Positions 1 through 64,000 of a stretch of DNA of 64,000 bases are shown one piece after another. This DNA comes from Dipteris shenzhenensis. Lineage: Eukaryota. The notes beneath the pieces were generated by a model. That model was not told the DNA's origin, did no database searches, and saw only the letters and a list, made by a program, of their open reading frames with translations. A program made the translations under genes and the position numbers. The DNA lies in NCBI GenBank assembly GCA_047967505.1, contig CM106538.1. One strand, 5' to 3'. The first letter of the stretch is position 1. The number at the start of each line of letters is the position of its first letter.

Positions 1-930
1 TGTTGCTTCTACAAGAATTTAATTTTATTGTTATGCATACACCAGGTTCTACGCATGCCATTGCAGACTACCTATCCCATGTGGGAACGGTGAAACGACG
101 GACCTATTTTTTGGATGATTTCCTTGATGTAGACCTATTTGAAGTCAAAGCGAAAGTTCCATCCTTTTGTTTTGACATTGAATGATGATCTTGGAGATAG
201 TCATCCTTGGCGATCATCTATCTTGAGACTGACGCAAGTAGCTAGCCTTGCAAAGTCAAAAAGTCTGTGCTCCCACACGAGATGAAAGTAGCATTGCGCG
301 AAGCCTATTAGGGACTAGCTAATACACATTTTTCCATAAATGTAAAGGACGAAAGGTTTTACAAGCTTTTTTGGTGGCAGAAGATGCCTACAAATATACT
401 CGGCAATGTGATGCTTGCCAATGGTTAGGTAGCCAACCATTCGACACCGGATGTCGCACAACCCAATTCTAGCCATTGAGCTATTCCAGGAATGGAGCCT
501 TGACTTCATTAGCCCATTCAAACTAGCAGCCCAACGTACCGAAGATCGATACACGTTGTGGCTACCAACGACTGTATTAATTGGGTTGAAGCGCAGGCTA
601 TGTGCAATAATTCTGTTGCGTACGTGGGGAAACATTTCTTTATGAAATGATCATGACCAAGTGCGCATGTCCGACTCAATTGATCAGTGAGATAAGGGCG
701 GGCTTTTTTTGTATTAAATAATGCAGGAGCTTGTTACTGGCCACATGATTATTTACAAGAAGTCGACGGTGTACTACTCATAGCCAATAGACAGGCAGAG
801 TCTTTGAATAAGCTCCTATAGAACATAATGAAGAAGCTGGTCAATGAGAATAGAATTGATTGGGATGAAAAGATTTGCTCCCTCTTATGGGCTTTCTAAA
901 TAGCATACAAGGTAGCAACCGGAGGAGATT
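1..930 (+). mobile_element. Degenerate Ty3/Gypsy pol fragment (RNase H end and integrase)
   Basis: LLQEFNFIVMHTPGSTHAIADYLS (RNase H end), LFQEWSLDFISPF (integrase core), WDEKI..LLWAF*IAYKVAT; stops and frameshifts. Confidence 0.75.
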
Positions 931-2555
931 ATTGTACACACAAAATCAAAAGTCCAATTGATGTTAGTGGCAATTCCCTTCGCACCATTGACCACTTATG
1001 AAGTGGCACCTTTTAACCCGCAACCTCAATGCTCGGACCTTCCAAAGTGGCCAAGCTTGAAAGTGCCCAGTACTCATTAGATTTCTACACACCGAGACAG
1101 AGCATCGTGCTGAGGTTCAGAAGGTTAAAGCTGACATCGCATGCTTCATTTTCTTGCTAACTATAGCAATCTGGAGGATGATGCAATAAAAGAACAATGG
1201 GAAGTAGCTCATAGACAATCTCATAGCACTGCACTAGGACAGCTGTCGCGGGCAGAACACCTTAGGGCGTTGGATGGAAAATACAATGGTAAACAGTGGA
1301 AAGCCAATCCGAACAAAGTCTTTAGAAGCGCAACTCCACGCTTATGTGCAACCGCTAACTACCTCCCAAATGTCCATCATTGGAACGTTTACGGAGCTGT
1401 CGAACATCGTCTGGCAGGATCTAATGGAGACATGGGAGGACCATGTGGAAAGGCTATGGTTAATACTCCAACTCGGGTGCAAGAAGCTGGCGATACTCGA
1501 GGCGACCTAGATGCAAATATGGGAAGTCTAGCACTACCGAATAAAACTAGACTATTGCCATGAGCCAATGCATCAAGCAGTTTGGAAGTCAAGCTACCAA
1601 AGGCAAAGGCCATGGACAAGCAACCAATTGGGGATCAAGTGTTGGGAAAATCGTTTGGCGAGCTTTGTGTTGTGAGCTTTTAGAGCACTCCTAGAATTTT
1701 GGTGAGCTTTTTCAATCGAACCATATAAACTCAAGACTCATGTACCCCACTCGCATCATGAACATGTCCTTCAGATCCATCAACCACCAACTCAAAGCAA
1801 TCTTAATCCAACATGTAAATGTGTTTCCAACAACTGAGTAAGATGTCTGATGTTCATGGATACCCCAATAAGATGACTAGAAAATTAAGAGCAAATAGAT
1901 CAAGTATATTCTTTATCAAGAAACTTTAAACAATGAACTCATTGAATATCCTTATTCCATATCCACATCTAGATCATCTTGTTGAATTATGTGACCTTGC
2001 TTTGATATTCTAGAATAGAGAACCTATTTAAAAAAGATGTATAAGAGAGAATTTTTGTAGAAGTACATAAATTTCTTAGAGGATTCTAGAATAGAGCACC
2101 TAATAAAAAAGGAGGTCAAGAAGATATAAGTCATCTATCAAGCTCTCAAGTTTCCCATTTCTTAGCATAACATAAGTTGCAACTTCAATGTAATGGATAT
2201 CAAATATGCAATGCACCACATAAACTAGATCCTCATATTATATGGATATGTGTCAAAGACAAGCAATATTTCTCATACGTTGGATTTGGGGGTCTCTAGG
2301 ATCAATATTACTCCATCTTCTTGCTTGATGAAATATCCTATACTTGTGCATCATCTCCATCTATATTTTATTCCCCTCCCCTCCCAGTCAACATGTATGT
2401 CAATTGTAGAAATGGATTTTGCGACCAAGATATATCAAAAAGTAATGGTATCTTTATTCTTCACCATTTATAGTATCCTAATGCATACATAACCTCATTA
2501 TCTCAATGATAAATAATTTGTGAAAACAATAGTAAATGTATGTTAAATCCCTTAT

Positions 2556-2884
2556 AAAAACCAAAACTTTATGAAGGATGCAGAATTATACAATTTTGAC
2601 ATTGGAAATGAGCTCATAACGCCCAAAAACTACCAAAATGGTTGTAAACATGGATACTTTTTGACTACTTCTCAATATGTGTCTTGCTTCCTAGTACAGA
2701 TGAAAAATGGGCTTGAGCGCAAATGAAAAATGGGCTTGAAAAGTGTCCTTCGAGGCAGGACACATATTGGAAGTCGTCAGAAAGTATCCATGTTTACAGT
2801 CATTTTAGAGGTTTGGGGACGTTCTGAGCTTATTTCCTGTGTGAAAATTGCATAATTCACATCCTTCATAAAGTTTTTGTTTTC
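2556..2884. repeat. Long imperfect inverted repeat (about 135-bp arms, 2556-2690 and 2751-2884)
   Basis: Left arm aaaactttatgaaggatg...gtaaacatggatacttt...caatatgtgtc is the reverse complement of the right arm; loop holds two copies of atgaaaaatgggcttga. Confidence 0.85.
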
Positions 2885-4149
2885 ATATCAAGACTAAAGT
2901 CTACAAATCTTATTTACCTTATCACCATTTTAAATTTTCTTATCATGGCATTAGTTTATATAGAGTTTTGGGCTCAAACTACTTCAAGCTAGAAGGAGAA
3001 TATATGAAATTTGATGTTTCATTTTATTTTAAACTAATTCTTGTTTTGAAGAAGAATTTTTTGCTCAAACTACTTCAAGCCAATAGAGGGGATGTACTTC
3101 TAGCCTCCCTAAATGTTTGCAATGATTTGGCATTTAGGAGCTAGGATTTCTAGCTAGTTGCGAACAGGTCATTTGGAGATGTTTTTTGTGTGGATTGCCT
3201 TCAAGGTTTTAGCATTTGGTCTTGGCAAACACATGTTTTTAGATGTCTCGGACATGTCATTTGTATGTTGTACTTTGGGGTATAGTTTGGTTTAAAGCTA
3301 TTCTCCATTATTGTATCCAATCCATGTGAATTTCACTCAATGGTGCCATTTCTAAAAGGCATCTTTAGTGATATTTTTTGACTATGAAGAAGAGGGTTTG
3401 GAATTATAGTCTTGAGCATAATTGGCTTTGGGGAGTTTGGTGTCTTAGGGGGAGTGCCGGGGAGAACAGTTAGACATATGGGGGGATGTCATGTGCGTGC
3501 ATGAGCCTTCAAGAAATACCCCTATATATCGATCTACTATGACTTCATACCCCTATATACATCATATAATTGCCCCAAATTCAACCCCTTTTGTATGTAC
3601 ACGTTTCTTAAAAGTAACTAAAGTATAAAACACCTTAGTTTACTAGCTTGAGAATCATGTGTGTGTGTGAAACACCACCATCAAGCTAAAAACAATGTGA
3701 GCAAGAAAAAGATCTAGAACTCCTTTGTTTAACAACTTGAGAACCTATGGGTCCCTACCCCCACCCCCTTGCATGCCCCTATATTCCTCTACATATATAT
3801 ATATTTTTTGTATACTAAAATTTAAAAAATACCCCTCTACGTGGTTTGGTATATATTTGAAGTGTCCCTTCCAAGGGGGGAGTGTCCTTGTTTTGGGGAT
3901 TGCTTGGTTGTTAATGTGGTGGCATTGATGTGTAGGGCACACGCTTAAGTTTAGGGACAATAGATTGACTTGGTATTACTAGTCCCAAAATCTACAATCA
4001 ATCGCATCACAGTGGTAGATATGTAATTAGCTTATACATTATAGATGTTATTAGTTTATATGGTTTGGTTGAAAAAGGTCACCAAAATTTGGGGAGCCCA
4101 AAGGCTCATGACAAAAAACTCACAAAAAATCCACACCTAGTACAAATGC

Positions 4150-7100
4150 CCTAAGCTTATTGACTAATATTGCCTAAGGATCCTCCACACAAGATTTGAT
4201 CATTGAGATCCTGAAGGTGCAATCCCTTCAGCAAAATTATGATGTGGAAAAGACCAATTTGGCGGCAAGGAAGCTGGCGTACAAAGAGGAGCACAGAAAA
4301 CCACCAAGCAGGTCGAAGACTAGCCATATAAGATTTGATCCCAGAAGGAGCAGAATAGTGTATTGTGCGCTTGGCTCTTGACAATAAGGGGCTAGCCGCC
4401 AGATGATGGGGACCCTCTAGTTGCCCCTTTCACTTTTGATAAACTACCTCTAGCTCCACCTTCGACAAATGCTAGACTCATGTTACCACAGCTTTGACCT
4501 CTCCAAATCCACCTCGATCTCATCTTGCCAAAGAAATCTAATGGTCTTGGGGCAAACTTGTGGATTTGAAAACTCAAAAGGCACTTTCCTGAGACTAGGC
4601 TGGCCTTGTACAAGATTTGACAGTCATCAACTCCACGCAATCCATCAAGCATGCTTGGGCATCTGACACCTCGCCAATATAATGTCCATAGCCCAAATAC
4701 CACAACCACGATTGTACAAAGCAATTTCCAACTTTGTGTAGCATTGTGGACAGAATCTAGCCCCATTGCCTCAACTCTAGCTTTCACAACCTTTGCAACT
4801 TGCTCTTGTTCTTGCTCCCACTGTCAAACCCTTAGATGAAGATCTTAAGAGAAATGCATTGATGATTAATGCAATAATCCTAGGTCGGCTCCTTGTTATT
4901 GTAGAATGTGTTGATGATTTCATGTTCCACTGGGAGTGCCAAGTGTTGAGTGGATCCATACATAGCCAATTGCTCGGACCACTAGATACTTGAAGTGCAT
5001 CTTAAAATGAACCCGATCCCCTGGGTTATTAATCGTTGATTACGATTGTAAGTCTCGTTCAAGGTCTTCAATATAAAATAATAATTTAGGGCTTTAATCT
5101 CTGTACATCGGCATTCTTATTCAAAGGAAGACCGTTGGTTGAGTGTGAGAGGATATATTTTTAAGAGCATGATGCTCTAATGTAGTCGGCTGTCCATCGT
5201 ATCAAGTCGTTAATAGATTCCCTTGTACAAGTTTTTTCCAGAACTGAGTAGAGGACTATCCTTTTGTACATACTGAATACTTTTTCAAATGTTGTCTGTG
5301 AGTTTCCGTGTTTCACTCCTTTCCTTGCAATGCGACACTTTAATTTCTAGAACAATCTAATGTTTGGATGGAAATGTAATCTTGTTAGCAGAGTGGAAAT
5401 CCGTTAATAGTGCTCCATCACAATCCTACTTGTAATACATAGTGAGTTTTTGATTCTCCAATAAAATGTCCTCTTGCGAGGCTGGTTCCCCTCTTTGAGC
5501 ACAATTTCACGTCCATGTGTAAGAACCCTTTTGCGCAAGGCCTTGTCTGCTCACACTAATGATAGAGTTGGGCTTTAATTAAACTATATTTCCATGCTTT
5601 CAAGGCAAGCTATCAGGACATATTCTTGGAAAACATGGCTTGTGATAAGTACCAGAGCATGACATCATCCTCGGTTTCATAAATATCAACTGCAAATAGC
5701 TGAGCATCTAGGTGCTCAATGGTAACACCTTGAGTTTGGTTTGATGTAGGTAGACGTGAAAGACAGTCTACACTAGTGTGCAACTTTCTCAATTGTGGAT
5801 AATCTTGAAGGTGTATTATTGCAATATCACCCTTGGATGATGGTTTTGTTAATCAAATATGGACCCTGTAAACCATCCCAGATCCTCTCTTTGATAGTGC
5901 TATAATTGCACTTAGATAGAGTCAGTAATCTAGCTTACCATCTAATTATGCTAAGATAATACCAGTGGCATACACGGATGCATCAACGTGCATATGGCAG
6001 ATTACATTGGGATGCCTTAGAATTGGTGTCATAGTCGCTTATTGCTTAAGAGCTTGGAAAGATGTTGCCAACTCTTCATTCTACTAGAACTTTGCGTCTT
6101 TATTAGTGAGCTCATAAAGAGGTGTTGCAATTTTGGCAAAGTCCTTCACAAAACTCCTTTAGAAGCTATTGAATCTAGTAAATGATATGCATTGTGTCAA
6201 ATTCATGTGTTCTAGCATCTGCTCTATTGCTTAGATCTTGGAAGGCTTGGCTTGTATGCCTTCTTTGGAAACAATGTACTCGAGCATGGTGTCTACTTTG
6301 AAACAAAAGACACACTTAATTGGGTTAAGAGAGGTTCTTTCCTGCTTGCATTTGGCAAATAATTTTTCAAGGCAAGCCATGTGATCAATGATTTCCGCGT
6401 AAACACAAAAATCATCCAAGTAAATTGCTATGGACTCGGTCAGGTACTCCCCGAAGGCCTCAACCATAAATAATTGAAAGGTAGATATTGCATTCTGCAA
6501 CCCAAGAGGCATAACATTGCATGCATAGGCATCCCCCTCATTGATGAATGCGGTCTTCTGTTGCTCCTCAGGTTCCAAGGAAATTTGATTGTAGCCACTC
6601 TACCCATCCATGAATGAGTACATTTATTGACCTATTACTTGGTCTAGAATGCTACTGATGAAAGGGCTAAAAAATGGATCCCATACCATTTGAGCATATA
6701 GCATTGATATCCACACCTACTCTTAACATTCTTATTTTCCTTGGGAACTATCATGATTGGGAATAACCAAAATCGCTTTGATTTACTGTGAAACCTAGCT
6801 TGATCATTTGATCAAGCTCAGATTTTACTTGCTTGGCACAATTTGGATTCCTTCAATACCTCTACTATTGAATTGGGTTGGCATCAGGTATCATTGGGAT
6901 CTAATGTAAACATATTTCAGGTGGCACTCCTCGGAGATAGCTCTAAGGAAAACATCATTATACTATATGAAAAGACTTTTAATAGTATGGAGTTTCTCAT
7001 CAATAACATTTTTACGAACTAGCATTGTGCGTGGCTCTTCTTCAGCATTGCTCTTAAGCATCTTAATGCTTTCCAACCACACCTTGCATTATGCCTTAGT

Positions 7101-8615
7101 ATGACTATCTTATCTTGGGTGGGGACCTTGGCCTTGGAGTTGACCTCTAGCACCTCGTCCTTTGCCTTTTTGCTTGGCCTTGCTCGGGCCTTGATGGGGG
7201 CTCGTATTTTGGCTTAACTTCCTGAGCTCCCAGATTTACATCCACTATGTGTTTGTTGGCATACCAACACTTCGAGCGATCATGCCTGAATTTGGTGCAT
7301 GCATCATAGTTAGTGGTTCTGCATTCCGGCTTGGTGTGGCGATGATGTGAGCATCTATCAAACCACTTCCCGATGTTTTTGGGACTACTTGGAATACAAA
7401 ATTCTTGCAAGGACCTTTTGAGCTTGGAAGTGAGTTTATTATTCTTTGTTGATTTTTGAAGCATTATTGTCCGTGCTTTCCTCACCTTTATTTTGCTCCT
7501 TGTGATTGGTTGCTCCATTGTTCTCCATGGCAATGGCTTGATTCTAGAGCTCATCATGTGTCTTGTTTGCATTCACAATATCAGGTGAATGCAAGTCCAT
7601 TGCAAGCCACTAATCAATCTAGTACATAATGAGTTATCATCCGGTGGTCTACTCAGTTGATTGATGAGGGCCTTCATTCATATCACAAAATCTTGTATGG
7701 GCTTATCTTTCCTCTGCTTTAGTCATTCATCTTGGTTCAAACATCTTCCTCATTGATGCCTTGCCCAAACCTTCTGAGGAATGCCTCTTGTCTAAACCTC
7801 ATTGGTCTATTGCCTAAACCTCCTTAGGAAATCCTCAGACATGTGCTGCCAATTCGTGAATTAGCCAATCAAAGACTGGTTGAACCATTTTTGGATATTC
7901 TTGACTAAGGTATACAAGTCAAAACCTTGTCATGATTAGGGGTGTTAACCCTATGGCAACAAGGGCCAGAAGTACAGTCTAGGACAATAACTATGAGAGC
8001 ATTGTGTGTGTAGAATAGTAGCAAAGCTCCGCTTGTAATATCTTGAGCCTGAAAGATGGTATGATAAATCTTAAAGGAGTTAGTTGAACCCCTAGTTGGT
8101 TAGTCTAGACTCAAATTAGTTAGGGTAACTAATGGTAGTTAGAGAATTAACTGTAGTTTTTGACCCATCAAACTGACTCAGTTGCACTAACTAGCACTTA
8201 CCCCAACTCAGTTGGGGGTAGTCCTTGCAAGCTCAGGTCCTAAGAGGGCACGGGGTAAAAGGATTTTGGGTCCTCTCGAAGTAAGTGTGGTCGCGGTGGG
8301 CGAGCCGCTCTTCTTCTCTCCTTAGCGAGGAGCTCCCTTGCATTAAGTGGTCATGTCCTCCACCATGCACTTTTGCTCGTGTGAATCCTTCTCAGTCGTG
8401 ATGGTGGGGGGCTCGATGCCATGGGCATTCAAGGCTCCCCCATGTGTATAGTTGTACACCTCTAGGGGTTTACCCAAATGTATGCAAGTATGCCATTACT
8501 CCTTTAATCACGGGGGGGCATAGCTCCTTTCGGGTTTTTTTCTTTTTAATCTAAATGTATGGACCTCCAATTACCAAATTCCCAAGGGAATTCATACCCC
8601 CTAGCTTGATACCAG
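4150..8615 (-). mobile_element. Degenerate Ty3/Gypsy element (gag zinc knuckles, RT, RNase H)
   Basis: 6231-6578 KTAF...MPLGLQNA...IYLDDF (RT); 7147-7572 two CCHC-like knuckles; RNase H HVDAS-like segment near 5980; degenerate tRNA-iMet PBS (tggtatcaagc on minus) at 8604-8614. Left boundary approximate. Confidence 0.75.
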
Positions 8616-8990
8616 CATTTTAATTATCCCATTCAACCATTTTGCGGTTTCTTCTCATTACATGTATATGTTTCTAGGAGTGTATATCCCGTTAGCTCAA
8701 AAACATGCTTACATAACTATGGAGTGCATCCCATGTGTGTTCCTCAATGTTCATGTAGGTACTTAGGTCATTAGTACCTTCCATGTGTTTATTGTGGCCC
8801 GGCATGTGCTTATGGTCCTAGCAGTGCTGGGTCGGTGCATATCATGCCATCTCAGGCATCCGCATGCATGCACATTAACTCAAAGGTTCATGGTAGATCG
8901 GGGCATTGTACATCATAGTGCCCCATGGGGTCCCACCTAATGGCCCCCTAGATTCCCCTTTTCTTTCCATTCCAAAGCAAGGGGAGGGAG

Positions 8991-9194
<204 letters not shown>

Positions 9195-9200
<6 letters not shown>

Positions 9201-10035
9201 TTGTGGTTGAAGGGAGAGGTTGAATGCAATGTGAGCATGCCAAGCATCATCCTTTTGGAGACTATACCTAGCATCTAAAATCCCACCCACTAGCTAGAGG
9301 TTGTTAGAAAAGGATTGCACTCTAGAGGTGAGTCTAAACTTTCTTGAAAGATGGATGAATAGGAGGGAGCGAGGTGGGATCGATGGTACATGATAATTTC
9401 AAGGAGTGATGGAAGTAGCAAGGCAAGAAGGGGTAGTTGCTCTTTGTGAAGAAGATCAACAATCTATGGCCTCTTGTAGAGGTGATGAGGGAGGATGATC
9501 CAAAATCTTAAAACTCAAAGATCTTCTGCTCAATAGACAAGGAAGTTGAGGTGGGATTCTTGGAGGATGAATCCATAGCATCGACGATGGGATTGGTGAC
9601 CAAGAAAGATAACACGATGATTAGAGCATCCATGTGGCACTTATGAGGCTTCATTTTGAAAAAATGCCATCAACCTTGCCTTTGTCGCATGAAGCCGCAA
9701 GCATCCACAACCATGAAGCCACCATTGATACCATCAAACTGTCCAAAGCATGTGTGTGAGGTTGAGGGGAGATCTTGGGTGTTATGTTGTCCCTCTGTTG
9801 TCCAAGCTTTATGATATTGAAAGTTTGTGTGTGTGGCTAAGGGGAGTGGTTGAGCATAAGGCAAGGATATAGCGCATCAACATCCTTTTGGAGATTAGAT
9901 GTGGCATCTATAATCTCATCCTCTAGCTAGAGGTTATCAAAAACGTGTTGGCACTCTAGGGGTGAGTCTAAACTTGCCTAAAAGATGGATGAATAGGAGG
10001 GAGTGAGGTGGGATCGAGATGGTACATGACAATTT
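9195..10035. repeat. Diverged direct repeat of about 200 bp (9195-9400 and 9825-10035)
   Basis: Shared catccttttggaga...ctagctagaggtt...gtgagtctaaactt...aaagatggatgaataggagggag.gaggtgggatcga. Confidence 0.8.
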
Positions 10036-10559
10036 TGAGAAGAACTAGGCCTATGCCCCCATAGAATGTTGCAATTACTTTGAACCTCTAGGCAAGCACC
10101 TGCTACAAACTATGAACAATCAAGATTTGTACCACATTCAATTTGAGGTTTTGTTATCTTCATAGTTTCGGCCTAGTCTACATAATCTATTTGAAGTCAT
10201 TTACCTTCAATGAAATTGATCCATTGATCATTGAGGTGCACACACTGTGAAGAATGATGTTGAACAGGTAGCTTCTTGATGCTACCAGCAATTTGTTTCA
10301 ATGCACCAATAGAATAGTTTGTGTGATTTTGAGTTCATCAATACTAAAAATGTGGCTAGGACTATGGTAGCGCTTGCCATGTACTATGCTAAAAGGAATG
10401 GGAGTGAGCATAACTGCACACTTGATGAATTTGATGATGTGGATAGTCCCCCCCCCCCTTCTCTCTCTCAATGGGTTTTCACCTTCTCTTGGCTTGGTTG
10501 TATATAAGAAAACCATCTGATTAAAAATGATATACAAATGGAAAGCCCATCTACCTAAA

Positions 10560-10833
10560 ATTGAAAATGGTATACAAATTATGGGAAGCCCATCTAGCTA
10601 AAATTAAAAATTGATAGTCTATACATCCTACCTTGAGATCAGCCAAGACAAGGAAACTAAATCTTGCCTTGGACAAAGAAGAAGAAAAGTCTGTATACAT
10701 CGGCAAACAGCTCACTCTAGAAGAAGAAAAAGAATTAAAAGCATTGCTGATGGAATATAGAGATTGCATGGCTTGGTCCTACAAAGAAATGAAAGGGATT
10801 CCCCCTGAAGTTACAGTATATACCATACCATGA
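10560..10833 (+). mobile_element. Gypsy pol fragment (protease-RT linker)
   Basis: VYIGKQLTLEEEKELKALLMEYRDCMAWSYKEMKGIPPEV, typical Athila/Tat-like pre-RT segment. Confidence 0.7.
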
Positions 10834-10834
10834 C

Positions 10835-12220
10835 TACTTTAACTTTAGCCCATTTTGTAAAATAATTAGGGCCACAATGATGTAGCGTGCCTGTGTTCCC
10901 TTTGCTGCTGCTGCTAGATGGATGGGACCCACAAAATCAATCCCCCATTTTTCAAAGGTTTTTTGTTCAATGACTGTTGTTAGGGGATTGAAGTCTTTGT
11001 CTTGTGGTTTAGTAGTCCATTGGCATACATCACAGCTTTTGGCGTATTCATAGACATCTGCCCAAAGTGTTGGCCACTAGTATCCTCTGAAAAGTGCTGG
11101 TTCTTTCCCTTGGAAATGTCTACTCGCACTGCCTTCATGGGCTTTGGAATGATCTCATGTAGCATTACACATCTCCTTAAAACCTAGTCCTTGTCCATCT
11201 TGTAAAGTTGCCCTACAATGAGTTGATAGGGTACAACTTTTAGAATTAGTTTTTTAGCATCCATTGCTTTCATTTCAAGAGGTGGTCTTCCTGCCATTAA
11301 GTACCCAATGATATCTGCACACCAGTTAGGCACAGTGTCTATTTGAAATAATGTGACATCTTATAGGTCATCTTGCATTCTTTTTGGCTCTTCTCTTGTC
11401 ATTAATCATGACATGTGATCAGCAATGAAATATTGAGCTCCTTTTCTCACCACGATTTTGAAATTGAATTCTTGTTGCAATAGAAGCCTGAGTGGTCTGA
11501 CCTATGGTACATGCCCGATTCATAAGATATAATAAGGCTTGATGGTCTGTGTAGAAGATAAAGTCAGTATCCAATAGATAAAGTTAATGGCCAATAGATA
11601 GTGTCAAAATTTCTTCACACTATAGATCATTGCCAAGGCTTCTCTTTCTATTGTGGTGTAATTCACCTCCGCATCATTTAGCTAGCTGCTTGCAAAGTAT
11701 ACTGGGTAGTCTTTGTTGTGTTTGCCAAGTTGACATAACACATTCCCTACTGCATAATTAGAACCATCCGTATGTACATGAAATTCTATATCCCAATTTT
11801 ATGTCATTAGAACAAGGGCTATGATCAATCTCCACTTGAGGGTTTCAAATGCTTGTTCCCATTCGTCTATCCAAATAAAGTTCACTAGGAGCTTATATAG
11901 GGGCCTTGCAATCATGGCATACCTCAATATGAACCTTCTATAGTATATGGCATGGCCCATGAAGACTTGGACTCCCTTGGCATTTAGTGGGGGAGGAAGT
12001 TCCATGATGATCTTTATTTTGTCCATGTCAGTTGCAATTCCATGTTGAGAGACTATGTGTCCCAAGACTACTCTGTGTGTGACCAAGATTTGGCATTTTA
12101 GAGGAATCAAAGAGATTCCATACTCACTGCATTTTTTTAGTACTACTTCAAGGCATTTCAAGTCATCCTTTTCTCTTGAGTGTATGTATAAGTCGTCGAG
12201 GAAGACTTGTAGGAATCCAT
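10835..12220 (-). mobile_element. Degenerate Ty3/Gypsy RT-RNase H-integrase fragment
   Basis: VFLDDL (RT), LGHIVSQHGIATD, FHVHTDGSNYAVG (RNase H), KWGIDFVG integrase core near 10940. Confidence 0.8.
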
Positions 12221-13259
12221 TGAAAAGTAGAAAGATACTTGCTTTGATCACACACACGACACCCTCATCAAAAAAATAGTAAAATGCATTAACCACTCAC
12301 AAAAGAAACAATCACTCTTAGCACATGGCACTATATTGGCACTGTCAAACTAGGACTTGATTCATGTGTGAAATGCCAAGGTGAAGACAGTCCAATAACA
12401 TGGGAACAAGGATGATTTTTTCATGTTAGTTTTGTTAAGAAGTGAAACTTTTATATTGGCATCAAAAGTTTATATACCCAGATTTGAAACTTTTCCCAAG
12501 ATTTACATATTTTCTTGGAAATTCAAAAGAAATTATATGAAATCATATTATGTTTTGTCAATATCATGAAACTAAAAAAAGTATCTCGATAAACTTTACC
12601 AATATTTTATATTAATGTAAAAGTATAGCTTCCATAAAAACATCCATGGATATGAAAAAGTACTACAACAACATCGACAAAGTGACACCATGCCAAATGG
12701 CCCAAACCTCAACCTCAACAACCCTCCTTAAATCACCAACCTGAATAAGGACAAGGTCCAGAATCACCAAGCCAGAGGTCAGCACCAAAATGACCATGGC
12801 TAGTGGTTCTTGGATAGTCATATTGATGAGCAAATAAATGCAACATGCCAAGAAGATATGGCATAGAACCTAAGGATCCTACATTTGAGAAAAATTGAGG
12901 CAAAGCAATTGACTATGTAGGATGCAAGTGTAGAACACCTTGATGGACCAAACCAACAAAGAGATAGCAATAGATAAAACAATACAGCTTGTATGGCCAT
13001 GAGTCTCAATGTTTGCCATGTCACCCGATGCATACAACTAGCTCAGTGCTTGGTCTGTGCACCGACCCGCTGCTTGCAAGGGTGCTCTCCTTGTGAAGAT
13101 GCCCTCTCTTGCACTCCTTGAGTTTCTTGGCACATAGCATCCTATTAGTGCTTAGTTATGGGAAATGAACATCGTCTACTGAGTTCACTACGAGAGTGGA
13201 CATAACTGTATGAAGACATGTGAACAAGCAAACAAGCTGATAATACGAGGAGAGGAGTA

Positions 13260-14750
13260 TGAAATGAAACCAATTTGTATTACTTATAAAAATGGGCACT
13301 TAGCCCATTGCAAATAACCATAGCCATAGAGTCATGCATGTGCAATGAGGTGTCGGTGCAACTCACTCTTACTGGCCTCAGCTCAAGCCACCTACCCATC
13401 TCTCTAAGCAACACCAGCTTGGTATCCTACCATTTGAGAGAGAAAGAAAAATTCTATTAATGCTTGAAAATACCATCCAAACAGCTTCCAAAAGGAGCTA
13501 CAGATCAAAGTACAAAAAGAGAATAGGTTGCCAACTATAGGGAAGCCCACATGTTTTTTGGATCTCACAGCTCATTGCCTAGAGAGATTCTAAAAACAGG
13601 ACCTAGCAACCATGGTGGTGGTCTATATATCTAGTTAATACCCCTAGATTCATGCATGCCAAGCTTGGTAAAAGCGTTCCCATCTTTTGGTGGCGGTCAC
13701 TCTCGAGGCTGGAGTACACTCCCTAATGGTGCACAAAGTGAAGATGATGTCCTACCATATGGCTACTGAGGTAGCCATCGGAGAAACCAATTGGCCTCCC
13801 ATAACCCGGCTACAGCAAGCGACCCATATGTTCCAAACGGTAATGCTGCATACTGTCTCCCAAATGCTATCCTCCAGTAAAGGCTATGGGCATGACCGGG
13901 AGGGTTAAGATGCATCATGGATATCTATCTAGGAGACTTGATGTCCATGTATCTTGTATGACAGTGAGACAAGATCAATTGAGAAGGATTATCATCCCTT
14001 CGAGAGGTAGGCCACCATCCCCCAAGTGAAGTCTCTCATTGTCCTCTCTGTACAAGCCACAATCCTAAGGGAAGCCAACCCTCATTGTGTGACCGGGCAT
14101 CCCCATAGGTGATGGGAAATCATCTCCATAACTCCTTTCGTGCAATAGATGCATCTCACCTAACATTGTTTTCTAAGCACTCAAACTCAAAATACTCGAC
14201 CCCATTCTCTCTCAAGTTCCTTACTTAAATAAGAGATGTATTGAGCATGGTAAAAGGCTGCCAATCTCTCACCTTTAGCCTATTTTTCCTCTTTGAAAAC
14301 AACTTCATTAAGCCCATATTTACATCCTTTGATAGGGGCCCCCTCCAACATAGCCAAGTTAGCCATCTTCAGAGAATCACCTTTTACACACTCCAAAAGG
14401 CAAGACAAAAAACTCAGTGGTGGTGAGACCATCAAGGCCAAGAGATTTATTACATTCTAGACAATCCAATGCCTCCCAAAGATCCTACTCTGAAAAAGTT
14501 CTTTTGAGCCCAGCTCTCTCAGAAGCCAGGACTCTTTGATCCAAGTCCCTCGGCATTCTTTATTGTCATGCAAAGGTATGCAAGATCATGACAAAATAGA
14601 GACATTTGGATCAATTCGCAAATTTCTTTCATGAGGAGAAAGTAAAGTAACATTGAATACAAAAGCAAATTGAGTTTGGATTCCTCAAAAGTTTATGTGC
14701 CAACATGAGGAGAGCCACCCATTTTACCACCATATGCAAAATAGTTTTAC
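13260..14750 (-). mobile_element. Highly degenerate L1-like LINE 3' remnant
   Basis: Minus-strand LGGIGL motif near 14470 and Trp-rich fragments; 3' end loosely resembles that of the L1 at 52790. Confidence 0.35.
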
Positions 14751-16593
14751 TACCACATTCATAGAGTTTATATGACAATATTTAACTAAGATTATCATCA
14801 CAAGTCTACTTATAAATAAAACAACAATTATGCTTGCATTATTGCAGCATATGCCTCTTGCACATAGACTATGAGAATTATTTCTTTGGAACACCATGAG
14901 GCATGGAAATATATCATTGGAGGGCAAGATGTGCCTTTCTAAATCATAATAAAAAATGGTTGTGGAGGAGAAGGAATCGATCAATGGTACTACTCCTTGA
15001 CCAACCTAATGTAAGAAGTTCTTTGTGCCACCAACAATGGATCTTCCAGCTAACAATTGTTATATATACCATCTTGACTTTCAAAGGATGTATCTCCTCT
15101 TCCATTGCGAAAGGGGGCCTATGCTTAAGCACTTATATATATTTTTAGCACATTTTTTAATGTTAATTATATTTTAAAAAACTACTTTTTAAAAAAATCA
15201 AGTCTAACAAATAATTACTTGTTATTTAGTAATTATTTGTTAAATTGACTTTTTGTTTTTAAAATATTATATATATATATATTTATTTATTTATTTATTT
15301 ATTGAAACATTTAATTTTACTTTTATTAAAGTTGCAACACTATCGAGAAGCTTGGTTTGGTACCCCTTTTGTGTTATATTATAGCATATTAGAAGAATAA
15401 GTATTAACTACATGCCATGAGATAGGAAATTATGTACTACATTAAGAGACCTAGTCAAAAGAGGAGTCATCATTATAAACTGACTCTTGCCACCATTTTT
15501 GTTTTGCCTCCTCATCTCAGTCTCCTCCATTGTGGATCCACCTCCTTTTTGCATGTGGCATCATTATCCTTGTTCTCTCTTGCTCAAAGCTAATTCAAAC
15601 ATTTAGGGACTTAGTCTCAATAAAAGCTAAAATTTGAAAGGGATGTCCATGAAATACTTACATCAACAAAAAGGCTGCCAAAGTCCTCCTCCCTCATGAT
15701 CCATTCTAGTATGCATAGTTGCACTCCTTTGGCATGCATTATCAGTCCATCTTTTTTTCATGTCCACATAGCAACACATTTTAGCAAACAAATTCAATTA
15801 AAAAAGGGATTAAAGATATAACACCACTTTAAAGGGTAAGGTTACAAAAAAATGATAAAAGTAGTCCATCCTTTTGGAATAAAAGTGGAATGTGTTGTAT
15901 TTTCCTGCATTGCTGCCTTCTATTACATGTTAAACTTATGGTTCTTCTTCAACTCTTTCTTGGTGTCCTTTAAATCATTGTTACTATAAAAGTGGGTGGC
16001 ATTTGCACATCTAGCCAGCTCCCAGTTGGTATCAGTTGGTATGTAATGCTTAAGCGTTTGCATCATCTTATTAAGCATTTAACTAAACTTGAAGATAGTG
16101 TATACAATTCAAACCTCCTATCCTTTGAGTCTTACACCATACCCTCATCAATGTTAACCCTATAAAGAATGCTTGACCGTAGGATGGTGGACTTTGAGGC
16201 ATGATGATCATTAACATAAGGCCTCCATCCTTACCTCTCTCATTACGAGGAAAGGCAAGAGGCTTGTGATGTGACTTGTAGCCTCTCTAACTCCATCCCT
16301 TTATAGATGCATTCTCTCATCTAGGAGATCATTGTTTGAGGGCCCTCATGCACTTTTCCTCAATATCTCCAATAGATATCATTTCGCTACTTGTGGCCTC
16401 AAGACGATCCTAATCTACCATTGCAAGATATGCTCAATGCTCACCTAAAATAAGATGATCTAATGCAAATGGTGGAGAAATGGAATTTTAAAAGGAGAGA
16501 AAATTTTTCAAAAGTAGATAGAGCATTTTAGGAGGGGAGTTGGGATTTTAGAAGGGATAGGAGGAGAAGATGGGGAGCAAGCTTCAAAAGGGG

Positions 16594-17390
16594 AGAAAGA
16601 AAGAAAGAAAGAAAGTATATTAAACTCTATGGAAGACCAAAAGGTCTATGAAACTCAAAAAACCAGATCAGTTAAGGACTAAGAGTCCATCAAACCAAAA
16701 TGTCAGTTAAGTACTGAGAATCCATCCTAGTGTCTTTAAAAACTTATGTATTACATCAATTATGGACTGAGTGTCTCCACATCTACATTGGTGCCTAGCC
16801 AATTTGAAATCTTGAATGATTGCAATGCCTTCATGATATACTACCCATTTGCCATTCTTTCGAGCTTCTCGTACTTTTTGAAGTTCATTAGCCTTCATCT
16901 TAAGCTGCTGAGTAAAATATGTTGCTATCCATATCTGGGTGCCTTTTAGGGCTTTTGGTTGGCAAAGGAATGACAAACTATCCTCTTGTGTCTTGAACAT
17001 GATGATGGCATGATTTTGTGATGTGCATTGGAATGCCTCATTTATTGTTCTCTCCCAAGTGCTCATGGGCATGACATTCGCTACATTCACAAGGCATTGT
17101 TCAAACGATAAAAGAACTTTGAATTCCTCGCTTCGCCAATTCTCTATAGCAAAACCCCAATCAGCAAATTAAGTGCAAATTTTTCCCTTCAGAGCTACCA
17201 GGGATTCCATGAGCGGCACCAGTGTTTGAGCTACTAGGTTGACGTTGTTTAAGGAGATAATTATTTCAAGCTGTTGCTTGTTTCGATTGTTTTTGTCGAG
17301 CTGCAAGTGCTCCATGGCTAGCTAGTAAGCTAATGCCATGGGCTGAGCCATGGAGCTCGGCTCACCACGACTGAGAGGGATAGAGAGGCT
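16594..17390 (-). mobile_element. Internally deleted RTE/RTEX-like LINE derivative (ORF1-like region joined to ORF2 tail and 3' UTR)
   Basis: ORF 16707-17090 has LINE ORF1-like KALKGTQIWI...EARKNGKWVVY; its end ARHQCRCGDTQ resembles [11 protein letters not shown] of the 45552 ORF; 3' end tggaagacc....ggtctatga plus (GAAA)n matches 45330-45392. Confidence 0.6.
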
Positions 17391-17403
17391 ATCCATGCAT
17401 GCA

Positions 17404-17407
<4 letters not shown>

Positions 17408-17435
<28 letters not shown>

Positions 17436-17450
17436 TGTGTGTGTGTGTGT
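17408..17450. repeat. Compound (AG)n(GT)n microsatellite
   Basis: Direct inspection. Confidence 0.9.
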
Positions 17451-17559
17451 TTATCAAAAGTCTTTGAAAGGCAAAGGGAGAGAGAGAGCGGGAAGAGGCA
17501 ACAAATTTGAGAAGAGGAGAGTGTGGTAAATGGATTTTAAAATGGGATCGGGTGGATGA

Positions 17560-18150
17560 CAGGGGGAGAAAAAAAGAACCAAAGAGGGGAAGTGACCTTT
17601 AGATGGGAAGCAGTGGGGTGAATGAGGGGAATGTGAGAGAGGAAATTGAGGGGAATTGAAATAATAAAGGAATGGGATATGAGGGGAAATAGGAGGGGGT
17701 GGGAGGGGGTAGGGAGATGGAGATGGAGATGGAGAATTTTAGAGTAAAAGGAGGATAGGGAGCTATGGAAACATGGAGTTTTAAAAGGAAAGGGAGAGGG
17801 GGAAATGAGAGGAAAATTAGGGACCAAGGGATGGGAAATGAGGGGGACATCAAACTGGAGGGAGAGGGCCAAATAGAATGGGATGAGATGGGGAGGGGGA
17901 TGACGGGAGAGGGAGGGGAAAGGGAAGGGAATTGGGAGGGGATGAGAGGGTACATGAGGAGTGGATGAGAGGGGATGGAAGAGGAGAAATGGGTTGGGGT
18001 CAATGGGGATGAGAGAAATAAATGGGGATAGGTCAGGATGAGACAGGATGAAAGGGAAAAGGAGAGGGGAGGGGGAATGGGGGATGGGAGGGAATAAGAG
18101 GGGAATGGGGGATGTGAGAGAAAATGGGGGATGGGAGGGGTAAGAGGAAA
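17560..18150. repeat. Purine-rich (G/A) low-complexity tract; a second shorter tract lies at 19030-19217
   Basis: Almost no C on the + strand; gggga/gatggag units; explains spurious Pro/Ser/Leu ORFs. Confidence 0.85.
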
Positions 18151-20099
18151 AAGGGTTTTGAGTTTTTCAAGTATTTTTATGTGTGAATTTATAGCTAGTG
18201 GATAGTTATAATTCTTGCATATCACCATGCAAGTATAAATAATAATAAAACTAGGCAATAGATTCTATAAACATAGGAAACACTTAATGGAAACCATGGA
18301 GCTAGTTCTATTAGAGGACAAGATCTCATCATAAATACCTTGGATCAATAGATCACCATTAAGCTATAAAGGCAAGCAAGCAGTAGCCAAGCATCATTGC
18401 ATTCGTGGTTGAGCCAAGCACAAATAGGTGAAACAATAGCTCACCAGTGAGCTATAAAGACAGGGTGCCAAAAACTTTTTTCCCAGATGGCATTTTGGGG
18501 TTTCATCTGAAGGTACTCTTGTTTGTAGTCATTTTCAAGGTTTTTGAGCCTTCTGAGCTCATTTGTGGTGTCAAAGAGGTCAAATTATGCATGCATCAAA
18601 AGTTTTGTTTCTTCCAAGAATTTATACCCCTCTGGCAACATAGTTCACGTTTTGTTTTGTTCCAAGGAATTTGTACCAATGGAGTAGAGTAACGATGGTC
18701 ATCCATAGGTCAAATATTTGAACATCTATAATTACTAGTTTTGTGGGAGATGTGTTTGTTTGTATTGGGTCCTCTGCATGTAGGAATACAAGTTGTGCAT
18801 AAAACAATATTTTAAATTTCTCCTAATGCTAAATGCACAGTTCTACATAAATTTTCCCATTTAAAAAAATCATTATGATTGAGTCATATCAATCCTTGTG
18901 GCTAAAGATCAAGGTGGTTGTAAGAGTTCTACACCATATGATCGTTAATGGCATGCCATGAGCTATAGAAAAAATTCAATTAAAACTCTTAAAACTCACA
19001 AAAACTTACTCGCAAAATGCCAAGCCCTGAGGAAAAATGAGGGAAGGGATGGGAGGAGAAACTAGGGAGGGGGGAATGAATGGGGGAGGGTGAAGGGGAT
19101 GAGGGAAATGAGAGGGGAATTGGGAGGGGGAGTAGCATCAAAAAGGAAGGGAGAGGGAGGGGATGAGAGGGGAAATGAAAGGGGATGGGATGAGAGGAGA
19201 AATGAGAGATGAGATGGTATCCTAATTAAGCTACATGTTCCAAATTTTGTCCTATCTTTTAGCCTTTAATGTTTTCTGGTATCTCACTATTATCTCTTTC
19301 ACAATATGCCATTATTGAGCAATGTGCCAAAATAGACCTGCATTGCAACTTGCATGTCTAGGTTTTGCAATCTGACATCATGCGCAATCTTTCAAAGCTT
19401 GCCTATAGTTTATGGTATGTCTTGCATTCACTACCCAATTATTGTATTGTTGAATGGTATGCTTCTAAAAACATCAAATTATATTGTTCCTATCTTGTTA
19501 GTTGCTTGAGGGTTCCAAACAATTGCATACTTCTACATTTGCGATCACTACCTACATCGTGTATTCCCATGATTAGGATCCTCAAGGAAACTTTTACCAT
19601 GTATCGGTTTTGTTTTGTGATTTACTTGCTTTTATATCTCTTATGTGCTTTGCTTGTATGGCTTACGCTTAGTATTTATATTGACTCAACTACAAGCGGA
19701 GCTATTGCCATAAGGTTGCCTTGCTTTAATGAATTGATTGTTGTGTATATTGTTGATGCCCAAGGAATGAGATGAATGTAACAGCTATCAACAAAGGAAC
19801 GACCATGGCTATGATAATGATGTGTGAGATCCATGACATCTATCGAGACAAAGAGACGTCCATGGTTGTGTTGTACTAGTCCAAGAAACTTTGCAATGGC
19901 TTTTTCTCCTTGATTGTTGCCTGAGCTTGTATCACAACCTCACAGTCATCAAGCCACAAAATAAATGATAGAATATAGCATTGGGCTATGATTGCTATTG
20001 CTCTTTTGCACAACTCAAAAGATAATCCATTGAAAATAAAGTCCCATGCAAGTGGACTTATAGTAGTTATGAATTTATGGACAATGTGTATCAGTAGAG

Positions 20100-20440
20100 C
20101 GACAATGTATCAAGAAGCTACACAAGACCCACAATGTATTTTTCATCCATTGCTATCTAGCAATGGATGAGGAATACAAGGCTATAATAGATAACAAAAC
20201 ACAGACTCTTGAAGAGTTAATTGAAGACAAACATACTATTGGATGAAAGTGGGTTTATGGACTTAAACTCAAATTTGATGGATCAGATTTACAATACAAA
20301 GCAATCTTGTTGCCAAAGGCTACTATTCACATGATTAAACCTTTGCTTTAATTTCCATAATGACCTTGTGCCATCATTGTTCCTTGCATACATGAAGTTG
20401 TTTTCCAATAGCTATGAAGAAACCAAAAACTTCAAAGCAC
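20100..20440 (+). mobile_element. Ty1/Copia RT N-terminal remnant
   Basis: YQEATQDP...AMDEEYKAI...IG*KWVY.LK..FDGS..QYKA, typical Copia RT start. Confidence 0.7.
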
Positions 20441-20598
20441 ATTTTCATGTTCATTGGGCCTCTTCCTTGTTACAAGACTTAATCTATGCTTACTTGATCT
20501 ATTCCTCATTTCAAGCAAAATTTCTTCAATATGTGGGGGACATGTGAGGCATGAGGGTGGCATTATAAAAGGTATGAATATTATTTGTTTTTTTGTTT

Positions 20599-20618
20599 GT
20601 GTGTGTGTGCGTGTGTGC

Positions 20619-20649
<31 letters not shown>

Positions 20650-20662
20650 TCTGCATGCATGC

Positions 20663-20699
<37 letters not shown>

Positions 20700-20760
20700 C
20701 ATGCATGCACACGTGCATGCATGGAAGGGTGTGCACATGTGTGCACGCATGTAAATGTGT
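20599..20760. repeat. Compound (TG)n/(GCAT) microsatellite
   Basis: Direct inspection. Confidence 0.9.
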
Positions 20761-22250
20761 ATGATGTGAAGAATTTGTGTGGTGGACATGTCAGTCATGA
20801 GAGTGGTTTTATATAAAGTATGAATAGTACTTAGGGAATGTGTGTGAGTGTGTATGTGCAAGTGTGAGAGAGAATGACTCAACTACAAGCAAAGCTATTG
20901 CCATAAGGTTGCCTTGCTTTAATGAATTGATTTTTGTGAATATTTTTGGGGAATGAGGTGAATGTAATAGCTATCAACAAAGGAATGACCATAGATATAA
21001 CAATGAGGTGTATGTGAGAATCATGGGATAGCTATCGAGACCAAGAGATATTCGTGGTTGTGTAGTAGTAGTCTAAGAAACTTTGCAATGGCTTTTCCTT
21101 CTTGAGTGTTGTTTGAGAATAGTATCACAACCTCACAGTCATCAAGCCACATGATGAATGATATAATATAGCATTGGGCTATGATTGTTACTGCTTCTAG
21201 GATGTCCCACCTTGCTAAAGGGTGCAAAGAGAAAAATAAACATGTAGCAAACAAGCAATTACAAGCAACTGCAAGACAAGTGCCAAGCAGACATGATACA
21301 TGGAGGCAAGAGGAATGCACACTAGGCAGCTGAAAGCATAAATTGTAAGCAATAGCAAATAGAGGCAACATGAGTACCAAAGCAATAACAAATAATTTCT
21401 TGTGTCTCATCATGATGGCTAGCTTTGTAGTAGTCTCTTCTACCTTGTTGTGAATTGCAACAATAGTTTGATAGCTTACACACATATATGTGCAACAATA
21501 GATTTTGGTTACCTATGCACAATGACAAATTGCAAATTTGTAGAAAAGTTCATGGTCAAACAATAAAACCTACAAACTAAAGCACATTAACTGGAACTAA
21601 CTTGATGATTATAACCGAGTTCCTAAAATTGCAATAGCTATGCTTTTAACTACGGAGAATCTATTTTTTAGTAGAATCCTTTTTCCATATTTATTCCAAG
21701 CTTTCTCTTTTTAAAACCTTTTCTAAATCAAACATTATTACTCTCTATCTTGTGCAATTTTGAAGTGTTGCAAGCTCTTCTTTGAGCTTTTGAGCACGTA
21801 GTTGTTATTTATTAGTGCCCAAAACTACATTTTTGAAGCCTAACCTTGAGTTACTACTTCTTTTGAGTCATTGATTATTTTGGATTGAATATTTATTTAT
21901 TAAAAAATTTGTTAAAATTACAGTGAGACTGTGTTTTTTCCAATGAAGTCAACACTAGCTAGAAGTGTGCACAAACTTTGTTCTTTAGATATGTAAGGAA
22001 ATCTAGAGCAATGCTTGTCTCAAATTGAATGGAGCTAAACTTACTTGTAGATCAAGTCCAAAAAGCACATGCTAAAGGCAAGGTGCTATAACCCCAAGGA
22101 AGGGCACATTCTTGGAGTGGAAACATGCTACCTATTCTCCTATAGAAGCATATGGTTTTATATATATATCTAATTGTAGTTGTGCATGATGTATATTTAG
22201 AAAAAATATACGTGAAAATAAATAGATAAATAAATAAATATAAATATTAC

Positions 22251-22301
22251 ATATATATATATATATATATATATATTATGTAGAGAGAGAGAGAGAGAGA
22301 G
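22251..22301. repeat. (TA)n and (AG)n microsatellites
   Basis: Direct inspection. Confidence 0.9.
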
Positions 22302-24209
22302 TTTTTAAATTACATCATGTACAACTACAACCTTCCTAATACATATTTAAACATACTGAGTAGGTTTAGATACATGGGGTGCGAGATATTCGAATGCATT
22401 GGATCTATAAAGAGACACATAAACTAGGGACTCACATTTTGACATTCAACTCTATTTGTGAGAATGAGGAGATCAATTGTTGACCAAAGGAATGGAATAC
22501 AATTGTTCTTAGCATGTTATGGAAGCACAATCTTGCCTCTTCTATTGTAGATCATTATTTTATATTGATTCTTGCAAGAAATTGATACCAACGACATTAG
22601 CGCTAGAGTTTGATGTGCCATTATATGATTTCTCCAATGTATTCCTTAGTTTCTATGTAGAAAATTGAGGAATACATTCCTCAATTTCCCCGTGGAAAAC
22701 AACCTAGAAGCTATAATACAATGGCTTGTAAAGCATGTCTTGATGAGTACTTAACAATGTACCGAGGCAGCCGCATTCGAAATGAGGCATAAGTGTCCTT
22801 TCTTCAGATACTATCTCTAGTTTCCTTGAGAATACTTTGTAGACTCCCCTTTGCATATTGGAGCAAGGTGGTCCCATAGAGCGCATTAGACCTAATGGTT
22901 GCAAAACAAGTTTACATTTCAATTTTCGACTTCTTCCAAAAATTCCAAAGGATGTCAGCAACTCAATCAAGTATGATTCCTTTTCAAATTTCTTTCCTTC
23001 CATGTTACATTCATGTGAAGTCCTTTCATTGTAATACTTTTAGTATAAAGTTTGAGAATTTGCTTTTCTCCCTCAATATCTTATGAATTTATTTGTGATC
23101 ATGAAGTTCATTTCCTTCTTTATCAATAGATCCTAGCCTCATCGTCACATCACTAGAAGCATTGCTCCTACATGTGAAACTTATTCAATGATTTGTTATC
23201 TACCTAATTTGAACATTAGCATACAAGTGCCAAGCTCATCATGTTTGATTAAAAATGTTGACAAGGCAATTTTTGGAGTTAATGTTCCATTGACAAATGT
23301 GGGTGAAATCTCAAAGGTAAAGGAACAAATGTGATGTCACTGTATGAAGTCAAGGTTCCATTGTGAACAATGGAGGCAATGTATAGAGTTAATCTCCCAC
23401 TCAGAAACCATGGAAGAAAGCTCAAAAGGTAAAGGAGAAAACTTAATGTCACCTTCAAAAATAATGTCAAAAGAGGTGGTAAAAGAAACAAGGCAATAGA
23501 TTTGGATGGGTTTTGCTCAAATGTTGTTTTACAATATTCAATCTTTTGCTATTTCTTGGAGGATATTCCAATTCATAGTGAAGATGAGAAAAAAGTAATG
23601 AGATAACATATCACAATTATTGCATTCATTGCATCACTATTTTGATATTTTTCTAATTGGATATTTCTTCGAGGAAATGTTCCATTCACTGTGAAGTAAT
23701 TACACGATGTTCATATAACATTTGTTGCATTCATTGCATCACTCTTGATAGTAGTTACATTGGACAAACAAGTGACCATGAAAACACATGGCACAACACA
23801 ATGCCAATTTGCAAGGTATTCGATGCATACTTCACATTCCAAGTTCTAGCGACAACCAATGAGGAAGGCAAACGCATTAGAGTTGCAGTTCATGGCAGAA
23901 ATTGACCCACCAAGTGCTATAATAATATCAACGACAATCATACCTCCAGTGACAAATATTACTATGTTATACTGTAGGAAAATAATATGGAGGCAAGATG
24001 GCCTACTATTTTGTTTGCCATCCTAACACGCTTTTCTGTAATTACAATGGAGCAAAGATCCATAATTTTTGTATCCACTTCAATGACATTAGAATATTTC
24101 TAAAAACATTTTTGGTAATGATTTTTGAAGACAAGCTTTCAAAATTTGAATATAAATGTGGAACCTACTTTGAAGGGTTGCGAGCGAGGTGACAAAACTT
24201 GTTTGAGTA

Positions 24210-27200
24210 GTGCATGCCCGCCACCCATCCCTATGTGGTGCTAGGGAGCATACGTTCCGTGAAAAGACGGAGAAGCAATCAGCAGCAGCAACCATTCGAG
24301 ATTGTGAGACCAATGAGTGTGGTGCGTGGTGAGGATGGAAGTGCCCTGAAAGAGGAGGAGAGTGGTGCCTCAAAAGAGGTAATTGCTATGAGTGAGCAGC
24401 TCAAGGAGGATGGAGAATTGATGTCCTACATGGAATTGCTAGCAAAATAGCTCCAAGCGGGCTTCACCCCACTGGAGTTGGAAGGAGCCAAACAAATCTT
24501 GCAAGCAGAGGTTTCTCAATGTGCAAGGGAAGCTACCACCAAAGGGTGGTACGAAGCGGGTCAGAAGCACATTGCACACTGAGCTCTAGGTCGAAGACAT
24601 CAGGCTTGAGCTCAAGCAGTTGGCAAGAGGAAGTGCCTACTTCTTCTTTATAGGCAGGGTACCAACTTTGGAGGAGCTCCAACAATTCTTGGTTTTTGAA
24701 TGCGATATTCCAACCTCAGTCTATACGGCAAAATTCATTGGTAAAGGCTTTTTTTGGGTGCGTTTTGTTTTGAAAGCTCTTCGCAACAACTTTGGGTAGG
24801 TCCTACATGTTTGCTAGTGCTTGTTATCCCCTAGAGTGTGACCTTCTCTATAGATGAGTTTCTATACCATGACTGTCAAGTGTGGGTGGATTTTTCGAAT
24901 CTCCCACCTTGGTACCCATGGGTGAGTCTGTTGATAGGATCGCTACAACACTTGGGAAAGTCTTGCTTATTATTTCGACATCACGTTCTCCTTTTGGTCA
25001 TAAGAGGACCTGGATCCTGTCCATCCAGTTCTGGATTTTATTGAGGTTAAATTTCTAGACGGCCTTTTGTTTGCTAAACAAGTTAGATTTGGGCTATTCT
25101 CGAATTTTTGCTTCGTTTGTAAGCAGAGAGGTCATTTTGTCAACGAGTGTTCGGTAAGGCCAACCAACATGGCCCTCGCGCGAGTGGACAAGGTCTCTTC
25201 CACCATCATATTCAAGCATGAAAGAGGGTGCACCAATCTAGTCTGCTTCTCTTCTAATCAAACAATCCTATTGTTGCATCCATCCATGAGCAAATGCAAT
25301 CATGGATCAACGGGGGTCAACATACAGTCAGGTGAACAATGGAGGGTGGCGTGTAAAAAAGGTAAGTCAAAGGTGGCCAACTTCAATGTAGAGTGTTGAC
25401 CCATTGCATGAAGTTCTTGCAATTCATGGTAAGGAGTTACTGGTGTTGGATTCAGCAGAGTTGTGGTCTCTCAAGTTCTACACACACCACAGATCGTCCT
25501 ACATGGTGAACAAGATGTTCCTAATGCCAACCATAAGAAACGCCTCCTCAACAAAAAATCTTAACCAGACCCGCACGAAGATAATTGCAAAATTATTAGT
25601 ACTGCGAAAACGAGGCCCTCCTTACCACCCCATGGGCAAAAAATTCATGAAGAGAATTAAAGAGGCTGCTAGGTCCACTGGGTAAGGGAAAGAGAAAAGA
25701 TGCCCACAAAGTCCTTGCTCAATAATTGGGGTGCAGAGAGTAGCAAGGGTTCGGGTATTGTGTAATGTCTTGGAATATTACAGGTTTGTGAATTAAAGGA
25801 AAACAAGAAGGTTGTCTCGCAATGGTGAAGAAGTGGAGACCTCAAGTTCTGCTGCTTCAAGAATTGAAGTGCGGCCTGGATGAGAATTGGTGGTTTGATT
25901 TTCGTAGGCTTGGTTTTGAGGTTTTTGCTAATTTTCCATAGCGGGGTAAGGGTGGCACAAGAGCCTTGCTGCAGAGTAGCCTCAGCCCCAAGGATGTAGG
26001 GATGGTTTTGTGTTTAGGGTTGCTTTAGTGTATGGACCCCATTCTTCGCAAGATAGGATCAATTGATGAGAACACTTGGAGGATTGCAATGTGGATGATC
26101 ACTGGATCATCGAGGGGGGTTGGAACTTTACAACCAACAAGCTAGATTTGTCTCACCTAGCTCCATCAATCTTAAGTCCAGAAAAGGATGCATGGGAGCA
26201 GTTGGTGATGAGTGGACTATGTAGAGCCGATCCTAGGATTTTGAAAGATTACTCGTGGTTGAACCATAGAAAGGGTGAAGACTACATGGCTGCTAGATTG
26301 GATTGATTCTACACTTCAGAAGAGGGGTGGTGGCTAAGAAGCCCCATGCATGGTGAAACTGTTGTTGACTCGGGTTTATTTGATCATGTGCCAGTGGTCT
26401 AGACATTTGGTACCTCGTTGGTGGAAGGGAGATCCTTGGATATCCCTTTCACCTTTAAGAAGAGTATTTTAGAATTCCAAAAATTTTGTAGAGAGATTGG
26501 GGAGTTATGGGTCGAGCACATGGCAACCTTTTTTGACCCATGTGCAAAATGGGACACCGCCATTTGCAGAGTAGTTGTCAGAGCTAAGGAGGTGGATCAT
26601 AGGCCACGGGAGAGTAGGAAGAATGAGGGGGGTCACCTGATTCTAGCCCAAAAAGCCATCAAGGCTGGCTCTAGCCTTAAATCCTATGAATCCATTCCTC
26701 TCAAATGGCATGCGTCCGTCACCAAAGGCTCTCTATATGAAGACATGAATGCTCGCTTAGTGAAGCTCTTCCCAAAAAGATAGACTCACCTAAAGGTTGG
26801 GGACTGGCATCCCATAACGATGCTTAATACCTCCTACAAGTTGATTGTGAAAGCGTTGGCAATAAGGATTCAGGAACTCTATGTAGAGATCGTGGATCAA
26901 GCAGAGCAGCTTCGTCAAAGGCCATGCCATTTTCAACAACATTCTAAATGTGTCACTTGCTCTGGATCATGCCATGAATGAAGGTCAGAAGGTAATACTC
27001 TTTGGTTTTGACCTTGATAAAGCCTATGATAGGGTTGGATGGGATTTTATTATTGGTGTGCTAGAATGCTTGGGGTTCGGTTTGAGATTCACTAGAATGG
27101 TTGCCACCTTGTTTGGCAATACGTTAGCCATCCTTTGGCTCACGATGGTGTTGTAGAAACCTATCCCCCCAAACGATCAATCTACCAGGGCTGTCCGGTC

Positions 27201-29110
27201 GCCTCGCTTTTGTTTGCCATTTGCACAATTCCATTTATAAATCATATCAAACTCCGTGTGTTATAAGGCAAGATTAAGGGTGCGTTGCTTCTGTTGGGTT
27301 AGCAACTAGTCACCCAACTCTTCACTGATGATATTGTAGCCTTTTCGGTAAAAGAGGAGTCCAGAGTTAAGAATCTCGTGGAAGTTATGCAAAAATTATA
27401 TTGTGCATCAGGTTCCCAATGCAGCCTTGACAAAACTTTTGTGCTAAGGACCAACTCTGCCCGCCCTCTTGTGTGGCTAAGTTCCTTGTAGGTTAACTTC
27501 ATCCCATAGGGGGAAGTAGTTAGGTACCTCGGGGGCCCGTTGGGTATAGGAGTCACAGTCAAGCAAAGGTTCAACCGGTTCATGGAAAAAATCAAGGGCA
27601 AATTGAAGGCATGGCATAATTTACAATTGAGCTGGAATGCAAGAGTGCTAGTGATTCAACATGTTTTAGTTGCCACCTCGACCTACTTAGCCACTATCTG
27701 GAAATTCTCCAAATCCAATTGGGGAGAGTTTGAGCACTTCCCTATGGGTAGAATATGGAGGTAAGAGAAAGCTTCATCACATCCCATGGGAGCCTCTGAA
27801 GTCTTTCAAGCTTCAAGGCGGTCTTGGAATCCCTGATGTGAGGCTGCACAATCAGGCCCTCATCTGTAAGAGATTGCCTCGTCTCTTTGATGGATGTTCC
27901 CCTTGGGTTGAGGTGCAGAAATTCATGATTGAAAAAAGGTCAGGGTCAAGGAGTGGGGTCCTGGATTGAGCTGGATTGGTATGACAGGTTGGTGTTGGGA
28001 TTTCTGATCAAAATTTTGGGTTCAGACCTAACCTCTGGTTTGGTTACTGCATGGAAAGATGGGTGAAAATGCTCAATTGGAAACGGCACAGTGGTCTCAG
28101 ATGCGATGCTAGCCTCTTGGAATCAATCTAATGGAGTGTGGCATTCCAAGACGAATTGTTTGGTTTGCATGATGTAGCTAGAGCTTGATCACTCTTTCGA
28201 AAAGGGGTGAGAAGATGGATAGATCTCTAGAATATTTAGGCAGCTGAATGGCTCTCCCTCAATTGTATTGCGGAATGAGTTCCCTTGAGTCTTGGCAAGA
28301 AGGACTTACTACTACGGTTGTGTTGGAGCACATACTAGAGAGCTGCTTGACCAACACGATTCCTTCGTCGCATTGGAGAGAGGATCAATGGGTGGTGGGG
28401 AGAACGTGCCTCAGAAAGCTTTAGGCTAGGGTGGCTTACCACTGGATGCTGGGCGATGCTGTGGAGCCGGTTGATCTAAACAAGAGATGGGACCTTCGTA
28501 GAGGCCAGGCTCGATGGTCACGAAGATCGAAAACGATCTGGAAGAGTTGTGTGTTGGCTCATCAGTGGCTCTCTATTCGTGCCAAATTAGCCAAGCATCT
28601 CCCTGTTTCTCGTATGTGCCCGCTGTGTAGCAAGTCCCTTGAGTCCATGGATCATCTTCTTTGGCACTGCCCAATTTCTCGCGGAGTCTAATATAAAGTC
28701 GAGAGGGCTGTGTGTGATTCTAGCATTATGTCTAAATTCTACCTAGGTTCAAATTTGAAGATGGTATTGCTTGGGGAGGATGCCCGAATCCCGTCGATGC
28801 TAGTTGCATGTTGGCCGTAGATCTGGTCGAGGATTTTGTTGGCTATGTTGGAGTTTTGTAATAGTTTGGTCTTCAATCATGCCAAGGGTGGTGATAACAA
28901 AGTGACAATGATCATGTTGCATGTAAAAGGTATTCTCGGGGATTTTGGTTGGGTGCTTACCCATAAGGCCTCGTTTGTCAGTAGAAATCTCCTTTTGATT
29001 GGTGCAGCCTTGAGGTCCTTTACTCAATACTTTATGACTAGTGAGCACCGTTTCCACAACACATTGCAAAATTAATACAAACTGCACAAACAAAGGTTCT
29101 CCATTTGTTT
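24210..29110 (+). mobile_element. Full-length but degenerate L1-clade LINE
   Basis: ORF1 zinc knuckle CFVCKQRGHFVNEC; endonuclease SWNITGL, WIIEGGWNF, ARLD*FY, DHVPV; RT WHPITMLNTSYKL, DLDKAYDRVGW, QGCP, FTDD, GGLGIPD; C-terminal CPLC...ESMDHLLWHC; many stops and frameshifts. Confidence 0.9.
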
Positions 29111-29314
29111 GACACATGTGGGCGGTTCTATGAAACGATGAGAATTACATATGGAAGCTTCTATGTGATGGCATATTAGATGCCTCACTCCCTATGCACC
29201 TCTAGGCTAGAGAGTTGGTACATGACTAAAAGATCTATGTGTTCCATTCGATTCATCTCTGCGTGAAAAAATCCCTAGAGTGGGGTGGGAAGGAAGCCTC
29301 AATCTTCTTGCAAT

Positions 29315-29349
29315 CACACACACACACACACGCGCATGCACGCACGCAT

Positions 29350-29383
<34 letters not shown>
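29315..29383. repeat. (CA)n and (GA)n microsatellites in the putative promoter of the CbiA-like gene
   Basis: Direct inspection; another (GA)n at 29631-29646. Confidence 0.9.
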
Positions 29384-29385
<2 letters not shown>

Positions 29386-29561
29386 TGCCCTTCCCTTTCA
29401 TTTCCGTTAAGAGAGTTGCCTACATGCTTGCTTGAAGTTTGTTGCCGGATTTATGGGCACATGTTACCTGAGAGCAAGAAGGGATGAGGGGCAGCTTTTC
29501 ATTGGTTACAAGACCCATGCTTGCCCTTACCTGCATGTGCAGTCCGATTGCAAGGGTCAGG

Positions 29562-29619
29562 CAAGGTTTGGCCTTCCGGTTGGCACAGATCAAGGTTTGG
29601 CCTTCCGGTTGACACACAT
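29562..29619. repeat. 29-bp tandem duplication upstream of the CbiA-like gene
   Basis: caaggtttggccttccggttggcacagat / caaggtttggccttccggttgacacacat. Confidence 0.85.
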
Positions 29620-29795
29620 CAGCCAGAGGCAGAGAGAGAGAGAGAGGAGCAATCACATGCGGGGTTGTCGATGGCGGGCTGAGCATTTGCTGTCGTCGTC
29701 TTCTCAAAGTCCACCCAGCCAAAGCCAACTAAACATTCCATTTCCGCCATAGCCAACAACCTCAAGCTCCACTTCTCGAGCTTCTTCTGTCCTCC

Positions 29796-29924
29796 ATGGC
29801 TATGGCTGCTGAGCTCTCAGGCTCGGTAGCCTTAGACGTCGATTCCCAGCTCTCCGCTTCTTGCGTCGTCCACAATGTCATTTGCCCACCCGGTCCCACA
29901 CCCTCGTTTCGGCGTTTTGCTTGA
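29796..29924 (+). other. Candidate upstream ORF, 42 aa
   Basis: ccATGGctATGGct start; MAMAAELSGSVALDVDSQLSASCVVHNVICPPGPTPSFRRFA*; follows a CT-rich, leader-like stretch. Confidence 0.35.
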
Positions 29925-30239
29925 ATCGTCTTTTGTCCCATTGCCCTTTCCAGGGACCCGCTCCCTGACCAGAGCTCAGATTGCCTCATCAACTTTGCCC
30001 GTCTGTACTCCCTCGGCACGGAACTGTGCAGAGATTCGTCGTCCGCCTCCCTGCTGACTGGTGGAGAGCCTTTCGTGCTGTAACTTTCCGTGATTATGGA
30101 CCATCTGCACTTTGCCATGCCTATCTTATCGGGCCGCGCAAGTCTTCCAAGTCGAGAAGCTCAACGTTGTTTCCTAGGCATAGGAATTTGAGTTGCGTTA
30201 TGAAAATTGGAGCAATCTGTACCTGATATAGAACCCAGA

Positions 30240-30360
30240 ATGAAGACAATTGTGGTGGCGGGAACATGTAGTGGAGTCGGGAAATCAACCATTGCCATCG
30301 GGCTGATGGCAGCCTATTCTCGTCGTGGGTTGAGAGTGCAGCCTTTCAAAATTGGCCCAG
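30240..30360 (+). CDS. cbiA: CbiA-like exon 1 (P-loop)
   Basis: [40 protein letters not shown]; donor AG|GT at 30360/30361, phase 1. Confidence 0.9.
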
Positions 30361-33300
30361 GTCTTCGCTCTCTTCTCATCATTCGTGTGTGAGCCTTATT
30401 GGGACAAGTCATCAGTAGATCTTACTGTAGCTTTATCCCTTTGCAGACTTTCTGGACCCTTTGCATCATATGGTAGCAACTGGTAGAGAGTCTTTAAATC
30501 TCGATACGTGGATGCTAAGCAGGTAACACTCACGTTCATCGTTTGTTATATTCGTTAACGATGTGAGCAAAGCAAGAACAACGCCCATTTTACCGGTCTT
30601 CTTAGGTTTGCGTTCGTTTCAACATATTATGTAACTAGCTGCATTTCTTCATCCATACTTTCCATGACAATGTACATGCTTTGGTTGTTAGGTTCCCGAT
30701 AAGTTTCACTTTGCTGACTTGCATAATGACTATGATGTGTACATGAAAATTTCCTTTGTTGGAGTTGCGTTGACACTTTGATCATACTGCTTCTTTCTGC
30801 AATCTCTTTCAAATTTACCAAATTTGTGACATTAGTTGTTTAATCCTAGGGTAGTCCTACCTAAGCCGTGCCAATCCCAGATTAAACCATGGTTAGCGTG
30901 TTGGGGTGTTACATCAGCGCTAGACCTCCCTTAGACGTCAATCTGAATGATCTTTATCCACCTGCCTTATACCGATCTTGCCTTAGGTGTGGGTAGCTTG
31001 GGATGTAACAGGTAGCAGCATCAGTAAGGACAGCACAGCTGTCAACACTACCATGGCACAACAATAGGTGTCAGGCCACTGCATACTTTGTGAGTTTGTG
31101 CTTTGGTACAGTACTTACAGCAAGAGATCTTGTTTGTATGACTGCTTATTTCCCATATTGCATTTGGATGCGGAAGTTACTGCACCAAGTTGTTGAATTT
31201 ATCCTTAACAGCACCTACAGCGCAACACATATCAGGACACCATAACTTTTGTGGATACCAAAGATGTCATTCTTCTGACTGGTCTCCTTATCGACTGAGG
31301 TAAGGGCATCTAGTTTTTCAGAGAAATATCCATGAACTCAGCTGAGGCATGCTGTGACATCAGCAGCATCCAACAACCTTTTGTGAGCATCCTCAGATGC
31401 ACCATCAACCCACCATGCCCCTCTGTCCTCCACGTCTTCCTCTACCTGCAGTAAAACTTGGAAGCTATTTTACGAATTCGAAGGAGGAGAGAAGTATTTG
31501 GCTGAGTGCTGCACTTGTGTGTCCTTCATGATTTCCATTTCCTCGGTAGCCTATTGACACTCAACCCTAGGCATCTTACCCTCAATCAATGAGACTCACT
31601 ACCAGGGGCAGTTACTTTCTTTGCTATCTTCCTTTTAACTAGCTGCCAGAAGTGCTCTTTGGAGCGTCACCCTTGGGCTGTGTATTTACTGTTTACAAGG
31701 TGGCCATTTCTGCCACACACAAAGCATGAATTTGGCAGAATCTTATAAATGATCTGACTTTTAGCAAGGCCTGATCTAGAAACAATCTCTAGATATTCCA
31801 GAAGTTGATCCGCCAGATCAATCATAACATAGACCTGTGGATTTGTCAGGGGTTCATGAAAGCTTCTCTCTCAATGCCTATTGTCAGAGGTCAAGTGCTC
31901 GCTGTAGCACCTGGCGCAGCAGAAAATGAATGCGAACTCTTTCAAAAACACACTGAATAGTATGCTGTAAATGAAACTATAGTAACAGATATGCAGGAGG
32001 CGAAATTGCAGAATGAACTTCACAAAATACGCACTCTATTCATTTACCAAGGATGAGCACAAAACGTCCAGCAGGTGCTAGTAAAACATAGCTAGGTGTG
32101 GCTGACAGATGACTGAGGGAAGAGGAAGGCTGCTGCTGCCTGTATATGCTTCCCTGTGTGTTGGTGAAGAGGGCTTCAGTGGGATGCATAAACTGAGTCA
32201 AGAGCCTCCTTTTATAGGCATTCCAGCCCAAACCTGGCCGACCAGGTTTAGTCAACCAGCCGACTAGATGCAGTCGACCAGAATAGATCACCCTAACTGT
32301 CAGTTTTGCTGATTGAACAGGTTAGTCTTGCATGTCTTCAAGTGCCTGCATCTGCAGCAAATCTGCTCCGGATGTGCTGCTCCAACTTGTTGCAATCTGC
32401 AACTCTAATTTGCTGGCAGTCACCTCTATTTGAGGACTGGATAATGGTAGAAGTTTGCCAATCTGAGAAAAGAGCGGACATCATGAACATTCTTAGGAGT
32501 AGGCTAGTTTTGGATTACCTCGACCTTCTTGGGATCCACAGAGATGCCTTGAGCGGAAATAACATGTCCCAAATATTCGAGTTGGGTCTTGAAGAACTCA
32601 CTCTTCTCAGTGTTGATGTAGAGAGAATTTGCGCGGAGAACTTCAAAAACTTGGTGAAGATGTTGTTTGTGCTCATGTAGGGATCTGCTGAAAATGAGGA
32701 TGTCATCGAGGTAAACGATGACAAACTTATCGAGGAAAGGCCTGAAGATGTCGTTCATGAGTGTCATGAATGTGGCCGGGGCATTGTTTAACCCAAAAGG
32801 CATGACCAAACATTCATAGTGTCCATACTTTGTTCGAAAAGCTGTCTTGTACTCATCGCCTTCTCGTATGCGAATTTGATGATAACCTGAACGAAGATCA
32901 ATCTTTGAGAATTGTGTTGCGTGTAGAAGTTGATCGAAGAGGTCATCGATGCGAGGCAATGGATACTTGTTTTTGATATTGAGCTTGTTGAGGGCTCGGT
33001 AGTCGATGCAGAGGCGCATTGACTTATTCTTTTTTTCCACAAGTAGTGCAGGAGATCCGAAAGGGCTGCGACTGGGCCGAATGTGACTTTTGTCGAGTAG
33101 TTCGGTCACCTGTCTTTGGATTTCTTCATTTTGAGTGTAAGAAACCCGATAAGGAGGTTTCGACGGTGGATTACTGCCGGGAATAAGTTCGATCGGGTGA
33201 TCCACTGGTCATCGAGGTGGTAACTGCTTTGGCAATTCCTGTGGAAAAATATCCAGGTAGGGCTGGAAAAAAGGTTGGTTGAGGTATTCAGGAGGATCCT

Positions 33301-36300
33301 TTGTTGGTGTCTCCTCTACTGCCGTAACCAATAGAAGTGAAGTCTTTACTTGACGTTTACGAACCCACTTCTTTACTTGTAGGGCAGAGGCAACTGGGGT
33401 TGAAGGAGAGTCCCTAGAACCAGCTAGCTCAATAAGTTTTCCTTGGTGGACAAACTGGATAGTATGGCTGCGAAAACTGATTGATGGATCATAGTCATAG
33501 AGCCATTGGTCAACTGTTGGGCGATTGCGTTGACCAGTGTAGGCTTCCGGAAGTTTGATGTTAAGTCTTTTAGTTTTGGAAGCTTGAAGTAAACGGTAGA
33601 GGGCACGTAGTTCAGTGTTTTCTACCTCAGGTGGGAATGAATCCACATAGTCGTCTGGTTGCGTCACGCCATCCTCTGTATGGGTGGTATTGCGAGAATC
33701 TTGAAGTTGTTGGACTTTTTGGACCAAGTCGGAGATGCTGTTCTGAAGCTGGGAAATTTGAAGTTGCAGTAGTGCTTCGCCTTGTACGTTGACTTCAGGG
33801 GTCTTTTTTGGACTTGAGTCTTTGATCTCTGGAGAGGCTGCACGCGAGTGTTGCGACATATCTGAGGTCCCCGTGAGAAAAGCACGAACCTGCGCTCTAG
33901 TTTGTACCATTCCTGGAAGAGGATTCGGGCTGCTCCCTGAGGTTGCTCATGTTGGAGGGGGCAAGCGAGGCAGAATGGAACCACCCGTGGAAATCTGGTA
34001 AAGGCCTGCAGATTTCTGTCCGGAGGTCCATGTTGCAGTGGGTTGCGAGCATAGTTGCACGAAACGTACGTTTCGTGACAGGAAACGGAAACGGCGAAAC
34101 GGAAACGCCGTTTCGTCAAGAAGCGGCGTTTCGTTTTTGCTGTTTTTTTCAGAAACCCTAAAAACGGGTTTTCTCTCTTTTCTTTCGGATTTCGCCGCGG
34201 CCTGCTCCGTTTTTCGCCGCCTCCTTCCAGAATCCAGCCTCCTTCCAGCATCCTTCAAGCTCTCTCCATCCCGATTCCCATCCTTTGCTCTTGGACCTGC
34301 CCTCACCTCCATCCGTCTCTGAGCTCTCTCCATCCTCTTCATCCTTTGCTCCATCTTCTCCATCCTTGGCAGCCTGCTCTCCTGACTCCATCCCTCCATC
34401 CTTCTTCTCTCCATCCTCTCTTTAATCTTACCTTCTACCTCTCCATCCTCCTCCTCTCCATTCTCCTTCACTTCTACCTCTCCATCCTCTCCATCCTCTT
34501 TTACCTCTATCTCTCCATCCTCCTTCTACAATCTACCTCCCATCCTTTCTCACGAGTCACTTGTGACCTCTCCATCCTCCTTCTCACCTCTCCATCCTCC
34601 TCAATGCCGAGAGATGCTTATTGGGTCCATGTCTCCCTCCTGGATAGTTATAAAGGAGGCGGTGGCTCCAAGAAGTGGAGATGCAACTATTGCGGCGTAA
34701 GCAAGACGGGGTCTGTCACACGGGTGAAAGACCATCTAGCAGGTGTTCCCTGCAAGGATGTAGGACCTTGTGAGTTCGTGCCTACTGCAGTGAAAGGTGG
34801 CCTAGCAGAATGGAAGCGTGCGCGTATGGCAGCCTTGGCTGCAAAAAGTGGAGGACAAGGGCTGCAAGATGAAGAAGAGGCTGCTGACACTGAGCCATTG
34901 GATGATGCCAGCACATTGGGTTCTGCAAAGAGAAGTAGAGGGGCATCAACTACATCGAGCGCAGGTCCTAGTGCCACAAGAACACCCTTGCCACATGGAT
35001 CAATTAGTGTGGATGCTAGTGCGGGGAAAAGAGGATCACTGCAAAGGTCTAGCATTCAAGCACGCTTGCAAAAGCAAGCAGTGAAGGAGGCCACTAGTGA
35101 GCTCACAAAGCTCTTCATACAATGTGCAATACCCTTTCATGTGGCGAAGACTACACGATGGAGGAAGGCCATGAGAGCCGTAAGCCGCATTGGGTATGAA
35201 TGGGAAGGGCCTACATATGAGGCCTTGCGGACAAGAGAGCTAAGAAGAGAGAGGGAATGTGTGGAAGACCAAATGAAGCCCTTGAAAGAGACTTGGAAAA
35301 AATATGGATGCACACTCTTATGCGATGGATGGTCAGATGCACGCAAGAGGAATGTGTACAATATTTTAGTATCTTCTTGCAAGGGAACCATGTTCTTGAG
35401 AGCCATAGATGCTTCCACTGCAGGTACAGTGATTACAGGGCTGTATATTTGGGAGCATTTACGGGCAGCCATTATGGAGATAGGTGTTGAGTATGTGGTG
35501 CAGGTGGTGACAGATAATGGCAGCAATTGTGTGTCAATGGGTGCCATGTTAGAAGATGAGTTCCCTAAGATTGTGTGGACACCCTGTGCCTCACATTGCC
35601 TTGATCTTTTGATCGAGGACCTAGGGAAGATACCTTGGATTGATGCCATCTTCTCCACAGCCCGCAGTATCGTGAAGTTTGTCACGAAGAGACCCAAAGT
35701 CCTCAGCATCTATCGGGCTTACAGTGACCTTGAGCTATTGAAACCTCCAACCACAAGGTTTGCTTACATGTTCATAGTGGTGGAGAGGCTTGTGCGAGTG
35801 CGCCAGGGCTTGTTGCGCACGGTTGTGTCTCGGGAGTGGGGAGATTGGGATGATAGAGGCCAAGCAAAGTCTATCAAATTTTTTCGCATGATCATGGATG
35901 AGTCTTGGTGGAATGAGGCAGAGGCATTAATCAAATCGATTAATCCTATTTACACGGTGCTTCGCATCACAGACATGGAGGGAAGCACATTAGGGCTCTT
36001 GTACGAGTTTATGGACAAGATTGGAGAGGCCCTCAACAGAAACACTTTCCTATCGCCTGATAAGTAAGACTTTTTACTTTTGTAATATGTATAATTATTG
36101 CAGTTACTAAATGGCAATTTGTTATCATGAAGCCTGGAATTTTCAGATATATATTATGTATGTACTTACTACTATTATCTATAGTCTATGAATTTTGCAT
36201 GCATAATGCATTCTAATTTCTTGTGGCATGATTTAGGGTTGAGTCCATCCGTGCTATATGGAATAAGCGGTGGAATTGGTTCCACCGCCCAATCCATGCG

Positions 36301-39300
36301 GTGGCACATGTATTGCATCCGCTCTGGCGCAGTCAAGAGCAATATGAGAATGACGAGTTGGAGGAGGGGATGCAACAGTATCTACAAAATTGGACGGGTG
36401 GTGACTTGGAGATGCAACGAAGACTGGAGGATGAACTTCTATTGTTCCGCAATCATAGCCTCTCCTTTGGTCGACCTACAGCTAGGCTCCGAGAGACACA
36501 GTTGCAACCTGTCTCCTGGTGGGAGAAATATGGCAACTGTACTCCTACTTTGGTAAGAGTCTAAGAGACAAGTTCCAACGCCACTAGTTGGAGCTTAGTC
36601 GTTAAGTAATTTGAAGTTTTATCTACTACAAATATGTTTAAAGTTATCAAGTTCCTGATACTTATCTCGGCTTAATTGGCTTATGGCAGAAACGCCTTGC
36701 TATACGTGTTCTCTCAGAGGACTGCAGTTCCGGTCCTTGTGAGAGGAACTGGAGCACTTGGGCCCTCTTTCACACAAAGAAGAGGAACAGATTGAGCACG
36801 GCTCAATTGGAGCGGTTGGTGTTTTGTCATTGCAACCTCCGTCTCCTTGAGTTCACCGCCGGCTGCCCCGAACCTCGCCAAGTAAATGTAGACAAGGTGG
36901 ACGTGGAGAAGATGGAGGTCATACCAGATATCCCACGGGAGGAGCTGGACATATACACCATGTTGTATGAGGAGCTGTCAGCACCAGCACACCACACACG
37001 ATCATACACTCAACCATCTGGAGATGGTGCTAGTACTTCAGTTGCACCCGATGGTCCTGATCCTGATGTTGATGATTCTTCTTCAGACAGTGACACAGAT
37101 GCCTCGAACTTATCTGAGGACGCAGAGGATGACGATGACGAGGAGGCCATGGATGATGCAGATGATCAGTAGTCCTGCTGTTTTTTTATATCATCCATGA
37201 GTGCTTTTATTTTGAGTCTTGCATGACTCATGAGTCATGAGTCATGAATCATGATCATGAAATTTGTGGACCATGAATCATGATCGTCTATGGAGTCTGG
37301 ACATTGAATACTTTCAAGTTTCAAGTTTCAAGTTTCAAGTTTCAACTTGTGTGCTAAGTTTAAACTTTAAGTACTTCAAACTTCTAAATTTCAGATTCTT
37401 GTAATGCCAAACTTGTTAGTCATGACTCATGATACATGTTGATTTCAGATTATTGAAGCATCATTCAAGAATTTAGAATCATAGAGGCATGAACCATGAA
37501 TGATGCATTGATGCTTGAAGGCTGAAGCCTGAAGCTTCAGCCTTCAAGTATAGATAATTGTAATTTGTATTATGTATGATTTGCACTCTATTGATAATTA
37601 TATTATGTATAAAAAATAAATTTTTATACATAAATTGTATCATATTGCCGTTTCTTCCGTTTCCGTTTCGGCGGAGCCCGGAAACTCCGTTTCTTCCGTT
37701 TCTTCCGTTTCCGTTTCGGCTGGTAACTATGGTTGCGAGGAGCAGATCGGGGCCTGGCTGGTCCGGATTGGAAAACGGAAACAGGGCGCTTTTAACAGGC
37801 TATCTTCATCACGAGAGGAGGGCTGAACTGCTGCTGATCTGGCAGATAATGTAGCGCAACAAAGGGGGGGGCAGGCTGTCTATGACGAAACAGGTTGCAG
37901 ATGTCCAATGCTGGATCACAATAAAGACTGGCGAAACAAAGGGGGGGGAAGGGCAGGCTGTCAATGGCGAAACAGGCTGCAGGCTGGATTGCGATAAAAG
38001 GCGTCAAAGGCTGCAGGCTGGATCACGATGGAGGCTGGCGAAACCAGGCTGCAGGCTTTGCAGGGACTGGCGCTGATCTGGCACTGCAGGCTGGCAGGGC
38101 AACAGGGCCGAAAAACTGGCGAGGGCAGGGGCTGCATATGGCGAGGGGGCAGGGCAGCGAAATGGCGAGGGCAGGGGCTGCGCAAGGGGGTCAACCTGTT
38201 TGACGAAAAAACTGTACGGGCGTGGAAATTGGATCATCCCTTTTGTCATTTCGTTTGTGCTGCCTTAGGTTGGGTGGTTGCCCAAAAAATTAAAGGGTGG
38301 GTTTATTTAACCCTTGGGTATGTAGGGTAGACCTAAGATTTGGGGCTGGGTTTTCCTTTTTAACCCCTCTAGGTACCCTTTTTATAAGTGCTTGGTGTCA
38401 AAAGGTGTGCCTATTCGAAGGGGTGTGACCCTTGGAATAGGTGCACCTTTTCATGAAGGGGTGTGTCCCTGTTTTTAAAAGGGGTGTCCCCACATGAATA
38501 GGTGTGACCTTTTTGCCACGATGGGGTGTGTCCCTTGGGTGAGGAGTCAAGACTCTTCATCAAAAGGTGTGTCCGATGGTGGAAAAGGTGCGTCCCTTGA
38601 TTTTGGGACAGCCCAAGCACATGAAAAGACACGATTTTTGTCGTGTCCATTCACATCAACTCGTGATGTGTGGGAGATGGAGAGGCCATTGATGACTTTA
38701 GGCAGGGTTGGCGCTAAAAATTTTTACGCTCATCCTCTCCATCTCTTCCATGCACAATGTGTACGGATGTCCTTCTAGCGGAAAAAGATGTATCAGATAG
38801 GCGCTAGAAGGTGGGAGGCATTTCCTACAGGCAGGAGCGAAATTTGCTCTGATACCACTGTAAAAAATCCTAGATTTACTATATTTAGAAATGTGCTAAG
38901 GAATAGAAAGGAGACTGAAATAGCAGAGAACAAGGAATAATTGTTTGCTTGAGTGTCTGTAGTGTATCTGTAGTGTGTCATCCATACAATTGGGCCTCTC
39001 TTATATAGAGAGTGAAGAGTCACACATGAAAAGGTGTGTACTCCAAAGTGTATGTGCATGAAGAGGTGTGTACCCCTTGTGAACGGTGTGACCCTTGATG
39101 AGAGGGTACATTACAATAGGAATGTCTCTTCAATAGAATGTCTCTTGTGAAGGGTTGTGCCTCATAGGAAGTGTCCCGTCGAAAGGGCATAGGATTGTGC
39201 CTCATAGGAGGTGTCCCGTCGAAAGGGCATACCCTTCCACAAGTGTCCATTTATCAAACCATCCATAAGTCTAGAAATAGAGAAAGGAATACGTCACAGA

Positions 39301-42300
39301 TCGTGACACAACACACACAAGCAAGCTTGCCAATTATTCTCTGGGGCCTTTGATGAGAATTGGTACAGTAGTGTCACTGAGAATGCAACGTCAAGAGGAG
39401 TGCTGGTGAGGTAAAGTATACTCCATGAGTTTTCGATACTTACCAGCTCAAGTATGTCTTCTTTGCTGAGTTTATTCTCAACTTCCATACGTGTCGCAGC
39501 TTCTTTGCTTTCCTCCATCTGGAACCACTTCAGAATTTCTTGGCAGTATTCACCTTGAGAGACGAAAACATTTTCTTCCTTTTGCCATATCTTAATCCCC
39601 AAGAATAATGCAAAATACCAAGGTCAATCATGTCAAACTCTTCATATGCAATAGAGTTTTTACCTTATCTTTTTGTTGAGATCCCTAGTGAGGATAAGAT
39701 CATCCACGTAGAGAATCACTATCATTCTCTTGTCCCTCGCTAAATGGAGGTAAATTTTTGCATCCAGCGAACTTTGAGAAAGACCAATTTACGCGTAGTA
39801 GTCATCGTCGTGTTGGTAGCATGCCATAGAGCACCTTCTTGGTCTGAAAGCCTGTGGGTGCTCCACATAGACTTCCTCCTCCAAGTCTCCATTGAGAAAA
39901 GCAAATTCTGACCTTGCTGAACTTGCACCGGCAGTTAACATCTGTATGTATTATGTATCATGATAGGGCTTTTTCCATCGCTTAGATTTTATGAGGCATG
40001 TCCAAGGTTGGTCGCAAGAAAGTATCTCTGTGATGTTTCTCTTGGTTTTTTTTTTAAAATTTGGGGTGTAAACAAGCATTCCATTAAGTCTGCAGTTTGC
40101 CATATCCTTTCAGACCTTTGGATCTTAGATAGCTAAATTAAAGTCTTTTTTTCTTTTACATGATGAGCTCTGCGCTTGTTTTCAGATTCATCTAGATATA
40201 GACCCGAATCAAGGATTGTCTATGATTTGTATCCCAACCTGTTGTTATAACTAGAAGGCAAATATTTATTCTTCTTGTAGAAAAAGTGGGAGCTCAGTTG
40301 GCTCTTCAAGCATTCCATTCCACTAGAAAGGCTGGAAACTTTGTGCGGTAAAAAGCTAAAATGAAAAGGTTTCTATAAGGTCTTCTTTTCTGGCAGAGAT
40401 GCAAACCTGACTTGCTTCCAGCGATCTATTCCAAGTGCTGATCTTGCCATAGTTGAAGGGATGATGGGGTTGTATGATGGCTATGATGGAAAGTCTGAAC
40501 ATGGAAGCACAGCTGAGATGGCAAAGCTTCTAAGTGCTCCTGTACTTCTTGTACTTGACTGCTGGGCTCTTGCACGGAGTGCTGCTGCTATGTTGCGAGG
40601 ATACACGACGTTTGACCCCCAAGTCAAGTTTGCTGGTGTCATACTTAACAAAGTAAGAGGTCGACACCCTCCTCTCTGCTGATTGGAATTTTCTTTTGCA
40701 AAAAGCTTAAGTCACTCGGGTGTGAACGATGGGGATTAGATTTTCTTTTGTAGATAAGTTTGTTTAAGCAAGAAGACTGTCCAACCATGAGGAATTTGAC
40801 CTCTTATGTAAATGTGAGACCTCATTTGTTCTATGCATAACCATTATGAATATACTTTTTTTGAGATGTATTGCAGGTCAGTGGGCCATCTCACACAGCA
40901 TGCCTTACTGAAGCATTATCTTTGGCAGATGCAAAGCTTCAGATTTTTGGGGGACTGCCAAAGGTGGGAGACATACAGCATTCGGAAGAGAATCATGGGC
41001 CCATGAATGGAGATGGAAGTAATATCTACATACAACAATTGGCTGATCTCATGGAGCTTCATCTTGATTTGGATGCTGTCTTGGAAGAGGCTGCAGAATG
41101 TGATGCAGAAAACAGTGTCGAGGCATTGAGCAATGAATGTCTCTATCATAGCCCTTCTCCCAAGCAGTTCTATCCCAAGCATGTGCGTATTGGAATAGCA
41201 CGTGATGAAGCCTTTTGTTTTCACTATCATGAAAACTTATTTTTACTTCAAGGTAATATTTCTCCTGCATCTCTCGTGGACATGCTTTTTTCAGATTTTT
41301 GAGAACTATTTTCAACTTTATTAGCACTGCCTTCCAAGCAGTGGTATTGCCATTGAATGGCTGGGTTTTTATTTTTGAATCGTTTGCCACATATTAGATG
41401 TTAGAGTTGAGGCCCTTCTCAACAAGTAACCCTACACAGCAGATGAATTCAAATTCCCACTGCGAATTCACAGGTAGAACAGTAATGCAGGAAATAGAGA
41501 AGGAGAATCAGACTCTTATTTATCCACAAAGCAAGAGCTCAGAGAAGAGCAAGCAACATCCAGCAAGGTGCTGGACAACAGTTCAGAGAAGAGCGAGAAG
41601 CATACCAGCACCACAAACAACAGGCCGACTCAGGCTTACAATGGCCGAGCAAAGGATCATGAGGGTTAATGCACCGAGTTTGTTGCATATGGGATTGATA
41701 TCGTAGCCCCTATCCTTGCAAAGCTATTTAATGAAGTAGTTTGTTTCGGTTTCCCACGCACTTGGACCCTCAACACTATCATACCTATTCACAAGGCAGG
41801 GGATCCCACGGACCCAGGTAACTATAGGACCATTATGATCAGGCATGCCATGTCCAAGATCATGGTTGACACGTACGATCACGTTTGATGCGTGCTGTTT
41901 GATAGTAGTGCGGTACTAAACGAACTAAAAAATCTTAGGTGTACGTCCGATGGTACGTTCGATACAAAAAAAAAGAGGGATATTTTAGAGTTTTAGAGTA
42001 AGTTAAAACACAAACATGTCCATGACTTGATTCTTGAAAGTTGAAACACAAACATTCTAGAATCTACATGTTGCATAGGTGCAATTTGCAAGACTTAAAA
42101 GGACCGAAGATATATCATGATTCGTGACATAAAGTAGTGAGTACAAAAAGGGGGACCAAGGTCTAATATAGATGGAATCAAAAAGCTTTACTACTACAGG
42201 AAAGAGCCTAGGACCTAGGCCCTAGGTCCTAGCCTCTAGGTACTCCCATCACTGTCAAATCCAAGACTATGATCACTCTCACTAGAGGATGATGAGGATC

Positions 42301-45001
42301 CATGAGACCCCTCACCATAGTCACCCTCACTAAGAACATTGCCCTCCTCATCATACTCCGGCTCTCTAGCCACTGGGGTGTCCTCAGCAACGGATGTGGT
42401 TGATATGCTCCCGGAGCCGCGCCTCACTTAGGTTTGGGGAGTCGATGGCACAGATGTCCTGATACGGGGTGTGGATGCTCTGCTACCACGAGTGCCACCA
42501 ACTGGAATGGTGACCCTTCTCCCAATGCGAGTGCGTGACACTCGTCGATCTATCTCCTCCAGCTCCAAGTGGAGGTCCCTGCAAATGTGGTCCTGCTCTA
42601 GATCGCGCTCTCTGGTAACACTTTTAAGCTTATCTGACGATAGCTTGCACTCATCCACATTTACCTGAAAATTTGACATGTGGACTGTAGTTAGAACTTC
42701 CTAGTATGGAGAGCAAATATGAGTTTACAATATAGGAAGTTGAAAAGTCTACCTGTCTAGCCATAGGCATCTCATGCATATTGCGCAACATATGTAAGTT
42801 AGAGTGACAATAAATAAGCCGCTCCAATTGTTTTGTGCTAAGCTTGTTCTATATCTTTGTGTGAATGAGAGAGTAGGTAGACCAATTCCTCTCACACGCA
42901 CCAGAGGAGCAATCCTAATGTACATCAAGATTCAAACATTAATGTGAAGTAAACGATTTCAAGATTGAAGAGCCTAGAGGTATGAATTGAAATATTAGAG
43001 TATAGTGTAATCTGTTCTAGCTTTAGATATCTAATTACCTGTGCAAGAACCCTCATAGCTACTTTTTGTAGATGGGGCAATTGGTACCCAAAAGACTCCC
43101 ACCAAAAAAGAGGTTTGACCAAGGAGTCTCTCTTCCAACACACAGTGGAAGCAAATGCGATTCCCCTTTGGTCATTGTAGTTAATAAGTTTCTTGAAGAA
43201 ATGCGCCATGCTTGTCCTCATGCAAGGCTTTAGAAAGATATGCATCTCTATTAGAGGCCAACTCCAAGTCCATAAAGAGAGAGGGGGCCTTGAAAGCGGG
43301 ATGCATGAGGGCAGCGATAAGTTAGAGTCTAGACTCAAGAGATTATTAATTAACATTCAAAATCAAAGAAACAAGATTCGATATTAGGATTGTAGGTTTA
43401 TAAGCTACCATGACGGACTAATATCCGTATCTAGAACGGTGGAGGTGCTAATCTCTGCAATGGCTTTTTTCATGAAGTGACGGAGAAGCCCCAAAGTAGC
43501 CCCTCCATGTCCGACATGCGTAATACCTTGTACAAGGGTGTAATGGCAATGACAATGGCCGTCATCCCTTGCCAAAAAGACTCTCTTAAGCAAAGCCGTT
43601 GAATGTCTTTGGCATCTTGTTGGGTTGCATTCGACTCTCCTTCAAGCCATTCTTTATATTCATCGGACATGACCGTCTTTTGGAGCTTGTTTTGAACATC
43701 ATAGAGCCGCTCAAGAAGTAGCCACATAGCAGCAAATCGTGTCTTTGATGGCTTCTTGAGCTCCAAGTCAGAGTAGATACGAAAGATGGCAAGAAGCTTG
43801 TTTTTGGAGTTGATGAAGCTCACAATGGAGCAAGCGTCACTCACAATGGTTTTCACCCATGGCAATTTACCAATGTCCTCCATGAGAAGGTCAAGGCAAT
43901 GACTAGCACATGGAGTCCACACTATTGAGGGAAACTCCCCTTCAAGCATGCGACCCATGGACCTACAATTGGAGGCATTGTCCGTTACGATTTGCACCAC
44001 ATTTGGGGGACCGACGTACATGACAAGTTTCAGCTTGTAAGATTCAAGAAGAAGAAGCAGATTTGCTTATGGAGATAAAAAAATATAAAGAAGCTAGCTG
44101 CTACATGACTCTCGAGTCTCAACTTACCTCAAGTATAGCATCCCGAATGTGACGATAGATAAAGGAGGCGGTGGTTTTTCTTCCCTTCTCTCCCGCATCC
44201 ATAGCCCGCAAGAAGTATGTGCCAAGAGGGCAAGAGACTAGAATGTTGATGATGCCTCTCTTTCTATCACACCATCCGTCGGAGAGAATGGAGCATCCAT
44301 ACTTAGCCCACCCGGCACACACGGGCTTGAGAGACTTGTTGATTCTCTCCCTCTCTTCATCTAGCTTCTTGGTACGCATGTCGTTGTAGCTAACTCCATC
44401 CCACCCTTCACATGGACCACCAACCGAGGCTATGGCTTTCACCATTCTTGGCCACCGGTCACATCGAAGCACATGGAAAGAGAGATTGCACTCAATGATG
44501 GTGCGGGCAATCTCTATTTCAGCTTGTCTTTGCCGCTCCTTCAAGAATGACAATGGACCGGAGAGGCTACCCGTGGCTTGGGCAAGAGTAGCTTGCCTCC
44601 TTCTTGGTGCATCACTTGTCTTCGTTCTTTTTGATGTCGTATTGGAGGACATAGTAGCCCCAACGGAGGCAACAGAGACGGATTGAGAGGCCTCATCCTC
44701 CGATTCGGATGAGGATTCATCCGGGCACACCATCTCCTCTCGTGCCATAGAGGCCTTCTTCCTTTGCTTCACGAGTAAGTACTTTTGACAACAATTTTGA
44801 AAAATGTCATTGGGAATCCCCGTGCATGGTCCGCATTGCCCACCCAACTTACACAAATGGATAAGAAGGTGGGTCACACTACTAGTTTGGGCCTTGCGGC
44901 AATACTTGCAACTCCACTTGCAAACATTGGACTTCTCTTTCACTCTCTTAAAGTAAGCACAATGCAAGGAAAAGGCCTCATGAATAGTTGGAGGCATTGC
45001 T

Positions 45002-45046
<45 letters not shown>

Positions 45047-48000
45047 GGAGGGAGAAGGACGAAGAGGCTTGAATCTTGATGCTTGGAGAAAGGGAGAGAG
45101 ATGGAGATGGAGATGGAGAAGGAGAGAGATGGAGATGGAGAGAAGCTTGATGGAGAGGGAGGAAGATGGAGATGGAGAGGGAGCTTGATGGAGAGGCCCA
45201 AGGGAGATGGAGAGGAGCTTGATGGAGAGGGAGAGAGAGACAGATGGAGAGGCACAAGGGAGATGGAGAGAAGCTTGATGGAGAGGGAGAGGGAGATGGA
45301 GATGGAGGGGGAGCTTCATGGAGAGGGAGAAAGAAAGAAATAAAGAAAAGAAAGAAATTTTATTAGTCTTTGGAAGACCGATGGGTCTATGAGATTGAAA
45401 GAAACCTTGATACAAATCACAGTGAGGGTGGAGCTACTGAAACGAGCATCATCACCCGTGCTGAATCCTAAGTCTGATCATACATAATCAAATACATCTG
45501 GATGTAACAATGAAAAGAAAAGGACTGGAGCGGAGTGGAATCCTCCGTACGTCATGTCCCCCTGGTTGGTGCATAGCCGGTGATGGGACGCTGGTGCCTG
45601 TCAAGGGGTGCCATGCATCTCGGTCTCCTGGACGAGGCTCGATGCAAGACCAGAGCCACCGTGACTCTCGTGGGACGTATCTCGGGTCTAAACAATGACG
45701 GGAGGTCTCCCAAAGTGATCTGTGTGTCCCCTCGATGTCTTGTGTGTCGTGCTACGATCGTTAGGTTGGGGTCTCTGTCACGTCGGCGGCTAGAGACTGG
45801 ACGATCAATGTCACTCGATGGGAAGAACTCTGTGATCCTGCTCTGAGAGGTGTCTGATGATGTGGTGAAGCCCCGTTGCCTGAGTAAGTACTCTCTATGT
45901 CGGACTCCCTCGTGAATGAAGGCTGCGAGGCATCTTTGGTCTGGGTAGGCGAGGAATTTGAAAAGGAGCCCGGAGCCGTCTCTGAAGAGGCAGTGGTAGC
46001 GACCTCGGATCTCGTAGTACACTGGGCACCTGAAAATAAAATGCTCCTCCGATTCCACCTCTTGACAGTCGCACAATATGCATAAGCGATGCTCCCTAGG
46101 AATCCCCTTTGCTCTGTTGCTCTCTATGCGGAGGCGGTGTGATGATACCCGAAATTGTCCGATGGAGATCCGTAGTGAGTGAGGCATATGAAGCTCAGTG
46201 TACCCCGGTGGTGTGATGAATCCCTCCTCCGAAATGCGAAGACAGTAATCTCTGTAGAAACTCAGCTTCACTGGAAGCCCCCTCGGCTCCAACCAGGTCC
46301 TAAAGGTGTGTAGCTGCAGGAGATCCTCTCGAATGACCTGGTTGGTATGTGGCCCAATCGGGATGGTGGGTGGGAGTACCGGAGGGGCATCTAAACTGTA
46401 CTGAAAAGGAGGTATCCTATCGATGTGGAACCCTAGTCTCACAAACTATCTGTGAGTCCGTGCATACCAGCATCGCTCGTCTCTCTCTGCTGCCAACCTC
46501 ATGGAGGAATCGAGAGCCAACCATGGCAACCTCTGTCTCCCTGATTTGCAGTCCCCATATGATCTAACCCGGTGTAGATATGTGATGGTTTGAAAGGCTG
46601 CATCTAGCTGGAGTGGAGAAGCACCAAACTCGGCCTGAATGATGTGATGTGGTACAGACGGTTTCCCCCGGATCATCCGTGAGAGCATGAGGATCTGCAA
46701 GCGCTCCACCCGTGCCCACTTTATCTCTGACATGTCAGGCCCCCAAAATGGACTGCCATACATACCGGTTGGTCAGACCAAGGAGTCGAAGAGAAGAGCC
46801 TTGGTCCAAGGGTCCTGGAAGTGGGAGTGAAAGCACTATCTCTCTAGCCGAGCCAGTGAGGCGTATCCCCTGCTCAGTCTGGCCTGTATCGCTGGTCTCA
46901 TCGTGAAGATCAGGCCGGAGAAGATGACGCCCAAGTAAGTGTATGAGGATATGATCTCAACTGGTGACCCACCCAAAGTAAAAGTAAACTGCTTCCGTTG
47001 CATGTTTGCTCGAGAGGTGTTAAAGATCATGACCTTGGTCTTGCCAAGATTGACCTCCAAATCATGGGATAAACAAAAAGCCTACAGTGCATCCAGGTGT
47101 CGCTGGAGCCCCTCGGGTGTGGATGATCCCGGCAAGTGAGCAACCGGTCTCTCGGAACGTCCCCATGAAAGTCTCAAGCTCATCGATGTAGGGCCAAACA
47201 GGGTCGGTGATAATGGACAACCCTGTTTGACCCCTATGGTACTCAGGATCTCATCTGTCCAACCTGGGCCTGTACGAACTCGGCCTGAGACTCTCATACA
47301 GTGCCATGACTGCCCAGATGATCTCCTGATCAAATCCCAGTGTCTGTAGGCGTGTGATAAGACGAGCTCGAGGTACTGTGTCAAAGGCTTTGCGGAAATC
47401 CACAAAGCAACAGTATACCCTCTCCTTCCGTGATCTGGCCTCCTCAATGACACTCCGAGTGTGAGTATGTGATCCATAGTCCCATGGTCTCGCCTGAAAC
47501 CGGCCTGACCCTCTGCTCTGAGCCCTCTCATCTCTGCGAACAGGTTGACTGATGCATCCAATACAGCTACATAGACCTTGGACATCACATGTCCAATCAT
47601 GATAGTCCTGTAGTTACTCGGGTCCATGGGATCCCCTACCTTGTGGATGGGGGTGATGGTGTTGAGTGTCCAAGTGCGGGGGAAGCCAAGGCAAACAACA
47701 TCATTGAATAGCTTTGCTAGGATCGGGGCTAACGTGTCGATCTCATATGCGATAAACTCAGTGCATAGCCCCTCGTGATCCTTAGCTCGGCCATTGTGTA
47801 GTTTCAATGTCGCGTCCTTGACTCCCCCTCTGGTGAACAACGTGCAAGTGGTGGGACGAGGTGTGTGTATGAGGTCTAGAGTGGGCTGGTATGGGACATC
47901 ATATAGATGGTGTGCATACATGTGCTAGACTCTCGTGTCGGTGAGGGGTGATGGGGACCTACGCTCAAGGAATCTCCACCAAAAATCCTTAGAGTTGTTG

Positions 48001-51000
48001 CTGTATAAGATGTGCAACAGCTCCTCCCGTTTTGACGAAGAAAAGCCTGCTTCTTCTGACGTACGAGACGTCGGTACTTGCGTACCATGTCTGGTGTGTT
48101 CGGGAGGTGACATCTGGTTTCAAGTCGGAGTTGTTGGCGATAAGCCTTGCACTCCGCATCGTACCAATTGTTGCAGGGTACAGAACCAAGAGGTGGTGGT
48201 CTAGTGGACCGTGTGATGGGAAAGATTTGGAGGGCAGCCTCGTGGAGCGTACGACTAATCAGGGCAGCACGGTCCTCTATGAGTGGTATGTGATCGATGT
48301 AGGTTAGGAGTCTGTTTAGGCGTCCAAAGTAGGCCGGTGAGAGGCTGTGATCAAAGTGTATGTCGTGGTAGGTGTCGTGCTTATGTCAAACGTAGGCAAC
48401 CCTGTCCAAGATATATGCTTCAATACTAGATATGGAGGTCAGTTTCGCTATGCGGAGATGCAAGGACTCAAAGTAGATGGACGGGCAGACATTCGATGTG
48501 ACCATGGGACCATGGACCATATACTGACACTTAGGGGTGTCATAGAGGAGGCCAGGGCATGGAGACAGAGGGTCTATTGCTGCTTTGTGGACTTCTGCAA
48601 AGCCTTCGACACAGTACCTCGAGCTCGTCTCATCAAGTGGTTACAGGAGCTGGGCTATGGGCCGGAGATAGTTTGGGTTGTTATGGCACTCTATGAGAGG
48701 GTTTTCTGCAGAGTTCGGGCAAGGGGTGGGTGGAGAGAGTAGATCATGAGCACCATTGGGATCAAACAGGGTTGTCCACTCTCACCGACCTTGTTTGGCC
48801 TCTACATAGACGAGCTTGAGTCTTTTATGAGGACCCTAGGAGGAGCTCGTTGTTCTCTCGCTGGCTACTTGCTCGAGATTCTTTTGTATGCCAATGATGT
48901 GGTACTCTTATCCTCGTCCGCTGAGGGGCTCGAGAGACATCTAGATGCACTATTGGCTTTTTGCGAGTCCCATGACTTGGAGGTCAACCTGGGTGAAACC
49001 AAGGTTATGATCTTCAACACCCAGAGCAGTTGCACACAGAGAGCAGTTTACGTTTGACGGGGCACCAGTTTCATCATACACCTACCTGGGAGTTTTGTTC
49101 TCTGAACCTATCTTCACGATGAGATCGGCGATGCATGCCTGCTTGAGTAGAGTTTACGCCTTCTTGGCCCGACTACAGAGACAGTGCTTCCACTCGCATT
49201 TTCATGACCTGCAGACCAAGGTTCTCCTTTTCGACTCCTTGGTCCGAGACCTGTGGACATGTATGGTAGCACTTGTTTGGGACTAGACCTTTCCGACACA
49301 GAGTGGACTTGAGTGGGGAGATTACAGGTTCTCTTGCTATCATGGATGATAGGCAGCAAGCCATCTGTTTCTCATCAGATCATTCAGGCTGAGTTCGGGG
49401 CATCCCCACTAAAGTTGGATGCGGCATTCTAGACTGTCACTTACCTCTACCGTGTGCGTGCTTACGGCTCTTGCACCACTGGGCGATGCAGGCTACCTTG
49501 GTTGGCATTAGTGTCTTCTATGACATTGGTACGCGCACACATGCGGATGGTTCGAGAGATTGGGCTTCCATATAGACATGTTGCCACCCTTCCAGTACAA
49601 CATTGATGCTCCGTTTGTCCCATTTTGGTGCAACGAGTTCAACTCTATCATCCTGGAGGATCTCCTACTGCTACACACATTTAGGACCTGGATAGCACAG
49701 ACAGAGCTTCCTGTGAGCTCAATTCTATCGGGACCACTGTCTACACATGTCCAAGGAGGGTCCCACGAGGGTACACCCAGATCCACCTACCGCATTCACT
49801 CAGGATTGCCATTGGATAATTTTGTGTCATCGCACCGACTCCGTATCGAGAGCGGACGAGCAGAGAGGAATACCCAAAGAGAGTCGTATCTGCACATTAT
49901 GTGAGCGCTATGAGGTGGAGTCAGAGGAGCACTTTATCTTCCGTTGCCCAGTCTACGATGAGATTCGTGGATGATACCACTGCCTTTTCAGAGACGGATT
50001 CGAGGGTCTCTCCAGACTCCTCTCGCTCCCAGATCAGAGATGCGCGGCAGCTTTCATCCACAAGGTGGTCCGATATGGAGAGCGTCTCATCAGATCGCGG
50101 AGACAGGGGAGGGGGCCTTGCTTGGCCCGTCCCAGAGTATGATCACAGAATTCTTCCAAGCAGCGCAGGTTGCCCCCCAACTACAGATAGTAGGAGAGGC
50201 AGAGATGGTGAGATTGAGATGCGGCGCACTTGACAGAGGACAGACACAGATCACACTCACCGACATTTCTTCTATTTTCAGACTTGGGGTGACCCTTACT
50301 TTAGAAATTTTTACATTTGACATTTTTGTAACCGGCCTTTAGTTTCCTAAAGGGCAGTAGACCATAACTTGCATTGCATATTCGTTATTCACAGCGACAT
50401 TGCATCATTTCCAACCACTTAACTTTAAACAATACCACTTAGAAACAACTTGAGAAATAACTGGATGGAGGCTAGTGTGACCTTGCTCAATGAAACCAAG
50501 TACAAGACACCACACTGGCCCCAAACACTTGGCGCCCCTTCTAGTATTTATTTATTTCTTTAGGAATGAAATTGGGACATACAACAAGGGCTCACCCTTG
50601 TGCTCTGCCCCACGGGCTATTCCAGTGTCCAAGCCAAACCTTGGCTATAACCTGCATTCCATCCTAGTGCACACACTTAGTACCCAAGTGCCAAGGCAAA
50701 GCTAAGGCATTCATCATTTGTCCATGACCAATTGTAAAGGTATCCAAGCATTTCACAAAGACTGTAACCAAGTGTTACTGACAAGGCATCCAGACACTTC
50801 CCGATATGCTCAAGCAGCCTCAAGGATTCCAAATGCAATACACTGCCCCTCTAGCACTCTCCTAGGCACACCCTTTGTAACTGATTGTCTGCTTAAGCTT
50901 GTAAGGTCCAGAGGAAGCTCCAAACAACAAATGGAGCAACAACAAGCTTCCAAAAACCACCAAATGCAATCACATGAAAGGGATAGCGACAAGAGAACTC

Positions 51001-54000
51001 AAACCAGCTTCAACTGTCTTCGATCTAGCTCTGAAACACCTCCAGAAGCAACACATCCAGTGTTGAGGCCAGCAGGAGGAACAGGCAGCTAGGAGAAGGG
51101 AAGGAAGAGAGAGATAACGGGCTGGAATCAGAGGGAGAGAAAGAGCAGGAGGATCACGGGCAGAAGAGAGAAGGTGAGCAGCTAGCAAAGAGCGTTGGGC
51201 AGTCTAAATGGGCCGTACAAACAGCCAAAACAGCCTTGGGCTGTGTGAAAACAGTCCGTACAGCAATAACCACACCTTGGGATGCGTGCTAGCTGATCCG
51301 TACAGCAGGCCCGTTCCATACAGCAGCGATGAATGCTCCATACTGTGCCCTCGGTAGTCCCCCTGTGTCCTTCTATCTTTTTTGTTTCTTGTGTGAGCCT
51401 TACCCAATTTAGATTAAGGGGATGTCATAGTAGCTAGTCCCTGCTATGCGTGATGGAGTTTATGGTTTTCAATCTTATGAGTGACTATCGTGAGATTGAA
51501 ACTGCACTATGTTGTGTTTTTAGAGGATGAGTTTGGGAATGTTCCTGGATTCATCTAGGTATATGCTTCTGCCGTATTAGCGGACATGCAAATTTCACCT
51601 TGTGAAGTTTTCGTCCAAGTTGTGGCCTGTTGGTATTGCGATAATTCTTTCTATCTTAAATGGTGTGTTGCCCTATCAGCTAGATTTAGATTTAGATGCT
51701 CGTTTGGGATAGACGAAAATGAATTCGTTTAGACTTCACAAGTTGTTGTAGCTTGAATGAAGAGATTTGGACTACTTTTTGATTAGCCTTCTCCTTTAGT
51801 GCTAGCCTTTCTCATGGCTGAGTTTGCCCTTCACCTCCGGAGTGCCGACAAAAACGCAGTACGAAAACTTTGTATAAATGGATGCTCAAGTATGTGTGGG
51901 TGTGTGGATTTGTATGTGTGAGAGCATACTTTTATACTATGGTCTACACCCACTGTTGGGCGCTGATGACATCAGTGGGGATGTCATAGTAGCTAGTCCC
52001 TGCTATGCGTGATGGAGTTTATGGTTTTCAATCTTATGAGTGACTATCGTGAGATTGAAACTGCACTATGTTGTGTTTTTAGGGGATGAGTTTGGGAATG
52101 TTCCTGGATTCATCTAGGTATATGAATGCTCCATACAATCAGCCTTGGGGTGCGTACCTCTTCCGTACAGCCATCAATTAATGCAATTCAGCCACCTTGG
52201 CTCACGTGCCAATCAAAAGTTCTGTTCGTACAGCAGGCTAGCAATCCGTACAGCAGCGTTGAAAGCACTGTACAGCAGGTACGGACACCTTAAATGCAGT
52301 TCTTGCAGTCTATACAGCCGTACGGACTGCCTCGAGATGCGTGCAGGCCAAAAATGCAAGGAGTCAAGGCTTCCTGGGACTTTGTCCGGCGTGCCCCCTT
52401 CACCTTGGGATGCGTGAAAGAAGAGAGAGAAAACCAATGTCCAAAATCTGGCTTTTTTCCTTGAAAGGAGAGGAAGAGGGTAGGTGTGCATGAGGGGCTG
52501 CCACATGGCCCCCTCATTAATGCTCTAACCCTTGCAAACCAATGAAACATTGGTTTGCCCCTCACATTAAAATCCTAACCCCTTCTAACCAATGAAACAT
52601 TGGTTTCCTTGGGCCTAACTTTAAGACCCCTCTAAACCTTGTCTTGCCCCTAGCAAGTAGGCCTAGTGTGTGCACCTAGGGACTTTTGGGAAGTGTCGCT
52701 TCCCTTGGGCTAGTCCCTAAGCCAAAGTTAATCGCAGTTCATAACTTCATGCCCCCGTGACATTTCTCCCCCCCTTTTTTTTTTTTTTGAAAAAACAGTG
52801 CTAATTATATTACTTCGAGAACAAGATACAAGAGGTCAGCTTATAGCTGACGGGTTGCGTTCACAAACCGGACGCAGCCCAAAAGGTAGCATAATAGATC
52901 ATACTCTCACGGAGGGATATGCTGAGTGTGAATGAACAGCCATCGGGGTGGTGAGTAGTGCCACCGAAGGCCCTGCGTAGTCTGCTCGAAGAAGAGGCTC
53001 TGTGTGTCCCAAGCCTGGAGGAAGCGTCTCCGCTTCTCCTGACCGGCCCGGGAGTCTCCCTGAATCTGGTCCCACTGGCCTCTGAGGGTATGAATAATCT
53101 CACTCCAAATCTCCGCCATGATCTGGGCAGTCGATAAGGAGGTGCCACCGAGGATCTGCGCGCAGCGCGAGGTCCAGATGTGCCATCCTGTAATGCTGCT
53201 GATAATCTCCCAGACTGGCTGCCTCTCCCGAACTCCTGTATCAGCCTCTGCTAGGTGCTGTGGGATACCCTCGAGCGGCCCCCACGTCCCCTGTGTGATA
53301 AGGAAAGTGGGGTCCTGCTGGCATGCCTCGAACAAGTGATGAAGACCAGGTGCGGTGCTGCACCAACAGAACGCGCCCCAAGTGATCACTCCTAGCTCTG
53401 GTGCTGCATGAGCAAGAAGCCCGAAAGCCACCTCCACACTTCCTGGGCGCGCGTGCAGCTCCACAGGCAGTGTTTTGGTGACTCCTCATCCGCATGGCAA
53501 ATCTGACAGCAACCGTCCTGGCCTATCTGCCTCAACCAGCTCCCCACTGGAAGACCTTTGTGGGTAAGGAGCCACAGGAAGTATGAGATCTTCCGCGGCC
53601 GCCAGCTCTCCCACAAGGCCTTCCAGAATGCCTGCAAAAAGAACCTGGAAATACCCTGTGCGTACCAGCTAGGACGCTGGGTGGGGGGGCGGCTCTGCAT
53701 CCTCCCGAGAACTCGCCTGCCCAGAGTCGTGCTGTAAGTGAAGAAGGAAGTCGGCCCCTGTCCTGTCACAATCTCTGGCCACCACCACTCTCCTGGGTCC
53801 CACTCAAGTTCTGACAAGGCCCGCCCCTCCCAAAGCCAAAGACGCCAAAGCTGCAACTGGTCCTGCTCGATACTAGGGTCGGTATGCCAGACCTTCCCCA
53901 GAAGGCCTACGACCCTAACCCTCTGCCACGGGAGTAGGGGGTCGATGAGCGCATCCTCTCTCCTGAGTCGTCCATCCCCTGAAACCGCGAAGAAGGCGAT

Positions 54001-57000
54001 AGAGGAGTCATCCAAACGTCCTGCGACCACCAGTGGGATGCCACGGGGGGTGAACTGTCCCAGCCAGTGGGTGTCTCCAGGCATGAGGACCTGAGGCTCA
54101 GGTGGAGCCAACCAAGCGGCTGGGATCGCACCGTCGATCTCCGTGCGTCTCGCCTGGACTCCGCGTGCACCTCCAGCTGCGTCTGCAAGATCGGCCATCT
54201 CCAGATGTCTGTACGTATCCCTCCAAACTCGAAGGGACCGGGCTGGCCCCCTCATCCAGCCGTCCCACCTGATATGTGATCTCTCCCCCAACTGAAGGCC
54301 CTCGGCGTCTCTGACCTGCCCATTCCAGACGAGCGGCTGGCGATCGATCTCCTCCTGACAGCTGGGCTGGGACTGAATGAGACTGAGACGGAGCCGCCTC
54401 CAAACCATGAGGAGGCTACGAACGAGTGGGGAGCGGGGCTGAGTGAGCGGGGCGGAAGTGAAGATCCACCTGAAGGACGGTAGCCACTCTCCACCTCGGC
54501 GTGGGACACAAGAGCCGACTCCCTGCTGAAGTAACATCTTCCACGTCTGCCCCCCTGGGGTCAAACCGCGGATGATAAGCTTGCCTAACAAGGCCTGACT
54601 CTGAAGCTCTGGATCAATGACCCCCAGACCACCCTCAGCCTGCGGAAGAATGACTGTCTGCCAAGCAACCCTGGCTCTGGTATCTCTATGCCCATCCTCC
54701 CCAGACCAAAGAAAGTTCCGAACCAACCTCCTGAGCTGTGCCACGCTGGATCTCGAGAAGCACCAACAGGAAGCCACATACCAAGCCGTGGCTAGAAGGA
54801 CCTGGTTAACTACCAAAGCACGACCTGCAAGGGAAAGCTTAGCAGTGCTCCAGAAAGCCAGCTTCCGTCGGATGGAATCTAGCACCGGGAGAAACTGCTG
54901 AGCTGGCGTAATGTCTAGGCCAACCTGGAAGCCAAGGTATCTAGCTGTCTGTCCACGTGGAATCCATCTGAAGCCCAGAAATCGCCCCCACTGAGAACAC
55001 GCCCCCGGGTCTGTGAGAAAACCAACTGATTTGTTCCAGTTGATTTTCGCACCAGCGGCCGAGCAGAAAACCTCCAGGGCCATCCGCACCCTCTCTAGCA
55101 TCCTCTCATCGTCCTGGACATAAAGGGCTGTATCATCTGCGTACTCTGAGTCCAGAAGCGCCGTGTCCTCCCGGAGTGGAAGGCGAACACCCCTGAGCCC
55201 TGTGGACCTCGCCCGAAGGTAGTAAGTCATGGCCTCGGCGAAGAAGAGAAACAGATAAGGAGCCAGGGGACAGCCCTGACGTACTGATCTCTCCAAGCTG
55301 AATCGCTCACCCATCCTGCCTCCAATGATGACTCTGCTGGACGCTGTCCTGTACAAAGCTGAGATACCCTGAATCCAGCCTGCCGGGAAACCTAGCCGCT
55401 CCAGAGTCCCCTCCAAAAAGGACCAATCCACGCGATCGTAGGCCTTCTCGAAGTCGAGAAGTAAAATGGCAAGGTGTGATCCGCTGTACTGAGCCCACTC
55501 CGCCGCCTCTGAAAAGGTGAAGACATTATCCAGGATACTGCGATCCTGGACAAAGCCTGTCTGAGTGTCATGGACGAGGTCTGGAAGTAGAGGTCGAACT
55601 CTGGCACTGATCATCTTGGCGAGGATTTTGTAGGCAGTGGTAAGGAGAGTGATCGGACGCCACTGGCGGATCTCCTGTCTATCTCCTCCCTTCGGGATGA
55701 GGCAAATCAGTCCCGAGGAAAGGCTCTCTGGCATCTGACCGCTGCTGAAAATCCCCTGCAGAGCTGCAAGGAGGGGCTGATGGATCTGGTCCCAGAAGGA
55801 GGTGAAGAAAGCTCGGGATAGCCCATCCTCACCTGGGCATTTCTGCCCATCAATGGCCATCAAGGCCTCCAACATCTCATCCGAGGTGAACGGCGCCAAC
55901 AACGTCGCCTGCATGCTAGGCTGGACAAGGGATGGAATGTGCCTCCACACCTCCTCACGGTCACGACTAGCACGAGGGGCAAGTGGCTCCTGCTGGAAGA
56001 GGGTCCTGTAGAAGTCAGTGGCCAACCCCAGGACCTCCCCCGGGTCCGTAACAATGTGACCATCCGCTGTCCTGAGACTCCGTAGCTGATCCCCTGCAGC
56101 TCTCTGGCCGTGTGTCCTGAAGAACTCCCTGCACATCCGGTCACCCTTCCGGGCCCAGAAGGAGAGAGAGGCGTGATAGGAGAACTCGGAGCGACGCTGG
56201 AGGGTCTCCTCCAAGAGGGCTCTGGCTCGAAGGGCCTGGATCCGAAGCTCCTCCGAGCTCGGGGAAGACTGCTGAAGTCGCTGAATGGAGGCGAGGTCCC
56301 TCCGAAGAGCTCTCTCTCTGCCCCACCAATCCTGTCGAACCTGTAGGGCTGCGAGCTGGCAGATCTGGCTGGACTCCTGCAGAGCCTGCGCGACCGAGTC
56401 TACCAGATCCACGCCCTCCCCCCAGTCTCTGTCCCAAAGACTGCAAATGCTGCTACGGACGTCCACCCTCGAGAAGATGGAATCGGGAATCCTGCATGAT
56501 CGGGGGGGGAGAGTCTGGGCTGCCGAATCTAATGAAAGGAGCACAGGCGCATGGTCGGAGAGTGTCGTCCCTGGAACAATGCCCGCCTGGCCACCTCTGC
56601 TGATGGCCCAATCACTGACATAAAACCTATCAAGCCGCTCCAGGAGTCTGCCTCCTTCCCTGCGGAAGCCCCAAGAGAAGTCCAGGCTCCCGTGCCAACG
56701 CCGGAAGGACGGGTCTCTCCAACTGTCCCTCCCTCCTGTCGCGAAGATGAAAGAGTCCCAAGCTGACTGCTCTGTCTGAGCCATACCTGTGAACTCCGGA
56801 TCTCTACCCTGCTGGTCCTCCAAGGTCTCCAGGTTGTTGAAGTCTCCTCCAACAATCCAGGAATCCATGTCTGGAAGAATCCCTGTAAGTGTCCTCCAGA
56901 AGGTGGCTCTGCAACGGAGGTCTGTGGGAGCATAAATGTTGAGGATTCCTATCTTGGATCCCTCCAAATTCAGGCCTACCCAAAGGGCTCGGCCTGGGAT

Positions 57001-60000
57001 CAACGTGCCGTGACCGAAAACTATCTGAGCTAACTGCTCGCACACGGAGGTATAGACCCCCCCGCTCCTCCCCTGTGCGCCGATCGAAGGCTCCCAATAA
57101 GTGTAGGAGCGTCCAGGGAGAACCTTCCCGCAGCTGCGGGCATGAGCCGCAGAAAGCTTGTGCTCCTGGAGCAGCAGTACATCCAATCGACCAATCACTG
57201 CAGGCTGAAGTTCCTGACGCAAAATGAGCTTCCTGGGACCACGGGTGCTCGAAGAGTGAAACCCGTTCACATTCCAGGATACGAGGTGTAGGCTCATGGA
57301 GAGGGATGGGGGGCTGCGAACAGCTGTCTGCTCGCAGTCGAAGTCGAAGAAGAATCAGACATATCGGAGTGGAGGCGCTGCCGCTTGTGAGAAGGTTTGG
57401 AGGGGGAGACGGGGTCGTCCTGCCCGTTCTTCAACACCTTCAGCAATGGCGAGAGGCCTCTAGTGCCATGAGCAAATGCTTTCTCGAGCCAGCTCGAGAT
57501 CTCTGAAGTGGTCATCCCGTAGAAGGTTCGGAGTTTCTGTTGGGACCAAGCTCTGACATCCTGGGGAAGAGGCCATGCCAGGGGGGGTCTGAGGATCACG
57601 ATCAATCGGAAACGTTTGGCAGCGCAACGCCACCGCAAGCGCACATCGCCCTCGGACCACTGAGTCTCGAGGAGCTGCCCACCGGACGGGCCTATCCAGG
57701 AGCAAATCTGGGCGTGTGTCTGCTCTCTGAGAGCCTCCCACACCGAGTCGTCTGTCCAGGTCTCGGTGCCATCGCTGAGGAACGTGAAGGCGAAGCTAGG
57801 GCCATCCCTGGGAGCCAAGGCAGCAAGCTTCCCATCCGCCCCTTTGCGGAGCATGAAGATACTAATGTCGAGACAAGCCGGGAAGGTCCCAAGGTCGGCC
57901 ACATCCAGGTAGTCCCAGGGGCCAGATCTGTAAAAGTCTCGAGGGAGCTCTCTCTCCTGGAGCTGAGACCCAGCTGAGTCTGCCACTGAGGGGCTAGCGG
58001 GAAGGGAAACCTGCTCCACTGGTGGTACAGACTCCGGGTGTCTTACAAGCGGGGGGGGAGGGGGAGGAGGCTGCGGGATAGGCGACTCGGGCTCCACGGA
58101 GGCGACTGGCGGAGAAGGTGGAGGAGGTGGAACGGAGGCTGCACTCGGCTGGGAAGGCGACGGTGCAGCTAACTCTGTAGGAGGGGCGAGGGGAGCAGGG
58201 GGGGGAGGGGGATGGGGATGCATCTGGAACTGGGGCTGAGGGGGAGGGGGAGGGGGAGGGGACTGAGGGAAAGGAGGCGGGGGCTGAAACTGCGGGGCGG
58301 GCGAAGGGGGGGGGGGAAACTGGGGAGAAGGCGGGGGGGTGGGAGAGAGGAGGATCTGAGGCTGTGGAGGGCGGGCTGCCGTCAAAGAAGAAGCTCTCCC
58401 AGGTCCCTGGGGCATCTGCCTGTCAGGTCTCTGGAGTACTGCTGCAGGAAGGGTGACCTCTGCCTCCTTGCCTTTATCCGAAATCTTCTTATTCTTTCCT
58501 CTTTTCCTTCGAACCTCGGTCCAACCGCCCACTACCTCTGGCCCAGGCTCCGACTGCCTCGGCTCCTCCTGACGTGGCTGTCCGGGGGGGGGAGGTGGGG
58601 GCGGAGGGGGCGGGGGCGGGGAGGGTCGAGACGAGCTGGCAAAGCGTGGACAAGCAGCCGCCAAGTGCCCAAAGCCATGGCACCGCAGGCACTGACCTGG
58701 CTGTCCGGTGACTATCATGCTCTGGGTGATACTGCCGGCACCTGTCACGATCTCGATCACTGCAGGGAGAGTCGCAGGATCCGCCACAGCCACACGGACT
58801 CGGGGAGCTCCTGCCGTGGTCACCGCGTCGGCAAAGGTGTCGTGCATAACCCAGCCAAAATGGGAGCCCAAGTCCCTGACAATCGGCCGCAGCTCAGTAG
58901 CAAGCCCTGGAAAAACTAGTGTCACTGGGTGGCGAGGTATACGGAACCGAGTATCGAAATCCGCTGCGCTGAAACCACGGTACCACGGGACTATCATGAT
59001 GATCTTCCCATCCACCGATGTGGGGGAACTGGCAATCAGATTGCTCGCAGCTTTCTCACTGGAGAGTTTGAGCCAGAAGATGCCCCTTCCCATAAGGGCC
59101 ACCTCCTCAATGTGGCCATCCTCTAGCAAGAGAGTGGACTGGAGCCAGTCCCTGATGGTAGACCTGGAGGGGGAGTGTCCAATGACTCTACCGTAAACAG
59201 AGGTACGAGCAAAGTCACTGGCTACCGCCTGAACACGGGATGATTGTTGCTCTGTCAGGATAACGCGGTAGGCATCTGGAGAGGGAGGGTCCGACTGGGC
59301 CTCCGGATCCGGGCTGGGGGCCGCCATACCGCCAAGACTAACTGCAAGCTTCCGATGAAGAAAAACAGGCTGCCACCCAAGAAGGGGATGAAGCGGCGGT
59401 GGAGCCTGGAGGTGAGGCGGGCGAGGCGAAATGAAGGGTCGGAGGGGTCGAAGCGGAGGGCGGGGCGAAGGCTGCGGGATGCGGGGAGTACGGAAGGGGG
59501 CGAGAGGGCGGGGGGGGGGTGAAGTTGGAATGGCGGGGGTGGAGGGGTGAAGCGGGGGGGCGAGGGGAGCGGAATGAGGCGGAGGCGGGTGAAGCGAGGG
59601 GGTGAAGGAGCAGCGAGGGGGCGGGTTGGAGCGGGGTGGATGGCGAGGGAGCAGCGAGGGGCGGAATGGAGCGGAGGCGGGGCGAGGGCGAGGCGGGCTT
59701 AAAAAAAAAAAAAAAAAAAGGACGAGGCGAGGCGAGGCGGGATGGAGCGGAGGGGGCGGTTGGAGCGGCGGCGAGGGGGGGTTGGAGCGGGGGCGAGGGG
59801 CGGGTTGGAGCGAGGGGGCGGGATGGAGCGGAGGTAAGGGGGCGGGATGGAGCGAGGGGGCGGGTTGGAGCGAGGGGGCGAGGGACGAGGGGCGGGTTGG
59901 AGCGAGGGGCGGGTTGGAGCGAGGGGGCGGGTTGGAGCGAGGGGGCGGGTTGGAGCGAGGGGGCGAGGGGCGGGTTGGAGCGAGAGGGCGGGATGGAGCG

Positions 60001-63000
60001 GAGGCAAGGGGGCGGGATGGAGCGAGGGGGCGGGATGGAGCGAGGGGGCGGGATGGAGCGAGGGGCGGCTGGAGCGGAGGTGAGGCGAGGGGTAGCGGGG
60101 TGCCGGCGGGGGGGGAGGAGAGGGGACGGGGGTCGAGGGCGGACGGGAGGGGTGGAGGTGGTCGCGGCGAGGGGGGGGGGGGGAGCGAGGGGGGAGGTAG
60201 GGGCTAACGGCGAGGGGGGGAGGGGAAGCTCGCAGGAGCTCTAACGAGACACAGAAAGTTTACGCGAGCCATTGCATCAACCAATCTCAGACATGATGAT
60301 GGCTTGCCACCATTTGCAGGTGCATTGTTTCCAGGCAGGGGACAGGCTCCCTAGGTCTGCCTATGTGCTGCGTGGAAGCTCTTGGAGGCGCCTAGGGTTG
60401 TGGGTCCTCTGCTGCGCACTATGGAGGGCAGTGTGGGGGTCTGTTGAGTTGGCCTATGGGTAGGGCGGGCCAGTCCCTTTAGGGCTGTATGGAGCAGCAT
60501 GTCCATCAGTGAAGCACAGGATTTCGTCTGCCTACTACCCTTTGTGCAACGGTCTTGCAGAATAGACTAATGGAACACTGTGTGAAGTTATTGCTAAGAT
60601 GATCTAGAGGACCAGATCTGAATGGGAAAAGTGGCTGCTTTGTGGGCCTATTGTATTACATATAAGGTGGCTACAAGGTACTCTCCATTTCACTTGGTGT
60701 ATGGGACAGAAGCAGTTTTGCCAATTGAAAGGTTGCATGAGCAAAGGCGAGAGGCGCTTATGGCCAATGAAGTGTCTCAAAGGGCTATGAAAGCGAGAAT
60801 GGATAACAGAAGGAGATCTAGTTCTGAAATATGATAGTAGACTGGACCATCATTTAGACAAGAAGTTTTTAGTCAGATGGGAAGGCCCATTTGTTATCTT
60901 AAAAGCTTATGCAAATGGATCTTATGATCTGAGGGAGCTTGGCTAGCAGATGCCTATCGAACGGGTCAATGGATTTAGCTTGAAGTTCAAAGAAAGATAA
61001 GATGTATGATTTTTGCTGCTGATTTACAACTGGTTGCAGCGTTTATGTACCATCATTATTGGCATCATCATCGGACTTGGATGAGCTGTCCACTGCTTTA
61101 GAAGATTGTGGCATACTGTTTGTTCGGAAACGATTCATTCTCTTAAAAAAGGACATCTTGCTCTTTAGGTGCTTCTGCCCAAAATACATTTGGCACATTT
61201 ATATCCTTGAGCATGCATCTGGCAGATGCAATAAGATGATGATTTTTCCTCCCAAACTAGGCACCAAGGCTTTGCTACGTGGGTTGCTTGGATCTGCGTG
61301 TCGCACAAGGAAAACCCAAAAACACCAAAAAGTTGAAGAAAAGGCTACCTTCCCTCTCGTGCTTCAGTCCGAGCATTGAACATGCTACCCCGTTATGACA
61401 CCCGTTATAGCCTATGGGAAATTTTCCTAAGAAGTCCTTCCCTGGGATGCTCCAAAATCCAACCTCTTGGGCATGATTTTCCACAACAGAACACTTCCAA
61501 CTGCCTGTTGTGACGATTTCTTCCTGTTCGGCCATCTGCTCTGCCGGCAGTTGCAAAGCAGCACTTTCTGTTGCATGCAGTCGCGTTTTCAAGCTCGGTC
61601 CCCACTTCTGGTTTTCCCAGTTGGGTTCTGGCCTGCAGTTGCTTCCTTAGGCAATTGCGGCCTTCCTTGCCGCCGCCGCTATGTGCGGGCCTTCCTTGCT
61701 GTGTCATCCTGCCTGCTCATGCCTTGGTGCTGCAAGTCTACGAAACTGTTTGTTGGCTTGTTCTTCTCTGCTGTGGCAGGTTACCCTGGTTATTTGACCA
61801 GTCTCATTGCCGGAGAGCTTTCTTTCCAGCTTCCTCCCTCTTAATGCATGCCTCTCTCACACCCTTCATGCAAGACTGCCTCAAGCTTTGAAGATTCATA
61901 GTTGCAAGTGGAAGGTGTGCTCTGATACCAAATATGAAAGCAAGGAGTGGGAGGAAGCTCAAAGCAATAGATTCAACAACACACGCAAAAGTGTGAAAGT
62001 ACAACATAAGTATGAAACCCTGGAACTAACCCTAATGATTTGGCACCTAAAATCTAGGAGACCTCACCAGTTCATAGAGCATATGTGGTTGAGGTGCTTA
62101 ACTGAATACGTAAGAAAAATATGATTAGGGCCTAGTGAGATATGGACGGTAAAGTACACACGGTCCTGCATGCCATTATAACCATTAGGATTTTATCCTA
62201 CAAAGCAACATATTAGGTGTGAATGAGCTCACAGCCTGTTGCCTACGTGATTTTATGATAAAAGAACTGTATTTTTATGCTCGAGATGTCAGAGTCTCTT
62301 CCTGTCTCATGCAGACATTTGATAGATTACTTTTTTTTGACAAATGGTGTGGCCTGATACAATGTATCTAATACGAAGTTGTATCATTTCCTGACAGATG
62401 CTGGTGCAGAGCTCGTTTACTTTTCACCGCTGAAGGATTCCCTACCCTCTAGTCTTGATGCTATTTTCTTTGGAGGTGGCTACCTTGGCCTTTATCTGGA
62501 CCGCCTATCAGCCAACAAGCAGCTTTTGTATGCTGTCCGTGCATTTGCCGATGCTGGAGGTATCGTGTATGGTGAATCAGGTGGTCTGATGTACCTATCA
62601 CAAGGAGTTGAGGTGCTTTGATGGGCTATATACCTCTTTTCTTTGTTATGCATGCTTACATAAAATACCGACCAAATGGAATTAGGATCTTTTCTCCATT
62701 AACGTTGTCCGTCGATTGACTTGTATTGCAGCTGTGTGGGGAATTCTTTGAGCAATGAAGCAATCCTATCTTCTGTCTGTAAACAGGGTCAAGATATGCA
62801 GTCATTTCCAATGTCAGGGGTCTTCCCATTTTGGACTCGATTTGGAGAATCAATAAGAACTGGTTATGTGAAGGTATTGGTTGTTTTGAGGTGCTGGCGT
62901 CTAAATTATTTTAGATCTTCATTTATCCTAATACTGCGAAAGTTATTATGTGCTATATGGTTTCTGTTTGGCATTGCATCTGTTGATCTCATGCTTCTGT

Positions 63001-64000
63001 GCATTTTCCATATTTTTTCTCGTCTTGTGATCTCATTTTCCTTATGACAATGGAAACAGGTGACGCCTCGAGATAATTGCGTGATTTTCCCAGCTGAAAT
63101 AGGAGAGATTCGAGGCTTTATGTACTCTTCTAGTGAGATTTTCTTCCCAGATGGAACTTCTATTGACACATGCTGCAAAGGGTAATGTAATACCAAGAAT
63201 TGCACAGCCGGATTGTATTTTATTATTTTGCAAACAGCATTAAGACATCATGATGGTCAATTATTTACTAATCCTGCAGAGTGTCCTTCTAGCCTTGCAT
63301 GTACTCTCTGATTATTGTCAGGAAAGTTGAGCATATCATTATATAAACAGTGGACCATGCTGTTGGTTAAGAGAGAGTCATCTTGGCTTTCAATGTTTTG
63401 TACAATACCTTAGGGCATTCAGCAGGCTGAATTTTCTGTATACGTGGTCAGGTTCATTATAAATACTGATCAAGGCAGAGCACATATGGAATGGGAGGGA
63501 TACATGCAAGGGAATGCTATGAGCAGTTTGGTGCATCTTCACTTTGGTAGCAATCCAAGCGTGGCATATGCTTTGGTGGAGCGTTGTAGGTTGGTTGCCT
63601 CTTTAAGCTAGCACTTCTGGAACTTATGGGACATGATTACTTGCCGATGCTGCATGGTAATAATGATCTATGCTTGAGAGAGAAAGTGCTTGTTTTTATC
63701 TTTTCTCAGTTGGAATAAGCAAATGGATACATTGGTGGATGCAGGATGGATCGGACAAAAGCAGCAGCTGTTGCTGCGGCTTCAGCATCAGCTGTGGCTG
63801 GAGCAGGCCCTGCAGCTGCTGCTGCGGCAGGTGCTGCAGCTGCTGAAGCTGTTGCTGCTGCCTTGGGTGAGTGTGGAGAAATTGTGCCATATTCCAGCAT
63901 AGGCATGGCTTTCAATATGAAGGATCTTCCATATCAGACTATCAATAGAATGGGCAGTACTCGTCTCACCTTACCTTTCAAGCAAGGAGACGACTGGAAA
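30240..64000 (+). CDS. cbiA: Intron-containing cobyrinate a,c-diamide synthase-like (CbiA/CobB family) protein, 3'-partial; exons 30240-30360, 30447-30522, 40397-40652, 40877-41252, 62398-62612, 62787-62873, 63060-63181, 63452-63589, 63745->64000
   Basis: Spliced translation gives collinear CbiA/CobB motifs: [17 protein letters not shown] (deviant Walker A), [109 protein letters not shown]. All introns are GT-AG with matching phases and there are no in-frame stops (about 549 codons in window). Confidence 0.9.
30447..30522 (+). CDS. cbiA: CbiA-like exon 2
   Basis: ttgcag| (D)[24 protein letters not shown](R) |gtaac; too short for the ORF track. Confidence 0.9.
32504..34041 (-). mobile_element. 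Ty3/Gypsy (Tf2/chromovirus-like) gag-pol fragment in intron 2
   Basis: Clean RT core ([45 protein letters not shown]); gag start MVQTRAQ; in-frame TGA at 33209-33211; capsid, protease, RNase H and integrase missing. Confidence 0.9.
34050..37731 (+). mobile_element. hAT DNA transposon, apparently complete (3682 bp)
   Basis: 8-bp TSD GTTGCGAG at 34042-34049 and 37732-37739; termini CATAGTTGC...GTAACTATG; subterminal AAACGG/CCGTTT arrays. Confidence 0.95.
34604..37172 (+). CDS. hAT transposase, 752 aa spliced (34604-36063, 36237-36552, 36690-37172)
   Basis: BED finger (WRCNYC...HLAG...C), CDGW and VTDNGSN (D, D), CASHC, WWEKYG, CERNWS (E) and dimerization domain; GT-AG introns in phase; no stops. 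Confidence 0.9.
38846..39256 (-). mobile_element. LTR (about 38859-39256, TG...CA) with adjacent tRNA-iMet PBS
   Basis: Minus strand reads TGATAAATGG...TTTTTACA g TGGTATCAGAGC; PBS at 38846-38857. Confidence 0.7.
39290..39930 (-). mobile_element. Ty1/Copia RT remnant
   Basis: [26 protein letters not shown]...[13 protein letters not shown]. Confidence 0.8.
40397..40652 (+). CDS. cbiA: CbiA-like exon 3
   Basis: tggcag| [28 protein letters not shown]...AGVILNK |gtaag. Confidence 0.9.
40877..41252 (+). CDS. cbiA: CbiA-like exon 4
   Basis: ttgcag| VSGPSH...[22 protein letters not shown] |gtaat. Confidence 0.9.
42236..44997 (-). pseudogene. hAT transposase pseudogene (spliced, frameshifted)
   Basis: BED finger [34 protein letters not shown]; frameshifts near 43500 (MEG/ATLGLL) and near 43190. 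Confidence 0.85.
45329..48380 (-). mobile_element. RTE/RTEX-like LINE, 5'-truncated, inside the second hAT
   Basis: [61 protein letters not shown]; 3' end with AATAAA and (TTTC)n tail on minus strand. Confidence 0.9.
50400..52774 (-). mobile_element. LTR-like non-coding sequence with PPT at 52763-52774
   Basis: Minus strand GGGGGGGAGAAA followed by TGTCAC (PPT then LTR start); ccgtacagc subrepeats; boundaries uncertain. Confidence 0.5.
51418..52124. repeat. 148-bp near-identical direct repeat (51418-51565 and 51977-52124)
   Basis: One mismatch seen (ttagagga vs ttagggga); period 559 bp. Confidence 0.9.
52907..57297 (-). CDS. L1 ORF2 (APE endonuclease, RT, zinc-binding domain) with one frameshift near 53430
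   Basis: [67 protein letters not shown]...[10 protein letters not shown]; continues in the 52907-53464 frame (WHIWTSRC). Confidence 0.9.
57294..59327 (-). CDS. L1 ORF1 protein (RRM/DUF4283-like region, CCHC knuckle, Pro-rich linker), 677 aa
   Basis: Open frame; [14 protein letters not shown] knuckle; immediately upstream of ORF2. Confidence 0.85.
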   Translation of the reverse strand: MAAPSPDPEAQSDPPSPDAYRVILTEQQSSRVQAVASDFARTSVYGRVIGHSPSRSTIRDWLQSTLLLEDGHIEEVALMGRGIFWLKLSSEKAASNLIASSPTSVDGKIIMIVPWYRGFSAADFDTRFRIPRHPVTLVFPGLATELRPIVRDLGSHFGWVMHDTFADAVTTAGAPRVRVAVADPATLPAVIEIVTGAGSITQSMIVTGQPGQCLRCHGFGHLAAACPRFASSSRPSPPPPPPPPPPPPGQPRQEEPRQSEPGPEVVGGWTEVRRKRGKNKKISDKGKEAEVTLPAAVLQRPDRQMPQGPGRASSLTAARPPQPQILLSPTPPPSPQFPPPPSPAPQFQPPPPFPQSPPPPPPPQPQFQMHPHPPPPPAPLAPPTELAAPSPSQPSAASVPPPPPSPPVASVEPESPIPQPPPPPPPLVRHPESVPPVEQVSLPASPSVADSAGSQLQERELPRDFYRSGPWDYLDVADLGTFPACLDISIFMLRKGADGKLAALAPRDGPSFAFTFLSDGTETWTDDSVWEALREQTHAQICSWIGPSGGQLLETQWSEGDVRLRWRCAAKRFRLIVILRPPLAWPLPQDVRAWSQQKLRTFYGMTTSEISSWLEKAFAHGTRGLSPLLKVLKNGQDDPVSPSKPSHKRQRLHSDMSDSSSTSTASRQLFAAPHPSP
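59620..60075. repeat. GC-rich tandem repeat array (about 18-bp unit) in the L1 5' UTR
   Basis: Unit ggcggg(t/a)tggagcgaggg repeated more than ten times; A19 run at 59701-59719. Confidence 0.85.
60500..60990 (+). mobile_element. Gypsy integrase remnant
   Basis: [50 protein letters not shown]. Confidence 0.8.
61919..62202 (-). mobile_element. Short LTR (about 61935-62202) with tRNA-iMet PBS
   Basis: Minus strand TGTAGG...CTTTCA tatt TGGTATCAGAGC; PBS at 61919-61930. Confidence 0.65.
62398..62612 (+). CDS. cbiA: CbiA-like exon 5 (glutamine amidotransferase-like domain)
   Basis: gacag| (D)[13 protein letters not shown]...GGGYLG...[16 protein letters not shown] |gtgct. Confidence 0.9.
62787..62873 (+). 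CDS. cbiA: CbiA-like exon 6
   Basis: aaacag| [29 protein letters not shown] |gtatt; matches the xPMxGxxP...GY segment of CbiA. Confidence 0.85.
63060..63181 (+). CDS. cbiA: CbiA-like exon 7
   Basis: aaacag| [40 protein letters not shown](G) |gtaat. Confidence 0.75.
63452..63589 (+). CDS. cbiA: CbiA-like exon 8
   Basis: gtcag| [45 protein letters not shown](R) |gttggt; EGY...HLHF.SNP is the CbiA C-terminal motif. Confidence 0.8.
63745..64000 (+). CDS. CbiA-like exon 9 (Ala-rich linker, continues past window)
   Basis: tgcag| [85 protein letters not shown]; phase-compatible, open to window end, GCN codons vary at third position. Confidence 0.6.

Follow-up and report, generated by a model that had tools for sequence, protein, structure and literature searches.

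A spliced and transcribed CobB/CbiA-like gene of Dipteris shenzhenensis that appears to encode the N-terminal half of a fusion protein found across eukaryotes

The window, a stretch of 64,000 nucleotides from Dipteris shenzhenensis (assembly GCA_047967505.1, contig CM106538.1), carries a gene for a CobB/CbiA-like protein from position 30240 onward. The exon blocks were obtained by a tblastn search of the window with P0001, the closest relative of full length, as the query, which returned nine colinear blocks on the plus strand; exon boundaries were set by reading the junctions and were then checked by script. Joining the nine exons, from 30240 to the window end, yielded 549 codons (1647 nt) with no stop, and GT..AG ends were found on 8/8 introns, whose lengths are 86, 9874, 224, 21145, 174, 186, 270, and 155 nt. 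An in-frame stop lies 13 codons 5' of the ATG at 30240, and the N-terminus carries neither a transit nor a signal peptide. Exon 9 is open at the window end, and the gene extends beyond base 64000. By the tblastn blocks and the scripted junction check, the start, the nine-exon count, and the span given in the original prediction were all correct. The features are as follows.

30240..30360, plus strand: exon 1, ATG start and synthetase-domain (CobB/CbiA-like) P-loop (Pfam CbiA PF01656, 7.9e-12)
30447..30522, plus strand: exon 2, second part of the conserved substrate-site motif Gly-Pro-Asp...Asp-Pro
30523..40396, plus strand: intron 2, 9874 nt, GT..AG, with transposon remains
40397..40652, plus strand: exon 3, synthetase-domain block Glu-Gly-x-Met-Gly-Leu-x-Asp-Gly, conserved
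40877..41252, plus strand: exon 4, variable inter-domain stretch, then the start of the GATase_3-like domain
41253..62397, plus strand: intron 4, 21145 nt, GT..AG, with transposons inside
62398..62612, plus strand: exon 5, GATase_3 core (Pfam GATase_3 PF07685, 4e-11); Ser337 codon at 62577-62579
62787..62873, plus strand: exon 6, both flanking introns bridged by contigs of X1, X2, and X3
63060..63181, plus strand: exon 7, degenerate version of the prokaryotic Arg-Gly-His-Glu-Phe-His-Tyr-Ser block
63452..63589, plus strand: exon 8, C-terminal His-x-His-Phe block; the CobB-like domain ends here
63745..64000, plus strand: exon 9, conserved Ala-rich helix and start of a disordered linker; cut by the window end

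Exons 1 and 3 are identical to P0001 at 36/40 and 73/86 residues, respectively. The Gly-Pro-Asp...Asp-Pro motif straddles the junction of exons 1 and 2 and is formed only by splicing. Intron 2 contains an open reading frame with an RVT_1 domain at 32504-33208 (minus strand) and one with DUF659 at 34079-36067 (plus strand). Intron 4 contains DUF659 frames at 43470-45315 (minus strand) and a LINE frame of 1320 aa at 53392-57354 (minus strand) with Exo_endo_phos, RVT_1, and zf-RVT domains.

Expression was assessed with contigs from four public runs (X1 to X4), whose library types are guesses and which include no stranded RNA library. Contigs from three of the four (X1, X2, and X3, from three separate studies) bridged 4/4 predicted introns in 62200-64000, exactly at the predicted ends, and the splicing proposed originally thus has contig support across the introns between exons 5 and 9. 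Contig depth was 0 within all introns of this segment and 5-32 in the exons; therefore, a processed retrocopy was rejected as the source of the joined contigs. A loose contig end before exon 5 (X1, X2, and X4) matched the last 30 letters of exon 4 in 29/30 positions; intron 4 rests on this end, and introns 1-3 rest on colinearity with P0001 and GT-AG sites. The X1 contig continues 2205 nt past base 64000, and the full transcript is put at 4.4 kb. The gene in the window is thus a real one of the nucleus, which is both transcribed and spliced.

The X3 contig, which derives from a related species, was also used for comparison of the coding sequence. The listed changes between it and the window gene comprised 17 synonymous and 5 non-synonymous ones, 20/22 of them at codon position 3, giving a pN/pS of about 0.09 for the 22 of ~40 differences that lie away from piece ends. 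Within exons 5-8, the GATase_3-like part, 11 synonymous and 2 non-synonymous changes were listed. These figures point to purifying selection and bear out the earlier view that the gene has been kept intact.

The family assignment was examined with Pfam and NCBIfam profiles. A CbiA-type P-loop domain followed by GATase_3 was found on the window exons, and the same order was seen in P0001 and in two further relatives, P0005 and P0013. On NCBIfam profiles, for which the scores belong to these relatives and not to the joined protein of the window, P0001 reached 381.6 bits with NF002204 CobB (cut-off 254) and 347.8 bits with TIGR00379 (cut-off 261.4), and P0005 and P0013 likewise exceeded both cut-offs. 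The CbiA/CobB membership originally proposed is thus upheld by the Pfam matches on the exons and by the score of P0001 above the CobB cut-off. P0001, whose frame of 1048 residues is intact, shares 76.7% identity with the window protein over 549 aa.

By the architecture of its orthologues, the protein is not a stand-alone CbiA but probably the first half of a fusion of about 1000 residues, in which a CobB/CbiA-like amidotransferase is predicted to be followed by an Ala-rich helix, a long disordered linker, and a C-terminal binding domain. This last domain, of the Fe/B12-type periplasmic-binding-protein kind, would lie beyond the window, and its presence in D. shenzhenensis is likely from the orthologues and from the extension of the X1 contig. 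In the predicted fold of P0001, both domains were confident, residues 498-717 were disordered, and the Ala-rich helices had a pLDDT of about 91. The model of its C-terminal domain matched BtuF (TMt 0.78) and haem/iron binders (TMt 0.74-0.86), with the haem binders PhuT, ShuT, and BhuT among the best matches. The domain is predicted to be of the cluster-A periplasmic-binding-protein type, with the fold of BtuF and haem binders and no signal peptide. Its Peripla_BP_2 Pfam score in P0001 was just under the cut-off (25.4 vs 27.5). The modelled fold agrees with BtuF but also with binders of haem and iron siderophores; a different tetrapyrrole or a metal complex could therefore be the ligand. A sequence search of the PDB returned no solved CobB/CbiA relative; the sole match was a weak one, of the binding domain to 4m7o.

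The active-site residues were then compared in an alignment of the window protein with 7 prokaryote-like and 27 eukaryotic or unnamed fusion rows. All synthetase-site motifs were present, namely the P-loop Gly-Lys-Ser/Thr, Gly-Pro-Asp-x-x-Asp-Pro, and Glu-Gly-x-Met-Gly-Leu-x-Asp-Gly. The glutaminase nucleophile, the Cys of the Glu-Cys-Gly-Gly block, was replaced by Ser at residue 337; no differing letter was listed at this codon in X1, X2, and X3, all of which cover it. With Ser in place of the nucleophile Cys, the usual glutamine-dependent chemistry of CbiA/CobB enzymes cannot be assumed. Some hydrolases in this class of folds can use a Ser as their nucleophile, which leaves some room for glutaminase activity in the window protein. 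The conserved His of the Arg-Gly-His-Glu-Phe-His block was also lost, and the His-x-His-Phe block close to the C-terminal end of the CobB-like domain was kept. In the Cys column, Cys occupied 56/56 prokaryote-like rows and 38/49 eukaryote or fusion rows. The three nearest relatives had lost it too (P0001 Ser, Diphasiastrum Ser, and Selaginella Ala), the residue was Gly in two Riccia species, Elliptochloris, and five unnamed fusions, and Marchantia and mosses retained the Cys. The loss of the Cys is repeated and, in the sampled rows, was seen only among eukaryotes.

Several known systems resemble parts of this protein. The eukaryotic fusion orthologues share its N-terminal architecture and the Ala-rich segment after the CobB-like domain, are colinear with it over the nine exons, and group with it in trees; they differ in an identity to the window of about 45-80% by exon and, in Marchantia and mosses, in having Cys where the window has Ser. 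The CobB/CbiA a,c-diamide synthases, which require ATP and glutamine (PMC7242693), have in common with it the CbiA and GATase_3 domains, the P-loop, and the Asp...Asp and Glu-Gly...Asp-Gly motifs. In contrast to them, the window gene is spliced and eukaryotic, its product has Ser for the nucleophile Cys and a degenerate His-Glu-Phe-His block, and it is fused to the Ala-rich helix, the linker, and, by orthology, the binding domain. CfbB, the Ni-sirohydrochlorin a,c-diamide synthase of coenzyme F430, catalyses a reaction of the same kind as CobB/CbiA (PMC7242693) and is homologous over the full length. Identity with CfbB was rejected, as the orthologues scored 316-408 bits (P0001 316.3, P0005 396.9, and P0013 408) against the 560-bit cut-off of NF033195, and the methanogen rows were far from the eukaryotic group in the tree. 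DsrN, a CbiA/CobB homologue described as the sirohaem amidase of dissimilatory sulfite reductase systems (PMC10504309), acts on a non-corrin tetrapyrrole, and this family can therefore switch substrate. It was likened to the window protein by description only, the trees holding no sequence labelled DsrN; the dsr context is absent here, and among the nearest prokaryote groups the loci L026 and L035 lie in cobalamin clusters. BtuF, PhuT, ShuT, and BhuT share the modelled fold of the P0001 C-terminal domain, whereas that domain is devoid of a signal peptide, is joined to an enzyme, and lies outside the window. The algal protein CBA1, also compared with the binding domain of the fusion by description only, is described as resembling BtuF in structure (PMC10828217) and carries a signal peptide; in the Chlamydomonas CBA1, no Pfam domain is present (PMC11439496).

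The homologues found include proteins of green algae and mosses, as the original prediction had mentioned. Named orthologues of the fusion came from Marchantia, Riccia, Physcomitrium, Ceratodon, Diphasiastrum, Selaginella, Chlorokybus, Spirogloea, and chlorophytes, and the fusion was also found in oomycetes and dinoflagellates with added Kelch repeats, and in an ochrophyte. The range thus covers streptophyte and green algae, liverworts, mosses, lycophytes, oomycetes, and dinoflagellates; no seed plant was named among the matches listed. In the trees, the eukaryotic rows formed one group with a support of 99, within which the window protein, P0001, Diphasiastrum, and Selaginella formed a subgroup (support 89-91). 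A domestication specific to plants, as originally suggested, is therefore not what is found; chlorophytes, oomycetes, dinoflagellates, and an ochrophyte have the fusion too, and the eukaryotic rows all fall together.

The nearest sampled prokaryotes in the trees were Actinomycetota, followed by Acidobacteriota (3 rows; one Binatota row was added in the second tree). In the nearest rows (L003 and L041, Actinomycetota), binding-protein genes directly adjoin cobB. In the acidobacterial loci L026 and L035, cobB sits in cobalamin clusters with CobQ, CobU, CobT, CobC, BtuR, a TonB receptor, and FecCD; no cob gene lies near it in L023, the third locus from Acidobacteriota. A plastid (cyanobacterial) origin was rejected on this sampling: the three cyanobacterial rows (L068, L071, and L079) stood away from the eukaryotes, which leaves the endosymbiotic acquisition first considered without support. 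The best bacterial homologues of the binding domain had 45-49% identity and no signal peptide, and they flanked a cobB-like gene in 2/2 fetched loci. The cobB of L001 and L002, beside Entotheonella-type binding-protein genes, was rejected on identity as the gene closest to the CobB-like half of the plant protein (36-37% vs 45-48% for other matches), so that, in the sample, the nearest relatives of the two halves are not the same. The occurrence of bacterial pairs of cobB and a binding-protein gene suggests that such pairs were the source of the fusion.

From the sequence and its relatives, we consider it probable that the protein acts as a salvage, repair, or carrier device for a corrinoid-type tetrapyrrole, working independently of glutamine hydrolysis in this plant lineage. 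The synthetase half would still bind ATP and the carboxylate of a corrinoid-like tetrapyrrole. The carboxylate might then be amidated with free ammonia, or the ligand might simply be held and handed over, and the tethered binding domain would work jointly with the synthetase half. Such a device may derive from a bacterial gene pair of cobB and a binding protein and would have dispensed with glutamine hydrolysis in this lineage. The corrinoid link of this reading comes from the cobalamin clusters at L026 and L035 among the next-nearest prokaryotes. A B12 role is not obvious, since mosses and lycophytes keep the gene and have no reported B12-dependent enzymes: in the available part of a recent survey (PMC11439496), such enzymes are reported only for hornworts, and two accessory proteins for liverworts. 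The full claim, that a vascular non-seed plant keeps under strong purifying selection a corrinoid-handling machine with a CobB-like ATP-dependent module, a BtuF-like domain, and no glutamine hydrolysis, is put forward as a rather unlikely one at this stage.

Among the alternatives, the likeliest is a pseudo-enzyme or carrier for a non-corrinoid ligand (haem, sirohaem, another tetrapyrrole, or a metal chelate), in which ATP would drive the CobB-like half as a clamp or regulator, with the binding domain serving as the sensor. We regard it as possible though doubtful. The matches of the modelled domain to PhuT, ShuT, BhuT, and iron binders are no worse than that to BtuF; the catalytic Cys was repeatedly lost in eukaryotes; DsrN acts on sirohaem (PMC10504309); and the gene persists in mosses and lycophytes, for which the available part of the survey reports no B12-dependent enzyme (PMC11439496). 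However, P0001 scored above the cut-off for CobB and below that for CfbB (316 vs 560 bits), L026 and L035 sit in cobalamin clusters among the nearest prokaryote groups, and synthetase-site residues that a mere clamp would not need are kept. Another alternative is a glutamine-dependent a,c-diamide synthase with full activity, in which Ser337 would be the nucleophile and the substrate would be a corrinoid or of the sirohydrochlorin type, as in bacterial CobB/CbiA/CfbB. The two-domain architecture, the intact synthetase motifs, the retained His-x-His-Phe block, and the 11 synonymous against 2 non-synonymous listed changes in exons 5-8 would all agree with this. It is nevertheless quite improbable, given the Cys in 56/56 prokaryote-like rows and the additional loss of the conserved His of the Arg-Gly-His-Glu-Phe-His block; furthermore, the Ala of Selaginella and the Gly of the two Riccia species, Elliptochloris, and five unnamed fusions are incapable of acting as nucleophiles, and the family therefore tolerates the loss of glutaminase chemistry.

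Two further explanations concern the status of the gene itself. A decaying relic, whose function went with the loss of B12 metabolism and which is becoming a pseudogene, would account for the loss of the Cys nucleophile and one conserved His, for the binding-domain Pfam score of P0001 under its cut-off (25.4 against 27.5), and for the lack of a named seed plant among the matches listed, which suggests eventual loss. This explanation is largely refuted and has a very slight chance of being right, as 549 codons are open across nine exons, spliced transcripts occur in several runs, the listed changes against the relative are 17 synonymous vs 5 non-synonymous, and the 76.7% identity is to a protein that itself has an intact frame of 1048 residues. 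Bacterial contamination or an assembly chimera has nothing in its favour beyond the bacterial ancestry of the family and is refuted: the eight introns of the gene have GT-AG ends, eukaryotic transposons fill the two long ones (9.9 and 21 kb), its contigs are spliced, and its closest relatives are plant proteins. The nuclear plant gene seen in the original prediction stands on the same introns, contigs, and transposons.

The usual view is that plants live without vitamin B12. Here, a plant grouped with lycophytes has kept a homologue of a B12-pathway enzyme, probably joined to a binding domain of the B12/haem type, and the gene is spliced, transcribed, and under constraint. In a literature search that left supplements aside (those of PMC11439496 and PMC10828217 may list CobB-like proteins among CBA1-like hits), no functional study of a eukaryotic CobB-like protein and no characterised orthologue was found. 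The only mention encountered was a CobB-like transcript in one prymnesiophyte, in the available part of PMC4057078. The recent survey traced B12-linked proteins to hornworts and liverworts (PMC11439496); 'CbiA', 'CobB', and 'cobyrin' have 0 occurrences in its main text, and it therefore did not include the CobB-like family.

The window alone adds one more orthologue to a family whose members public databases already contain, with names given automatically. The same fusion across green algae, oomycetes, and dinoflagellates makes it a conserved eukaryotic protein for which no function has been described, with clear ligands and reactions to test, and the repeated loss of the glutaminase Cys in eukaryotes only is a natural experiment on its role. 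If the ligand is truly a corrinoid, B12-related biology in land plants would reach well beyond hornworts and liverworts, whether as binding, as repair through re-amidation, or as the sensing of bacterial corrinoids from soil or symbionts. In that case, the eukaryote-wide fusion would represent an intracellular step so far missing from the corrinoid salvage of algae, oomycetes, and early plants.

From 30.2 to 64 kb, stop-to-stop frames of the + strand hold CobB/CbiA-like pieces, among them a CbiA P-loop domain in the frame 30204-30392 (7.9e-12, Pfam) and a GATase_3 domain in the frame 62358-62621 (4e-11, Pfam). Comparison of the window with P0001 (1048 aa), the closest full-length relative in the protein collection, gave nine colinear blocks, and the exon limits were set from the junction sequences and then checked by script.

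Exons of the CobB/CbiA-like gene (intron n lies between exons n and n+1)
30240-30360, +, exon 1
30447-30522, +, exon 2
40397-40652, +, exon 3
40877-41252, +, exon 4
62398-62612, +, exon 5
62787-62873, +, exon 6
63060-63181, +, exon 7
63452-63589, +, exon 8
63745-64000, +, exon 9, running to the window end

All eight introns start with GT and end with AG, and the spliced frame of exons 1-9 comprises 549 codons without a stop. The ATG lies at 30240, with an in-frame stop 13 codons upstream; introns 2 and 4 measure 9874 and 21145 nt. The coordinates, the nine exons and the 33.8-kb span given in the original prediction are therefore right.

Public sequencing runs were searched with 62398-64000, and four of them (X1-X4) were mapped on 62200-64000; their library types are guesses, none being recorded as RNA. 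In runs of three studies, X1 (a contig of 4413 nt), X2 and X3, contigs leave out precisely the four introns predicted between exons 5 and 9, each with GT..AG ends, and contig depth was 0 in these introns versus 5-32 on the exons; X4 gave a single short contig, on exon 5 only. The splicing claimed earlier is thus borne out at these four junctions, from libraries of guessed type. In X1, X2 and X4, the sequence before exon 5 matches the last 30 letters of exon 4 at 29 positions, which supports the 21-kb intron 4. The contig mapping covered exons 5-9; for introns 1-3, the evidence is the colinear match to P0001 and the splice sites. Upstream of exon 5, the X1 contig extends 1388 nt, of which exons 1-4 account for 829 nt; downstream, it passes base 64000 by 2205 nt, which places the end of the transcript well outside the window. 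Short (31-letter) high-depth contigs of X2 and X3 also match the GCN-rich stretch of exon 9 and probably come from other Ala-rich transcripts.

Transposon-domain ORFs were found inside both long introns; 5 of the 12 ORFs scanned had a match and 7 had none.

Transposon ORFs in the long introns
32504-33208, -, RVT_1 ORF in intron 2 (domain scan)
34079-36067, +, DUF659 transposase-like ORF in intron 2, open for 662 aa (domain scan)
43470-45315, -, DUF659 transposase-like ORF in intron 4, broken into two frames (domain scan)
53392-57354, -, uninterrupted LINE ORF of 1320 aa in intron 4, with endonuclease, reverse transcriptase and zf-RVT

The open frames suggest that the intron-4 LINE is a young insertion. 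Its region spans 53392-60203 (-), a 969-aa ORF, rich in proline and without a Pfam match, precedes the 1320-aa ORF, and the GC peak of the window (0.655, at 58-60 kb) falls here. Upstream of the gene, no long conserved frame was seen by eye in 1-30000; a reverse-transcriptase-like fragment was read by eye at 11799-12296 (-), and a TG/CA-type simple repeat lies near 20.6 kb.

The best matches to the window protein are not stand-alone enzymes but proteins of ~1000 residues with CbiA, GATase_3 and a C-terminal Peripla_BP_2 (Fe/B12 periplasmic-binding) domain. Named matches come from liverworts (Marchantia polymorpha, M. paleacea and two Riccia species), mosses (Physcomitrium, Ceratodon), lycophytes (Diphasiastrum, Selaginella), streptophyte algae (Chlorokybus, Spirogloea, Mesotaenium, Chara) and several chlorophytes, and, with extra Kelch repeats and PF17653, from oomycetes, dinoflagellates and Triparma. 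In this last set (P0143-P0149, P0015, P0152), the CobB-like enzyme is fused to the Kelch repeats and PF17653 with the binding domain present or absent, unlike the plant architecture. No named seed plant occurs among the 120 matches listed, many of them nameless; scoring was confined to the 8000 candidates with the most words in common. The relatives P0001, P0005 and P0013 (Chlorokybus) score 382-480 bits with the CobB model NF002204 (NCBIfam, cut-off 254) and 316-408 bits with the NCBIfam model of CfbB (cut-off 560). Over 549 residues, the window protein and P0001 share 76.7% identity, and exon 9 encodes the same Ala-rich segment as is found after the CobB-like domain in land-plant orthologues. 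The window should therefore hold the gene's first half, with the binding domain predicted downstream of base 64000. The Ala-rich segment itself (63760-63870) is nearly unchanged from liverworts to this plant. The interpretation as a spliced eukaryotic CobB/CbiA-family gene holds, given the Pfam domains, the contigs and the transposon-filled introns; a stand-alone enzyme is unlikely, its relatives being fusions. The gene is orthologous to a fusion widespread among eukaryotes, a family whose annotation has so far been automatic.

An AlphaFold2 model of P0001 (35-row alignment, mean pLDDT 75.5) is confident over residues 1-497, including two Ala-rich helices at 461-495, disordered over 498-717, and confident again over a domain at 718-1048. 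The Ala-rich helices are modelled as packed against the enzyme domain. In Foldseek searches of the PDB, the C-terminal domain resembled cluster-A binding proteins (TMt 0.86 for 5joq, 0.83 for 4m7o, 0.81 for ShuT 2r7a, 0.78 for Vibrio BtuF 5ysc and 0.74 for PhuT 2r79), and the N-terminal part resembled CTP synthases and GatD/MurT; a PDB sequence search returned no solved CobB or CbiA.

The active site was examined in an alignment of the window protein with 27 eukaryotic/fusion rows and 7 prokaryote-like rows. The window protein keeps the P-loop and the Gly-Pro-Asp-x-x-Asp-Pro and Glu-Gly-x-Met-Gly-Leu-x-Asp-Gly blocks. In the Glu-Cys-Gly-Gly block, the Cys gives way to Ser in the window protein (residue 337), P0001 and Diphasiastrum, to Ala in Selaginella, and to Gly in both Riccia species and Elliptochloris; it is kept in Marchantia, mosses, streptophyte algae, the other named eukaryotes and all 7 prokaryote-like rows. 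The Ser codon is covered by the X1, X2 and X3 contigs without a differing letter. The window protein, P0001, Diphasiastrum and Selaginella have a degenerate version of the prokaryotic Arg-Gly-His-Glu-Phe-His block. In a larger set of 105 rows (46 taken as every second match of 420-500 aa, ten hand-picked bacterial fusions, 27 named eukaryotes, 21 other fusions and the window), the Cys is present in 56/56 prokaryote-like rows, so labelled by length and domain make-up and not by taxonomy, versus 38/49 eukaryote/fusion rows; of the remaining 11, three have Ser, one has Ala and seven have Gly. Judged from the alignment, the ATP/substrate half looks intact and the glutamine-splitting half appears to have no nucleophile.

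The X3 contig, from a related organism, differs from the window at ~40 letters, of which the 22 away from piece ends were scored. Twenty of these fall at codon position 3, and 17 are synonymous and 5 non-synonymous (192 synonymous and 627 non-synonymous sites in exons 5-9). The resulting pN/pS of ~0.09, from 22 of ~40 differences and one related organism, agrees with the proposal that the gene has been kept intact. In the GATase_3-like exons 5-8, 11 differences are synonymous and 2 non-synonymous; therefore, the domain lacking the glutaminase Cys is still constrained. The one X1-only difference (63910) is synonymous, as is, by hand reading, the exon 4 end difference common to X1, X2 and X4.

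CobB-like domain trees were built from 28 eukaryotic rows and cobB from named prokaryote genomes (FastTree, 109 rows; IQ-TREE quick search, 58 rows), with arbitrary roots, limited sampling and labelled DsrN left out. All eukaryotic rows lie on one side of a branch with support of 99; their sister is a pair of Actinomycetota MAGs, loci L003 and L041 (98-99), followed (88-92) by Acidobacteriota, with one Binatota row in IQ-TREE. In FastTree, three cyanobacterial rows are placed elsewhere, away from the eukaryotes. The branching order within eukaryotes approximates organism relationships, and the window clusters with P0001, Diphasiastrum and Selaginella (89-91), a placement suggestive of a vascular plant that is not a seed plant.

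The C-terminal domain of Chlorokybus P0013 has stand-alone bacterial homologues (45-49% identity) of 323-332 aa, which start directly at the first strand of the fold and so are without a signal peptide. At two loci of one homologue (Entotheonella and a MAG), a cobB-like gene stands between two binding-protein genes, with no other cob gene within ~6 kb; this cobB-like gene (36-37% identity) is not the plant enzyme's nearest relative. Two binding-protein genes at L003 and one at L041 directly and divergently adjoin cobB. With such neighbours at L003, L041 and the Entotheonella and MAG loci, the pairing of cobB with this type of binding protein therefore pre-exists in bacteria. Two- or three-gene clusters of cobB-like and signal-peptide-less binding-protein genes, apart from other cob genes, were seen in Entotheonella, a MAG and an Actinomycetes MAG (L001 5923-9255, L002 4029-7456, L003 97-3629); they may be a corrinoid-handling module of their own.

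Some of the nearest prokaryote relatives have a corrinoid context: L026 and L035 lie in classical cobalamin clusters (CobQ, CobU, CobT, CobC, BtuR, TonB receptor, FecCD), and the third acidobacterial locus, L023, lacks both binding-protein and cob genes in its surroundings. The plant protein probably still binds ATP and a corrinoid-type carboxylate. Salmonella CbiA is able to use ammonia, and the bound carboxylate could be amidated here with free ammonia; alternatively, the protein might serve as a carrier or hand-over device working with the tethered binding domain. The ligand might instead be haem, sirohaem or a metal chelate. In the available portions of the sources, CobB, CbiA and CfbB use ATP and glutamine to amidate corrinoids or Ni-sirohydrochlorin at the a and c acetates (PMC7242693), and sirohaem amidation requires DsrN (PMC10504309). 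The fusion does not follow the B12 enzymes: hornworts are reported to have METH with five accessory proteins, and liverworts two accessory proteins (PMC11439496, available portion), whereas the fusion gene also occurs in mosses and lycophytes. CBA1 is a different protein, which bears a signal peptide (PMC10828217, PMC11439496, available portions). In the literature as available, supplements excepted, we found a CobB-like sequence in one prymnesiophyte transcriptome (PMC4057078) and no study of what a CobB-like protein does in a eukaryote; an already characterised function of the orthologue, which would have spoken against the original prediction, was likewise not found there.

What this window adds is a family member with very long, transposon-filled introns and direct splicing evidence, and a glutaminase Cys lost from the cluster of the window protein, P0001, Diphasiastrum and Selaginella, in a gene that is still constrained.

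Follow-up and report, generated by a model that had tools for sequence, protein, structure and literature searches.

The window analysed here, a 64,000-nucleotide stretch of Dipteris shenzhenensis DNA (contig CM106538.1), contains an intact, spliced nuclear gene encoding a CobB/CbiA-type a,c-diamide synthase module and a linker. In this gene the nucleophile cysteine of the glutaminase-like domain is replaced by serine, which confirmed an observation made in an earlier sequence-only reading. From the alignments, motifs and selection data described below, we consider it probable (roughly 0.8) that the protein is dead for glutamine, yet functional and under selection. The loss of the nucleophile is the new part of this finding.

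The replaced nucleophile and the gene model

Positions 62571–62597 on the plus strand lie in exon 5 and read GGTGAATCAGGTGGTCTGATGTACCTA, which translates to GESGGLMYL, the counterpart of AECGGLMYL in bacterial CobB/CbiA. The codon TCA at 62577–62579 encodes Ser337, numbered on the nine-exon gene model, and occupies the catalytic Cys column, so that the earlier claim of a Ser in place of the nucleophile was borne out by both sequence and alignment. Exon 5 by itself matched the Pfam family PF07685 (GATase_3) with 40.7 bits (cut-off 27, E 2.5e-10). A Cys codon (TGT or TGC) lies two changes away from TCA, and TCA edited from C to U becomes TTA (Leu), so neither a single error nor editing suffices to restore the Cys, as had also been argued earlier.

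The gene model comprised nine exons and eight introns, all with GT..AG borders, with 549 open codons and no stop codon within the window. Exons were placed by tblastn of the relatives P0001 and P0002, followed by a check of the splice borders, and the joints of exons 5–8 were taken from contigs. The features are as follows.

30240–30360, plus strand: exon 1, with the start codon and the P-loop GTCSGVGKS (30261–30287), ending inside the motif FKIGP/D (tblastn, sequence, GT at 30361)
30447–30522, plus strand: exon 2, with the synthetase motifs DFLDP to NLDTWM (tblastn, sequence)
40397–40652, plus strand: exon 3, with the synthetase motifs EGMMGLYDG (40455–40481), GSTAEMAK and ARSAAA (tblastn, sequence)
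40877–41252, plus strand: exon 4, with SEENHGPM (40982–41005) replacing the PERHLGL loop, and the motif opening the glutaminase-like domain (tblastn, alignment)
41253–62397, plus strand: intron 4, 21,145 bases, GT..AG, packed with transposon remains (frames, splice borders)
43470–45315, minus strand: hAT-type frame in intron 4 (open reading frame)
53392–57354, minus strand: LINE-type frame of 1,320 codons in intron 4 (open reading frame)
57294–60203, minus strand: Pro-rich frame upstream of the LINE-type frame, intron 4 (open reading frame)
62398–62612, plus strand: exon 5, early glutaminase-like domain with GGGYLG (62472–62489) and the nucleophile elbow (PF07685 match, spliced contigs of X1, X2 and X3)
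62787–62873, plus strand: exon 6 (joint 62612/62787 in contigs of X1, X2 and X3)
63060–63181, plus strand: exon 7, with RGFMYSSS (63111–63134) where relatives have RGHEFHYS (contig joint 62873/63060, motif table)
63452–63589, plus strand: exon 8, with VHLHFGS (63531–63551; HLHF at 63534–63545) and the conserved His pair kept (contig joint 63181/63452, alignment)
63745 to beyond 64000, plus strand: exon 9, cut by the window end, with an Ala-rich segment and the start of a long linker (contig loose ends, alignment)

The motif FKIGP/DFLDP spans the joint of exons 1 and 2, and the intron before exon 3 measures 9,874 bases and holds remains of gypsy-type and hAT-type transposons. With residue 1 already belonging to the enzyme module, the window gene has no N-terminal targeting extension or signal peptide. 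At the other end, the Ala-rich segment of exon 9 was conserved across land-plant orthologues in the alignment. A tblastn search found no second copy of exon 5 within the 64-kb window. The three altered motifs (GGGYLG, RGFMYSSS and SEENHGPM) and the four kept ones (GTCSGVGKS, FKIGP/DFLDP, EGMMGLYDG and HLHF) named in the sequence-only reading had all been read correctly and were located at the positions given above.

Independent reads and purifying selection

Spliced contigs that aligned to the window were found in four public runs from four studies (X1–X4). The contigs of X1, X2 and X3 covered codon 62577–62579 and none had a different letter there, while X4 covered only 62396–62505, short of the codon. 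TGC or TGT in reads had been named as an observation that would refute the replacement, and no letter other than those of TCA was seen in the three covering runs. In X1, X2 and X3, exons 5–8 were joined exactly at the GT..AG borders. Loose contig ends before 62396 matched the end of exon 4 with one synonymous difference, and those behind 63594 matched 63751 onwards in exon 9. The library kind of these runs was guessed ('DNA?' or 'RNA?'), which leaves a processed DNA copy as a formal possibility. The comparison covered X1–X4; the runs X5–X8 contained almost no matching sequence and were left out.

All 14 listed differences between the window and the related organism C, which are part of the 28 counted in the contig comparison, fell at third codon positions, and 12 of them were synonymous. 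The resulting dN/dS was roughly 0.05 (~129 synonymous and ~435 non-synonymous sites; from 14/28 differences). Between the lineages of the four Cys-less plant proteins, the glutaminase-like domain was 62–64% identical and the synthetase domain 65–67%; the ratio of the two identities was 0.92–0.98 in these four and 0.79–0.97 in Cys-bearing pairs. Purifying selection acts on the entire module, its dead glutaminase-like domain included. With a gene that is spliced, open and under such selection, a half-dead protein that is still used fits better than a pseudogene or a sequencing error.

The nucleophile column across relatives

The motif ECGGLMYL was present in five named CobB proteins of bacteria or archaea and in the moss, Marchantia, Chara and Chlorokybus proteins. 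Cys was found in 108 of the 119 relatives where a pattern located the motif, and in 133 of 137 further cluster representatives having the region. Ser occupied the column in the window protein, in its closest relative P0001 (80% identity over 454 columns) and in Diphasiastrum, and Ala occupied it in Selaginella. An alignment of orthologues had been suggested as a way to see whether the Ser is conserved in its clade; what it revealed was a replacement common to the relatives, with Ser in two of them and Ala in Selaginella. By sequence comparison, the window Ser falls unambiguously in the column that holds the nucleophile in CobB/CobQ-type amidotransferases. The AlphaFold2 model of P0001 (pLDDT >90 over residues 1–460) places Ser329 between a strand (324–328) and a helix (330–335), which is the nucleophile-elbow position, and the window protein has the same motif. 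As for the structural check proposed earlier, the elbow position was borne out at the level of secondary structure in the P0001 model. A phmmer search of PDB sequences with P0001 found no solved CobB/CbiA structure, only 4m7o, which matched on the C-terminal domain.

In the 17-row tree, the window protein and P0001 formed a pair (100/100) inside the land plants (100/100) and grouped with Diphasiastrum and Selaginella, the four-member set having a support of 89/87. The branch of the window protein and P0001 lay outside the pair of Diphasiastrum and Selaginella (81/78), and the window protein was equidistant from these two. An assignment of the source plant to the lycophytes was set aside as unproven on these grounds, a fern or a different spore plant being compatible with the placement. 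A single ancestral loss of the Cys in the four proteins is likely from these sequence relationships, and with the support of 89/87 for the set it is likely only, not firm.

The loss of the glutaminase nucleophile proved wider in scope than first claimed. In the 50-row tree, the Cys was lost at least six times within a eukaryotic clade in which the CobB module is fused to a second domain. Gly stood at the nucleophile place in Riccia and at least eight other proteins, and further Ser variants were P0235, P0207 and P0277. Most members of this fusion family have kept the Cys, among them those of mosses, Marchantia, streptophyte and green algae, oomycetes, dinoflagellates and Triparma. Among the proteins of bacterial length that were examined, a single one, of 513 residues, lacked the Cys.

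Motif decay and motif retention

Three further motifs, RHLGL, GGGYPE and HxFHYS, have decayed in the window clade. In each of the four Cys-less plant proteins, RHLGL is without its LG, GGGYPE without its PE and FHxS without its His; the P-loop, GPDxxDP, NLDxWM, the EGxxGxx motif and HLHF are kept in every one of them. In the window gene, the synthetase motifs GxGK[ST], FKxGPDxxDP, NLDxW, EGxMGLxDG and GSTAExAK are all found in exons 1–3, and the RG motif still has its Arg, with the His pair also retained. According to PMC5871853, citing Galperin and Grishin (2000), CobB and CobQ share just the catalytic Cys and His with the triad amidotransferases, and the His in question is the conserved one of HLHF.

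Across the wider family, the RHLGL loop was lost in 8 of 10 Cys-less rows and in 3 of 40 Cys rows. The independent pairs, of which 3 were well supported out of 6, gave no significant tie between Cys loss and the loss of RHLGL, of the PE or of the His (median p 0.5 to 1). The P-loop Lys was changed to Ser in the Cys-less proteins P0141 and P0239, and synthetase motifs were also lost in some others (the P0164 group); the apparent P-loop losses among Cys rows in the co-loss table were mostly rows without that stretch (e.g. P0004). Among the at least six losing lineages, the window clade had the most complete loss of glutaminase-side motifs with the synthetase motifs intact.

A eukaryotic family of CobB fused to a binding domain

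The orthologues had the architecture PF01656 + PF07685 + PF01497, a fusion that had escaped the sequence-only reading. PF01497 scored 43.2 bits in P0002 (cut-off 27.5), 25.4 in P0001 and 22.2 in P0003. The window ends at 64000 within the linker, and the corresponding domain of the gene itself would lie beyond it. In structural comparison, the C-terminal domain of the P0001 model matched the class III periplasmic binding proteins PhuT (2r79), ShuT (2r7a), BhuT (5giz) and BtuF (5ysc, 1n2z) in fold, with target-normalised TM-scores of 0.73–0.85, E values of 1e-13 to 1e-10 and sequence identities of 13–22%. Unlike these binding proteins, the fusion has no N-terminal signal peptide ahead of the enzyme module.

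The eukaryotic clade was well supported (SH-aLRT 99 with 50 rows, 100/100 with 17 rows) and was the sister of cyanobacterial CobB in the trees, with the window protein nested in the land-plant branch. Whole-module HMM scores, taken on the orthologues P0001, P0002 and P0003 and not on the spliced window protein, were 381.6, 358.6 and 379.7 bits for the CobB equivalog NF002204 (cut-off 254), and 347.8, 320.7 and 347.3 bits for TIGR00379 (cut-off 261.4). The scores for NF033195 (CfbB) were only 306–330 bits, below the cut-off of 560, so these three orthologues are not CfbB members.

We came across no published account of the eukaryotic fusion family or its function, and no paper combining cobyrinic with land plants. 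The terms cobyrinic, CbiA and CobB are absent from the main text of the papers on B12 in plants, on CBA1 and of two papers on algal B12. A CobB-like transcript in a prymnesiophyte is mentioned in passing in PMC4057078.

Comparison with known systems

The two domains of the CobB/CbiA module recur in the window gene in unchanged order, as do the synthetase motifs. It differs in the change of the catalytic Cys to Ser, in the decayed RHLGL, GGGYPE and HxFHYS motifs, and in being a nuclear gene with at least eight introns. Its orthologues further differ in that the module is linked via a disordered linker of ~220 residues to the binding-protein domain. CobB and CbiA are described as requiring ATP and glutamine to amidate the a and c acetates of (hydrogeno)cobyrinic acid (PMC7242693). 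CfbB has the same fold as the CobB-type module and, in the same source, serves coenzyme F430 synthesis as Ni-sirohydrochlorin a,c-diamide synthase, with the same a,c-amidation chemistry on a non-corrin tetrapyrrole, so the family is able to act on non-corrin tetrapyrroles. CBA1, an algal B12 uptake protein, has been reported to be BtuF-like (PMC10828217).

By analogy, the most plausible working model for the window protein would be CPS1. The human and mammalian enzyme has Ser294 in place of the catalytic Cys in a class I-type glutaminase domain and retains this inactive domain; it is reported to use free ammonia and to be unable to use glutamine (PMC4655335). The two proteins differ in that the synthetase part of CPS1 is unrelated (ATP-grasp instead of the dethiobiotin-synthetase-like P-loop fold) and acts on another substrate, and their Cys losses are not of common descent.

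Possible roles and alternative explanations

The description of the protein as a half-dead pseudo-enzyme that does not hydrolyse glutamine is supported by the alignment, the shared loss and the motif decay, with Ser294 of CPS1 as the precedent on which it leans. If so, the protein would no longer draw ammonia from glutamine, its glutaminase-like domain would persist as a structural part of a ligand site or oligomer, and its synthetase half would still bind ATP. One possible activity, for which we would put the chance somewhat short of even, follows the pattern of mammalian CPS1: the protein would use free ammonia, driven by ATP, to amidate a tetrapyrrole-type carboxylate. Loss of the P-loop Lys in other Cys-less lineages makes such an amidation a weaker proposal for the family as a whole.

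Another role, which we put forward tentatively, would involve no amidation. The P-loop module may serve as an ATP-dependent switch that, together with the C-terminal domain, retains, senses or passes on a ligand of tetrapyrrole type, and glutamine may bind as a signal. The repeated loss of the Cys in the eukaryotic fusion clade, never seen in bacterial-length proteins except the single one noted above, indicates that the selected role of the family tolerates loss of the glutaminase. The degraded synthetase motifs of P0141, P0239 and the P0164 group and the frequent loss of RHLGL in Cys-less rows point in the same direction, and the glutamine pocket may survive given the kept Arg and His pair. 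However, the vascular-plant clade keeps every synthetase motif as well as its Cys-bearing relatives do, and mere binding would not obviously require a synthetase domain with the identity seen here across deep splits. That Ser337 and the retained His form a Ser–His pair, in which the Ser acts as a weak nucleophile and glutamine is hydrolysed, perhaps slowly, could in principle be the case. Ser in the window protein, P0001, Diphasiastrum and the three other variants, together with the retained HLHF, would suit such a pair, but Selaginella has Ala and Riccia and at least eight others have Gly, so no nucleophile is needed there, and GGGYPE and the His of FHxS decayed alongside the Cys. In addition, the C269S mutant of E. 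coli CPS reportedly binds glutamine without hydrolysing it. For human CPS1, which carries an identical exchange of Cys for Ser, an inability to use glutamine is described (PMC4655335). We therefore regard slow hydrolysis by Ser337 as improbable.

Hardly more probable is that the genome has another copy of the gene with the Cys, which supplies glutaminase activity within a mixed oligomer, so that the pair could still use glutamine. Genome duplication is frequent in spore plants, and P0001 could be a paralogue of the window gene instead of an orthologue. Against this, P0001 itself has Ser, and Diphasiastrum and Selaginella had one cluster each among the matches listed (the best 120 of 303 in one search and the best 120 of 138 in another). 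Among 1.84 billion cluster representatives, no further land-plant-like one with >43% identity was found beyond P0124, P0003 and the fragment P0126, a search in which a paralogue >50% identical to a cluster representative would be hidden by clustering. The least credible explanation is a decaying pseudogene or processed copy, or a TCA produced by sequencing, assembly or editing. The transposon-packed introns of 9.9 and 21.1 kb and the guessed library kinds could be taken in its favour, but the open frame, the eight regular introns, the predominance of synonymous differences and the spliced contigs from four studies, with TCA unchanged in every covering run, argue against this explanation. The same replacement in independently sequenced relatives and the single copy of exon 5 in the window also speak against it. 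A protein dead for glutamine and still in use is our preferred reading of the window gene.

Implications for land plants

CobB is a textbook enzyme of the B12 pathway, and plants are textbook non-users of B12. Given this, a CobB-derived gene that is kept open, spliced and at a dN/dS of ~0.05 in a vascular plant is unexplained. According to PMC11439496, B12 synthesis is confined to some of the prokaryotes, and vascular plants have given up known B12 metabolism. The results narrow the function to ammonia-dependent amidation or ATP-dependent ligand handling. They also provide a further natural example of an enzyme that is conserved apart from a dead glutaminase domain, for which CPS1 is the precedent.

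With the Cys lost in the window clade and at least five more times in the family, nature has performed an experiment in which several lineages do the job without glutamine hydrolysis. For comparison, Marchantia (Cys) and Riccia (Gly) form one ready pair, and moss (Cys) and the lycophytes (Ser or Ala) another. A broader and rather speculative proposal, which we think unlikely, is that those early land plants, many algae, oomycetes and dinoflagellates that are unable to make B12 have a cytosolic system for handling a corrinoid or another tetrapyrrole carboxylate, in which a CobB module is combined with a binding domain of haem/B12 type. In that proposal, the repeated knock-outs of the Cys, including one in a vascular-plant lineage where strong selection has maintained the protein across the split of the window's lineage, Diphasiastrum and Selaginella, would mean that glutamine-dependent amidation is not the system's central task. 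If true, plants thought to be B12-free would contain a remnant or repurposed tetrapyrrole/corrinoid pathway. The finding bears on the B12-related machinery of the first land plants.

Gene structure and the serine codon

To build the gene model, the window was searched by tblastn with two relatives and the exon borders were inspected. The model contains eight introns, all GT..AG (8/8), and 549 open codons with no stops, in which the serine occupying the nucleophile column is residue 337. The P-loop strand stands directly at the start of the protein, which is therefore without a targeting extension, and the window ends within the Ala-rich linker of the gene, the 3' half lying beyond it. Transposon remains pack two very long introns, of 9,874 and 21,145 bases. 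The hAT-type remains of introns 2 and 4, one per intron, are related to each other, and G+C-rich tandem-like repeats at ~59,800-60,200 are part of the LINE-type element of intron 4.

Exons (tblastn, inspected borders) and transposon remains
30240-30360, plus, exon 1
30447-30522, plus, exon 2
32504-33946, minus, gypsy-type reverse-transcriptase fragment
34079-36067 and 36642-37172, plus, hAT-type transposase remains, intron 2
40397-40652, plus, exon 3
40877-41252, plus, exon 4
43470-45315, minus, hAT-type transposase remains, intron 4
53392-57354, minus, LINE-type element, intron 4: open 1,320-codon endonuclease/reverse-transcriptase frame
57294-60203, minus, LINE-type element, intron 4: 969-codon Pro-rich upstream frame with CCHC knuckle
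62398-62612, plus, exon 5
62787-62873, plus, exon 6
63060-63181, plus, exon 7
63452-63589, plus, exon 8
63745 to window end, plus, exon 9

The exon at 62398-62612 by itself scored 40.7 bits (cut-off 27) against Pfam GATase_3, the CobB/CobQ-like glutamine amidotransferase domain. Positions 62571-62597 (GGTGAATCAGGTGGTCTGATGTACCTA) translate into GESGGLMYL, with TCA at 62577-62579. The sequence-only reading had held that neither a single error nor editing could restore Cys here, and this stood: in the window sequence TCA is two changes away from either Cys codon, and C-to-U editing would turn it into Leu.

A search of public sequencing runs yielded four runs with the gene (X1 to X4) from four studies, all of which were aligned to the window. 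In contigs of X1, X2, and X3 every joint from exon 5 to exon 8 fell precisely where the model placed it. On one side their loose ends matched the last part of exon 4, beyond the 21-kb intron, and on the other the first part of exon 9. Because the library kinds of the runs are guesses, we term these contigs transcript-like; formally, a processed DNA copy could also be their source. The serine codon was covered by contigs of X1, X2, and X3 with no other letters there, and the X4 contig ended before it. Against X3, which comes from a related organism (95-99% identity), 28 differences were counted and 14 listed; all 14 listed fell on third codon positions, 12 being synonymous and two conservative (F>L, I>M). 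These 14 of the 28 differences gave a dN/dS of ~0.05 (~129 synonymous and ~435 non-synonymous sites). Given spliced contigs with an unchanged codon and mostly synonymous differences at this dN/dS, sequencing error, editing, and a pseudogene are very unlikely explanations of the serine codon. At 41240-41245, near the end of exon 4, the window has TTT and the loose ends of X1, X2, and X4 have TTC (Phe, synonymous), so even runs of 99+% identity are not letter-identical to the window.

A eukaryotic CobB fusion family

Searches with exon 5 (for longer proteins; best 120 of 303 matches listed) and with P0001, the closest relative protein (best 120 of 138 matches listed, only the 8000 candidates with most common words being scored), both listed ~1000-residue proteins with PF01656, PF07685, and PF01497. 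In these relatives a CobB/CbiA a,c-diamide synthase module is followed by a long linker and a periplasmic-binding-protein-type domain. Named plant and green members among the matches listed were liverworts, mosses, the lycophytes Diphasiastrum and Selaginella, streptophyte algae, and several green algae; no fern or seed-plant proteins were among the matches listed. Oomycetes, dinoflagellates, and Triparma were further named members there, and in some of these (P0145-P0149, P0152, P0156, and others) the binding domain is followed by added Kelch-repeat propellers and a DUF5522 (PF17653) tail.

The orthologues passed the NCBI CobB equivalog model (359-382 bits, cut-off 254) and failed the CfbB model (306-330 bits, cut-off 560). 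The eukaryotic proteins formed one clade (support 99 in the 50-row tree, 100/100 in the 17-row tree), which adjoined cyanobacterial CobB. Two metagenomic proteins of ~1070 residues, P0183 and P0187, have the CobB module fused to Plug and TonB-dependent-receptor domains, so the enzyme is joined to an uptake component outside eukaryotes as well.

An AlphaFold2 model of P0001, built on a 54-row alignment, was confident at residues 1-460 and 720-1048 and disordered at 499-716. By Foldseek, its C-terminal domain matched the haem-binding PhuT, ShuT, and BhuT as well as BtuF, and its N-terminal module matched CTP synthases; no CobB structure in the PDB was found by sequence search or among the Foldseek matches listed. 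The model places Ser329 of P0001 at the nucleophile-elbow position, after strand 324-328 and before helix 330-335. The Ala-rich stretch (window 63745-63860 in exon 9; P0001 ~458-495) was modelled as two helices with pLDDT 58-76. It is near-identical in mosses, lycophytes, and the window and missing from Chara, Chlorokybus, and other algal proteins of the alignment, which held no liverworts. Such conservation is unusual for low complexity, and the stretch may be a land-plant-specific anchor or interaction segment.

Loss of the nucleophile

The window protein is 80% identical to P0001, with which it grouped at 100/100 in the 17-row tree, and equidistant from Diphasiastrum and Selaginella (62-66%). 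In that tree the pair joined Diphasiastrum plus Selaginella; the pairing of the latter two against the window had support 81/78, and the set of four 89/87, which is below the starred level. Loss of the nucleophile Cys was common to all four, and one loss in their common ancestor is likely on this phylogeny. The other motif changes noticed from the window alone recurred throughout the clade: LG of PERHLGL, PE of GGGYPE, and the His of RGHxFHxS were lost in 4/4 proteins. HLHFGS, the ARDxAFC motif, and the synthetase motifs (GxGK[ST], FKxGPDxxDP, NLDxWM, and the EGxxGxx motif) were retained in 4/4, with FKxGPDxxDP slightly changed in Diphasiastrum.

Across a first set of 126 proteins, the motif pattern was found in 119, with Cys in 108/119 and another residue in 11/119. 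An exhaustive search added 139 representatives (133 Cys, four non-Cys, two with the region missing). All Cys-less proteins have at least 886 residues, except P0277 (513 residues). The 50-row tree required at least six Cys/non-Cys changes. Three Cys-less lineages are named: the window's clade, Riccia (Gly), and Elliptochloris (Gly); the other losses fell in alga-like lineages. Further Cys-less lineages had lost synthetase motifs too, and the P-loop Lys is Ser in the family proteins P0141 and P0239. RHLG was lost in 8/10 Cys-less rows vs 3/40 Cys rows, an association that is not significant with 3 (6) independent pairs.

In Riccia the sole change is Cys to Gly, and Marchantia keeps Cys; the Riccia loss is apparently recent. 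Marchantia P0121/P0122 and Riccia P0123/P0124 are alike in all other motifs, with modules 86-91% identical. Between these two liverwort genera there is thus a clean natural knock-out of very recent date, the comparison best suited to experiment.

Possible function of the Cys-less module

Between Cys-less lineages the glutaminase-like domain was 62-64% identical and the synthetase domain 65-67%, the same ratio as in Cys-bearing pairs, and by this comparison the glutaminase-like domain is not drifting. The whole module is under selection.

CobB, CbiA, and CfbB use ATP and glutamine to amidate a tetrapyrrole at its a and c acetates (PMC7242693), and CobB/CobQ have only Cys and His in common with triad amidotransferases (PMC5871853). 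Human CPS1 has Ser294 in place of the catalytic Cys, keeps the domain in inactive form, and uses free ammonia (PMC4655335). CPS1 would be the closest working analogue of the window's protein.

The window's protein has lost the Cys, its pocket motifs are decayed, and its ATP side is intact. Glutamine hydrolysis would not occur, and the dead glutaminase-like domain would be retained as structure. We tentatively favour ammonia-dependent amidation, at a probability of about 0.4. Salmonella CbiA reportedly takes ammonia, for which its Km is high (Fresquet, Williams and Raushel 2004). We regard ATP-dependent handling of a ligand without amidation as a real but somewhat doubtful possibility. A working Ser-His pair at the elbow, a Cys-bearing partner that supplies the lost activity, and plain decay of the gene each seem highly improbable.

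We found no paper describing the eukaryotic CobB fusion, and the main texts of the plant-B12 and CBA1 papers name neither CobB nor CbiA; PMC4057078 has no more than a passing reference to a CobB-like transcript. PMC11439496 reports that vascular plants and mosses lack known B12 metabolism. The novelty lies in three points: a whole vascular-plant clade is without the nucleophile, the loss recurs within the family, and there is evidence that the dead domain stays under selection.
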